From: Octopus vulgaris
Taxonomy: Eukaryota
Direction: 5' to 3'
Length of the DNA stretch: 64,000 bases
Assembly: GCA_951406725.2 (NCBI GenBank)
Contig: OX597834.1
Location: 1,984,001-2,048,000 of the forward strand
Shown here: positions 1 to 64,000 of the stretch, piece after piece
Position numbering within the stretch: position 1 is the stretch's first letter
Layout: each line of letters starts with the position of its first letter
Made by a program: the position numbers and the translations under genes
The notes under the pieces: generated by a model
Databases searched by the model: none
What the model was told of the DNA's origin: nothing
Seen by the model: the letters and a program-made list of their open reading frames with translations, nothing else

Positions 1-915
1 GTTCAGTAATAACACCCTTCGCTTCTGCCTGGGACTCATTCTCACATGATAAGCACATCTCACGTGACTGGCCACACCCCCTTTATTTCTTCTTCTTTTT
101 TTGTATTTTGGGCCTCCACCAGCTCTGTGTGTGTGTGTGTGTGTGTGTGTCGCTTGTTCCTTCTTTTCTAAATATCTTCATTCTATTATATATGAAGTTA
201 CAAAATGGGGCGTTTTTCAGTTTAAATGGAAGTTTGTATCCACGTGTGTGTGTGTGTGCATACTATATGTGGGTTTATTAATACGGAGTTTGTCTATATC
301 TTCATATTCTTTAGCATTATTCTATGTGTGTGTGTGTTATTGATATATTCAGTGCACAAACTATTTAGTAGATAATTTGAAATGTAATGGAAATTATGTG
401 GTTAAGAGTTTTACTTCTCAACCTCATGGTTTCAGGCACCTTGATCAAGTTTCTTCTATGACTCAGGTCTGGTCAAAGCCTTGTGAGTGAATGTGGTTGA
501 TGGAAGCTGAAAGATAGATATGTGTATGTATGTATGTATATATATATATATATATATATATTGTGTGTGTTTGTCTCTCCTTGTCTTGAATCTCGCATGA
601 CAGTTGTCTTCCTGAAAACATGTCTGGTCATGGAGAAATATTACCTTGCTTGAAAACAGGTGAGGTTAAGCAACAGGAAGTGCATCTGGCTGTAGAAAGT
701 CTACCACAGTGAACATCATTGAATCCATGCAAGCATGGGGAAATGGTCATTACAGTGATGGCAATTATAATGTGAAATGTAATTTTTTTTTCCCTGTGGA
801 CAGAAAAAAAAAAAAAGATTGATCCAATAAAGTTTCAGTTATTTTTCTATTTTCATCACAGAATGGACATCTCTTTTTTGTGTTCATAAAGAGGTTAATA
901 GTTTCTGCTTGTTTA

Positions 916-1297
916 TCTCTCTCTATATAAACGGCAGTTTGTCTGTGCGTGTTTCTGTGTGTCTGTTTGCTTGTACCCTCACCCTGACCACGGCTTTCAA
1001 CCGATTCTGATGAAACTTGACACACTCATAGCCCAATGTCATAATTCAAAACTAACGCAGCGAAAATTTTGAAAAGTTCCCCCAGTTCTGAAAAAAATCG
1101 ATAAATTCGACATGGGGTCGAGAATCAGAAACACAAACCACAAACTGTCTAGGGGACGCAACTCCACCTTTTTTAACTCTCAAAAAATTTACCATCATTA
1201 TTTTCCATTTTTTTGCTATTTTTTGGCTATAACTCTCTAAAAATGCTTTATAGTTATTTCCCTTACAAACCTGAGCAACGCCGGGCGATACTGCTAG
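916..1297 (+). mobile_element. Non-autonomous Helitron, copy A
   Basis: A|TC start, CTAG|T end, subterminal GC hairpin CCTGAGCAACGCCGGG; near-identical copy at 30048-30420. Confidence 0.8.
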
Positions 1298-2149
1298 TAG
1301 TAAATACAAACCAAAACTCATCAAAACCAAGTTTCATTAACAAGAAATAATATAGCTTGTATTAATAATAAACCATAAATTTTATGTGTATATCACCCCC
1401 AACCCATATACACAGTTCTTAATAAATTTGTACATTTATGTGTGTTTATATATACATACATACGTACTATGCATGAAGATTAGTGTCATTCTTTACATTT
1501 TCAGATTGGTTGGCACACTACCCCTCCCTCCCCGTGTACTCCGCTCCACTGAATCCTTCCCGGACTTTCCACACTAATACACTCATTCTCAGTCCCACTT
1601 GCCATATACCCTCACCCCTCATTCCCTCCTCTCAGGGGCTCCTGGTTGATGAAGAGTCCTCTTCTGGTTTCCTCATATCTCTTTCTTTTTCTGTGCCTCC
1701 TGCCATCACTGCCATAGGATCTGTCACTGTCTGAGAGCAGCAACTTGCATGTGGTAGATGTGGACTCTGTTGGTTGTAGGGAAGGCAACCTATTTAAGAG
1801 AGAAGACACTTCTTGCTGACAGACAAGCTCTCTAGTGTTTTGTGGTTTGCTAAATTGCACCCAATTCCTGCTATTAATTCAGTGGGTAATTGGAAGGGTA
1901 GCCAGCTTGTTTGGCGCAACACACATTCATGTCGAACTCATGCAAAACTCCAATTGTATTTACGGGACTAACACTGAGTGTTTGTGCTGCACACAGTAGT
2001 GGGGTGATTAGGTGGAAACATCTGGCTATGTGTGAGAATTTCTTCATCATCATTAAGTGATTGTACATTCCCTTTCAGGTGCAGAAAACAAAGGTATCGA
2101 GCATCAACCCTCCCTCCATGGGAGATCCCCCTCCTCCTCTCAGATAGAA

Positions 2150-3255
2150 ACTTCAGGGCTGTCTTTATTAATATTGACCCAGTGACAGGTAAATCTTGTG
2201 GGATTATAGAGATGCTAGAGTGGCGGTCGGTAGGTGTGTGCTGTGTACAAGAGGTGAGATGGAAAGGCGCTTCAGCCAGACCTTCATGGGTAAAGAACTG
2301 CATTAAAAATTCTTCTGAGAAGGGAGCAATGTTGGTTTATGTGGGCTAGACTCATTAGTAGACAGATAATGTGATTGAACTATCTAGAATATGTGACAGA
2401 ATAGTTAAACTTAGATACAAACAATAGTTATCTTTATGTTGTACAATCAGGACTAACTGATGAGTGAAAAGACTTTTAACGAAGCCCTGTGTTGCAAACC
2501 ACCTCAATAATAAATAAGACACATCATTATCTTAGTTATAATGGCTACTCTAGACTACATGGTGGATTTTGCTAGGGTTCTAGGAATGAGGAGGGATAGA
2601 GGCTACTGGAGTTCTGTGATACAGAATGAACTAACCATTTGCAAAGACAAATTTCAGGAAACCAACCAACCATTTGGTCACCTTCCAATCAGGTAAACAT
2701 TCAACCCAGGAATTGGATTGGGCAGGTGGTTGCAAATACAAAGTTCTCCAGTGAAGAATGTACCACCGAGCATAGAATACTGATTAGTGACTTTAGAATA
2801 AGAGATTGACTGAGTGGCAAAAGAGAGTGTGGAGAAGAAAGGCAAGCAGGAGGAGGAAGAGATAGAAATCTATAGAGAACAACTGGAAGTTTCTATAAGA
2901 TAACCCAGTGAAAACCATAAACTACATCAGTGGCTGGAGCATGGCACCAGCTAGATGGAGGGTCACCTGGAGGAGGGGTAGCATTGTGAATAGAGCCATA
3001 AAGGCCAAAGATGGTCCTGGAAAGAATAGAAGAAAGAAGGTGGCTAAGAGGATTGCCATGTCTCTAAAAAGAGAAGAGTTAGATGAGGACAAGTGTAAAG
3101 AGGATGCAAATAGACTGAAAGATGGAGGTTTGTCAGTGTTTGTGGCAGGAGAATTTGAGGTGTTCCAGATTGCAAAGTGGTGTCAGCAAGACAGACTATG
3201 ATATTATTTGGGGAAATGCTTCGTATGATTGTGACACACTTTCCCTAATTGAGAA
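2150..3255 (+). mobile_element. Decayed RTE-clade LINE, AP endonuclease region
   Basis: VTGKSCGIIEMLEWRSVGVCCVQEVRWKGASAR (QE motif), later RLLEFCD-like and CTTEHRILISDF motifs; many stops and frameshifts. Confidence 0.8.
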
Positions 3256-3264
3256 TGAAGAGGA

Positions 3265-4260
3265 GGACAGCTGGATACTGGTGTACATTGACAAGAAGAG
3301 GGTTTAGCTATGGGTTCACCATTATCACTGATAATAGCTAATATATACAAGGAATACTTTGAGAATTTGGCTTTAGGATCAACACCACTAAAACCAACAC
3401 TATGGCTGTGATATGTTGATGGCACCTTCATACTCTGGCCCCACCAGGAAGATGTCCAAGTACTGTCAGATCATGTGAACTCAATAAAGCCATCCATACA
3501 GTTCACAATGGAAAAAGAAAAAACCAATCAGCTGGCATTCCTGGATGTATTAATAACACACACCAAGTATGGATTCAGGACATTCGTATACCACAAGCTA
3601 ACTTTCATTGGATGATACCTCAATTTCAACTCCCACCATCCATACAGTGTAAAGAGAGGGATTGCTCAGGGCCTAAAACAGTGAGCAATGAATATAAGCA
3701 GCGATCATGATACACACCATGAAGAAATGATCAAGCTCAATAACGATCTGTTAAGGAACAACTACCCCAAAAGTATACTATCCACTCCAATTAGGAAGAA
3801 AAGAGAGGATGAAACCGATAAACTGTCCACAGTCTGTCTACCCCATGGGAAAGGCCTCTCCGAAAAGATACAAAAGATATGCGACCCATATGACATCAGA
3901 ACAGTATTCAAGAGTAATACAACACTTCGCAAATATCTCCTTTGAGTAAAATCATCAATAGAAGAGAATATAACCAAAGACTGCGTGTACTCCATCCCAT
4001 GCAGCTGTGGTAGGTTATACAAAGGCGAAACATGCCACCCCCTCAAAATAAGGGTAGAGGAGCATTGCAAAGCTGTGACACGGGGAGATGTTGATAAACC
4101 AGGTATAGCTGATCATGTATGGGAAAATGGAGAGCACCTCCCCCTGTGGGATGAAGTTGAAATAATAGGCAGAGAACACCACTGGAAAATACGGAAACTA
4201 AAAGAAGCAGCACATATGCAAGGACACAACATCCTCCTAAGCAGACCAGGAGAATATTAG
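3265..4260 (+). mobile_element. Penelope-like element remnant: RT C-terminus + GIY-YIG endonuclease
   Basis: GLAMGSPLSLIIANIYKEYFE, WL*YVDGTF, IQFTMEKEKTNQLAFLDVLI, VYSIPCSCGRLYKGET...IRVEEH...KLKEA; several stops. Confidence 0.9.
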
Positions 4261-4553
4261 ATTTATAAGCCCTATAATTCACTCCATAATTGCCCACGGG
4301 CATATGGCGTAATGCTTAAGTGCACGGGCTACTAACCCCAAGATTCCAAGTTCAATTCCAGGCAGTGACCACATTGAAAAATACTTTAGGAATGAGAACC
4401 CAGGTTTGAATCAGCCGTAACATTGTGTTAACAACAAACAAGATGAGGAAAAATTGGTCCATCAATTGTAAATGTTTGCTATTGCACTTGTCTCACAAGA
4501 TGGGTTTAATAGTAAAATAATAGCAACAGTTATACTGACAAAATGCTTTCCAT

Positions 4554-4698
4554 TAACCCTTTAGCATATTAGGCCCAAATATCCAATCTGTTTTATGTTT
4601 AAACAGCTCAGATCCTGTTATTCTTAAAATACACAATTACATCATTGAAATCTCAAAGCTACAAGATAATGCAGAGTAATCTGGATGTTAAAGGGTGA
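4554..4698 (+). mobile_element. piggyBac-like MITE
   Basis: TTAA-CCCTTTAGCAT...ATGTTAAAGGG-TGAA termini; related fragments near 13320-13710, 40750-40920, 45480-45690, 56980-57075. Confidence 0.55.
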
Positions 4699-4699
4699 A

Positions 4700-5600
4700 G
4701 GATACGAAATCAGGGAAAGTATCTGGGGCAGTTCCTGGTGTAATGAAAAAGGGCTAAAGCTAATTAATATAACCAACCAGGTAATATGGGGAGGTGTCAT
4801 ACCTAATAACTGGTGTAATCCTCCACTGATATCAAACTGATGGGTCAGGTAGGGAAATTAACAGAATTTGTCCTACATTGGAGACAATGGCTAGAGAAGT
4901 TCCTGGCTTCTCAGCCTCCTATTTCTTTCATGTAGAAGAAAGCCTTTGACAGAATGCCACAATCTCTATTGTGTGATGGTTACTAACAAAACTAAAAGTT
5001 GATGAATGGCTGGTGAGAGCAGCCCAAGCCATGTACAGAGATAGTCAAAGTGTGGGTTAGCCATGAGTTCAGTGAGGAATTTAGTGCCAATAGGTGTCCA
5101 TCTGAGTTCAGTTCTTAACCTCCTCCTCCTCACAGTTTCCTAGGCCATAACAATGTCTTTTTAAGACCAGTTGTCTGTAATAACTCTGATATGTTGATGG
5201 TTGAGTTCTTATAGAAGAAACTATGCAAGATTCACAAAAGAAATTCCAAACGGAAATGATAGTGAATGAAGGGGCCTCGGAGTAAACTTAGCAAAGATAA
5301 GGTTTTAGTAAATAGGAAAGAAGTCAGGACTCTGTTAGTATCAGGGAAATGGCTACGGTCAGTAAGAAGAAAAGAAATTGGTAGACATTCCATATGGCGT
5401 GCCCAAGGTGAACAAAACAAGGTATAGTGGAATGAAAGGCAAGCTGACAATGAGTAAAGACTTTGTGGTAGGTGTAGAGGAATAGGGAGCTGGCTGGGCA
5501 TCAGTAAAATAGATTCCAGGGGGGAGGGTATGCTGGGATCATAGTAGAGAAAATTCAGGGACCACAAGGGGCTTCTGAAAGATGAATTGTGCAATACTGT
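4700..5600 (+). mobile_element. Decayed RTE-clade LINE, reverse transcriptase region (continuation of 2150-3255)
   Basis: VIPNNWC, KAFDRMP, LTKLKVDEWLVRAAQAMYRD and a degenerate YADD-like YVDG. Confidence 0.7.
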
Positions 5601-5849
5601 GTTGCTGATGGGCAGTGAATACAAAGGAGGTGGGAAAGATGTTGAGCTATTTATAGCTAGTTAGCTATGAAGTCCTGCGTTAGCCCATCATAAGTTATTA
5701 AGGCCTTAAGCTCCTCAGTTGTCTGAAGCCCATAAGAGGGAAATTAAGAATCTTTGTCAATGAAAATAAATTCATAATCAACCCAACTGTTGAGATATTT
5801 ATTTTTGAGTTTTGCATGGCAGCTTGAAGTCCTTGCTTTCAGATAAAGC

Positions 5850-6290
5850 AGGAACCCAACCGTTATGATGACATTTGGAACTGTTGCAAGGGACAGACCT
5901 GAACATAAATACAGTTGAGTATTTGAACATCCTCAACCAAGATCTGATGCCAGGAATTACAAAACCTTAACATCTGCATAGGGTCATGTCTGTCCATGAG
6001 TTTGCACCAACACAGCAAGATGATTCAAAGTGTGTTTCAAGGCGTAAACATTCCACCGTTTGTCTCCGAGGACAGTTGGTCATTTATCTTACCTGATCTA
6101 AATCCCTGTAACTTTTAGTTGTGGAGTGTCATAGAGGACAAGTCCACCTCAACACCACACAGCATTGTCACTGTACCAAATTGTGCCATGAGGAAGGCAC
6201 AACTGTTGTGGCCATTCCCTTCCCTATTCAGTCAGTTCCGTTGGATGGAGGATGGATTGAATGTCTTGTGACAAATCAGGTTTCAGGTTT
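5850..6290 (+). mobile_element. Tc1/mariner transposase remnant
   Basis: WSFILPDLNPCNF*LWSVIEDK resembles the WPPxSPDLNPxDxxLW motif. Confidence 0.6.
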
Positions 6291-7533
6291 CTATCTTTTT
6301 GTTTACCTTAGTTACAGGATTAGAAAGCTCCTCAACACAAACGGCCTCTATTCAAACTGTCCATCCACAAATGCGGGTGTGCGTATTTACATATGTTTCT
6401 ACAGACATTTAAACCATGCATAGACACACATGGCCTAATGTATATCATTTGTGCTGATTCTATTTCATTTGTAGTTTTGTTGTGCTTTTTGTAGTAAAGA
6501 AATTACTATTATTAACATCATCGTCAACAGCAGCAGCAGCATTATCTTGGCTTGTGTGAGTGGATGGTGGGTTTCTTTTCTTTTCTTCTTTGCTGTTGTT
6601 AACAACAATTCACTGTTGTCTCCTGTAAAAGTCTTCTCTTGGCTGTTGCTACCTCGTTGCTGTGCTGCAGCAGCAGTTGTGGTGGTGGTCGTGGTTGGGG
6701 TTGGGGTTGATTGTTAGACATTTCTCTGATACATTGTCGTCATATTGTGGCATCTGTTAAAGCCAACTGTTCAACAGAAGAGATGGGGGGAGGGCGCCCC
6801 TGGGAGGGAATTAGCAAACAGTAACAAATGTATCCAGGGACACCAGTCTTTGGTGATGTCATAGTAAGATTGGTACTGTTAGTAGTTGTAATAGTACTGA
6901 TGTCTGTAGTGGTCATGTTGTAGTAGCTGTCCTGTAATACACATGTAATACCCACCATACTATCACACATACACACATTTCTTCCACCCTGGATAGAGAG
7001 AGGTTTTCTACCCCCATCAAACTACTCTTCAATCCACCACCCAGCCATCAACATCTTTCTCTGCCATTTCACTGCTGCTATTTAACCATCGGTCAACTAT
7101 GACCACTCAACATAGGAATAGTGTATCTGAGATCATAGTAGTCAGTGTGTCCTTAATTTAGTTAACAGTATAGTCTGAGGGAGATATAGCTGTTGTTTCT
7201 AACAGCTCTAGTGACTGCATAATATGCCTTTACTGTTGTTGCTGCTACTGCTACTATTACTACTATTTCGTTGATTAAACGAAATTCAATTAGTCACTTA
7301 ATTTTGCTTGATTTCTCTCATTGTCAGCTGATGCAGTGTTAAAGTGCAGCAGACTCCACCCCCACCCCTCTGTCAAACTATGTTCTTTGCTTGTGTCTGG
7401 TGTAATGTGTATGCAGATGTACCTGTGTGTGTGTGTGTGTGTGTGCATGCGCGTGTGCTTCCTGGTTAACTCTTTTGCAGTTGTGTGGCATGGATTTGTC
7501 TTAGGCACACAAAAAGAAACAACTAAATATATA

Positions 7534-7568
<35 letters not shown>

Positions 7569-7858
7569 GAAAGCATGCAGCCCATGGTTAGAGTGTTGCA
7601 CTTGTAATTTGTGAGATTATAGTTTCAGCTCCCAGACTGGCAGTGTGCTGTGTTGTTGAGCAAAACACTTCATTTCATATTGCCACAGTCCACTTGGCTG
7701 TAAATAGGGAACCCTGCAATGAACTGATGTTCCATTCAGCAGGGAATGTTAGCCTCTCTGCCTAACTAGTGGGGTGGCATCATTCGAAAGCTACAACATG
7801 AAGTGCATTGTAATCAGTGGTATATAACAACATGCGATACTTCTGGTTGATGCACTCA

Positions 7859-7897
<39 letters not shown>

Positions 7898-7901
7898 ATA
7901 T

Positions 7902-8340
7902 AAGGTGGCAAGCTTTCAGAATCGTTAGCATGCTGGATGAAATGCTTAGTGTATTTTGCCCCTCACTATGTTCTGAGTTCAAATTCTGCTGAGGTCGACT
8001 TTACTTTTCATCCTTTCAGGGTTGATAAATTAAGAACCAGTTTAACACTGGGGTCGATGAAATCAACTTATCCCGTCTCCCAACATTGCTACCCTTGTGG
8101 CAGAATTTGAAACCATTATTATTGTTATATAAGGTGGCAAGCTAGCAGAATTGTTATCATGCTGGGCGAAATGCTTAGCAGTTTTTCATCTGTCGCTAAG
8201 TTCTGAGTTCAAATTCTGCTGAGGTCAATTTTGCTTTTCATCCTTTCGGGGTCAGTAAAGTAACAGTTGAACACCGGGGTCAATGGGATCGACTCATCCT
8301 CTCCCCCAAAATTGCTGCCCTTGTGGCAAAACTTGAAATA
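7902..8340 (+). mobile_element. Tandem pair of tRNA-derived SINEs (family 1)
   Basis: AGGTGGCAAGCT..GAATCGTTAGCA..GAGTTCAAATTC..TTTCATCCTTTC..GGGGTCGA, (ATT)n tails. Confidence 0.85.
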
Positions 8341-9564
8341 ATTATTATTATTATTATTATTATAATATATAATAAGCATTTTATGTGTGTGTATGTCTTA
8401 TTGTTATCTATAAATAAACATCAATAAATGATAAATGATATAGACACACACACACACACACACACAAAACGCTTATTTCAAAGTTGACGGTCTACTCTGA
8501 GTTTTGCCCTCAGCTAAGCTGTCCACGGCTGTTACAATGTTTGCAATATGTGAAATATATTATTGATATACTTTACTACTGCTATATTATTGATAAATAT
8601 CAAAATATATATTTGCTTTTGTGTCATAATCTGATTTGATACCTGTTCTCTGCTCATTTATGCTTTTCTTCTGTTTCACACACACATTTTTGTCTTACGA
8701 CCTTATCTTCGGTATCATTATTATTTCCATTATTTTGTGTCTTGCTACTAGTTTATTAAGCGACTGATAATCACAACCTGATCCTATTTCCAATTCACAT
8801 CGACTGAGGCTTTGAATGTAACCTTAGAAACAACATTTCTATCACTAGCAACAACTTGCCCTCACCGTTAACTAGTCGGTCATATCGGCTCATTATATAA
8901 CCAAACCTATGACTCAGTTATACTGCTTGCTTATTATATACAATAGCTACGTGAAAATATACACCATACTTCTACTCAGGCTTTTCTCTATTGAGTGCTT
9001 CTTTTATTAATCTTTGTCTTTATGTAAATTTAGAGATAAAAACACAAGTGTGTATGTGTGTGAAAGACAATATAAAATCAAGTCTAGAATGAATGGTGCT
9101 AGGTATGTTTTTGCTTTTCTTTTTTCTTGTTTCATTTGGATGCTTATAATGTACAATTTCATTAATACACACACCCAGGGCATTACACAGTTTCTTCACT
9201 TTTGGTTAGTTTATGATGATGATATATATATATATATATATTGTGTGTGTGTGTGTATTAAACAGACAGCAAATATTTTTTAAATCATTATTTAGATTTT
9301 TGGAAATTATCTGTTTTTAATTTCTTTTGATGATGATGATGACTTTGGATATGAAATCTGCTTCAGCTCTGAAGAAACTGGGACCATTTTTTAAAAAGAT
9401 TCAAATATATGTTTAACATTTTGTAAAAAAAATTTTTAATTCTGTAGGAACAAAAGTTTAAATCCCATCAAAGAGAAAGACAAGTGTATCATAAGGCTGA
9501 CAACATTGGTTGTGTCTGGTTGATAAAATAGACATAGTCGTGGAAGATTGTTATTATTATTGTT

Positions 9565-10555
9565 AAGATGGCAAGCTGGCAGAATTGTTAGCAGATTGGG
9601 TAAAATGCTTTACAGCATTTCTTCCAACTTTACATTCTGAGTTCAAATTCCACCAGTGTCAACTTTCATCGTTTGAGGATTGATGAAACACAAGTACCAG
9701 TCATGCACTGGGCGGTCAATGTAATCAGCTGGCATCCCCCCCCCCTAAATTTTAGGCCTTCTGCCAATCATAGAAAGGAACATTATTCTCTCTATTATAG
9801 ACTTTCGGGGCTTGAAATTTTGCAGTGGGGTGTAAGTTTATTACATTGACCCCAGTGCATGACTGGTACTTGTTTTATTGACCCTGAAAGGAGGAAAGGC
9901 AAAGTCTACATTGGCATAATTTGAACTCAGAATGGCAGAATTGTTACCATACCAGACCAAATACTTAGTGCCAGTTCCTCACCTCCTGAGTTCAAATGCT
10001 GCCAAAGTCAACTTTGTTTTTCACCTTTTTATGGATTAATAAACTACCAAGAACTGGGATTGATGTAATCAACTCCTCCTTTCCCCCTGAAATTGCAGGC
10101 CTTGTGCCAAAATTTGAAACCATCATAAAACGGTTTGCCGAATTGTTCGTGTGCGTCGAGAAGAAAACAATTAGGAGTATTTCTTCTGACTTTTTACATT
10201 TGGAGCTCAAATGCTGCTGGGTGTCACTTTGCCTTTCAAGCCTATTGGGGTCAGTAAAATAAAATACCAGTTGAGCACTGGGGCTGATGTAGTTGACTTG
10301 CTCTTCCTCTTGAAATTGATGGCTTTTTTCTCAAATTTGAAACCCTTATTATTATTATTATTATTATGGTGGCTAGCTGCTGGACAAAATGCTTAGCAGT
10401 ATTTTGCCCATCACCACGTTCTCAGTTCAAATTCTGCCTAGGTCAACTTTACCTTTGATCCTTTCGGGGTCAATAAGTCGAGTACTGGGGTTGATGTAAT
10501 CAACTACCCCACCTCCAAATTTCAGGCCTTGTGCCTGTAATAGAAAGGATTATTA
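9565..10555. mobile_element. Cluster of about five family 1 SINE copies, one inverted
   Basis: Repeated GAGTTCAAAT / CATCCTTT / TACCAG motifs; reverse copy at about 9810-9930; further reverse copies at 11300-11670. Confidence 0.8.
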
Positions 10556-10905
10556 TTTATTCAGTAGTCTTATTTTTATCATGTGCTTTCACTGCACTAC
10601 CAAGCACAGCTCTGTGTGCCTTGGGTATGTGCTGTAGTCTGCTGTGGTGCTCTTCTTTTTACTGTATTGAAAGTGTTTTATGTAGGATGTGTGCAGTGCC
10701 TCGAAGTGCCATATTCTGTGGGTTGTATACACTTGTAAGCCCTGGTGATTTTGTTATGTCTGAATGTTTTTTTGTTACCATACCTGATGCGCCTGCTCTG
10801 ATAGGAATTCTTTCTGTTTTTAAGCTCCACATTCGAGTTGCCCCTAAAGAAACATTGTCATCTGTTGGTGTTGATACATTGATTAAAAAGCATTTATATT
10901 CTGGT
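10555..10905 (-). mobile_element. R4/Dong-like RLE non-LTR retrotransposon 3' end
   Basis: KCFLINVSTPTDDNVS...RMWSLKTERIPIRAGASG...QNMALRGTAHILHKTL; ends at an (ATT)n run. Confidence 0.7.
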
Positions 10906-11899
10906 GGCAGAACCATTAGCATGCTGGACTAGTGCCATTTCGTTTGTCCTTTTTGTTCTCAATTCCAATTTGTAACCCATTTCTCTACCAGTTTATTGAG
11001 AGTATTGATGATATTGTTTACGTTGAGGTGTTCTAATGAATAAATAAATAAATAAGATGCTGTTTACTTCCCAATTTTTTTTTTTACCTTATTCTATTAA
11101 TAACTGACATTACTCACATCAACTAAAATCTTAATCCCCTCTTTCTCTCTCTCTTTTTTATCTTTTAATCCCTTAATCTGCTGGATTTAATCATTTACTG
11201 TCTCATCAAAAACCTTTCATCTTTTCCAACATGATGCTGGTGATTAATATTAAAATAAAAAATATTAAAAACAATAATAATAATATTATAATAATAAATG
11301 ATTCTTTCTAATTTTGGCACAAAGCCAGCAACTTCGAAGGTGGTGGGGGGGATCGATTACGTTGACCCCAGAGTGCAACTGCTGATTGTTGACCTAAAAG
11401 GATGAAAGGTAAAGCCAACTTTGTTGGAACAGAAAACCAGAAGAAATGCCACTTAGCCATTTTGTCCAGCAGTCCTTTGTACAAGGCCTAAAATTTTGAG
11501 GGGAGGGGCTAGTTGCTTATACCAACCCCAGTACTTCTTTTATCATCTCCATAAGGGATGAATGGCAAAGTTGACCTCAGTGGTGTTTGAACTCAGAATA
11601 TAAAGATGAACAAAATGCTGCTAGACATTTTGTCCAATGCGCTATTGACTCTGCCAGCTCACCACATAAATGATAATGATAATAATAATAATAATAATAA
11701 TAATGGTCCCCCCCCCACCCATCAATTTCAAAGTATGAGTGTTTGAAGGAAGGGCTTTAAAAAAAAAATTAAAAGAAGCTGCATCTGTTTGTGATGGATG
11801 TGTGTGAGTCCGTACCTGGATTTTGCTATGGAGTCACAATGGGAACACTGATGAATTTGATTTAGCCTGGAATTGGACAAATGTGTCCGGTGCTTGCAG

Positions 11900-12440
11900 G
11901 ATATAATTCTTTTATTATTTCTTCAACTCAGATTGTTTAGATGCATCATGACACATTCTATGCCACTCAGATCAATCTCAGCAATAACATTCCCAAGATG
12001 TTAAATGGCACTGTAAGGATTTTAGTGACTGTTTCAACTTACCCTTATACCTAAGGATGGGTCTTCCCTTTACTCCAGAACCCCTCCACTTGTTGGCCAT
12101 ACAAAAAAATTTTCAGAATGTGATCATCTTTCGTTTGAACAACATGTCCTGCCCATCTGCTCTGTTTTCTCAACAGCATGCTTTTGATAAAGGAAATATC
12201 ACATTTCCTAAAAGTTTTGACATTTGATCTCTTACCATGATGATGATGCAAAGCTGGAAGCACCATTAACATAAAGAGCTGAAGACAGTTCTGAGTGGTT
12301 GGCCATTAGTGAAATCTAATTCTTACAGTTTTACATGGAAGTCTGAACAAAGTTTCCTGTTGTCAAAGTCTGTTGATGCTGTTGTCCTTGATGAAGCAGA
12401 TCTGTAATCAAAGCATTCCCATCACGACCATCTCATATTG
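11900..12440 (-). mobile_element. RTE LINE C-terminal fragment
   Basis: SMLLRKQSRWAGHVVQTKDDHILKIFLYGQ. Confidence 0.75.
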
Positions 12441-14426
12441 TTTTGAGGAATAGGGTACCTCCCCCAGCCTGTATTATTAAGATAATGGTTTGAAGGCATC
12501 TTCCTGGAGGCTAAGGTGTTTCTCTAATGATCGTGTTTGGCTTCAATTCCTGGACTGGGCAGTGTGTTGTGTTCTTGAGCAAAACTCTTCATTTCACATT
12601 GCCCCAGCCAACTCAACTGTAGATGAGTAACTTTGCAATAGACTGGCATCCCATGCAGGGAAATGTGGTGATCTCAGCCACTTTGATGCCATGCAAAATG
12701 GGTAACCAGCTCTTACAAGTCCTACAACTTGAGACAGTAATGTCCATTGAGGGAGATTTGGCTGCTGTTTTCAATGGATCAAATGATAACTGCATAAAGG
12801 CTCTCTTGTTGGCTCTAAGAGGTACCAGGCGCGGGGGGTGGGTAGTGATATTTCCTGCTTGAAGATAATTGATGTTTAAATCGTTATCTCTCATCTGATA
12901 ATTATTTGCTATTGTAGATGAAGTAAATTACTTTTGGTCTGTCTGTGTGTTGACAGGTCACATGGCCTGTTATAAATAGCAGCCAAGTATCAAATATAGA
13001 GATATCTTTGAATAAAAGATAAGATGGTCATGGTTGGAGCATCTTTGATCATGAGGCGTAAACAACAGTGACATTATTGACTGAATGAGACTTAGAAGAA
13101 CATTTTTTTTTTTTTTTTGACTACAATGAAGTCATTTCTGGGTTAAAATCTTGAAGGTAAGGAAGCACCAAAGAGCATTGGATCATTGTAAGAATCTGCT
13201 GAAGTTTCTTGCATGGTTTGGTCAAAAGTGGAAGATGGCACAGTGCCCTCTGATGGCAAGAAGAGGCCATGACCTTTGGTTTGTTGCTTACAGTTTCCGG
13301 GATTAAACACAAGACTTGTTTAACTCTGTCCGATGTAATGCTTATTTATTCATATTGTTTTGAATGAATCATGAATTATCTTGTAACTTTAAGATTTCAA
13401 TGATGTGATTGTATATCTTTAGAATGACAGCATTTCGTCTGCCCTTGTGTTCTGAGTTCAAATTCTGCCTAAGCTGACTTTCATCCTTTTGTAGTTGTTG
13501 ATGAAATAGGCACCAGTTGAACACTGGGAGCCCAATGTAATCAACTAGCCACCCACCCTGCTAAATTTCAGGCCTTGTGCCTATAGTAGAGAGGATAGTT
13601 TTAGAATGACATTGTAGGGTAGGTGTGAGATGCCAAATCTGGCTAGTTTGAACATGGAACAGGGAAAATATTTGGGTTGGATATGGCTGGTTTAAATACT
13701 GAAGGGTTAAACTGTGTGTGAAGGGATTTATTGGCAGTTTAGAGAGGATTTATTTGTGGTAGGGCTCAGTTTGAAACAGTGAATCCACAAAAGCCAGATT
13801 GTCACCTGACAACCAGTCATTTCACATTGACATTATGGTCAACCACTCACAATTCCAACAGTGGACTCTTTACACATGAAGACCAGATATTAATTCAACA
13901 TTCCACTGTCCATCTTGGTACTTACATAATCCTGTGAGACCATAATTACTGTTGCTGTTAAGTTCAAGGTCACCTTTGATCCTGAAGGCCCATGGTCAAA
14001 GATGTTCTGAACATAACTATCCAGTCTTTTTTTTCTTTTTCCAATTGTAGTACATCTAAGATTACTTTATCCAATGTGTCCTTCTTGTCATCTGATTTGA
14101 GAGAAATTTGACTATTATGTTTTGAAAGTAAAGTAGCCGTGTGGAGGCTTATTATTATACTTGTGGGTTGTGTTTTTAATTAAGATTACCTAATTAAAAT
14201 TCAGAACATTATACAATGTTGAAGATAACATCATAACTGGAATTATTACAAATAGACTTTGAAAAATGTTAGATTTCCTCTATTTTTTATTTACACACAC
14301 ACACACACACACACTTATGTGTATATTGTGTATGTACGTATGTTTGTGTGTGTGTGTTTAGTGTAGACAGTCTATTTGTTGTCAGGTGTGATGTATTATC
14401 ATTATCCTGTTTTATCTCAATCTCAG

Positions 14427-14448
14427 ATTGTTGGTGACATTACAACAG
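14427..14448 (+). other. Candidate 22 nt microexon
   Basis: TTTTATCTCAATCTCAG acceptor and CAG|GTAAAA donor. Confidence 0.25.
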
Positions 14449-15055
14449 GTAAAATTAGGACGTAAGAAATAGGTGAGGAGAACTTCAATGTAGACACACA
14501 CACACACACAGAAGGTCAGCAACAACAACAAGAGGATTACAGTGATTCCACTTATTGTTACATAATAGGGGATCTAGCAATGGTAGCAGTTATGTTCAGG
14601 TCGTGTGTGTGAAGTGAGAGCCTGCAGATGATGGTCCTTAGTTTTGTTGTTGTTTACATCTGAGTTAGTATGATCCAGTGGCCCCATGTCACAGGTGAGT
14701 TTTGTGGATCAGTTGGTCAAGCCATAGAATGAGCAGCTCAGTCAGGGAGACAGCGAGTGACCCCATGAGTGCTAGAAATAACAAAGCTGCCTTATCTCAC
14801 ATCACTATTCTCTTGAAGGAACATATCTAATAATATAGATTCCCAGAGTCGAGAGAAAGGAAATACAGGATGGTGATGGGTGGCATATCTCTGACCATTG
14901 ATTTACTCAACCAGGTCCAACACGGGGTTAAATAACAACAAAATTACTCTTTGGAAACCTCCCTCTTCTGTTTCTTGTTTCCCAGCCTTTCAAACTGTAA
15001 CCCCTTCACTAAATGTTCTTGTATTTTAATATATTACTGTTGTCTTCTCCTTCAG

Positions 15056-15137
15056 GTTGTTGGAACCTTAACGTGGACCTTATTCTACCCCCAGATTCTT
15101 TGATTTACACATGGTGTTTGGTATATTCACAAGTGAG
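15056..15137 (+). other. Candidate internal exon (82 nt) of an unassigned + strand transcript
   Basis: TGTCTTCTCCTTCAG acceptor, GAG|GTAGGC donor, unique sequence; one open frame (CWNLNVDLILPPDSLIYTWCLVYSQV) with no recognised homology. Confidence 0.35.
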
Positions 15138-15190
15138 GTAGGCACAGGCTTTTCTTTATTGCTTATACTCTTGGTTTCTAGTCTAATAAA

Positions 15191-15191
<1 letters not shown>

Positions 15192-15233
<42 letters not shown>

Positions 15234-15303
15234 CTCTCTCTCATGCACATAGTCAATCATATACTCTCCTCCCCACACACACACACACACATACAATCTC
15301 TCT

Positions 15304-15387
<84 letters not shown>
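15192..15387. repeat. (CA)n and (CT)n microsatellites
   Basis: Direct reading; similar CA/TG, TA, GA, ATT and GAT tracts occur throughout the window. Confidence 0.95.
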
Positions 15388-15388
<1 letters not shown>

Positions 15389-17710
15389 ACAATCTGATAT
15401 AAAACTGAATCTGCAACAAATTACTTGTCAATTTGTGTGTTGTCAATTCATCATGGAATTAATTAGTATTTCTAATTCCTCACCCATCTTATTTCTCCAT
15501 CTGTCTCTCTCCAGCATAACCTAGTTTAAGGGCAATTGATTATGTAATGGACTAATTAAGGACTTTGTTGATACTGTGGAGGGTCTCATCTCTAACTAGA
15601 ACAGAGTACCTCAAGTACCCTGTTTCTATTATGCTGCACACTTGGTGATGGAGGAGAGTTAATTAGCAGAACTTCAATAGACTTAGTTGTGGAATGGACA
15701 CTGAGTGCAGCTTCTATAGAGATGTGAAGTGGAGTAGAGGCTGTGAGAGGAGGTTCTAGATAAATTTGGTGATGGAATAAAATAAGGCTGTCAAGGAAGT
15801 CTGTGTTATAATGTGATCAACTGACTGGTGTATGTTTAATGTTAACTTGTTGCAGCAGAAGTGATCTCATTACGAAAGACATCAGTTGTCAGTTGATGTA
15901 TATATAGGACAGATGACTATATTCACAGTACAGTTGGTGCGTATATATATATATATATATACACACACACAGGAGAGATAACTATATATATCTTCATCAT
16001 CACCATTGTTTAACTTCTGCCTTCCATGCTAGCATGGGTGAGACAGTTTATATAATGTATATATGTGTGTATATATATATAGTTGAGATAGACTACAGCA
16101 GATGTGTGTGTATATATAGAAAGAGAGAAGAGAAGAGAGATGACTGTTCTATATATAGACATGTGATGTGGATGGATGGTGAGTCATTTAATTTTTGACA
16201 GAAAAGGTAGAACACATGACTTTGTAAAGCCTTCAAGATGGGCTGGGGTGGGGGCTGAGCAGAGAAAAGATCCTGTGACCGATAACCATTGGTTAGGTGA
16301 GAATGTCTGCAACAGGGTGGACTCTATCAAAGCCACCCAACGGCCGGGTGGTGGTGGTGATAAACTAGGAGGTAGATTAAAGCTACCACTTAATAATAGG
16401 CTTAGACACAGTTTCCAGGTTGACCCTTGGTCAAAATGCAGTACAGCGAGATTGAACTCAGAACCATATGATTGTCCAAGGTAGACATAGGAACTAGTCA
16501 CACAGTTAAATCTGATGATGACATGATGTCACAGCTTATGTTGGTTACCTGTCACATGACTGAGCTGTCCAACCAACACAGAGAAGATGGAGTTTAAAAA
16601 GACGGCAGTGATAAATGGAGAAACCATTAAAGTTGTTGCAGAAGTGTTGAGAAAATACTGTTTATTCTAAATATATATGACTGACTGCCTGGCAGGGAAC
16701 TAATTGTGGTCTGGTGTGTTAATTACAATGCCACTAATTATAACACTGAAGTCACTATTAACTACAACATCACATCTGTAAATAAGAGTCCTGACTGTGA
16801 TGGATGGACGTAAATGTCACAGCTTTCAACATTTCAACATGTTGTAGATATTAGCAGTTGGCTTCTACTCTGTACATGCGTGTGTGTGTGTGTATGTAAT
16901 TCTTTTTGAAACAGTTTAACTCGAAGCAGATAAAGCTATATAAATGGTAGCATGCAAATAATGGGATAAAAACCCTTTGGATAACAAAAGTCAAAGGCTG
17001 CCTGTGAGGTTCAAACCCACAGCTCCTGTGAACATGACAGACTTTCAGCCACTGGACCAAAACACTTCTTAATACTAAAACTCTAGGGATGTTTGTTTGT
17101 ACCTGAAATATCTCAGAAACAGTATATTTTATCTTAATTTTTTTCCATATTTATTTTCATACTTAACTTCAGCAGTGCAGTACAAATTTTTGTGACATTT
17201 GGATCTTTATTAATGAAAACGAATAAACACAATTTTTGTTTGTTATTTCTTGACGAAAAAGAACATGGCTTCCATGACATCAACACACATACAGACTGCA
17301 CACACATATAATGAATGTCATGGTGTATCGATCAACACAAATACACGTCTGCTATCTGTGACATATACAAACACATAGTCTTTGCGCTCTCTGAGAAAAA
17401 AAAAATACTTGATGTACACAATATTTTAATCATTTAGAAATATTTTTGACTGAATGTGACTTCAAAAATGTAAGTTCTTTGTACAGTAAGTATTTTTATA
17501 TTTTAGCTTTCTTTAAACAGACAATATTAAAAATTTTTTTTATTATTATTTTGAAGTCGTTAATTTCTGTAAAAAAATTTCTATTTATTTACTTTTGTTT
17601 TAAAGTGAAAGATGTATGTATGTGTATATGAAATGATGAATATATGTGAAAGAAAGAGAGTGAGTGAGTGAAGGGGTGTGTTGTCATGTATGCATACATA
17701 CATCAAAAAA

Positions 17711-17819
17711 ATTTGGCTGCTATTTCTTACGTTCCCTGCTACCATGTAACAGCTATTTGCAATCAAAGGACCTGAAATACTTGAGTAGTAGCAGGGCATG
17801 CAAGAAATAGCAGCCAAAT
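17711..17819. repeat. Hairpin with 32 bp arms
   Basis: ATTTGGCTGCTATTTCTTACGTTCCCTGCTAC versus GTAGCAGGGCATGCAAGAAATAGCAGCCAAAT. Confidence 0.85.
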
Positions 17820-19054
17820 CTGGGGAAAGGAGCCGTTTACGTGTGATTCTGATGTCACATTCATTGAAAGCATGTGAAGTAACCTGGGAGAGAAAGAAAA
17901 ACCCATGAAACAAAACTCCATTGCTGGGAAACTCAGACTTTCTAGGTGACCCGATGGGTTACAGGTAGTCTAGTATATAAATATACACACACCTACATAG
18001 TTTCTAGGTTTTTTTTACCCCCCCCTCCCCATGTGACAGTTATTTGAATGTCAGCTGAAATACTTTGAGATATTTACTGTGGTTGTGTACATTCTGGTTT
18101 CTAATCCTGTTAAGATTTACTTAGCTTTCATCCTTCTGGAGGTCAATAAAATAAAGTACCATTGAAGGGAAGTTGGATTAGCAAAATAGTTGGATGGGAT
18201 TCCCTCTAGAACCTCTTCCAAGGCTTTGCATTCTGAATTCAAATACTTGCTTGTTGGTGTTAGACTAAGCAAAAGAGTAAGTCAACCACACTATCTCCTG
18301 TCCCTTGAGGGCCTTTGACAGGATCTGCTCTATTGCAAGATCTCTGGTTTGCTGATTTCTGCCTCCTCCTCCTCCTCCTCAGGTTATAGACACTACCTTC
18401 CTGTCTAACTGAACTGTATGATGGTGGTGGTGGGGTATTGTCATTGAACCTCCATGGTCCATGCTGACATAAAACAGTGTGAGCTTCTCTTGCGATGCCT
18501 GTCTTTAGTGAGGTGTTTCTTAATTTCTATCAAAGTAACTGAAACACCCCCTATTTTCAGTCACTGAGTTAGTTTGTGAAATACATAGAATAATATTTCT
18601 TTCTTTTTTTATTCGATGACACTCTGTCTTTAATTAACTATTTAAAACTGAGGCTTTAAAGAAATAGTAGAACTTATGTACAATGGAAGCTGTGTTGGAT
18701 TAAAATAGCAACCTGTGTATCACACTTAATGCAAATACCAAATGTATCATATTAAATAACACAGAAATGTATGTCATCATCATCCTCATCGTTTAACTTC
18801 TGCTTTCCTTGCTGGCATGGATTGTACAGTTTGACTTGGGACTGCACCAAGCTCCAGTCTGACCTGGCAAGGTTTCTACAGCTGAATGCCCTTCCTAATG
18901 CCAACCACTCCAAGTGTGTAGTGAATACTTTTTACATACTACCAGCATGGGAGCCAGTCAAGCAGCAATGGCATCGACCACACTCGAATGGTGCTTTTTA
19001 CGTGCCACCAGGATGGGAGCCAGTCTGGTGGGGCTGGCATTGACCACACTCAAG

Positions 19055-19850
19055 GGCTTTCTCCATGTCAACGAAAGCTAAGTACAGAGGTTTATCTTTG
19101 GTTAGGTATTTCTCCTGCAGTTGTCTTACCAGAAATATAGCATCAGTGGTGCAAATCCAACCCTGGCACAAATCCAAACTACATCTCTTCTAAACTAACT
19201 CTCTCCATAATTAGTTGGGCTATGACCCTCTATGATCCAACAATTTGATACCTCTGTAATTACTTGTATCTAGTGTGTCACCTTTACATTTGTAGCAGTT
19301 GACTATTATGCTGCTACACCAGTCATTGGGTGTAACTCCTTCATCTATCACCTGATTGATTATACGGGTGACTAGACTATAGCCTACACTGCCAAATATT
19401 TTAAGCATCTCTGTGGTGATTCCTGATGGGTCGGAGGCTTTCCCTGTCTTCATACCCTTAATTGCTTTATCTACCAAGATACTGCCAGTTCGGATAGCTA
19501 GTCCTTCTGTTGGGTCAACTTTTAGCAACCTTTCCTAGTGGCGCCTCCAAGTCTCTCTCTTTTCAGCCTCATTAAATGCAAGTGAGCCATCATCCATGCA
19601 GACACATTTCTTTCCTACCACATCACGATTCTCTCTCACACACTGTCTTGCAACACGAAACACTTCAAGTCTTTGGTCCTCACAATGCAGAACATTGGCA
19701 AGTGTTTTTTTCTTGTCAGCTTCATCTGGAGCAAATAAAAATCAGTCAACAGTGGTGGTGGGCATATTGGAGGATTTTGGATGTACACTTGTGCCTTTTT
19801 ATACTTCGTTAGCAACAGGTACCTGCTGGCATTTAAGGAAATGTTTTTAA
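19055..19850 (-). mobile_element. RTE LINE fragment (pre-RT / RT start)
   Basis: KAIKGMKTGKASDPSGITTEMLK...PNDWCSSIIVNCYKCKGDTLDTSNYRGIKLLDH. Confidence 0.85.
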
Positions 19851-19886
19851 GTTTTTAATAATATAAATTATATATATGTGTGTGTG

Positions 19887-20500
19887 TGCATATATGGGTA
19901 CAGGACGTCGCCAAGTGTGTAAACAACATGAGGTATGAAAACAAACGAGTTAAATACGCAAACAACAAGAGAAAAAAATGGAAAACAGGACAAATAAACA
20001 CAGAACAACACTTCATCAGTTGTCTATCTACTCCACATTTTGAGCATTCAACGACAATATGAGTCTTCAAAGACAGTTGTTCCCATAAATTCCAAAATAA
20101 CATTTAGAATTTATGGAGGGTCAAAGTTGGGAACAAAAACATGACAGTGGAGACATACAAGGAAACTGAACGAAAACAAACAAGGAGGGTCGTTAGACCA
20201 GAACGAGAGGAAAATATTGAATGCTGGGAGAAATATTTTCTTTGAAACGAGAAAAGACAGAAGAGAGAGAAAGAAAATGTCCAGTCCTTAGAACATTGTG
20301 CTGGAAAAGAAAGATGGACGATGGTCACGTGTGATCAATGAGAGAGAGAAAGAGGGGGAGAGAGATACGGACAGATAGAAAATGGGGAAGAGGAGAAAAG
20401 GGAATTGGAGAAGGATGGGGGAAAGGAAACAGTATAGAGTTGCATCAAAATGGTTAAGATAAACTTACTTGGAAATGGATGCATGGCATTCTATTAAATA

Positions 20501-20534
<34 letters not shown>

Positions 20535-20573
20535 TTATGCATATATGGGTGCAGGACATCACCAACTGTGTAA
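19887..20573 (-). mobile_element. 651 bp non-coding cassette with 36 bp terminal direct repeats next to microsatellites
   Basis: TGCATATATGGGTRCAGGACRTCRCCAASTGTGTAA at 19887 and 20538. Confidence 0.55.
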
Positions 20574-23108
20574 TACTTTGAATGATTTTTAAAGATTTAT
20601 GGAACAAAACTGTAAACCATAAGACACATAGATTGTAACGATACAGTTGAGGGGTCTTTGTAACGGCTTCTCATCAGTTGCTATTATGATGTAACCAGCG
20701 GTGATTGTCATTATACACCTATACCAAGGTTGTAATGACACAGATCACTGACTCTAATGACAAACCTCAGGTAAGGCCATTGCAACGTGTTGCTGCCTTC
20801 ACCATTTGTTGGTGTATTTTTGAGTCGTCCGGGGCCACCTGTCAGTCATAGTCTCAGTCAGTCCCCATCCCCTCGAGATACCTCCTCATCTGCTGCGGCC
20901 ATGTGGCATGTGGGACCAATGCAAGCCATCAACCCAGCTGGATCCTCAATGAAGAGAACCCAGCAGGGTTGGAAAATCAAGCCACATGACCTAAGGGTCT
21001 GAGCCCAACTCACTCTCAATTGATCCATTGGCATGGGGAGTTCTAATAGCTCCACAGTTGAGCAGCAATAAGAAAGTTTAACTTGGTCACCTCTGTCTTT
21101 GATCTGGAGTCTCAACTGCCAACTGATTCTTCTTCGCTTAGAAAGCCTGACCAGTCTTTCTACTTCCATTTTATCTTCATTGAAATTCAGATACAATTAT
21201 TTGGGTCTGTCTTTTGGACTTATTCTCTGATTCAATTGCCTTCTATCTCTTTACTGTGTTGTATTAGGAATTATATTAAAATATTTTGTGTATTATAGAA
21301 GTAAAACTAATTTATTGCAGATAAATTTTGAACACCAAAATCTCATCAGAAACTCTTGGGACCATATGGACCGTTGTTGAGAACCATTGGTGAAGATTAC
21401 GATTATATTGAGAATGTTAAAAAAAAATGGTTTGTGTGGGTGAGGAGTTTTGGGTCATTTTCCCCCTTCCTTCTAGCTCTTTGTAAGCGACATTTTAGGG
21501 AAATAGGTTTTCCAAGGGTGTAGTTTACACAAGGGTAATGGTTCAAGATGGTTCAAACATAGAAATATGAGAACAAAAACCAAATGGAAGAAATAGTTGA
21601 TGTAACAACATTGCAAGTGAGAACAGTGATCCAAAACGCCAAGCCAATTATTTTCTTTTCTCAGTGTAATTGTAATCTACACTTTTCAACAAGAATCTCT
21701 ACAAAATGTTATTTAAAAAATATATTTCAGAAAACCATAAGGAACTAAAATCTGGTGAGTGTGGTGAGCAACAAGCTGTAGATGTATCATATATATATCT
21801 ATCTATCTATGTTTGTTTGTTTGTTTTTATATTCAACTATAATATAAGCAACTTTACATTAATCTGAAGGGCTGCTCTATACTTTTGTAGGGTACAGATT
21901 TATTATTCTTGAACAAGATTATTACTGACAGTGACTTCAAAGTTTCAACCATTTCTCATCAGAATGTTTAAGTGGCTGAGACTTCCACATCCACTGTCAA
22001 TAATGTTCTACATCTTAACTGGGTGCCAAAATAATGTATGTATTGATATACATCTTTGCTGATCACCAAACAATGAAAACAGCTGCTGGCAGACAAAGTA
22101 GAGACTCAAAGATTGCTGCAATATTCGTTTTAGATTTCATATTCTTCCAAATACATTTCATTGTTTGTCTTTCTCGGTTCTTTTCTTTTCTTTTTCTTAA
22201 TTTCTGTTGTCAAATGTCAGGTAAAATAAGAGATTACCTTTCTTGTCTTTCTTGTTGACAAATGGAAACAAAACTGTTTGAAAACAAATTCCTGTCAAAT
22301 TTATTCTAAGATCTGCTTTGGCGTGACTTTGTAGCAAGTATTTTCTGTCATAGCCCCAGGCTGGCCAAAGCCTTGCCAAGAGATTTGTTAGGCAGAAACT
22401 GAAAGAAGCTCATCATATTATATATTTATTTATTTGGTGCTGCTCCCCGGCTTACCAGTTTTCAGTCAAACCGTCCAACCCATACCAGCATGAAAAGCAG
22501 ATGTTAAATGATGATGATGATATCCCCACCTTCTCAAAACTTGTCTTGCAAGTTACTTGGTGACCATAAAAAGCATCCAGTCCACACTGTGAAGTGGTTG
22601 GCATTTGGAAGGACATCCAGTTGTAAAACCCATGCCAAAGCTGAATTACCTGTGCTGGTGCTATGTAAAAAGCACTCAGCCCACTCTGCAGGGTGTTAGG
22701 AAGGGCATCCAGCTTTGAAAACCTTGCCCAAACAGACTTGGTAGCCTGGGGTAGTCTTCTACCTGGCCATCTCCTGTCAAACTGTCCAACCCATACCAGC
22801 ATGGAAGGCGGACATTAAGTGATGATGATGGTGTGTGTGTGCACATGCGTCTGTGTGTGTGTGTGTTTTGACATTGTGTGATACTTGTAAATGCATGTTA
22901 GCATCATGCAAGCGGGAAATATTACCTTAGTTGGCAACAGGTGAGCGTTGGTGACAGGAAGGGTATCTGCCCCTAGAATAATCTGTCGACAAATTCTGTC
23001 TGATTCATGCAAACGTGGATGTTTTAATTGGTGGTGGTGCCATGCATTACTGAGAACATTGGGGGAACACAGGTTATTACAAATCAAAAACAATGTAGAA
23101 ATTATTAT

Positions 23109-23326
23109 TTAACCCTTTCATTACCAACCCGGCTGAAACTGGCTCTGGCTCAGTCTTGTTTTCATAAGTTCTGAATTAAAATCTTCTACCAAACCTTAAT
23201 CACAATTTATGTTCCTCACACTAGCTGAATGATAATGAAGTTATTTTACTAAATTCTTTGTTATATTTAAAGTAATTGAAAGAAACACAGAGCATCTCAA
23301 AATAAATACAGAAACAAAAGGGTTAA
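23109..23326 (+). mobile_element. piggyBac-like MITE with TTAA target duplication
   Basis: TTAA|CCCTTT...AAAGGG|TTAA. Confidence 0.7.
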
Positions 23327-24382
23327 CTCCATATCAGCTTTGAATAAGAGCAAAGCTATTCCAGCCATGACCATCCAGTCATTTTACAGGAATTGTCTTT
23401 GATTACACCATCTTCTCTTCAAGATGGTAGGCTGTGATGTGAAGGCAATTTGGCTGCCATTTCTAAGAGATTTGTCGATCACATCTAGTTTCTATTTCTT
23501 GTTTACACAGTTGGTTATCTGATATATACATGTGTGTGTGTGTCTGTGTGTGCAGAAAGATTGATTGAGATTGAAGAGGCACAGATTTTATATTTTAAGA
23601 AAAAGGAGAGTCAGGATTTGAATAAAATCTATTTCGCACTTTGATCCCTTTTAGGAATTCATCTTAATAGCTTTTATCCAAATTTTGACTCCTTATATGT
23701 ATGTATGATAGAATGTGATTGCGTGTGTGTATGTGCGTATTCTATAATTACAGAACTTTTTAACACACAAAACAGACATGAATTTTTTTCTCTCAACAAT
23801 TCTCTTTCTCCTCTGATCCATTTATCCATCAGAAAACTAGACATTAAAAACGTTGATGACTTCTCTAACGGCTTTCTTGTAGAAGATGACTACTTTGTGC
23901 TGTTTTTTCTTTGATTATATTAAAATAGACTAACTTTTGTTTTTAAGGCTTGGAAATTCCAAATTAAAAGAAAAAAATGTCAAAAGCAGCTAAATATATA
24001 AAATCAATATGTATTTGATCTTTTTTCTGTTGATCAATGTTTTTGAAATGCTGACTTAATCCATTAAGATAGTATTAATGATGTGTACAGTACCTTGCCA
24101 TAAACATTTTATGATGACACTAACCAAAAGTAATTTTCAAAAGAAATTGTATACATCACACACGCACACACAGGCCTAATTGCTAAATAAAACGATTCAC
24201 CTCCTGCAAATGAAATCACCTGTGTTATTTTGATGGGACCCAGTGGTAAAGAAGTGAATAAATTCGAGGATGGACAGAGGAAGTGGATTTCAGTGAGTTG
24301 AAAATTGTTTTGTGATTTGATCATCATCACCAGGTTCCTTTAACTGGTACAGTTGGTCATTGGGATGCTATTCCAGGTTCTA

Positions 24383-24731
24383 GGAAAGTTTGCTGCAGGA
24401 AAATTCATCTCAGGATTTCTGGCCACAAGACAAAAGATGAATTGCTCCTCTTGGTATAAAATGGTTTCAACCAATAAGAAGGGCTAAAGCAATTTCTTGA
24501 CTCATTTAAAATTTCTGCAGACATTTTTGCTAAACAAGAAAATATTGTCAAATGAATAAAAAAAATTTTAAATGAATTAAGAAATTGCTTTACCCCCGTC
24601 TTATTGGTTGAGACAATTACATACCAAGGGGAGCAATTCGTTTTCTGTCTGGTGGCAAAATTTTTTTCCCATGCAGTGAACATTCCTACAGCCAAAAATC
24701 CTGAGGCGAATTTTTCTGCAGCAACCTTTCC
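24383..24731. mobile_element. MITE-like element with 36 bp inverted repeats
   Basis: GGAAAGTTTGCTGCAGGAAAATTCATCTCAGGATTT versus AAATCCTGAGGCGAATTTTTCTGCAGCAACCTTTCC (4 mismatches). Confidence 0.6.
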
Positions 24732-27700
24732 AGATATGGCCATTCCAGATGCTTGTGCAGTCAGCCAACACCATTGGTCTCTGTTCTCCGTCATGTGTAA
24801 CAGGGTTGCAGTTTTGTGAACTGTCCAGTCCTTGATGTTGTCAAACCTGGATTTTCTCTGCCTCTCTTTTGTCCACCTTCAACTGTGCCTTGATTTCATA
24901 GTGCAGTTAATAACTGCATTAAAAAAGGACACTCAATTACACTCAATTTTATGAAAATGTATTAAATTTGGGATTTTAAAGACTTTTCTATTCTAGATTA
25001 AAAAGAAAGCCCTGGGTTAATAACAAGATACCTCAAAGTACAATCATTTTTTGCTTGCCTTCCTCCACTATGTTATATCTGGCTACTGTTTTGATGTAAA
25101 GTGATGCATCTCAACACACTATTTTAAACTAGTGTACACACCCTACATATACACATATATATGACAAGCTTCCACATAGTCCTACTAAATTTCTTTCACA
25201 AAATATTGATCAATGCAAGGTTAAAATAAATTGCCCTCACCCAGGGTTTTCTGCTTTGGAATCAACCCTGGAACTTCAGAATTACAAAGTGTCCTTCTCA
25301 ACCAGAGCTGCTTTACTTCCTTTCCCCTATACACTGCATTTTCTATGATTCCATAATTAGCAAACATTTCCATGATTGCCCCTGCCTGGTGGGAAGAGTG
25401 AGTCAAATTTCCTTCAAATGACAAATCTTAAAGGGTGAAAAGAGTACAGTGGCCAATTATCGTTCTACATATATAAACAAAAAGCTCTCACCCCCCCCCT
25501 CCACTTCATTTCATGTAGTTCCAGTCTACTCAGTTGTAATGAAGACCTCATGACAGCCTGGCATCCCGTTCAGGGAAAATGTGATCTCAGTTACTTGTAC
25601 GCTATGAAAACTGTGTAACTGACTCCTAGACATAGTGGTGTCCAGGGGTTGTCCAGGTGATGATGATGATATACAAAAATGAATTCAGAACGGTCATGGC
25701 CAGAATACTTTTGATCGTTGGTCTGCTCACTGACGGTTGACCTGGGGCTAAACAGTACCACCACCCAACAAATCTATTCGAGTCATAACTAGTTTCCTCC
25801 TCTCACACATAAACCAAGTTGACAAAAGTCTATTTCTCTCCCCAAACAATACCTTTAACCCACAACTCTGTACTTTGGTAACTCTCTTTTAGTTGCATCA
25901 TTGTTTCAAATGGACTCCATGTATTTTGGCTCAGTTTCTGGTCTTTGAGTCTGTAAAACCAGGGCATAAGGTGCTGTTTTTCATGAAACAGTGTTGCGAC
26001 ACCTCACACACAACTAGGTTAATTGAGGACAACTATATCACAATTGGTTTCTTGTTTAAGCTTTCGGGTTTTGTGGGAAGAGGGACGCGGTTTGCTTGAT
26101 TTAGTTGGAGGAGGAAGAACTCTGCACATCACCTTCCTTTTGAGGTTGCGTTGTCTTTGAGACTGATGGAATGACAGGAAAGAGGAAATTGTCCGTGAAC
26201 CCAAGATGTAGCATAAGTTTGCAATAGAGTGGGACCCTATGAAAGGCCTCCCAGATGTAGGTGGTCATGTTAAAGCAAGGTGATAAATTAAGCCATTTAC
26301 TTAGAAATATGTCCCTCTGATGGGCTTCCATACAGTTTTTACTGCTAGGTTCTCCTGGGGCACTACTAGAAGATACTTGCTCAAATCAAGGTTGATGAAA
26401 CCCCGTAGTTATAAAGTAAGCCTTTTTTTAACCATACATCCATCATATTACTGGTACTCATTTTAGAAGCACACTGCTCCTGTTGAAGACTGGGCCTCTG
26501 GATTCACTGTTACCATATTTCTATTAATTTAAATTCTGTTAATCCTCTCCAAGATATTGTCAACATTATTTTGGAAAATGGACAAAATGGTTGTCACTGA
26601 AGTATCTGATTTAATAACTAAATCTGTCCATCTGCTGCCTGGGTCAATTATGTCAGGCATAATACTTAATGATATACCATTTGGCAGAACAATTAGAATG
26701 CCTTGTTATGTCCCTTTTGTGGCAGAATCGGTCCATTATCAGATTAGATAACTTGTGTTCTGTTGGCATGGTGGGTTCAAATCTTGTGTAGATCAAATTT
26801 GTTATCCATCCTTCTGAGGGCAATAAAAGAACCAGTTGATAGAATATTAATAAGAGGTCATTATCATAAACGTCACAGCATAACCAGTCCAATAACTGAA
26901 ACCAATATAAAAAAAAAAAAAAAACCAGGAACAGAAGAACTGGAAGATGGAAGTATTCGACTTAAACATTTTATAAATTCATCAGTTTTTGGTGAATTAA
27001 GAAAAAAAGTTTGGTGACCTTTTTAACCTCTCCTCCTCCTCCCTCAAATACTCTGATTTAAGTGTTGCCTCTCCTCCACTGCCATACGATTTAACTCTGA
27101 CCTCTACTCCTCTCTCTTATTCTATGATTTAACACTGTGACTTCTCCTCCTTTAAACTATCATTTAACAGTCGTGTCACCTCCTCCTCCTCCTCCCATGG
27201 TCATTAAAAATTTTTTTTCTGATGTCTTCAATAAAAATTTTGTTAAGGTCTTTAAAGGTTAAAAGTGACATGGCCAGCTACAAGAATCATGAGATTCTGA
27301 GAGGAACAATATTTTGGCAGAAATGTTACAGTATTGGAGGAGGAGGAGAGAATGCCATGCAACATTGTGAGTTTGAATTCTTCTGTGGTCATCCTTTTAG
27401 GGTTATTAAAATAAAGTACCAAGCAAATATTGGGGTCAGTGTCCCTTCCCTCAAAACTACTAGCCCTTTACCCAAAGACTATTATTATTATTGACACTGG
27501 GGCAAAAAATATACAAAGCCCAGTATACCCATCATGACTACCCGTCTGATAAGGGTACACCAGGCATATGCATTACAACCATGTGTGCATGACATGGTGG
27601 TCTCATATCAAGATAAACAGTGCATGACCTTGCAGGTAAGGGTCCAGTTAGAATTTTCCAAAGGTGAATTATCCAAACCCCAAACATATCCTCTCAACAC

Positions 27701-27961
27701 ATGGCTTTGATGCTCCCCCACTACATCTGCTCATGATCAGAGATGCACATATTGTCAACCACTAAGGGACATGTTCAACTGGTTATGGTCAAGCAAATCC
27801 GTGGTATTGAGCAGAATATTTGCTGTTATCCATCTTTTATACCAAGACAAAACAATGTACATGATAACACTTCCAATCAGTTAAGATGAGAAGCCATGAG
27901 AGCTACTGCCTGGTACTGCATCAGGGCATTTATTATTATTATTATTATTATTGTTATTATT

Positions 27962-28827
27962 AAGGTGGTGAACTGGCAGAACCATTAGCATGCTGGATGA
28001 AATGCTTAGCAGTATTTCATCCGTCTTTATGTTCTGAGTTCAAATTCTGCCAGGGTCGACTTTACCTTTCGTCCTTTTGGAGTCAATAAATTAAGTACCA
28101 GTGAAACACTGGGGTCGATGTAATTGACTATCCCCTTCCCCCAGATATCAGGCCTTGTGTCTTTAGTAGAAAGGATTATTATTATTAACTCAGGTTTTGT
28201 TGGAACTCCTTGCATGTGTAGTAGGCTTGCTGCCTGCAGCCTATGGTACCATGCTTTCTGTTCTTTTCAACAAATACGTTCCTGGTTACTCTGGCCTCCA
28301 ATTTCCTTTATATTCTTCTTGATGCCTTCTGATACTGTCCCCCAGGACCCAACAATAATTGGCAATATTTTCACCTTCTTCATTTTCCATAGCCGAGCAG
28401 TTTTGTACAGAAGACGATTGTGTATATCTATTTTTTTTGCTCTCCATCTTAACTATTCATGGGTCAAAGAGGCATATTATTGCAGAATCGTTAGCATGCT
28501 GGGCAACATATTTAGAGGTATTTCACCTGTTTTTACATTCTATTGACTGGCCCCTTCCCCCAAATTCTAGGCCTTGTGTCTATCATAGAAAGGATTATTA
28601 TTAAAGGCAGTGAGCTGGCAGAATCATTAGCAAACCCAGGCAAAATGCTTAGTGGTATTTCGTTCACCTTGATGTTCTGAGTTCAAATTCCACTGAGGTC
28701 AATTTTGCCTTTCATCCTTTGAAGGTTGTTAAATTAAGTACCAGTTACACACTGGGGTCAATGTAATCAACTAGCCCTCTCCCCAAAGTTTCAGGCCTTG
28801 TGTCTATTGTAGAAAGGATTATTATTA
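27962..28827 (+). mobile_element. Family 1 SINE cluster interleaved with an RLE fragment
   Basis: Three copies separated by (ATT)n; further copies at 13430-13600 and 63810-63975. Confidence 0.8.
28190..28450 (-). mobile_element. R4/Dong-like RLE 3' fragment
   Basis: Minus strand VKILPIIVGSWGTVSEGIKKNIKEIG; bounded by (ATT)n. Confidence 0.5.
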
Positions 28828-29128
28828 ATAGTAAGTTTCAATGTTGTTCTGTTTATTTCACTGTAGTTGGGTTGGCTTAATTTCCTCATCAATTTCCTTA
28901 CTCAGTGATTGTTCACATGACCAAACGGCTTTAAGGGTATCGCGAAAGGCCTAGTTGGAGGTCCAACCTTTCAAGTTTTTTTACAGAGCTAAGAAAAGCT
29001 GAAGGACCACTTCAGTTTCTCTAGTAAGTGTCTGATCTCTGAGAGGGGAATATGTTGGATAAGATCATAATTAACTGATCCTCCTGTATCTTCTTTTACC
29101 CCAAGCCAGGAACCTTTCAGAACCCCAG

Positions 29129-29188
<60 letters not shown>

Positions 29189-30047
29189 TTTGTTTTGTCT
29201 CATTTTTATATCCATTGTTCCATGCCAGTATGAGTGACACAAATATGTTGTTGAGCCATTGCTTTACAGTAACATGCCTTTCCTGTCACTAACCCTTACA
29301 TTCGAGTATGGGATGTCAGGATTTGATGTTTGGCTTTTTATTATATACTAGCAGAATTGCCCGGCGATGCTCGGGGCTGAATTGCTTGAAAGTACTGTTA
29401 ATGATTGCACTGAATTATGATGATTATTTAGGCAAATATTGATATTTGAATGTATTTGTAAGTGTATAGAAAGCCGTGTAAAGGGGTTCCTACCCCCTCG
29501 TAGAATGGTGTAAGAATTGAATGTGAGGTTGCCTTGAAAAGAGCCATGTTGTTCTCATAATTGTAAGAATTTAATAGTCGTGGAAGGCGGTGTAAAACGT
29601 TCGCAGGTGAATAGGGTCTCTTCAATTTCCACGAACGGCAGCGGATGTGCTGTTACAAAACTTCATGCTGTGTTAAAAGAGAATGGATGCCCTATGTAGG
29701 CAAGAGGGGAATGAAGCATGGGTAAGTAAATATGGGTAATTTATAAAATAAAGAACATGCATGTATATATATGTATGTATGCCTGTATATATGTACAAAA
29801 TCCACTGAGAAGGCTTTTGTTAGTTTGAAGCTACAGCAGAAGACACATGCCAAGTCACCACACAGTGGGACTGAACCCAGGACCATGTGTTTGGAATGTA
29901 GTTTGTTACCACACAGCCACACCTGCCCCTATGTATGTGTGCGTATGTGTGTTAAATATATTATGCATGTATAAATATATTATGCATGTATATATGTGTA
30001 TATATATATATGTGTGTACATATTACATGTACATCTATATATATACA

Positions 30048-30420
30048 TCTCTCTATATATAAACGGCAGTTTGTCTGTGTGTGTTTCTGTGTGTCTGTCA
30101 GGTTGTACCCTCACCCTGACCACGGCTTTCAACCGATTCTGATGAAACTTGACACACACATAGCCCAATGTCATAATTCAAAACTAACGCAGCGAAAATT
30201 TTGAAAAGTTCCCCCAGTTCTGAAAAAAATCAATAAATTCGACATGGGGTTGAGAATCAGAAACACAAACCACAGACTGTCTAGGGGACGCAACTCGACC
30301 TATTTAACTAAAAAAAAAAATTTACCATAATTTTTTTTCCATTTTTTGGCTATAACTCTCTAAAAATGCTTTATAGTTATTTCCCTTACAAACCCGAGCA
30401 ACGCCGGGCGATACTGCTAG
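30048..30420 (+). mobile_element. Non-autonomous Helitron, copy B
   Basis: A|TCTCTCTATATATAAACGGCAG...CCCGAGCAACGCCGGGCGATACTGCTAG|T; matches 916-1297. Confidence 0.8.
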
Positions 30421-31179
30421 TCTACACATAAAATACAAAATACAAAGTTATATCTTGATATCGCTAATGATAACAATACTCAAAATATATAACAGACTGG
30501 AATTGTAGGCCCGTCTCTTGCAATTTTGATCAATTGGATCTTGTCCTCCCTCTTGTATAGAAGTGTATGGCTGCAGCGAAATTCATTTTTGGACTTTCTT
30601 CTATCGAAGGCATTTTAACAAAAATGCTTCCGTAAAGACGGTGAAAATATTGTCAATTTCCCCATACAGGGACACAATTCAATTTTTAAACAATAACCAA
30701 AGCCCCTTCTCCGAAAGGGGAGGGTTACGGTTTACAATTATTTAACAAATGCAACACAACAACGTTTCCCTGACGAGGAACCAACAAATGTGATTACAAT
30801 AGTCAAACAGTAATAATAACAACAACAAACCTTTTTAATTTATCCCCATTTATGTGAAACCACTTGTTCAAGTCAGTGATGCAATTTTATATGAATTGTT
30901 AATACACACACACACACACACACATAATAAGGGTGAAAAATTGAATATTAATTTGATTAATATGAATTGAAAACCAGTGATATAGCAAATAAGACCATAG
31001 CGGATCTTCCTCTAGCAAAAAGGATGACCAGTATTAATGGCTCATCCCTGTTATATAAATACTTTCACTTTAATTGTTGCACACTTGCAAAGAGAAAGTA
31101 GGAGAAGTAATAGGAGTAAACCACTTGAAATGAGAGAGGGAAATCGTAAAATATTGAGTTTTCTCAAATGTTTGCTTAA

Positions 31180-31299
31180 TATGTATATGTATAAATATAT
31201 ATATATATATGTACGTATAAATATATGTACATATGTATAAATATATATATATATGTATATAATATATATATATGTATAAATATATATATATAACATATG

Positions 31300-31339
<40 letters not shown>

Positions 31340-31757
31340 CATGTATATATATATATATATGTACATATGTATATGTATAAATATATATATATATATATGT
31401 ACATATGTATAAATATATATATATATATGTACATATGTATATGTATAAATATATATATATATGTACATATGTATAAATATATATATATATATGTACATAT
31501 GTATATGTATAAATATATATATATATGTACATATGTATATGTATAAATATATATATATATGTACATATGTATATGTATAAATATATATATATATATATAT
31601 GTACATATGTATATGTATAAATATATATATATATATATATGTACATATGTATATGTATAAATATATATATATATATATGTACATATGTATATGTATAAAT
31701 ATATATATATATATATGTATATGTATAAATATATATATATATGTACATATGTATATG

Positions 31758-31798
<41 letters not shown>

Positions 31799-32057
31799 GT
31801 ATAAATATATATATATATATATATATGTATATGTATAAATATATATATATATATATGTATATGTATAAATATATATATATATATATGTACATATGTATAT
31901 GTATAAATATATATATATATATATGTATAAATATATATATATATATATGTACATATGTATATGTATAAATATATGTATATATATAAATATATGTATATGT
32001 ATAAATATATATATATGTATATGTATAAATATATATATATGTATATGTATAAATATG

Positions 32058-32137
<80 letters not shown>

Positions 32138-32243
32138 TATGTATATATATCATCATCATCATCATCGTATATATATATATATATATGTATGTATATATAT
32201 ATATGTATGTATATATATATATATATATGTATGTATATATATG

Positions 32244-32274
<31 letters not shown>

Positions 32275-32330
32275 ATATATATATATGTACATATATATGT
32301 ATATGTATAAATATATATATATATATATGT
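31180..32330. repeat. Compound TA-derived minisatellite, unit GTACATATGTATATGTATAA(AT)n
   Basis: Repeated unit with variable (AT)n length over about 1.15 kb; source of the spurious YI-repeat ORFs. Confidence 0.95.
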
Positions 32331-32725
32331 AGCTTTAGTCTTATTTTTATGGACTACCATATTAGCTTGGCGATAACTATTAATATTCAGTACCGCTGCC
32401 GTAATCTCCTTTAGAGAGACTTAGAAATTTTAATATTTCTATTTATGAAAACCAGTGGATGTATTCCATTGAAATTAGGTAAATAAATCCTTCGAACAGG
32501 CGGTTAGTAGCGACGCCTGCTGGGTCTGACTACTCTGCATTGATAAAGGGTAACAACCCTGAAACATGTCTGCAGATGTCTGACCCGCAAGGGGAAGTGG
32601 CTGACCTCCCCTGTTCGAAGGTTATAATGGACGCAGGTTCGCGATGGCCTCTTGGAGCTAATCAGCGGCAGCTTTAGTCTTATTTTTATGGACTACCATA
32701 TTAGCTTGGTGATAACTATTAATAT
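32331..32725 (+). mobile_element. Retrozyme / non-autonomous Penelope-type cassette, 339 bp monomer plus 56 bp terminal direct repeat
   Basis: 32331-32386 equals 32670-32725 with one mismatch; contains a hammerhead; (TA)n-rich tracts on both sides. Confidence 0.7.
32534..32576 (+). ncRNA. Minimal type I hammerhead ribozyme, U3-A8 core variant
   Basis: TCTGCA-TTGATAA-AGGG taacaa CCCT-GAA-ACATGT-C-TGCAGA: 6 bp stem I, 4 bp stem II, palindromic stem III, GUC site; predicted cut after 32570. Confidence 0.8.
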
Positions 32726-32740
32726 GTATATATATATATG

Positions 32741-32775
<35 letters not shown>

Positions 32776-33439
32776 CGCAGCGTACGTGCATAATAACTTC
32801 TTTATGTTTATCATATCACCACCCCTGCACGATGTCTTTAAACTATTTTCTTTCTTTCGCCATTGCTTCGTTGCCAAATTGTTTTGGCGCCTTTTTCTCC
32901 CAGCCTCTCTGATTCCTTCTCTCCCTCTCTCTCTTGGTCACTGCTTCTTCTCTGATTCCTTCTCTCCCTCTCTCTCTTGGTCACTGCTTCTGTCCTCGCC
33001 TTCCACCCTCCTTGGTCCCCTCTCTCTCTTAACCCCTTCTCTCTCTTACCCTCTTGCGACTTGCTGCCTCAGCCATTCTGTTGCCATCGGCTGCTTGTTC
33101 AACATGTGTCTTATCACCGAAAAGGTAATTATTTTTCCACGCTTGCTGATATTGTTTTTGTGCCTCTCTTTTTGTCTCAAAGCCGTAGGGCGCCTGTGTC
33201 ATCCATGTTTTTAACCGTTACTGTCTCCAAAAAAGATTTTTCGTTTCATGTTCGTCTCTGTTGCATTGCATTCTTTCCTTCTGTGGCTGGCTGATTCAGA
33301 GCGGATCTCAGAATTAAACAGCCGAAATCTGCGATGAGGGATGACTTTCTGACTGAAGAACGAAGGCTTTGAATGACCCGTTTGTCTTTTTGTTCGTCCC
33401 ATCGTGTATTTCACGTTATTTATTTACGTAAAGGTTTAT

Positions 33440-33571
33440 TATATATATGTATATATGTATATATGTATATGTATATATGTATATATATATATATGTATAT
33501 GTATATATGTGTATATATGTATATGTATATATGTATATGTATATATGTATATATATATATATGTATATATG

Positions 33572-33602
<31 letters not shown>

Positions 33603-33653
33603 GTATATGTATATATATATATATGTATATGTATATATATATATGTAAAGATG

Positions 33654-33684
<31 letters not shown>
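33440..33684. repeat. (TA)n / TATG compound microsatellite
   Basis: Direct reading. Confidence 0.95.
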
Positions 33685-34013
33685 CGTGACGCATATTTGC
33701 CATTTAAATATGGCTAACCCCTAAGGGTGGATGCTACTGTAGTTTGTAGCCCCAGGAAGATATCTCCTCCAGCTGGCTATAGACACACCATCTGTGTCCT
33801 CTCAGTATTTGTGAAGGGAAGTCATCCTCCCCGTCTTCAACTCATGATACACACGGACTCGAGTTTCAAGGTGTTTACCTCTCATCAGCGTGTGACAATC
33901 ATGGTTGTCGACGAGAAGTCAGCTCCCTTCACAAATACATATACTTTTTCCAGTGTCGATTGACACTGATATTGAAAAAGTGAAATCAAACAATGATAAA
34001 TCTCTGAACATGT
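33685..34013 (-). mobile_element. Hammerhead-bearing non-coding cassette in a (TA)n tract
   Basis: About 330 bp of complex sequence bounded by TA microsatellite; hammerhead at the tip of a rod closed by GTATTTGTGAAGGGA/TCCCTTCACAAATAC. Confidence 0.65.
33850..33894 (-). ncRNA. Minimal type I hammerhead ribozyme, canonical core
   Basis: Minus strand CACACG-CTGATGA-GAGGT aaac ACCTT-GAA-ACTCGAGT-C-CGTGTG: all core nucleotides present, palindromic stem III, GUC site; predicted cut between 33856 and 33855. Confidence 0.9.
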
Positions 34014-35007
34014 TATATATATATACATATGTGTAATGTATACACATGTATATTTCTAAGGTAGCCCATGGGCATCGTCACCTCATTTTACATGTCCCTG
34101 TAAATTTTAAAAATATAATATAGAAAATATATAAAATTGAAAAATTTAAATTATTTAAATTTAAAATAAAAATTATTAAATTATATTTATAATTTGTTTA
34201 AAAATATATATAACTATCAAAAAGTATTAAAAAGTTTAATATACATAAATACAGATATATACACTTTGTATATATACATTATATATACATATTTATATAT
34301 CGAACACTCACACACATATATAAATGAACGCAATGAATATCTGATTCATAATATTTGTTCTTATGATTGTGTGTTGGTGGTGGCGTGTGGTGATGATAAT
34401 TCTCCCTATGAATGCAGACAGATACATCAAAGAACGCCGTCTGACGAACTTTACATTAAATAATGGGAATGGACTTGTCAAAGTTATAAATGAAGGGGAG
34501 TTAGGGGGGAATGGAGGAAATAGCGTGAGTGAGGAAGATGGCCCCTAGCAACCACACCTTTTAAGATAGGGATTTCTAAGGTAGCCCACGGGCATCGTCA
34601 CCTCATTCTACATGCCCCTGTAGATTTTGGAGCGAATCGGACGGGACGTAGTGGCATTGAAAGCGATCCAAGCGGTAAAAACGCATTTCAGTTTTATATA
34701 TAGAGATATATATATTGTTCTGCACACTTTTATTGATTTCAGTTATTGGGCCGCAGCCATGTTGGTGCATTGCTTTTTGGCCATTTCATTATTTTTATGA
34801 AAATCCCAGATTTATTTTTACTTTGGTACTTTTATTTATTGGACAACTTATCACTTTGACAGAACACTCATCTTACACACACACACATATTTATATAAAC
34901 ATGGATACATGGAAAGTATATGAGTAGATAATCATGTTGTCTCTTTCCGTGTTCATTTCTTTCATATTATCATACACTAATGTGCATGTATATAGATTTA
35001 TGCATAC

Positions 35008-35052
<45 letters not shown>

Positions 35053-37133
35053 TATATCATCATTGTTTAACATTTGCTCTCCCTGCTGGCATGGGGGCAC
35101 ATTTTATTCTTTTCTGTGCCACCATTTATCTCTCTTCATCCTCCCCTGAACCACTTCTTATTGACATCCTTACCTCATTCTTAATACTCACTCATACTTA
35201 CCAGTCACTATCCTTGCCTTTGTTCACCACTTATTACATTCACTCCAGTCTACCTCTGACCACCTCCACTCTTATCACTGTATACCTCTCGTTCTTCACT
35301 CTTCCAGCTTTTACCCATCTACTCCCACCTATCTTCTATCTCTCATCCTTCCCCTTCCTACTGTACTATAATATGTGCTCTTCTTTACCCTTCCAGCACT
35401 GCCAGTCATCACCCACTCTCCCCTGAGTGACTTTTATTCACATCCATCCCTCATTATCATCATCTCCTCCTACTTAGCTCGTTTATCATTGATCACTTTT
35501 ACACCCTTGATCACCCCTCACTACATTCACCCCCAGTCCCTTCTATAACCATATCTCACCCATCCACCCTTCCTGATCTGTCTCCATACTCCCTCTTCCC
35601 TTTAGGGTATGCTGTCTGATTCCCCATACCCATTTTCAGCTCGACCTACCCTTATTGAATGCAGGCCAGCCATGTATCTCCTCTACAGCAACAAACCTGC
35701 TACTCTTTCCTCCATCAACCCCTCAACCCAAGCTGCCTCCTTTTCTGTTGTACTCCCACTCAGCTGGAAGAGGAGGATCTTGGTCGTTTGAGTTAAAGCT
35801 CACCTCACTGGTGCTACTGTAAAGTGATTGGTGTTAAGAAGCGGATCCAGCCATAGAAACCATACCAAAACTAAGACATTGGAGCATATGTGGAGCCCCT
35901 GACTCATTGGATGATCCTGTTGAAGTCCTCCAACGATGACACTTGCATTGAACATGGCGCAAAGGCAAGCAAAATCACACACACACACACACACATGATG
36001 GACTTTGGCAGAGTTAATATCGACCACACACACACACACACACCTGCAGTTGAAGACCACTTGACAACAAATGCACTGCAGAGTGGGATTGAACTTGGAA
36101 GAACATAGTTACAAAATATTTCATCAGTGCCTCAGTGTGTATTTGTCTAACCCAGTGGTTCCTAAACCATTTCAGGCTGCCTGCTCCCTTTGACACCCAG
36201 GCCACATTCCTAGTGTCCCCACCCCAACCAACCATCACAACCATAGACCACTTTCTGAAGCAAATTCAAAGCAACTCTATTTCACAAATGTAACTTAACC
36301 TAATGAACCCATTATTTCATTGTTTTTACATGAATTGCTATCCCATTATTGCCCCCTTGGAAATTTCCGCCACCACCACCCCCAGGCGGCGTGGCAATAC
36401 CGCCCACTTTGGGAACCACTGGTCTAACCCATATTCAGTTTGGGAAAACACATACGAAATGAACAAACAGATGTACGGTACCTTCTTTCCCATCTGTCTT
36501 ATTAAAATCTCACTCATTTGTATGGGTTTGTACACACACACACACACACACACATAGTGGAAGCTCCTTATTATGATAATGAATAAGGGTGTCAAACAGT
36601 TATTGTTATCAAAATTAATTGTTCTCAAACTCTTTCTTAAAAATAAATTAAAACTGATCTGCTTAATCAGTTCCAGATATTGTGTGTAACCGACTGTTAT
36701 CTATCTAAATGGCTCCCTCTCAAAGTGAGCGCAGAAACTTCCCAATGTATGGATACATGTGTGTATGTGTGTGTGTGTGTGTGCCTTCAAATCAAACTCC
36801 ACTATGTATCAGATAGTTATCTTGTTGACCCTTGAAGAGCAGAAATGATAGGGTAGCATTTGAACTCAGGACTTGGAGAGGGACAAAACTAAGACACGAG
36901 TCTGCTACTCTACCATGTTTGCCACTCTCACTATTACAGTCTGTGTGTGTGTGTGTGGCTGTAATATAAACAATATTCACATTGATCACAAGTTCTGTCA
37001 GGCTTCCAACTAACAATTAACCATCAATCAATGGTGAATTAATTTGGAGAGACAAAGAAGAGATTAGTAAGAACAGCTTTAATAATACTTCATCAGACCA
37101 CTGTCTCACATCATTGTTACATATACTACATTG

Positions 37134-37560
37134 GTTCTACATCATAGCCAGTGCCATCACTGTTCTACATTATAGCCAGTGTTCTGTGTCTTTCTCCTAC
37201 CATCCCTGGTAAATGCATTAGTTCTACATTATAGCCAGTGATCATTCTGCTACCTTCACTGTTCTACATTGTAGCCAGTGTCATCACTGTTCTACACCAA
37301 AGCTAGTGGTCTATGTCTTTCTCCTACCATCCCTGGTAAATGCATTGGTTCTACATCATAGCCAGTGATCTGTCTTTCTCCTACTTTCACTGTTAAATGC
37401 ATTGGTTCTACATCATAGCCAGTAGTCAGTTGTGTGTTGTTGCCACATCTTCACAGTTCTACATCATAGCCAGTTACCTTTTGATATGTGTCTTTGCCCT
37501 CTCATCAAAGTATAATACTTCCTTCATGTGAAATGCATTTGTTCAATATTGTAGCCAGTG
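37134..37560. repeat. Interspaced array of nine 20 nt repeats GTTCTACATYRTAGCCAGTG
   Basis: Copies at 37134, 37162, 37221, 37261, 37289, 37348, 37405, 37456 and 37541; 127 bp higher-order period. Confidence 0.9.
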
Positions 37561-37667
37561 ATGCATTGTTGTGTGATGTTATCTCATAACACTAGAAGGA
37601 GAAATAATAGAAATAAGCAGTAGGCTTTTGGGAGTTTCTTGTGAATTGGCTGCTCCATATGTAAATA

Positions 37668-38161
37668 GGCACAGACATGGCTCTGGGGTGAGATGTTTGC
37701 TTCCCAACCACATGGTTCTGGGTTCAGTCCCACTGCATGGCACTTTGGGCAAGTGTCTCCTATAAGCTTGGGCCAACAAAAGCCTTGTGAGTGGATTTGT
37801 TTGACAGAAACTGAAAGAAGCTCGTCATCGGCACAGGTGTGGCTGTGTGGTAAGAAGCTTGCTTCCCAACCAACATGGTTTTGGGTTCAGTTGCACAACA
37901 TCTTGGACAAGTTTTACTACAACTTTGGGCCTACAAAACCTTGGAAATGGATTTGATAGATGGAAACTGAAAGAAGCCCATCATATATATTGTATGTGGA
38001 TATAAGCGTGACTGTGTGTTAAGAAGCTTGCTTCCCAACCACATGGTCCTGGGTTCAGTCCCACTGTGTGGCATCTTGGGCAAGTGTCTTCTACGATAGC
38101 CTTGGGCCGACCAAAGCCTTGTGAGTGGATTTCGTAGACGGAAACTAAAAGAACCCTATCC

Positions 38162-38228
<67 letters not shown>

Positions 38229-38430
38229 GTGTGTGTGTGTGTCTGTATATGTTTGTTTGTCCCCCACCATCGCTTGACAATCGATGCTGGTGTATTTATG
38301 TTCCCGTAACTTAGCAGTTCAGCAAAAGAGACTGATGTAATAAGTACTAGGTGTACAAAGATAAGTCTTGGGGTTATTTGTTCGACTAAGGTGATGCTCC
38401 AGCATGGCTACAGTCAAAATGACTGAAGCG
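37668..38430 (+). mobile_element. Tandem tRNA-derived SINEs (family 2)
   Basis: TGGTAAGAAGCTTGCTTCCCAACCACATGGTTCTGGGTTCAGTCCC...TTGGGCAAGTGTCTT...GAAACTGAAAGAAG x3; dispersed copies near 395, 29795(-), 40495, 43095(-), 48790(-) and 53040. Confidence 0.85.
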
Positions 38431-38559
38431 TGCTCCCCCCACCAACACCACTTGACGACCGGTTCAACAAAAGAGACGCAGAGAATATGTATCAGGCTTT
38501 AAAAAATAGGAACTGGGGTCAATTCTTCCAGTGTGGCTGCAGTCTGTTGATTGATACCA

Positions 38560-38592
<33 letters not shown>

Positions 38593-38944
38593 GCATTTCT
38601 CCTTGTTTTGATATAGGATGATAGCTGTAAATGAGTGTCACCAACCTACAAGCAATGTCCTTCGTTTCCAATCTTCTTTGAAACACTTGTCTGGTGATGG
38701 GGGAAATATTCCATTGCTTGGAAACGAGTGAGGGCTGGAGACAGGAAGAGCATTGAGCTGTTGAAGCTATACCTCCACAAATTCCATCCAGTCCCTACTT
38801 AAAATGGATGTCCAAAACGATGAGGATGACTTACAGGTAAAGGGCTAAGCTTGGTCTGGATGTACAAACCCCTCCTGAACGGGACACCCTCAGGCCAGAA
38901 TCACAAAATATATCGACAAACAACTGAATGCATCTGTTTCATTG

Positions 38945-39265
38945 TGAAGCCATGTGGCTTAGTGGTTGGGGTATTTGGCTCCTAATCATAAGGTTGTGAG
39001 TTCAATTCCCAGTAGCAACTTGGTTCTTTGAGGAAGACACTTTATTTCATGTTGCTCTTGTCAGCTGGCAGAAACGTGTAGTATTTGTACTTCAAAGGGG
39101 CAGCCTTGTCACATCCTGTATTACAATGAGTCTCCCTGAGAACTATGTTAAGGGTACTTGTGTCTGTGGAGTGCTCGACCGCTTGCACTTTAATTTTACT
39201 AGCAGGCTGTTCCATTGATTAGATCAACCGGAACCCACATCATTGTAATTGATGGAGTGTCAGCC
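38945..39265 (+). mobile_element. tRNA-derived SINE (family 3)
   Basis: A box TGGCTTAGTGG, B box GAGTTCAATTCC, TTGAG.AAGACACTT core; relatives near 7580, 12510, 44778 and 56145. Confidence 0.7.
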
Positions 39266-39439
39266 AACCAATTTGGTTTTACTGGTTATGTTTTCTGTTA
39301 AAGTAACAACCTAAAGATCTATGAAGTTAAAATGTCACATTAATTGTTCTTCCCATGACATCCTGCCAGTTTGTGATAACAGTTTATCTAACCTTGATGT
39401 GACACTTCCTCTCTACATTTATAACAGCGTCAGAAAATG

Positions 39440-40380
39440 AAGTCAGAACTGCCACATATGCAACTAAATGTAATAAATGCTCATGCAGAGGAAAATCAAA
39501 ATGCCTGTTGATGAACTTCTGTATGAGTACGAATCTTGTATATAAATGTACTGTACACACAAAAGGGAGACTGTACATTTACATTGGGGTAACGGCTGAT
39601 TCATTCAGGAATTATCACAACCATGTCACCAGCTTCAAGAAAATCAACTAGAGGCATTCAACATCTTTGGCTGATTTTGTGTGGCAACTTAAGGAATATA
39701 AATTTAAATATGATCTAACTTGGTTCATAGTAAGGCACGCACAACCATACAATATTGTTTCCAGGAAATGCAGACTCTGCTCCGAGGAATCCTTGTCTAT
39801 TTTGTGGAGCAATGAGAAGATCATTAATAGAATTTCTGAAAGACTCTCCAGATGCTTACATGCTTATAAATATCCTTTCATACCATGCAGTGGGGATCAA
39901 TTGAAGTAACTGTTAACCAAATTAATAATCATAATTTACCTTAGGGTATGGCTGAATTCTATTGAACTCCATCCTCCTCATTCTTATAAACACTAAATAG
40001 CTATTTAATTTGCTGTGTGAGCATATGTGCACCAAATCACGTGTGTGTGTGTGTGTGTGTATGCTTGTATCTTCATGGATGTTTTGTACAAGCAAGTCTA
40101 TGTGCAGTATACAATGTAAGCAAGGGCATTTAAACATCCATACCTGTTAACGGTTATATTTAATACAATTTTCACTCTATTGTGTATTCATTACTTTTTG
40201 CATTTGCTATTTATTATTGACCTTATATGAGAACGAAACTGTATCCTATGATTTGTTGCTTTTCTATACACAGAGAAGATATCTTGCTGAACAGTTGTTA
40301 TTTTAATGAGATACATCTTGTAATCACCTGAAGAGACACATCTACACCATCAGATACTCCTAAACCAGTTAAATATCCTA
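39440..40380 (+). mobile_element. Penelope-like element (Naiad/Chlamys-type) GIY-YIG remnant with 3' region
   Basis: Single frame KCSCRGKSKCLLMNFCMSTNLVYKCTV...YIGVT...YHNHVTSF...STSLADFVWQLK...KCRLCSEE...INRISERLSRCLH with one TAG; decayed hammerhead-like motif at 40325-40372. Confidence 0.8.
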
Positions 40381-43300
40381 CCCACACGGGATCAATGCTA
40401 GATGGATGGAAACAGTAGTAGTAATTAATAAATATTCTTGTATCTGCCATCTTCCATTTCTCTCTCTCATTAATCGTTTGTGTGTGTGTATGCAGTCATG
40501 GCTGTATGGTAAGACGTTTGCTTTCCAACCATGGGCTCTATGGTTTAGCTGTGATGTACAAGACATTGGGCAAGTGTCATCCACTACAGCCCCAGGTTAA
40601 CCAAAGCCTTGTGAGTGGAGTTGGTAGACAGAAACTAAAAGAAACCTGTCGTGTGTCTGTCTGTCTGTCCCCACCACCACCACCCTTGATAACCAACGTT
40701 GGTTTGTTTATGCCCTCATAATTTAGCACTTCTGTAAAAGTTACTGATGAGTAAACTGGCCATATCCAGTCAACATATTCTCCCTGTTTTATGTTCAAAC
40801 TGACCAGATATGACTCCTCACACCTACCCAACAATGTCATTCCAAACTTAACAGTTATCTCCTAAAATTCTCAAAGCTGTCAGACAATACATGGCTAATT
40901 CTGAACAATGGGAGTAAATAAGGATTACATGGGACTGAAGAGTTGGTTCTTCCTTAAGCAAACTAATTTTTGAGTTTGGAAGAATTCGTCAAATTGACAG
41001 CTTTGTATCTTTGTCATTTTGTTGTTTATATCATCATCATCATTCAATGTCCAGGATCCAGTCAAAAGCATGGAGATGATGATGATCCATGGTGGGACGG
41101 TGATCCTGTCAGCATTATGCTCCACTCCCTGTTTTGGCATGGTATGCCATTCCTAATGCCTCATTGACATATTTTAAACTAGATACCTTAAAAAGTTGGT
41201 CAGTCTTGATCAAGCAGACATGCAATTAGAGGCACTCCAACCATGACCACTCCATCTTCCAATCGGGGTTTAAGATCTTGATAGGGTGACCTGTATACCA
41301 GGGACCTTGCTAGGTAGACTTGTGTGTTGTTAGGGGTTTCCTGTGGTGATATATATTTTTATTGGTTTGGGTCTTCTCAGAAAAATCTATAGGAATCTCT
41401 GATGTGGAGGAAGAGACAAAGTGTAGCAGAAATGGTAGATTAAATACAAGATAATGATGAAGTAGTTCAAAGGTTTTGTTGTTTGAAGTAGGTTTAATTA
41501 GAACAATTTAATTAATATTGCTTGATAGAGCAACTGGTTTGTCAAGTTACAATGATGTCTTGATTCAAAGTTTATTTCATACTCACACAATTGTACCCCA
41601 CCTCCTCTGCTAGTATTCTAAGTTCATGCTGTCATTGTCAGGCACTCCCCCCTCCCGGCCATTTATTGCAAAATTATCATACAGGAGAGGGAAATAAGAT
41701 TCTGTGGTGTGCATGATGTTTAACTATAAAACCAGTTCTGATCTATTTGACATATCATCAAAGACATTCCAATTACAACCATATCATCTTTATTTTCAAG
41801 CAAAGCTCAATGGGTTTAAGAGAGATTTGACTGCTATGTCTAGCAAATTTAGAGGATCCTTTGCTAAGTCAAAGTGTTGTGTGTTGGACTGACATTTCCA
41901 CGTTGTCACTTGGAAACTAAAATAAAGTTACAGACCCAACTTGCTGTGAACTTCCCTTTGCAAGGCTCTAACATTCAATTGTTCCAGCTACAGAGCGGCA
42001 CCTTGTAGTCCAGTCAGGGGCAAATTGTGACCCATGGGACTTTATGAATGGCATGCCAAAATTTTTTTTATAGTAGTGAATCTTGCTTGATGACGAACCA
42101 AGTCTTATTTGCCCTCTTCTTTCAAATGGTTGTTGATGCCTGTTGTAGATTATTAGCCCTAGATTCTTGCAGGTGCAAAACCCTTAGTGACCCTTAATGG
42201 CTCCAACCCAATGGATAATAAGAAGGAACTGGATCCTTTGATATAGGAAGGCAATTAAGATTTCTGGTTTCTTTCATACATTGTTAATTAATAATCAATT
42301 CGTTGACCATCCTGAGATTCATTCTGCTTTTCTCATCTCCTGAAATTGATAAAAACAAATACCAGATGTATATTGGGGAGAGAGGGGTTTGTCTCATTGA
42401 TATTTTTTTTTTTCCTTTCCTCCCTTTGTATGAGCTGGTGACTCTGCAGCTCCAACGAATCAATAACTACAATAGTATTGAACATACGAGAGCTGTGTTG
42501 GTTCAATACTAATTATTGATTTGTAGTTGTTGTTGTTTTCTCTGATATCGAATTATAAACACACAACCCAACTTGCCTCTTCAGCTGTCATGTTCTGTTT
42601 ACTAAAACCGCTGGCTCCTAAAGCCCTGACAGCCACTGATGAAATATATCACCACCACCTTCATCAGCGTCATCATCATCAAGCCAGCTTCCTATGCTTG
42701 CATCAGTTGGATGCTTCTCACACTCTCTTGTCACTTGTTATAGTCCTTCATAATGCAGCACGCAGTAACAGGCTTGAAAAAAAAACCCCACCTACTTTCG
42801 TTGTTCCATATATAAAATGACCAAAAATGACCGAGATGGCGAGTTCCCTGTTGCTGAGATTGTCTTTTATTCTTTCACTTGTTTCAGTCATTTGACTGTG
42901 GCCATGCTGGAGCTCTGCCTTTAGTCAAGCAAATCAACCCCAGGATTTGTTCTTTGTAAGCCTAGTACTTATTCTATCAGTCCCTTTTGCTAAGTTATGG
43001 GGATGTAAACACATCAACATCAGTTGTCAAGCGATGTTGGTGGGACAAACACACTCACAAATGCACACACACACACACACACACACCTATATGACGGGCT
43101 TCCTTCAGTTTGCGTCTACCAAATCCACTTACAAAACTTTGGTCAGCCCGAGGCTACAGTAGAAGACATTTGCCCAAGGTGCCACACAGTGGGACTGAAT
43201 CCAGAACCATGTGGTTGGGAAGCAAGCGTTTTAATCACACAGCCACTGATGTAGATACGTAACTGAACATGATTTCTGTATCACGGGTTTTCAGCCTGTG

Positions 43301-46300
43301 AATTGCCTTTGTTTGTATTTGGATGTTATTGGTAGGCTAGAGCACCATGACTTTAAATGTTGTGCACTTCTGGAGAGGTCTTCATTTGTGTATTGAAGTG
43401 TATCCCAGTTTTAGAATAGGTACACTATGTCCCTGTGTCGTAAGAGGTGACTTAAACAGGGGACAGCAGCATGAGCGTTCAACCATAAAACATCTTTACT
43501 CTTCCAGTATGTAAAAGCAAGCATAAAATGTTGCTGCTACGACTGATAGACAGATATACTCATGTGTGTGTATATATCTATTTGTGTGTGTGTGTGTGTG
43601 TACTCCTGAAACCAACACCAATCTTTTGTTGGTGACATTCCCTGCTGGTCTGGTAGATATTCTCAACAACCAGTGTAGAATAAGGAAATCTTGCCCATTC
43701 CTTATATTCTTAGATTACTGGACCCTCTACAATAGCTTTCAACTGGTAAGTTGCATCAGCCCAGAAGTCTCGAGTCACTAGACCTACTAGAAATAACAGC
43801 TAATTTTCCTTCGAATCGCTCCCTTACCACTATAAATAAAGGCAAATACACTGCACAATGTAATCTGTGATTCTGATATACAGTGAAATTGAGATGGCTA
43901 TGGCTGGGATGTCTTTTGCTCACAGATCTCTGCTGATTTAGGTGGTTGAACAAGCCACGCTCTGTGAAACAGTAAATATTGTTAGAACTGGTTCACTGTG
44001 GTTTTAGAATAAAATCTCATCCTGGATGGATAATAGCAGTCTGTTGCTGGTAATATTCCCAGCTGATCTGGTACCTGTTAGTGCCAATCAAGTGTCATGC
44101 CCCAGAAATGCAAGAGGTTTAGATCAGATTTGAACTCCCTACATATCCACTCTACCACTTCACTACAAACAACTGCAACAAGATATTGTTATTGTGACAC
44201 TCTAGCAGAAGTTGTATTGGTTGTATGAAGAGAGCCTCCTTGGCAATGTTTTCCATTGTTGTTCGTATAATTTCTGTAGTTTCTCAGCCCCTCTAGGATC
44301 TAATAAGAATGGGCTATCACTTTCTCTGATGTGCTTTAATAAGATTGAAACATGCCTACATTTGTTGTTACCTCACCAAAGACCAGACTCACTACATGTC
44401 ACTGTTCAGTCTTCAATTTTCTAGTTTAAAGCTGTCTTGTTTGTCTAGAATTAATCATTAAAGCTAACAACTGCTTCACTTCATTACAGATATAATTTTA
44501 ATTAATTAAAAATATTTTTAACTCATTGCATTAAATATGTTAGCTTGCTACACTCTTAATCCTTTCATGACTCTCTCTCTCCTGACCATGTTGATAGTTT
44601 TATTAGACCCCACTGGGTTGGCTGCTTACCATCTCAATATTGAAGATTTCAATAACCTCTGCTAACGATATTGTTTTATACAAGGACCCATCTCTTGACT
44701 CTATCTGACCACAGTCCATCTCATTTAACTACTGGTCAATCACCAAGTTTTTTTCTATAGGGGTACATCTATATGGCCCATGGCTTAGTGGTTAGGACAG
44801 TTTGCATCCTCTGTTGCAGGATTGTGGTTTCCATGTCTGATGCTTTGTTGCTTTCTTGAGCAAGACCTTTCATTTCACATTGCTTCACTCACTCAGAAAT
44901 GAGTTACCTCTTTGCCATGGAAACCAGCCAACTGACTGTATGAGTCCTTGCATTATGTAAGACACTACAGTGCAAGCTGGGGTGGATTTGGCTGCTATTT
45001 TCAGCAGACTGAGCAATGACATAGGGGCAACTTCATTTACTTGTTGTGAATAAGGAACAAAAACATTACAGGTGGAAATGGATACCTCTAAAAGATATTC
45101 TAAAACATCATTTGTTTTGACTATATCACTCAGCTGTGTGTGTGTGTGCTATCTTCTTAACATCCCCTTTTCCATGCTAGCATGGGTCAGATGGAGTTTA
45201 TTGAGGCAGCTTCTCTACATCTAAATGCCCTTCCTGTCACCTACCCTCATTGGTTTCCAAGCAAGTTAATATCCCCCCCCCCCCATGTCCATAACAAGCT
45301 TTTCACAGATTGGAAATAAAATACTGCTTGTATGGATGGCAGTAACACTCATTTACAACTACAAAGTGATATTCACACATACACACACACAGAATCATGT
45401 TTCAGTTTCTGTCTACCAAATCCACTCACAAGGCTTTACTTGGCCCAGGGCTATAGTAGAAGTTAATTGCTTATCTCATTAGCATTCAGATTAATCTGTC
45501 AAATTTAATACTTATTTATTTAGATTGTTTTTAATTAATCATGCGTTATCTCATAGCTTTGAGATTGCAATGATATATTTTCTAGAATGACAATGTAGGG
45601 TAGGTACAAGAGGCCAGATATTGACAGTTTGAACCTGAAACAGGCAGAATATTTTGGACTGTCTATGGCCACTTTAAGTGCCAATGGGTTATGGTTCCAC
45701 GCAGTAGGACTGAACCCAGAACCGTGTAATTGAGAAGCAAACTCCTTACTACACAACTACACCTCTGTGTGTGTGTGTGAAACTTCAATTATCCAACATG
45801 TCTCAATTAATAGAAGGAACCTATTGATACAGAACTAATTAACAGAGGTTAATTAATTCCTGGAATTTCAGTAACCCCAAGAAGAAGCAAAGTGAAAAGT
45901 TACCCACCTCACAATTGAACCCACATTGTTGCTACTTATACTAACGAAGTTAATTAGCTTTAATTAATCATATAATTGACAATTATCAATCTGGTTTTTC
46001 AAATGAACAGAAAGTTTTATTGAATCAATAAACCTTTGTTTTAGTCGTGTTTAGTTCCAAGCTAGCCTGGTGATTAAAGGCATTCCAGCTGTGACCATTC
46101 CAACTTCTCTCAAACATAATGTACTTTGAATAACACAATCTAGTATATCTTTATTTCTTTTTTTTTTTAAAGATAAATGTAATTAACAGGAGGTTTAGCT
46201 GCTACTTCTTGCAGATCTAGTAACCACGTTGACTCAGTTGTTGAGAAATGGTTTTTTTTATCCCTTTATAAAGACAACCTGTTTGACCCTTATGGTGACT

Positions 46301-47309
46301 TTTTTTTTTTATCCCTTCTAGAGACTCCCTTTGTTTTGCTGTCATGTCAGCATTAGATTACTAATACAAATAGGCAGCCCACAGTTGTTAACACTACCAA
46401 TATAGTGATGTAAGAATTGAAACAGTAACATCACCCCATGGTCACTGCCACCATCACCACCACCAGCTGGCAGGGTTCACGCTGGGTTCTTGTGGCAGAT
46501 ATTTATGCTGGGCATGAACGACATCAATGTCACCAGATTATAAACAGGCCCTGGAAATGGACACTACTGCCCCACCCCCATCTTATTTTGCATAATATCT
46601 AAAAAGTCAGTTCATATTTATATTTTAATCTTTTACGACTTTCACTGGGATTGAACTTGTGTGAACATTTTTAACACTTTATCACACCCGTCTACCACAT
46701 ACATCCTTAATTATGTTTCTTTTCATAGCCTAATTGTAGAGAGAAACCAACTTATGTGGTTGCTAGGAACATAATTTCTAAGACCCAGTCTTCAGTAATC
46801 ATGCTCCTGTAATTATGTCCATGTCTAACCAGTCTCACATCAGTAAATGTCCTTTCCAGTTTGTTTATTAGTAAATTCTGAAACTATTTCTGATAAGACA
46901 TTCCATGTTCGTCAACTGCATCATTACTGAGGGCTTGAAACCAGTTCCTACTCACTGGTTCTCAACCATTTTGTTTTTCTTTGGACCCCTTTACTGTCTG
47001 TTTTACTTTACACAACCCCCATGGTCATTTTGCTGCATACGGAATAAAAATCTTACTCTATTTTTATTATTAAATATTTGGAATTGCTTAAAAAAAAAAA
47101 TTCAAATCTTTTTGTATTGTGGGAGTAAAATCAATTTATTGCAGATAGATTTTGACAACAGAATCTTCTTCTGTGGACTCTGGTTGATAACCACTGATGT
47201 GACCAATAGATCTATAGCTTCTGATAAGTTGATCTCTGGCCTTTGTCTTTACTTGATGAGTTGATGGTCATACAAGACATTCTGTGGTTCATGGTGATGG
47301 TTTGTATGT

Positions 47310-47350
<41 letters not shown>

Positions 47351-48743
47351 GGACCGTCAGGCCCTTGTCCTAATCTGTCTCTCCACTACTCAGTCTATTT
47401 GTTCATTTTTTGGTTGTTTCTCTTGACTGTGGCCCCTGGCATGTATAATCCAGGCTTGAGCAAGCTGTATTGAGAGGCTGGTCACATGTGATATGGCTCA
47501 TCTTTAGATGGGCCATGCTACTCAAAAAGAGTTAATCTTTTGTTAGGCATACCATTCAGAAGATCCTGTGGGTCACAAGTTGCCCCATGACTACTGGAGA
47601 CAAAAACCAGAATCTCTTTTGACAGAATAGAGTGGGAAATGTCTGTGTCCACTGAACCCTCTTGTTCATTTATTTTACTGTTTAATTAGAGATGTTGACA
47701 GTCTTGTTCGGAATGTTGTTGCTATTTCCATTTTGGTGGTTTATTTAAACCCAGGTCAGATCTGACACTGAAAGACGCTCCAGTCATGACCATCCTTCTC
47801 TTTGTATATTAGTTGTGATTTTGAAAGGTAGCTGACTGTATATTAGCTCCCTTGTTGGCTGTTCAGTGATATGTTGGTTCTCTCTCTCAACAATTTACAT
47901 ATTCACTTTTATTCTGGTTGATGATGATGATGATGATGTAAGTAGGAATGTAATCTGACCAGAATGTTAAATTATATTGCAGATTTAAAGAAAGCAATAG
48001 ATAGACCATGAGAGGGAGATTGGGGGGGGGCATAGTTTGTGACTGTTAAGAGATATTGGTAGGTTTGTCACACTGGCACTAAATTCTAATTCTCTCTCAT
48101 TCTGCATATCTATAATCACACACACTCTCACTCACTCTCTCTCTCTCTCTCAGTGTTATATGACTATCTCCTTCTCTCTCCTGTATTTGCCTTTGCACAG
48201 TGGTTCTGTCTTCCTCTCTCCCAAACTGAAGAAATCATTCAACCATAACTTCTATGCCAATTAGCCATGCTCCATTACCTAGAATGTTGCCATGGTTATG
48301 GTGATGTTGCTAATAACAAAGAATGGGCAATATAGAAATTGATGGAGATAAAGACAGTGATGATTATGATGATGATGATTATGATGATGATGGTTATGAT
48401 GATGGTGGTTATGATGGTGGTTAGTTGGCTGATGAGGAAATGTCATCTTAGTGTTTTATTTCACACACCTTTATGGAAATGCTTCTGTTGCTGTTAGTCT
48501 TTATGGACTTAGGTGTGTGTGTGTATAGTCTTTAATTCTTTTACTCGTTTTAGTCATTTGACTGTGGCCATGCTGGAGCACCGCCTTTAGTCGAACAAAT
48601 TGACCCCAGGACTTATTCTTTGTAAGCTTAGTACTTATTCTGTCAGTCTCATTTGCCAAACCGATAAGTTTCAGGAACATAAACACACCAAGTGATGGGG
48701 GTGGGCTGGACAAACAGACACACACACACACACACAAATACAT

Positions 48744-48789
<46 letters not shown>

Positions 48790-50181
48790 CTGGCTTCTTT
48801 CAGTTTCCATTTACCAAATCCACTTACAAGGCTTTGGTTGGTCCGAGGCTATAATAAAAGATACTTGCCCAAGGTGCCATGCAGTGAGACTGAACCTGGA
48901 ACATTGTGGTTGGAAACCAAACTTCTTACTACACAGCCACGCCTGTATATATATATATATCTTGCTGTATGTATGTGTGTCTGTACATGTGTGTGTATAG
49001 AAAGAATCATTGTTTTTCTCCCACTGATTGTGGAGTAGGCTATTGCTGCAAATTTATACATTATCTTTTATTAATTACATAGTAAGGAGTTCAATGGCTG
49101 AGTGGTTAGGCACATTGTTGTGCCTTCCTCTCACTGGCTCAGTCCACCTAGCTGCAAACAGTCAGAAGTGGATATTCTAGAACACCGAGGAATTTGTAGT
49201 GCTTCTGCAATGTTTGTGTCTTCTCCAAGGAACCGTTTCTTACGATGTTCTACTAACAAGGTGGGGATGAGGAGGGGGCATAGATTTTATGTTTCACCCC
49301 CTCGACTATTCTCTGACCCAGTGTCTTTTCAAGTACTCCGTCATTTGTGATTTCATTAATTTGTATAATAAGGAAAAAATTGTTGACATTTGGTTAACTA
49401 ACTTTGTCCTTTTAAAACTGTTTTTTGGATGACAACCAAACTAAAATAGTTCTGATGGAAGGTTTTAATTTTAAATATAAGTAGGAGATTTCGGTTGTGG
49501 TGGTCTTGGGTGGGTTGGTATGAAAGCACTTGCAGAAACTATTGAATAAATACTATGACTGATTCATGCTAACAGTTCCACTCACAATCAGAAACACACA
49601 CACACACACACACACAAGAACAATCCCACATGCTATCACGCATCTACTCACCAATAGTTACATACACACACATGCACAAAGATCCTCATACTATCACACA
49701 CACACACATCAGTCTATGTATTATCACATGCACACCGGTGCACACACACACACACACACAGAGTTCTAGATACTCGCACTCGCTGCTAACCTGGTCTTTT
49801 CTTCCTCTTTATCATCTCTGTCACCCATTCTGGTCAAAGTGACCAAATCTGTCCACTCCAGCCAGACAATCCAGCCAGACTTTCACACTCTACACAAATA
49901 TCTAGAAATATATCTCTCAATTCATTTACTGTTGTCCTAATAGGAAGCTAGGGGTGAAGATGGGTAAGTTACAAAACATTTCTACACACATCATAAAGCT
50001 AATCCCTTTAGAATGCTTCTATTAACTGTTGATTCCAACCCACCTCAGACCATCACTCCTGGTTCTATGATACAACCTTCCAGTTTATGTTCCAAACACC
50101 AACTAAAAAATTATTCTACAAAATTCTTCATCCTTTTCAAAGTTAATTGAAACAGTGTACGTCAACAAAAATACGGTAATG

Positions 50182-50315
50182 AAAAGCCAGGAACCTTTCA
50201 GCATCCTCTTACATAGTGTTATAACACTTTTAATCCAAACACACTTTAGTGAATGCCTATATGGCAGAGAGAGAGAGAGACATATGAATTTATATAGACG
50301 TATAAATTCATATGG

Positions 50316-50358
<43 letters not shown>

Positions 50359-50438
50359 ATATAGACATTCACTAAAGTGTGCTTGGATTAAATGTGTTAT
50401 AACACTATGTAAGAGGGTGCTGAAAAGTTCCTAGTTTT
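50182..50438. repeat. Long near-perfect palindrome
   Basis: Arms pair outward from CATATGAATTTATA-tagacg-TATAAATTCATATG through (GA)n/(TC)n to AGGAACCTTTCAGCATCCTCTTAC / GTAAGAGGGTGCTGAAAAGTTCCT. Confidence 0.92.
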
Positions 50439-50623
50439 AAGGGTATCACAAAAGGCCTGGCTGGAGGCTCAGCCGTCTGAGTCCTTTTACAGGGTTTAGA
50501 AAAACTGAAGGACCACTGTAATGTGTGAATCTGAGAGGAATATGTTGAATAAATCATAATTAACACATCCTTCTCCTGTATTTTCTTTTACCCAAAGCCA
50601 GGAACTTTTCAGCACCCTATCGT
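50410..50623. mobile_element. Mariner-type MITE
   Basis: TIRs GAGGGTGCTGAAAAGTTCCT / AGGAACTTTTCAGCACCCT; second partial copy at 28925-29131. Confidence 0.7.
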
Positions 50624-50630
50624 GTGTATC

Positions 50631-50663
<33 letters not shown>

Positions 50664-50698
50664 AAAAACTTTTGGGTTTTTTTTTTCTCTCTTTTCAG

Positions 50699-50773
50699 AC
50701 CATAAAGACATCCACTGAGGAATTGCTCTAAGGTCTTCTCCATATCTTGGACAAACTTATTGATTCTTCAAAG
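50699..50773 (+). other. Candidate non-coding (5' UTR) exon, possibly of Rab14
   Basis: Strong acceptor TTTTTTTTTTCTCTCTTTTCAG, donor AAG|GTAATT (alternative GAG|GTAAGA at 50846); stops in all three frames, no ATG. Confidence 0.45.
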
Positions 50774-51239
50774 GTAATTCTTTTACTTGTTGATAATTCT
50801 ATTTAGAATTTCTGAAATCTTTTCAGTTTCCAGTTAAAATTTGAGGTAAGAAATATTGCCCTGCCCCCAAACTAAACATTGCATAATGATGATGAGCAGA
50901 TTTTAAAAAATATATATACATACATATATATATATATATATATATGAAATACGACTCTACTCCCTAGAATGAAGGCAGAAAAGATATGCAGTGAAAAATA
51001 TCTGGAAAATTGTGACCTGTGATGTATAACAGCATCTGATAATCTGGTCAATCATGTAAGTGATGTTGCCGTGTGTGTGTTGATTACTGACTCTTTTGGC
51101 TGATCTGTCCATGTTGGACAATCCTACAGTCACACACACTATCAGTTGTGTTGCTGTCTTGTACACAGTTGAACACACCCATACATATTTAAGAACTGGG
51201 TTTATTACAGGTATGACCTGCTTTTTCTGTCATGCTAGT

Positions 51240-51685
51240 ATCATCATCGTCCTAGTCAAACATCCTTTCTGGCGTGGGGTGGACAAGCTGCCCAAGCTGC
51301 ATGGTTTCTGTGGCTGGATGCCCTTCCTAACGCTAACCACTTTACAGAGTGGGCACAGGGTGCTTTTACACAGCTCAGGTCAGGGTGCTTATTACGTGGC
51401 ACCATCACCTACAAGCCCTCAAGGTTACAGATGCTCAGCTGGAGAGGGATGCAGGGGACAAGCCTCTGTGCAAGAACAACCACGCTTTTACTTAGCTTGA
51501 TGTGTCTTTTCAAGCAGAGCAAACCATCAGGAGCCTCGGTCCCCTGTCGTCCCCTCTGTGAATCCCAATGTCCATAGATCCTTTCCCATCGCTTCATCCT
51601 ATGTCTTCCTGGGTCTACCCCTTCCACATGCTCCGTCTATAATTTGAGATTTGCTCCTCTTGATGCAGCTGTCTTTGTTCACATG
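51240..51685 (-). mobile_element. RTE LINE 3' end with UTR
   Basis: DSCIKRSKSQIIDGACGRGRPRKT followed by the AGGAAGGGCATCCAGCC 3' UTR motif, shared with copies near 18775, 22450-22830, 53780, 54410, 55430 and 62505. Confidence 0.75.
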
Positions 51686-51694
51686 CACGTATGA

Positions 51695-51750
<56 letters not shown>

Positions 51751-54700
51751 AGAAAAAGAAGGTAGGATTTGGATAAAAGCTATTTAGTGTTTTCATCCTT
51801 CTCAGGGATTCATTATGAATGATTTCTTGTAGAAAATTCAGCCCTTTTATAGATGTGTGTTAGTTGAAAAAAAAAAATCTGCAGTTGAATTTGTTTTTTT
51901 AGATTTTGGAAAGAGGATGAGTCGAGAGTGATTATTTGAGATGTTTTTTCTCATTTTCAGCCTCTGTGTGTGTGGTGAATATATACATACACGCACACAT
52001 GATAACTCTGTATGTGTATGTACAACTCATTAATATATTCAAGCCCATACACACACGTATTATGTTGGCATGCAGCTTTGCAGCTGTCTCGAGTTAGATT
52101 TGCTGTCCAATACAGTTCCGCTCCATTGTCTTCAATAATAAGAAATATTGAAGGGAGAAACCTTAAGTTAAAATCTTCAAACTAATTCTAAGGATAACCA
52201 CAAGGAACTCTCTGTGCTGTTGCTAGAAATAGCAGCCAGTGGTCTTGTGTAAGGACCCTGCTATGTTAAAGATAAAGACATACTGTTGTTGTTGGCTTAG
52301 TTTTGCATTTGAATAAAGGATAGGATGGTCATTGCTGGAATGTCTTTGATCAAATGACTGCTGGACCAGGAGTGACTTGGGGCTAAAGAACAAAACCACT
52401 AACGTATGCTGGAAATTGTTCTTAGCCAAATGTTCAATATCAGCTTCCTTTATTACCAATCACTGCCTGCACCTCACACACACACACACACACACACACG
52501 CACAGACACACCACCTTCCCCTCCCCCCACCATTGGCTGTGTTCTCGTAACTGTGTCAGGCTCCGGCTGCTCACTCCTCTTCCAGTATGTTCTCTGCTGC
52601 TCCTGTTGTGCTTCTCTGTTAATACTTCACTGCAGTGTCTGTCTTTGAAATGTCAGGATTGTGTATCACCCTTTTACACCACCACGTCTAGCACTTCCCT
52701 AGCCCCACGCCACCTCTCCACTGCATCACCACTCTACTGCATCCACTACAGCACTCAGCCATTCTAACATCATTTTGGCATCCAGGTTTTCCCATGTCTG
52801 CATCATTGGATTGGGAGGCTTTTCTCTCCTCCTCCTCCTCCTCCTCCTCCTCCTCCTCCTCCTCCTTGTAAAGCCACATATTCACCACCCCCACCACCAC
52901 CACCCTCATCTCTTTCATGTGGTTCACCTTCCTCCTAAGCTCAGCTCTCACCTGTTGATTAAAGGATCGCTTTATATGGAGGGGGGTGGGCAGACTGTAT
53001 TGAGTACTTTTATGGTTGTGTTGCAATCTTTTATTTGTGTATGTGGTTGTGTGTTAAGAAGTTTACTTCCCAACCACATGGTTCTGGGTTCAGTCCCACT
53101 GTGTGGCACCTACAACACCCTTAGGCTAACGAAAGCCTTCTGAGTAGATTTGGTTGATGGAAACTGTACGAAGCCTGTCGTGTGTGTGTGTGTATTTATT
53201 TGTGTCTCTTTGTCCCCGACCACTGCTTGACAACCATTGTTGGTGTGTTTACATCCCTGTAACTTAGCAGTTTGGCAAAAGACACCAATAGAATAAGTAC
53301 TAGGCTTACAAAGAATGTCCTGGAGTCAATTTGCTCAACTAAAGGCAGTACTCCAGCATGGCCACAGTGAAAAATGACTGAAACAAAAAAAAAAGAATAA
53401 AAGTATGTATATATATATTGGTGTATTGTTTCTGTTTGTAGTTTTCCATCTCATTTGTTGCTGTTTTTGTTTGTCCGTCATCTCAGAGATCTTTCTTCTG
53501 CCAGAATGAGAGACAATTGGGGGCAGCTGACTGGACACTGGATCTGTTTTTGGTGACAGTACTTTTTGGCACTGGGGGGTACAGAAATATGCACAAAAAG
53601 GGGAGAGAGAGAGAGAAGCATTAGAACAAGGAAAACAGTGAAATGTCTGGTGTCAGATCAGTGAGAGGAAGAAGCTGGAACCAAAATGTCTGCTGAGGAT
53701 AAGTCTACCATGTTCGTTTCTCTTTTTTCCATTAATCACTTTCATGTTCCATTTTGATTTTTCATCACAAACCTACACCATCATCATCATCATCATTTAA
53801 TGTCCCTTTTTCTATTCTGTCTTGGGTTGGATGGTTTGACATGAACCAATAAGCTGGAAGGTTGTGCCAAGCTCCAGTGTCTGCTTCGGCATGCATTTTA
53901 CAGCTGGATGCCTTTCCTAACACATACAATGTCTACAGAGTGGGTTGGGTGCTCCAAGGATACTATTAATTACTGAATTAACCATTGTTTGGTACTAGGC
54001 AAAGTGAATATACAAGTGAGAATATATATTTTTGTGTAGCAAAAAAAAAAAGAAGAAAAAAATGGTAATGCAAGGGAAACAACTCATTGAAATGAAGTGC
54101 TTTTAAAATGATAGTAAAAAGTTGCCATACTAACCCAGTTGTTGGTGTTCATAGTTGCTTCAATCGATCATCTGGTGATGCATAATTATGAAGTAGAAAT
54201 TTTAAAGAATGTCTACAGTCAGTGAACATTTCAGAACATACATTCAGTCTGTTGTCATTATGAAATAATATCAATAGTTTCTCCTTTCTGTCCTTAAGAT
54301 TTGCTGTGACTGAAGTTCAATCATTGGGGTTTACATATCACACATTGTGTTTCTTTGCTAAACCATACATTGGCCAATGGAGACTTTTCCTGGATGGCTA
54401 ACCTATATCATCTCCATCATCGTTTAATGTCCATCTTCCATGCTTGCATGGGTAGGGCAGTTGACAGCCAGCCAGGTAGAAAAACTACCTTAGGCTACTG
54501 TGTCTGTTTTGGCAAGGATTTTATGGCTGGGTGCCCTTCCTAACACCAACCACTCCGCAGAGTGGACTCAGTGCTTTTTATGTGGCATTCTGAACTGTCC
54601 ATAGCAGTGTATCACTAATGAGTTGTTGTCTCGCTCTCCACTAATGTTCTGCAGACTATTTTTGACAATTGTCCAAAATTGACAGCCAGGAATTCCTAGT

Positions 54701-54942
54701 AAGCATTTACAGAGTTTAAGCTTCCAGGAAACAGGATGGAGGGGGGTAGACTGGAAGCTGTTAACTGAAATAACTAGGTTAGGACATAATAAAGCGCTCA
54801 TGGTAAGTTTATGCAGAGTTTAGATAAGAATGTTTGAATGAGTGTGTATACATCTGTAGTACGTATAGACAGTGTGTATATATATATATGTGTGTGTGTC
54901 TTCTGTATTAAATAGAGAAATGGTGATGAGTGATAATTTTGT

Positions 54943-55353
54943 AAATGATAATAATAATAATAAGCTTAAGGCTTATAAACGTTTACCATGTATTGACTAA
55001 AGGAAATAGTCTAATATTGGGGCATATAAACCCTCAATGGAAAAAAGAGGGTGTCAGTACACATGGGCCTCGAACCCACACCTCTTATATTTGCAATAAG
55101 TGTGCTGACCATTACACCAACACTATGAAATTATAGCTCTTAAATCTAATGGAAAGAAGTGAGTGGGTAAGATAGTGTAATAGTTAGCACATTTATTGCA
55201 AATATAAGAGGTGTGGGTTCAAGTACCTTGCATATTAACACCCACTTTTTTTTCTTCCATTGAGAACTTACATTCGCCAAAATAAGACTATTTTCTTTAA
55301 CCAATACTCGATGATCACTCATAAGCTTTAATATTGTAATTATTGTTATCATT
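54943..55353. repeat. Inverted pair of tRNA-like elements, about 175 bp arms and 57 nt spacer
   Basis: GAACCCACACCTCTTATATTTGCAATAAGTGTGCTGACCATTACAC versus GTGTAATAGTTAGCACATTTATTGCAAATATAAGAGGTGTGGGTTC. Confidence 0.85.
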
Positions 55354-56462
55354 CACATATATTATGTTGCTACAAAGCGAGAAACCTCAATACAGTAAAT
55401 GATAATTATAAGGCACTTGTGCAGTCATGCATAAAAAGCAACCATGCTGGTGCTATGTAAAAAGCACCCAGCAGACACTCTGTAAAGTGGTTGGCATTGG
55501 GAAGGGCATCCAGCCATAGAATCCAAGCCAAAACAAACACCCGGAGCCTGGTGCAACTTTGTGGCATACCAGCTTCTGTCATACCAGCATGGAAAACAGA
55601 CTTCAAATGACCAAGATGATGATCTAAATATCTTGGACTAAAAATGTTTTCATCTTTAGGGAGAACCATTAGTGAGTAACAAATGGGGACAAGAGTTTTA
55701 AAGAACAAAGAAATTGTTTGATAGTCAAGATTTTCAGATTTTAGAGGAGAGTCCATTTCACAAACATCACTGGTTGTTGACGATTTTTTATATATATATA
55801 CATGGTTATCGATTTGTGTTACAAGATTCCTGATGTGAAATTGCATGTTGAAACCAATATTGTTGTATTTCAGGTCGGACCCTTTTTTTTTTTTTTTTTT
55901 TTTTTTTTCAGAAAAAAATGACCGTCTTTAAAGAGATGGCCAGATAACCAAAGAGATGGTGTTGTGGATTTCCACTTCGGCGTCTGAAACTCAGAGTTTT
56001 ATCTTGACTATTGAATAATTGTAACATATTATTTTATAGATGAATTTCCTCTATTTACATAATATTGAGGTCTCTGTCTTTCTTTCTTTTGTTATCTTAT
56101 CGTTTTTACCAATATATATTTATATATATATATAATATGGTTAAGGTGCATAGCTCAGTGGGTCGTGTCAGGCTCACAACTATAATCATAAGGTATTGAG
56201 TTCAATTCCTGGACTGGGCTGTGTGTTGTTCTTGAGCAAGACACTTCATTTCATATTACTCCAGTTTACTGTAGCAAGGAGTTGGGATGTCACTGGTGCC
56301 AAGCTATATCAGCCTTTCCCTTAGACAACAATGTTGGTGCAGAGAGGGGTGGCTGGTATGCATGGTCAACTGCTGGTCTTCCATAAACAACTTTGCTCAG
56401 ACTTGTGCCTAACTTTCTAGGTGCAGTCCCATGGTCATTCATGACCAAAGGGGGTCTTTACC

Positions 56463-56499
<37 letters not shown>

Positions 56500-56515
<16 letters not shown>

Positions 56516-56768
56516 ATATTAGGGAATAAATCCAAATTTACAGGGAAAAATCAGATTTAGGATTGAATCCAATTTTATAGTAAAATATTATATAATATTA
56601 ATTAGAGACAAAACCACTATTATGCAAATCAAACAAAGAAAGACTTAATCCAATACATAAAAAATTTTATATAAATTAAATTAAATTAAATTCGCCACTA
56701 CAATTGTTTCGTGTCTCTTCTAAGGACATTCATCAGGTGGTTTTCAGATCTTCTATTCAATTTTAAGT
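56500..56768 (-). mobile_element. AT-rich hammerhead-bearing cassette in a (TA)n tract
   Basis: Flanked by (TA)n at about 56467-56500 and 56769-56790; contains the hammerhead at 56695-56740. Confidence 0.6.
56695..56740 (-). ncRNA. Minimal type I hammerhead ribozyme (A.C mismatch at base of stem II)
   Basis: Minus strand CCAC-CTGATGA-ATGTC cttagaaga GACAC-GAA-ACAATTGT-A-GTGG; palindromic stem III, GUA site. Confidence 0.8.
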
Positions 56769-56878
56769 TATATATATATATATATATATAGGCTTGTTTC
56801 TATGTTCTTGACAACAAAGGCCTGGGGCGTTTGAGATTTGAGTTACATTGAGAAAGAAACATTAAAATATGTTGATGG

Positions 56879-56917
<39 letters not shown>

Positions 56918-58486
56918 AAAGAAGTTGTCAGCAAGAAACCTGGACATTGAGCGGTCAGGTTTTTTACAGTTTCTACAGGGTAGGTGTGAGAGGCCAGTTC
57001 TAGCCAGTTTGAACATAAAACGGAGAGTATTTGGGTTGGATCTGGCCAGTTTTTAAATGCAAAATCCTGAAGGATATTGCTTACCTGCTTAACTCTAAAA
57101 AACATTTGTATTTCCTTATCCTTCTACTCAGCTCTTTAGATTATTTGAGCTTTCCAACCCTTCTACTGGGCTTTATAGAAGATTTGAACTTACCATTCTC
57201 CCCAGCTCTGCAGGAGATTTAAACCTCCTCCTCCTCTTCCACTCGGCTTTATGATATATCATACACATCTATTCCTATCCAACTCTTGGAACTTTAGTTC
57301 CCTTCTGTGCCCTATATTGTTGCACCCTTACCATTATGACCCACCCCCACCCTATTCTATACAGCAGCCTTCGTTTCTCTCCAGCATGCAGCTCATTATC
57401 AGTGCGTGTCTGAACTGGGTCAGCCTGCACCCTAACCCTAACCCCTGTTTCATTCCATCCCAGATTGACAGCATCATTAATCCTAAAAAACTGGATGTTT
57501 ATAAGTGAAAACAGCAAATGGGATTGTTTCTTGTGGATGTCAAAATAATGAGGAGGAGATTTGCCAAAAAAAGAGAGAGAGAGAGAAAAACCCCCCACCA
57601 ACAGCCATCAATGATGTATCTCAGCTAGAAACCGAGCCAGACTCTGCATCCAGTTGGTTTCTCTGGCTGCCAATAACGATGTTTGCAACAAAATATTGAT
57701 TCTTTCACACACATACAACCATTTCTTCTTTTCTCTCCCTCTCTCTCTCTCATAAACTAGCTGACTGGGTTATATAGTACTAGATTGACTTACAGATGGA
57801 TGCTGATGGGATATCTTAACTACATTTGGAAGGCCATGAACATCACAACATTACACCCAAATGGATTCTTTCCTAGATAGCTTTAGGACTAACTACCTTT
57901 CATTGTTACCTGTTTATTATTGTTGTTGAGCCTAAGTCAACACTGGTCCATTAAAGCTGTGATGATGTGCATTCCAGCCATGACTGTCCCTCCTTTTTTT
58001 TCTGATGGCATGTATCTGTAACTAGATTTATCTAATGGGTCTATTTGAAAACAATATGTGTCAATAAGATTCGGCTGTTATTTTGAGCAGGTTGCACAAC
58101 CACCATGTATAACCACCATCGTTGGCTGCTGTTTCTAGCAAGTTGACCAACTCTCTAGAGGTACTGTTTCTTTTGTTGTGTCTAATTAATACAAGAAGTA
58201 ACTGCTTTTATCAGATGAGGTGCAGTGTGAGTGGGGGGGGGATACATTACAAGGACAGTTTACAACATGTTGGAAGAAAGGGGTGGGGGTTATATACTAA
58301 GATGAGGGAGAAGGAATGGAAAAGATGATAAAATGAGTTAAAAAGTATGCAGAGTGTGTGGTCTAATACAGGGGAACCTTCAACTAGGGCCAAAGAGCAC
58401 ATGATCTAGGATCATCCCGGTCACTTTTGGGGATAATGATAATGTAGTTAACGATGGCAATTGTTGTTTCTCTCCTTAAATTGTAA

Positions 58487-58762
<276 letters not shown>

Positions 58763-60175
58763 TAGGGCCTGTCAAATTACGTTTCAAACCTCTGCTGATG
58801 AAAGGCAAATATTCGTTACTTCATCAGCTACAGAATGCTTAATTAGCACAGTGACAGTATTTAGTAACCACACAACTATCCCTTCACCCATTTATTTGGT
58901 GACCAATTAATCTATTTGCACAATTGTCACTGCCCCAGTGGTGTGTCGTCTATCATCACATTCAACTAATTCCATTATCTTTCTCATCTCATAGGTTTGT
59001 GTTTTTAGGACAGATGTGACTGGACATTACAGTAAAGACCATCTCAGTGGTCCTCAATTGGGGTCCATATGGCCCTTGGCCAAGGCCCATATATATTGGT
59101 TATACTTCGATAATGCACCAAATATTTTAACAATTCTTTTTATACAACTAATAATTTTCAATTATAAAAATATAGCAGGATTTTTTTCAACATTGAATGG
59201 TTTCGAGGGTCCAGTTGAGTAAAACAGGAATCAGAGGGATTCATAGGTGGATAAGGGTTCAGAACAGCTCATCTATAACCACCATCTGTTTTTTTAAGGC
59301 CCTAAATTAAGGTTTATCAGCCTATTATGATGGTTCTCTTGGTAAATCATTTTTTCTTTTTTGTAACCCTTTACAAAGGAACTAATTTTTTCTGCTCCCT
59401 GAACAATAAACCAGCCTCTAACTCCCTTCTTTGACTCAGTTTAGTACAGCTGAAGGGTATCGACATTAATGTTGTCATAAAATGAATTGCAATGTCTCAA
59501 TATTCACCTCTTGTGATGTAAATAAATATTGAGAAATAGAATTGAAAGGGACTTGAGGAAGATAGAACAAAAACAAGTTACCCACAGACAGAGGAACAAA
59601 GGTGACAGTAGGTTGCTGGCTTCTGGAGCAAGCCCTTAGTTCTTCCCTATTGATAACTTTGGGGAGAGATTAAAGCAGGTGATGGGGTTTGTTGTTGCTC
59701 TTTCTTTTCTGCTTAGAACCAGGCCCAGGGTGTGGTAAAAAGATGTTGTTTAACCCTTGGGTTATTGCAGTTTGTTGGTGTTGCCATTTCTGTGCCCTTC
59801 TCTGCTGCATCTCTTATCTCTGTGTGAATGTACATGCGTGTGGGCGCACGCGCACACACACACACACACACACACACATGTGTATAACTTGTCCTTTTAT
59901 GCCTGCTTTAATGCTGGTATGGGTTGGACTGGTTGTTATTCAAGTTAGTCTCAGTTGGTTCCTATTCAAGGTTAGACTTTCCTACAGGAGCCAAGGGAAC
60001 TATGTCATACTTAAGCATTCCAGTGTGTGTGTGTGTGTGTGTGTGAGTAGACACACAAAAGTATATACGCTCAAACATTCAGATAAAACAGTAAACACCA
60101 CGTAAAATATATATGCACGCAAACACACCACTCTATATCTACATATAAAACTACACACAACAGAATTATGAATAA

Positions 60176-60206
<31 letters not shown>

Positions 60207-60328
60207 GTCTAGTTCACCAGATAAAATATTTACCTTCTCCTCTTCCAATTTTGTGATGTATATTTTTAACCATTTTATTTTCCTTGTATATTTATGTTCA
60301 AAATGAATTCTTTTCTTTCTCCCTGCAG

Positions 60329-60374
60329 TTATGGCAGACTGCCCACATACCATTGGTGTGGAGTTTGGTACAAG
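60329..60374 (+). CDS. RAB14: Rab14 coding exon 2 (46 nt)
   Basis: Polypyrimidine tract + CTGCAG acceptor; (F)MADCPHTIGVEFGT(R) switch I; donor GTAACC; phase joins exon 1 and exon 3. Confidence 0.97.
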
Positions 60375-60443
60375 GTAACCTACTACTACTACTACTACCT
60401 TTTGTTTGTTTTACACTTTTTCAGTGAACAACTGTTGTGGATG

Positions 60444-60483
<40 letters not shown>

Positions 60484-60783
60484 CAAAATGCTTATGCTAA
60501 TGTATTAGTACAGACTGGTTTGTAAGACGTTTGTTTTTTACACACACACACACCTGCACATTGTATATAGAATAATGTGTGTGTGTGTGTGTGTAAAATA
60601 GTGCCTCAGTAATATATTTGTTTGACCCATGCTAGAATGGAAAAAAAAGAAGCAAATGCGCACACACACACGTTTATGGATGGGACTTAGACCCCCCCCC
60701 AACTCACACTTGTTAGAAGTGTTGTTGTTAGGTGAGCGATTTCAATACAGTTGATTGTTCAGTGCCACAAAACCATTGAAGCG

Positions 60784-60819
<36 letters not shown>

Positions 60820-62154
60820 GTTTTAGCTGTAAAGAACCGAACCAGTTGTGCATTACTTTACATAGGATGTGTTGGTGGGTGGGAGGGTGGGTGTATTTGA
60901 TGGATCAATATACCTGATTGGACATCCAACAGTAGAGACATTCGTGTGTGTGTGTGTGTGTTGATGTATGACTGTCTGTATTTGATTTATCAATATATCT
61001 GATTGGACATCCTAGAGACATCTTCTCCTATCTGTTGACCATTACACAAACACACACACACACAACAGTTTTGCTGCATCTATGGCTTGTACAGTTGATA
61101 GATCAATATATCAGAATGGACATAGAACAGTGAGGGAGGGAGGATTGTGTTAATGTATATATGTGGTTGTATTGGGAAGCTCGGAGCATTTGAAAGGACG
61201 TCCGTGACTCACCTTCTCACATCTATGGATCAGGCTCATCCATCTGAAACAGATTCACTTCAAGTCATTGAAGGGTAGGAGGAAGGAAGGAAGGGGTCTA
61301 AGACGATGCTTGGCCAGAGGGGTTACAACTGGGTGCCCAGGGTGTTAAACCAGGGTATAGATTTAGGCTGCAACCCAACAACAGGGTCTTAGACTCCTTC
61401 TACCTTATTCTATTGACACAGTTACTGTAGAAGACATTCAACCAAAGTGCTGTGCACTGGAATTGAACCTGAAACCATGTAATTTATATTTTGAGATGCT
61501 CTTTTTTATAGATGTGGAGTTACCTCCCTTGTTAACAGTACATGAGAGAAACTGGGTGGGGTGGGGGTATAAATGGTGACCTCTTAAAATACCTGCGGAG
61601 GAGACTCTGCTGCAGGGGTACAACACAACTCAAACATTGATACACGATGTTCATTGGGGTGTCTCTTCTTCTGCAGATGATGCTACCCGAATAGCAGTCT
61701 TTGACACGAATCTGTTCCTTAAACTTATTAACCACACAGCCTGCCCTCGTTTCAGGGAATAAAAGGGGTTCAGAAGTGAGAAGAAGATCTGCTTTGTGTC
61801 CCTGTAGCCCCTGCCTGCCTTCTAAACCCATCAGGGCTTTCTCTCTCCCATGCGGTTTCTGGTTCAGTCCCATTGCATGGTACCTTGGCCAAGTTTTTCA
61901 ACTGAAGCTTTGTCATTGCAATCGGGTCGACTAAACCTGTTCGATTTTTGGGTGACTTTATCGATGGTTTATTCTGGTCTGGGGATCACTTCCTCCTTCC
62001 CTCCACTCTCAGATCACCTGAAAAGCTCAGGACCCTCTCCTTCGGCCTTTTACTGAATTATACACCCATGTACATACTTACACACAGCACCACACACACA
62101 CCTCCTCCTGCAATCATTCTATCCCTCCCTTTTTATTTGTATTTAAATTTTTAA

Positions 62155-62298
<144 letters not shown>

Positions 62299-63278
62299 TA
62301 AGTCTTGAGCAAGTCTCTCTCTATTCCTATCTCCATGTACTGCATGAAATCTTCTCAAACAATTAAAGAGTGACTTTTATAAATGTCTGGACAGAGAAAC
62401 CTCAGTAAATTGGCCCCAGTCTATTACTGATGCTGACTAGATAGCAGAAGTGTAGAGGAATGAATAGACCCTAGTGTATAACTGGTACCAATTCAATCTC
62501 TAAATATCATTGTTTAACATCCGCTTTCCCTCGTAGCATGGGTTGGACGGTTTGAGATGAAGCTGGGAGCTGTCCAGGCCCCAATTGTTTGTTGTGGCAT
62601 GGTTTCTATTACCGATTGCCCTTCCTAATGCCCACCACTTCTTGACAGTGTGTGCTGGATGCTTCTCATGTGCCACCAGCATGGCTGCATCTGCACAGCA
62701 CCGGTGCAGCAGCACTGACACAGGTTAAATCTTGTTAGACACGCAGTCCTCTTCTCTCATTTATGACAGAGGATCACGACCAATCTGGGGCATCACCTTT
62801 TAAGGATGCTTTTGGTTATATTGATCCTGGTATTTATTTCATCTTCCTCAGAATGATGAAACACAAACTTGACTTGGGTCGGATAAACAATAATGCCGGC
62901 TCTGGAATTGGTGGTGGTGGTCATGGTGTTGCAGGGCAGGATACTTAGAGTTCTTTTTATTAACAGCTGATTGATGATTGATAAAAATTTAATGACAGAT
63001 GATTAATAAGATGTGATTGGTAAAAGAAGCTTAATGACAGATGATTGATAAAAGATAAAGATTAAAAAGTTAAATGATTGATAAATGATTTACTTTTATA
63101 GTATTGAAAAGAGCCTTTATCTAGAAAACAGATGATTGAAGACTCTTGAAATGAGTTGGGGGTGGGGCAAGGAATGGAAACTAATTCTGTGGAGTGGGCA
63201 TGGCTGGACACGTACTCGTGTCCCTCTCTGTCCTTCCGTCTGCAAATGTCCTAAAAATACTGAGGTGTTCTGTTGCAG

Positions 63279-63345
63279 GAGAAGTACATACAACCATTTA
63301 AGCAGTTGGTTAACGGATGCCAGGAATTTAACAAATCCTAATACG
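63279..63345 (+). CDS. RAB14: Rab14 coding exon 4 (67 nt); gene continues beyond the window
   Basis: TTGCAG acceptor; [22 protein letters not shown]; donor GTAAGT, phase 0. Confidence 0.97.
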
Positions 63346-64000
63346 GTAAGTGGTGCCAGTCTCTTTTAATTCTTTTACATCTCCACCATCACTGCAAGTT
63401 TTTGTGATTGATTGACCTATGAGAAATAGCAGCCAAATCTCCCTCAAACCACATTTTACTCTCTTATATAAAGGATGCTGTTGATAATTTTGTCCAGGTG
63501 TCTACTATTCTTAAGAGTCAAAGAAGTTTGGTCATGGTTGGAATGATCTTTGTCAATGTAGTTGCTGTATCAGAGTTGGCCTAGGGTTATATAGCACCAC
63601 CCCTTCTCCTGCCCCCCCCCCTCACTCTCTACTGCAATCTGTCTTCTTCTCTGGAAGCTGTCTGTTGTTGAATGTATGTTGAGCTGGGTGTATATAGTAT
63701 CATGTATGTATCTTAGACCTGTACTATGTAGTTGGTGTGGATAACCCCTAGTTAAACCTATGATCAAAGACACTCCAGCCAGGACCATCCTGTTTTAATA
63801 TAGCCATCTGCTTTTCGTCTGTCTTTATGCTCTGAGTTCAAATTCCGCCATGGTCGACTTTGCCTTTCATCCTTTCAGGGGTTTATAAATTAAGTACCAG
63901 TTGCATACTGGGGTCGATCTAATCGACTGCCCCCACCCTCAAATTTCAGGCCTTGTGCCTAAAGTACAAAAGAATATAGCCATTTGCAACTATGTCTTCT

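Follow-up and report, generated by a model that had tools for sequence, protein, structure and literature searches.

We consider it highly probable that the three hammerhead-bearing cassettes of the window (the whole stretch of 64,000 nucleotides of Octopus vulgaris DNA analysed here) are (TA)n insertions likely made by RT/GIY-YIG proteins of Penelope-like elements (PLEs). Two of them, F1 and F2, would be related non-coding tandem retrozymes, and the third, F3, the intron-less leader of a Hydra-type PLE, for which spliced sense RNA was the likely template. Their features, in window positions, are the following.

31179..32328, no strand: TA-rich array 5' of F1
32331..32725, + strand: putative F1 retrozyme insertion, slightly more than one monomer of 361 nt; this copy lacks 22 nt and has a tail-less 3' end
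32331-32386 and 32670-32725, + strand: F1 terminal repeat, 56 nt
32540..32570, + strand: F1 hammerhead core (TTGATAA, stem II, GAA, ACATGT); predicted cleavage after C32570
32722..32773, no strand: (TA)n at the F1 3' end
33440..33684, no strand: TA-rich array at the F2 3' end
33683..34017, - strand: putative F2 retrozyme insertion, 335 nt of the 352-nt monomer; 5'-truncated, with a tail-less 3' end at (TA)n
33856..33888, - strand: F2 hammerhead core (CTGATGA, stem II, GAA, ACTCGAGT); predicted cleavage after C33856
56467..56502, no strand: (TA)n at the F3 3' end, with another, shorter TA run at 56769-56790
56500..56771, - strand: F3, putative spliced leader of an autonomous Hydra-type PLE (exon 1, exon 2 and tail)
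56750..56771, - strand: F3 exon 1, 22 nt; exon junction 56750/56749, where long copies have a GT...AG intron of ~1.1 kb
56699..56736, - strand: F3 hammerhead core, 13 nt past the splice acceptor; stem III ACAATTGT; predicted cleavage after A56699
56500..56584, - strand: F3 tail, ~80 nt separating two fixed 3' ends

Hammerheads in the window

Scanned on both strands with a descriptor, the window contains three type I hammerheads and no more, one per cassette, as the original prediction had claimed. In 100 dinucleotide shuffles, by comparison, descriptor hits of any type averaged 0.14, and none had a palindromic stem III of at least 6 nt. The F1 core is a U3-A8 variant, while F2 and F3 share the core CTGATGA. 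The usual G10.1-C11.1 pair is absent from all three hammerheads, F3 having an A-C mismatch at this position. Rfam, the covariance-model check put forward with the prediction, failed to detect them: a hammerhead family appeared in none of its 148 matches at E<=5.

All three cassettes are multicopy. The exact hammerhead pattern of F1 has 354 matches in the genome and that of F2 has 55 (0 for the reversed-pattern control in both cases), and the F3 patterns described below have 148 and 52. A first look at the 2.8-Gb genome gave 2764 candidates for F1, 2717 for F2 and 799 for F3, numbers which do not equal copy numbers.

The stem III palindromes of the three window copies are distinct, as predicted, but the F2 form is a minority one: ACTCGAGT was found in 10 of the 55 exact matches and ACTCGGGT, which self-pairs via G-U, in the other 45. 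Computed stem III homoduplexes (-4.6, -10.7 and -6.4 kcal/mol for the three families) are favoured over heteroduplexes (0 to +0.9). Among these three families, the proposal that palindromes limit dimerisation to their own family is therefore plausible. However, a palindrome does not mark one family alone: the ACATGT of F1, together with its TTGATAA core, also occurs in an autonomous Neptune-type PLE whose 781-aa RT+GIY-YIG ORFs are intact.

Insertion anatomy

We analysed the 30 best loci per family, removing duplicates for the arm counts; here and below, the loci sampled are best hits or pattern hits and not random draws. In each family, two fixed 3' ends and variable 5' ends were found. Arms ending at either fixed 3' site account for 42/47 in F1, 41/46 in F2 and 58/59 in F3, and these ends run into alternating TA in 24/42, 33/41 and 48/58 cases, respectively, against a background of 2.9% for window positions and 6.0% for the distal flank. 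Tail lengths range from 45 to 80 nt. Among arms joined 5' to 5' (head-to-head), pairs with one tailed and one tail-less arm represent 11/14 in F1, 12/17 in F2 and 17/17 in F3; these pair counts were not deduplicated, and that of F3 is biased because its main arm was selected with its tail. At diagnostic sites, joined arms differ far less than random pairs do (4% vs. 41% in F1, 12% vs. 39% in F2 and 3% vs. 17% in F3). As joined arms have these subfamily-diagnostic bases in common, both arms stem from one source, and separate RNA templates for the two arms were ruled out.

The three families thus display the optional 3' tail, the 5' truncation, the partial tandem or inverted 5' arm and the microsatellite target of PLE insertions, the same signature being described for PLEs in the consulted sections of PMC8557442. 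The Poseidon element PAc of Anolis (Frangieh et al. 2024, PMC11167929) offers a close parallel in the sections consulted. PLE proteins nick AT-rich DNA, and their reverse transcription begins from two sites within the RNA, which define the tail. Sense-RNA priming was shown in vitro with uncleaved RNA as a substrate, and hammerhead cleavage is not needed for insertion. This work was done in vitro and its consulted sections do not deal with splicing. For all three cassettes, the sequence gives good support to mobilisation of the PLE type into (TA)n; both the (TA)n embedding and the Penelope-type mobilisation at TA microsatellites proposed in the original prediction were borne out by the TA-rich arrays that adjoin each cassette, the two fixed 3' ends and the TA-flanked ends.

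F1 and F2, probable non-coding retrozymes of two related families

The F1 (361 nt) and F2 (352 nt) monomers are contiguous head-to-tail, without space for an ORF. Both families have pairs of consecutive units with complete hammerheads: C1 and C8 carry F2 pairs at a spacing of 352 nt, and C2 carries an F1 pair (L006). The cassettes had been predicted to be unrelated in sequence, which does not hold for these two: F1 and F2 align colinearly over ~300 nt (nhmmer E ~5e-9 to 1e-7; 55 nt at 76% with blastn). From these alignments, F1 and F2 are distant homologues and form one clan, with more diverged members at L183, L214, L222, L238 and L301. Across the clan, the stem III variants ACATGT, ACTAGT and ACCGGT, and likewise ACTCGAGT, ACTCGGGT and ATCCGGGT, retain self-pairing; the ACTCAGGT stem III of one relative shows incomplete self-pairing. 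Putative K-turns beside the hammerhead were dropped, as the CTGA/GATGA motifs are not conserved in relatives.

PLE protein matches at F1 and F2 loci lie in the flanks, outside the monomers. Among the PLE loci fetched, we found no partner PLE with an F1- or F2-like pLTR, the best 150 of 6136 and the best 150 of 17993 first-look candidates having been scored. No RNA sequencing run was listed as carrying F2. Judged on sequence features, F1 and F2 are new members of the non-LTR retrozymes, in line with the predicted distinct non-autonomous retrozyme families, to which F3 does not belong (see below). F1 and F2 would be transcribed as multimers or circles, would borrow a PLE protein from an autonomous partner, and their hammerheads would cleave weakly, as dimers.

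Animal non-LTR retrozymes (Cervera and de la Pena 2020, PMC7229834; 10.64898/2026.07.22.740005) are likewise described, in the sections consulted, as non-coding tandem monomers with a type I hammerhead, a palindromic stem III and a link to PLEs. The 350-360 nt of F1 and F2, which are known from DNA alone, fit the ~170-400 nt of their monomers. Cephalopods are unmentioned in the main text of PMC7229834, and the consulted part of the preprint of Li, Clavereau and Pollet (10.64898/2026.07.22.740005) sampled vertebrates, insects and a coral; F1 and F2 would therefore add cephalopod-type retrozymes. Relative to the published retrozymes in these sources, F1 and F2 provide direct documentation of the tail, the inverted arms and the targeting of TA. 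The F1 and F2 junctions directly show mobilisation of retrozymes by PLEs, a link that was previously argued mainly via co-occurrence and pLTR similarity.

It is possible, though clearly the less probable case, that F1 and F2 are shortened PLE derivatives, or satellite units from linear read-through multimers, rather than RNA-circle retrozymes, and that their hammerheads are inactive relics. The missing G10.1-C11.1 pair would fit such relics, as would insertions that span intact hammerheads and 5' ends without a clear pile-up at the cleavage sites. Moreover, only 1/9 Xenopus retrozyme dimers were cleaved in vitro in the consulted part of 10.64898/2026.07.22.740005, and the dispensability of cleavage for PLE insertion (PMC11167929, sections consulted) points the same way. 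Against relics, the hammerhead cores predicted to be conserved are indeed intact in 27/30 (F1) and 30/30 (F2) of the top hits, and the clan keeps this core with a compensatory C3-G8/U3-A8 change, together with the self-pairing stem III forms given above. In addition, the circular monomers fold far better than mononucleotide shuffles (-125 vs. -85 +/- 5 for F1 and -129 vs. -83 +/- 5 for F2).

F3, the leader of an autonomous PLE

The 5' ends of F3 pile up at one point in the 30 best loci, none of which contains a short head-to-tail F3 tandem. F3 is not a retrozyme monomer, since short tandems are lacking and long copies continue into an ORF. Searching with the F3 5' motif, we located an identical stretch of 27 nt, with GT after it, ~1.1 kb ahead of the hammerhead in these long copies. 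TTTTTAG comes before the hammerhead exon, and in the window copy the two exons are joined exactly. The sequence further upstream corresponds to the end of a GIY-YIG ORF. The F3 unit lies immediately ahead of an ORF of ~840 aa in 10 of the 20 long-ORF loci fetched. As it directly precedes this reading frame, F3 would represent the end of the pLTR plus the tail and also serve as 5' UTR; in full-length copies, the tail is the 5' UTR, ~50 nt ahead of the ATG.

The 840-aa ORF contains the motifs KWK, DKT, YRDD (at 359), CxCx5C, YIG (at 733), CxxC and CxH. The protein reads KWK, without GxKF, where the family profile reads RWK. This profile aligns with Pfam-confirmed RT+GIY-YIG ORFs (E ~1e-19 for two targets). 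Pfam gave no RT match on the 840-aa protein and RVT_1 in 1 of 40 family members, a PDB sequence search with the protein returned 0 matches, and pairwise BLASTP against the Neptune-type ORF gave no significant match. The named relatives of the protein were found in Argonauta hians and Octopus bimaculoides.

Like the Hydra clade in the consulted sections of PMC8557442, the F3 parent has a single ORF with RT and C-terminal GIY-YIG, DKT, the CxCx5C linker, CxxC and CxH, a pLTR hammerhead and (TA)n insertion with a tail and tandem and inverted copies. It differs from the clade, as described there, by KWK in place of RWK, by an Asn-rich insert and by its length: members of the clade are generally <3 kb (a descriptive value), whereas the hammerhead-to-hammerhead unit of the F3 parent measures 5.5-6.3 kb in L325, L341 and L343, and 2.98 kb (3.0 kb) in the donor-2-spliced L337. 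On motifs and profile, F3 is the spliced leader of an autonomous PLE assigned to the Hydra type. Retrozymes and TA-targeting Hydra elements are already known, and so is a Hydra family of octopus: a (TA)n-targeting, hammerhead-bearing element of Octopus bimaculoides is catalogued as Hydra-1_Obim (PMC8557442, sections consulted), and its hammerhead differs from that of the F3 parent. The text examined of the octopus repeat library paper (PMC13282606) mentions neither hammerhead, retrozyme, Hydra nor intron; its sequence files may include F1-F3.

Evidence for splicing of F3

Exact junction patterns identified 148 spliced and 52 intron-retaining matches in the genome, with 0 for the reversed-pattern controls. 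The F3 intron (~1.1 kb, GT-AG) is missing at its exact borders in spliced copies. We examined the 5' ends of 47 spliced arms from 40 loci among the first 100 of the 148 matches listed. The exon-1 (donor-side) match is <=27 nt in 45 of the 47 arms, with a mode of 22, and stops at an Inr-like TTCACTT. Unspliced copies reach hundreds to thousands of bases upstream, and one spliced copy outside this sample (L141/L173/L199) extends ~360 nt beyond the presumed start. A cap-derived G at the 5' ends was rejected, the G being mostly templated by the inverted arm.

A second donor, G/GTAAGT (the slash marks the junction), lies ~200 nt past the stop codon and is joined to the same acceptor as donor 1. We found 14 matches to donor-2 junctions, at 10 places and in several subfamilies, with the endonuclease end just upstream in 5. 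Among 30 ORF-end loci, 28 were parsed, of which 3 are donor-2 spliced; one unparsed locus is the place of a spliced match. Furthermore, a base change in one subfamily makes GTAAGT 4 nt earlier, and junctions were found at both positions. A DNA deletion would not be expected to follow the donor in this way. Given exact intron loss at GT-AG, two donors and a shifted donor, the F3 PLE therefore likely retrotransposes spliced sense RNA, as read from genomic DNA.

We classified 171 F3 arms as donor-1 spliced (87), donor-2 spliced (11), unspliced (66) or unclassified (7). In full-length copies, the upstream pLTR retains the intron in 9/10, and both pLTRs of L337 are donor-2 spliced. Among 118 junction hits (overlapping loci counted repeatedly), a spliced leader continuing into the ORF was found in 0. 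The contigs compared with F3 reached neither its hammerhead nor the junction. Up to 2 substitutions separate 76 of the 98 spliced arms from an unspliced arm.

Two other origins of the spliced copies have to be weighed. In one, F3 would be a non-autonomous family in its own right, which goes back to a single DNA deletion or splicing event and has since multiplied by itself. In its favour, there are more spliced than unspliced junctions (148 vs. 52), spliced forms predominate in the AAAACC variant (15 vs. 2), and a splice-state tree, which omits the 7 unclassified arms (3 of them with the shifted-donor junction), requires 38 label changes instead of 52 +/- 3 in shuffles. Being less mixed than random, the tree implies that some spliced copies may descend from one another, and an intron-less sublineage has apparently spread (L347, L348, L353, L356). 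A single origin is nonetheless largely refuted as the sole one and appears very unlikely: the tree has 38 changes rather than 1, the six commonest hammerhead signatures are each present in both spliced and unspliced arms, exon-1 variants correspond to donor variants of different subfamilies, and one acceptor is used by two donors and a shifted donor. The sequence overlap at the junctions is also merely 1-3 nt, and the 30 loci lack short tandems.

In the other, the spliced copies would be processed pseudogenes made from PLE transcripts by a LINE protein, PLE proteins never copying spliced RNA. LINEs do copy spliced RNA, as in SpIREs (PMC5860796), and octopus genomes are rich in LINEs (PMC13282606), according to the sections consulted of both papers. 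Against this, the spliced copies end at one or other of the two internal PLE start sites, without poly(A) and in (TA)n, and their inverted arms show the tail/no-tail arrangement, with both arms spliced in 12/12 classifiable spliced head-to-head pairs and no spliced/unspliced mix. We regard such an origin as scarcely credible and retain retrotransposition of spliced sense RNA by the PLE.

Proposed mechanism and relation to known systems

On balance, we favour a mechanism in which the PLE would routinely copy spliced sense RNA. The pLTR promoter would start the RNA ~27 nt before the donor, a start site deduced from DNA 5' ends, and the leader of this RNA would be spliced. The RT would then bind and prime at the internal start sites of the leader and copy ~190 or 270 nt to the RNA 5' end. 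Copying would pass the uncut hammerhead and leave short promoter-less dead-end copies, as in L1 SpIREs; leader priming could thus account for >100 start-anchored mini-copies, and splicing in the 3' UTR for shortened ORF-bearing variants. Priming in the 3' pLTR would mostly copy unspliced read-through or circular RNA, so that promoter and intron are kept. If true, intron retention in PLEs would reflect the RNA primed and selection that maintains the promoter rather than an antisense template.

PLEs retain introns, and the significance of this retention is left unexplained in the consulted sections of Craig et al. 2021 (PMC8557442), whereas the F3 parent has many exactly spliced copies. An antisense template was proposed to account for retention (PMC3846280, sections consulted); in contrast, the spliced head-to-head arms indicate a sense template in the F3 family. 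No integrated spliced PLE copies were found in the literature searched, outside which lie Arkhipova et al. 2003 (Nat Genet), Repbase, Dfam and several supplements. With a young family, intact 840-aa ORFs and spliced and unspliced copies together, PLE intron retention becomes countable and testable, and the F3 family would allow the start site, the splice sites and the RT start sites to be mapped from DNA alone.

Penelope of Drosophila virilis, in the consulted sections of PMC2377424, PMC4209133 and PMC3846280, resembles F3 in having its start site and a 5' UTR intron in the pLTR, an intron end that adjoins hammerhead helix I and an Inr-like TCACT, and both spliced and unspliced RNAs are expected; F3 differs from it by spliced products integrated in the genome. 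Human L1 SpIREs (Larson et al. 2018, PMC5860796, sections consulted) are also retrotransposed spliced element RNAs that lost the promoter and are likely dead ends. They were made by L1 machinery with 3'-end priming, whereas F3 would use internal leader priming, giving copies of 190-270 nt anchored at the presumed start.

Hammerhead families and Penelope-like elements beyond F1-F3

Among the 343 loci fetched from the genome, 251 hammerhead matches with distinct context were identified, the majority belonging to F1 and F2 (the related non-coding tandem retrozyme families) and to F3 (the leader of an autonomous Hydra-type Penelope-like element, PLE). Many additional hammerhead families were also found (loci L017, L158, L169, L174, L182, L232, L234, L242, L243, L319 and L377), with differing self-pairing stems III, including ACATATGT, ACTCAGAGT, ACCGGT, AGTACT and ATCACGGTGAT.

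Hydra-type copies related to F3 include one near full-length copy (L337, G000:C10:100765700-100775200), in which both terminal repeats (pLTRs) show splicing from the second F3 donor (donor 2). Its 2.98-kb unit matches the usual size of Hydra elements. In the Hydra-type ORF at L325 (3410-5929), a long Asn-rich insert separates the RT and nuclease domains, and resembles the inserts reported for Adineta Penelope ORFs (PMC3846280). At L162 (1-340), the donor-2 segment forms about nine repeats with a period of 38 nt.

A separate, young Neptune-type PLE (L151-L157; e.g. L153, 2342-4684, and L154, 768-2204) retains numerous intact 781-aa ORFs. The main ORF is overlapped from upstream by a second one, read in a different frame and at most 479 aa long. 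The element's 3' UTR repeats are rich in CCAAT/TGACG-like words, and its hammerhead is TTGATAA/ACATGT.

Other features of the window

Decayed PLE remnants and RNA-like features in the window were as follows:
3271-3798, + strand, degraded RT fragment resembling the Neptune-type ORF (30% identity)
39478-39873, + strand, degraded GIY-YIG fragment of Hydra type (35% identical to the 840-aa F3 parent protein)
50242-50379, long hairpin around GA/CT repeats, with sub-threshold matches to several Rfam miRNA models
55055-55124, - strand, weak tRNA-like Rfam match (29.5 bits)
55166-55237, + strand, weak tRNA-like Rfam match (23.2 bits)

The tRNA-like pair is possibly a tRNA-derived SINE.

Follow-up and report, generated by a model that had tools for sequence, protein, structure and literature searches.

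A 395-bp insertion in the genome of Octopus vulgaris, in which a hammerhead-bearing unit is followed by a second copy of its own first 56 bp, raises the question of which template could have left slightly more than one unit behind. The insertion (element 1) lies in a 64-kb stretch of contig OX597834.1, referred to here as the window, whose internal coordinates are used throughout. We regard element 1 as a likely dispersed copy of a non-coding animal (non-LTR) retrozyme-type element, a passenger of Penelope-like elements (PLEs) reverse-transcribed from head-to-tail RNA.

Structure and setting of the insertion

31179..32330, unstranded: left flank of element 1, a TA/TATG-type microsatellite array (target), about 1.15 kb
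32331..32725, + strand: element 1, whole insertion, 395 bp, 395/339 = 1.17 units, non-coding
32331..32386, + strand: 5' copy of the 56-bp repeat (additional partial unit, 5'-truncated), carrying C at 32371
32670..32725, + strand: 3' copy of the 56-bp repeat, its 3' terminus at the base of a weak hairpin (32698-32725)
32722..32725, + strand: ATAT common to the end of element 1 and the TA target, a possible primer-template pairing judged from sequence
32726..32773, unstranded: right flank of element 1, a TA microsatellite of 48 bp

The 56 bp at 32331-32386 recur at 32670-32725 with a period of 339 and 55 of 56 positions identical, the single mismatch being C32371/T32710, and identity breaks off sharply at either boundary. 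This bears out a sequence-only reading, which had described a 339-bp unit followed by a repeat of its first 56 bp with one mismatch. Among periods of 60 to 999 across the whole 64-kb window, no other complex 56-nt stretch recurs with one mismatch or fewer. Element 1 has a GC content of 43%, and the longest ATG frames on a notional circle amount to 33 aa (+) and 30 aa (-). LTR elements are recognised by TG...CA ends, a primer-binding site and a purine tract; as read from the sequence, the repeats of element 1 lack TG...CA ends, and neither a primer-binding site nor a purine tract adjoins them.

Neither a second copy of the element 1 sequence nor a tandem array was detected in the 64-kb window by blastn, by nhmmer with single sequences and with a two-sequence profile, or by a relaxed hammerhead descriptor. 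Bacterial and archaeal genomes gave 0 exact matches to the element, and phage records no match. The Rfam and profile matches in the element region are TA-repeat artefacts in the case of miRNAs, and at chance level in the case of DUF3577 (E 2.1). An active retrozyme is defined by a tandem of at least two hammerhead-bearing units at a locus. Element 1 has a single one, which makes it a dispersed copy of that kind and not an active retrozyme locus; with one ribozyme, it cannot by itself release a unit-length circle.

The window is AT-microsatellite-rich and full of short repeats. TA tracts with their margins make up 3.8% of it, and element 1 and a second element described below (element 2) both lie between such tracts. 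The left-flank array is of complex TA/TATG/TACA composition, with a short TCA-repeat island at about 32150-32167. Any target-site duplication of element 1 is unreadable within the TA repeats, a difficulty likewise noted for microsatellite-targeting PLEs (PMC8557442). The four terminal nucleotides that match the TA target suggest primer-template pairing in this one case; a match of this type is expected at 4 of the 339 possible end positions on the unit.

A decayed open reading frame with reverse transcriptase (RT) and GIY-YIG parts, interrupted by several stops, occupies about 3250-4260 (+) of the window, and is by its motifs probably Penelope/Poseidon-like. Six of 15 candidate proteins matched, all six aligning there, and the only named one, from Octopus sinensis, did so with 76% identity over 71% of the query. 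A tblastn search with 6 PLE proteins gave no match in the window outside 3268-4251, and no RT and GIY-YIG frame in element 1. The GIY-YIG piece of the remnant was not recognised by Pfam. The remnant was rejected as a parent, as it has no sequence in common with element 1 or element 2 and no hammerhead beside it. Hydra and Naiad families of PLEs are listed for Octopus (PMC8557442).

The hammerhead and its extended stem I

32534..32576, + strand: type I hammerhead of element 1 found by descriptor search, with a predicted cut between 32570 and 32571 (after C32570)
32489..32621, + strand: extended stem I rod of element 1, two 51-nt arms with 41 predicted pairs and a perfect 12-bp helix at the closing end
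32395..32402 (with 32665-32672), + strand: 5' strand of an 8-bp helix closing the ribozyme domain, with pair probabilities of 0.93-1.0 in linear and circular models

The predicted ribozyme comprises a 6-bp stem I (32534-39/32571-76) with a 3x1 internal loop just outside it, a core at 32540-46 with a U3-A8 pair, stem II at 32547-60 with an A10.1-U11.1 pair, GAAA at 32561-64, and a palindromic stem III of 6 nt at 32564-32569. The core boxes with their 3-8 pair, the GAAA, a UH cut site and three stems with stem I open, by which type I hammerheads are recognised, are thus all present. The 3x1 loop may correspond to the tertiary contact of full-length hammerheads, and the Rfam consensus likewise has a stem I of 6 bp and a loop 2 of 6 nt with a terminal A. 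Canonical animal type I motifs have a stem I of 6 bp, a stem II of about 4 bp and a short palindromic stem III (PMC4209133), and require a dimer for efficient cleavage (PMC4209133, PMC6155905). The proportions of element 1 match these, and its anatomy predicts a real ribozyme. Its A10.1-U11.1 pair departs from the usual G-C of stem II (PMC4209133). The U3-A8 pair is a natural core covariation active in vitro (PMC3088659); it occurs in Schistosoma PLE-type hammerheads, and the 8-nt core of element 1 is also found in one Schistosoma family (PMC4209133 and supplement).

Rfam reports no hammerhead in element 1 at either gathering or E-value level, which is a limit of the model for core variants and not a defining failure. 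The strict descriptor gave 0.03 hits per shuffled window, with thresholds set after the hits had been seen, and the loose one 1.26; among 100 shuffled windows, 38 had at least two loose hits, 3 had one strict hit and 0 had two. Core positions 5-7 are unpaired in only 27-50% of the predicted ensemble, and the open-core fold lies 1.7 kcal/mol above the minimum. The opposite strand of element 1 carries no antisense hammerhead core box.

Outside the 3x1 loop, stem I continues into the rod. Its helices measure 3 bp (32528-32530/32578-32580), 5 bp (32522-32526/32582-32586), 6 bp with one G-U (32502-32507/32601-32606) and 12 perfect bp (32489-32500/32610-32621), and all four stems named in the earlier reading are among them. 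The segment 32485-32625 folds at -68.9 kcal/mol, compared to -39.2 +/- 4.2 for shuffled sequences (z -7.06, 0/200 shuffles), and among 1825 tiles of 141 nt from the window only three, all of TA microsatellite, are more stable. The remainder of the unit is barely structured (z -1.6, 14/200 shuffles). When modelled as a circle, the 339-nt unit has a z of -5.2 (0/100 shuffles), with only 64% of its bases paired and a branched fold outside the rod. The closing 8-bp helix, which takes 3 nt from the 56-bp repeat, was considered as a sign of circularity and rejected, since it forms equally in the linear model. The rod itself had been taken as a hint of circular or tandem RNA. That suggestion did not hold: the rod is an extended stem I of 133 of the 339 nt, and because it covers only this part and folds identically in the linear 395-mer, it provides no evidence of circularity.

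A probable diverged relative 1 kb away

33685..34012, - strand: element 2, probable diverged relative, about 328 bp, no terminal repeat, TA tracts on both sides
33894-33850, - strand: hammerhead of element 2, canonical C3-G8 type I, cut after 33856, palindromic 8-nt stem III
33938-33805, - strand: rod of element 2, arms of 50 and 51 nt with 42 pairs, z -7.5, 0/200 shuffles

Element 2 lies 1 kb from element 1 on the opposite strand, facing it. Its hammerhead matches the whole of the Rfam model Hammerhead_1 (RF00163) with E 3.9e-5 and 28.4 bits, short of the gathering score of 34. The two elements have in common the 3x1 loop, the arm length, the palindromic stem III and a U before GAAA. Eleven pairs occupy the same offsets from the core in the two elements; 3 of them are identical, and 8 differ in both bases (including 5 of the 6 in stem I). 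Farther from the core the pair registers shift by one, and in two-sequence alignments the 3' arm is out of register by 2 nt. Such an alignment, at about 55-60% identity, scores 94, a value reached by 0/300 shuffles and 0/752 window tiles, and nhmmer gives E 0.058. Once the ribozyme stems are removed, the scores of four flank comparisons are reached by 72, 56, 8 and 245 of 1000 shuffles, so that the sole significant similarity outside the stems is in the upstream non-rod part (8/1000). The relaxed descriptor finds 8 distinct sites in the window, with rods only at elements 1 and 2 (-63.5 and -59.0 kcal/mol, compared to -11.6 to -21.3 for the others). These two sequences are probably distant relatives held alike by structure. 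Coding remnants are absent from both.

Element 1 ends 155 nt and element 2 ends 171 nt past the cut site, while upstream of it they extend for 240 and 157 nt, respectively. A terminal hairpin common to the two was rejected as evidence, as 1122 of 3174 tiles (35%) score as well; the sequences at their 3' ends show no significant similarity. Between the elements, a unique non-coding island at 32774-33440 lies between TA tracts and contains a perfect 43-bp tandem duplication (32906-32991). It has no other copy in the window and no clear open reading frame, and is possibly another TA-targeted insertion.

Template and mode of insertion

The cut site is intact within the insertion, which extends 240 nt upstream of it, and the template therefore needed head-to-tail continuity. 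A cleaved linear monomer cannot have been the sole template, and what is left is a circle, an uncleaved tandem, or a restart by the enzyme. The earlier proposal of copying from circular or tandem RNA thus stands insofar as an RNA-derived hammerhead insertion of more than one unit fits the anatomy, the TA flanks, element 2 and the published model, whereas circle and tandem are indistinguishable from one copy. We tentatively place the circle slightly ahead of the linear alternative. This slight preference stems from the fold predicted for a cleaved monomer, in which the rod pairs the two ends and would favour their ligation, and from the retrozyme RNAs of coral, mussel and axolotl, which accumulate largely as circles (PMC7229834).

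The following course of events may be envisaged. Transcription would start from a source locus with at least two 339-nt units, a type of locus absent from the window. The hammerheads, if active like those of published retrozymes, would cut the transcript, probably as dimers via the palindromic stem III, and the monomers would be ligated to circles, with the 51-bp rod clamping the junction and the weak stem III keeping the single ribozyme mostly silent. A putative TA-targeting PLE endonuclease would nick a TA microsatellite, the setting in which the element is observed, and RT would start some 155 nt downstream of the cut site, with possible help from 4 bp of target-RNA pairing, for which the 4-nt match is the observed counterpart. 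RT would then cross the intact cut site, finish the unit and run 56 nt further, leaving the repeat-unique-repeat layout that is observed. The RNA strand of element 1 would be the + strand. As helper, a PLE of the Hydra, Neptune or Naiad type is most likely. An origin of retrozymes from the ends of PLEs has been argued for, and of 9 Xenopus retrozyme dimers only a single one was cleaved in vitro (bioRxiv 10.64898/2026.07.22.740005).

The sequence-only reading had held that identical fixed ends among copies would speak against a circular origin. This criterion was ill-chosen: Penelope-type priming, even on a circle, leaves copies that share their 3' end and vary at the 5' end, and since elements 1 and 2 end at similar distances past the cut (155 and 171 nt), free circular permutation is not required.

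The same kind of element may also have been copied from linear RNA, the template being a tandem precursor that was left uncut, or else a single unit of RNA along which the enzyme began anew, giving a Penelope partial tandem with the 56 bp as pseudo-LTR. We consider this quite possible, its probability being contained in that of the retrozyme-type reading as a whole. Partial tandems with a truncated upstream copy are a normal PLE layout (PMC8557442), and uncleaved RNA was the dominant in vitro substrate of the Anolis PLE (PMC11167929). The rod and closing helix fold equally well in linear RNA, and the single repeat mismatch could be a difference between neighbouring units. Against this stand the largely circular retrozyme RNAs of coral, mussel and axolotl (PMC7229834), the retention of a long end-clamping rod in the very diverged element 2, and the lack of such a rod, as judged by eye, in the flanks of 20 nt given for the hammerheads of autonomous Hydra elements (PMC8557442).

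Explanations of other kinds account less readily for the locus. Any array can yield a piece of 1.17 units, and long microsatellites are unstable. A DNA-level origin was considered, in which recombination or deletion cut a hammerhead satellite array down to this remnant, or a small DNA circle reinserted; tandem amplification by unequal crossover has indeed been proposed for retrozymes (bioRxiv 10.64898/2026.07.22.740005). The clean junctions with TA tracts on both sides, the lack of decayed units nearby, and the same TA setting and similar end distance of element 2 make it unlikely. Similarly improbable is that element 1 is what remains of an autonomous PLE truncated at its 5' end, with a 3' untranslated region that happened to contain a 339-bp internal repeat. 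Most PLE insertions are 5'-truncated (PMC8557442, bioRxiv 10.64898/2026.07.22.740005), the hammerhead lies near the 3' end, and element 2, without terminal repeat, could be such an end; yet neither element retains a coding remnant or resembles the remnant at 3250-4260, and autonomous units of 2-4 kb cannot alone give a 339-bp period (PMC8557442).

The repeat-unique-repeat layout would also result if the 56-bp repeats were a long target-site duplication or miniature LTRs flanking a 283-bp insert, and retrozyme target duplications can exceed 4 bp (PMC7229834). This is very unlikely, given that TG...CA ends, primer-binding site and purine tract are missing and that the TA array would previously have had to contain an isolated complex 56-mer; the 3 nt which the repeat contributes to the closing 8-bp helix argue weakly in the same direction, as they suggest that the repeat belongs to the unit. 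Least probable of all is an endogenised viroid-like RNA with RNA-to-RNA replication, to which the size within the viroid range, the lack of an open reading frame, the hammerhead, the strong fold (circular model z -5.2, 0/100) and the extreme divergence with pairing kept would be suited. RNA replication has been raised as a possibility from the heterogeneity of mussel circles (PMC7229834). Nevertheless, the opposite strand has no hammerhead core (ribozyme classes other than the hammerhead being covered through Rfam alone), only 64% of the unit is paired, with a branched fold outside the rod (non-rod z -1.6), and in its weak palindromic stem III and its TA setting the element agrees with genomic retroelements.

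Age of the insertion

The repeats of element 1 diverge by 1/56 or 1.8% (95% interval 0.05-9.6%). On an Octopus divergence scale of 0.09 per 25 million years (PMC13282606), element 1 would be about 2.5 million years old (range 0.06-13), if the repeats were identical at birth and this scale applies. The young age that had been read from the high repeat identity is thus plausible but loosely bounded, resting on one mismatch in 56 positions. The family itself is old. The C32371/T32710 mismatch could have arisen in either copy, through CpG decay in the 3' one or by a change in the 5' one; CpG decay is not the sole reading because the T allele suits the terminal hairpin better (-6.1 kcal/mol, as against -1.5 with C, as at 32371).

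Other repeats in the window

Abundant SINE-like interspersed repeat families of 200-450 bp, 65-85% identical and in some cases arranged as head-to-tail pairs, occur at 7891-8354, 27944-28833, 37657-38430, 42859-43257, 48525-48960 and 53042-53403. The youngest dispersed repeat pair in the window is a 386-bp repeat in two copies, 92% identical, at 915-1298 and 30047-30421. A tRNA-like match of 29.5 bits at 55055-55124 (-) is probably a SINE head. Close to element 2, a 57-bp repeat (93%) at 34052-34108 and 34572-34628 has on the - strand a short hairpin and a terminal motif, to which an AT-rich start near 34705 corresponds, and resembles a non-autonomous Helitron-type element with two 3' ends. 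The piece at 19220-19534 (-), by its motif presumably a LINE-like reverse transcriptase fragment, has no Pfam match. Two further folded regions were observed, a near-perfect foldback of about 75 bp around a CT/AG microsatellite at 50222-50400 (z -16), and a stretch of higher GC content at 20840-21050 (-), in which a stable local hairpin forms but whose fold is near chance overall (z -1.9), within a 112-aa open frame.

Significance

Circles as templates for reverse transcription of more than one unit have already been proposed (PMC4209133, PMC7229834, PMC7761336), and the movement of animal retrozymes is still a model in these accounts, in which template and helper are not established (PMC7229834, PMC7761336, bioRxiv 10.64898/2026.07.22.740005) and no motif pointing to a helper is described (PMC7761336). 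No published cephalopod or octopus family of such elements was found in the literature, of which coverage was incomplete. New here are a probable cephalopod family, its TA targeting, hammerhead features in common with TA-targeting Hydra-clade elements, and the 4-nt junction match. One locus does not decide template or helper, and its value is as an entry point to this probable family: among dispersed partial-tandem copies in TA tracts, the 3' ends would indicate the priming site, the 5' ends and the identity of the overlap the template, and the TA preference would narrow the choice of helper.

It is possible to go further and picture small ribozyme circles that form an old and diversified family in cephalopods and spread as dispersed copies of 1 to 1.2 units and not as satellites. 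A TA-targeting PLE enzyme (of Hydra, Naiad or Neptune type) would prime the circle at a set site through pairing of the nicked TA repeat with an AU-rich patch, and the conserved 51-bp rod would keep the circle closed. We hold this larger picture to be rather doubtful. If true, it would name the missing helper of animal retrozymes, show that target and template pair, in contrast to what was found for the single PLE examined in vitro, and amount to genomic proof of circle-templated reverse transcription.

Comparison with known systems

Element 1 is neither an autonomous PLE nor an LTR/TRIM element, and viroid-like RNAs differ from it in having an antisense ribozyme and a rod over their full length. 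It does have the partial-tandem (pseudo-LTR) layout of non-autonomous PLE derivatives. Non-autonomous Chlamys PLEs such as MRC1 are like it in being short, in having pseudo-LTRs, for which they were once mistaken for LTR elements, and in targeting microsatellites; they belong to green algae, most lack a hammerhead, and they have 3' sequence in common with an identified autonomous partner (PMC8557442), whereas element 1 has none in common with the PLE remnant of the window.

The Schistosoma minimal hammerheads of Cercyon-type PLEs have the U3-A8 core and, in one family, the same 8-nt first box as element 1 (PMC4209133). Their stem I is short and poorly closed and their stem III minimal, in contrast to the 6-bp stem I, loop and long rod of element 1, and pairs on opposite strands, 100-700 bp from each other, are described among them (PMC4209133); the opposite-strand pair of the window is separated by 1.3 kb, and its two hammerheads have different sequences. 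The Anolis Poseidon element PAc starts RT internally, downstream of the hammerhead cut, at an AT-rich target, as proposed for element 1, and its priming in vitro is independent of ribozyme cleavage (PMC11167929). Standard RNA-seq revealed no cut ends of this element (PMC11167929). PAc is autonomous and starts about 85-92 nt after the cut, without target homology (PMC11167929), while element 1 ends 155 nt after the cut with 4 nt in common with its target.

Like element 1, Hydra-clade PLEs have (TA)n targets, a type I hammerhead near the 3' end and AT-rich last bases; their hammerheads are canonical, and their 3' end is fixed (PMC8557442). The distance between cut site and 3' end is 29-152 nt in 23 of 24 families and 354 nt in one (PMC8557442; two rows, an inverted duplicate of one family and a family with a 5'-end hammerhead, were dropped from this count), and the values of 155 and 171 nt for elements 1 and 2 are just beyond. 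A U precedes GAA in 16 of the 24 as counted by eye, as it does in both elements, and stem III is near-palindromic in most families (PMC8557442). Element 1 differs in lacking an RT/GIY-YIG frame, in its long rod, and in the U3-A8 pair, which is found in none of the listed Hydra hammerheads (PMC8557442). Hydra-1_Obim, from Octopus, is unlike it in hammerhead and 3' end, as compared by eye only (PMC8557442).

Compared to the animal non-LTR retrozymes of coral, mussel, axolotl and Xenopus (PMC7229834, PMC7761336, bioRxiv 10.64898/2026.07.22.740005), element 1 has 1.17 units with one ribozyme and no array, carries U3-A8 and U11.1, and lies in TA microsatellites of a cephalopod. Solo copies of retrozymes are recognised (bioRxiv 10.64898/2026.07.22.740005). 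Like element 1, these retrozymes are non-coding, with a GC content below 50% and one type I hammerhead per unit, and its 339 bp fit their unit length of 150-450 bp (350-390 bp in mussel; PMC7229834). They also have in common with it a weak palindromic stem III, a self-paired fold, the lack of LTR hallmarks and the presence of PLEs in the genome.
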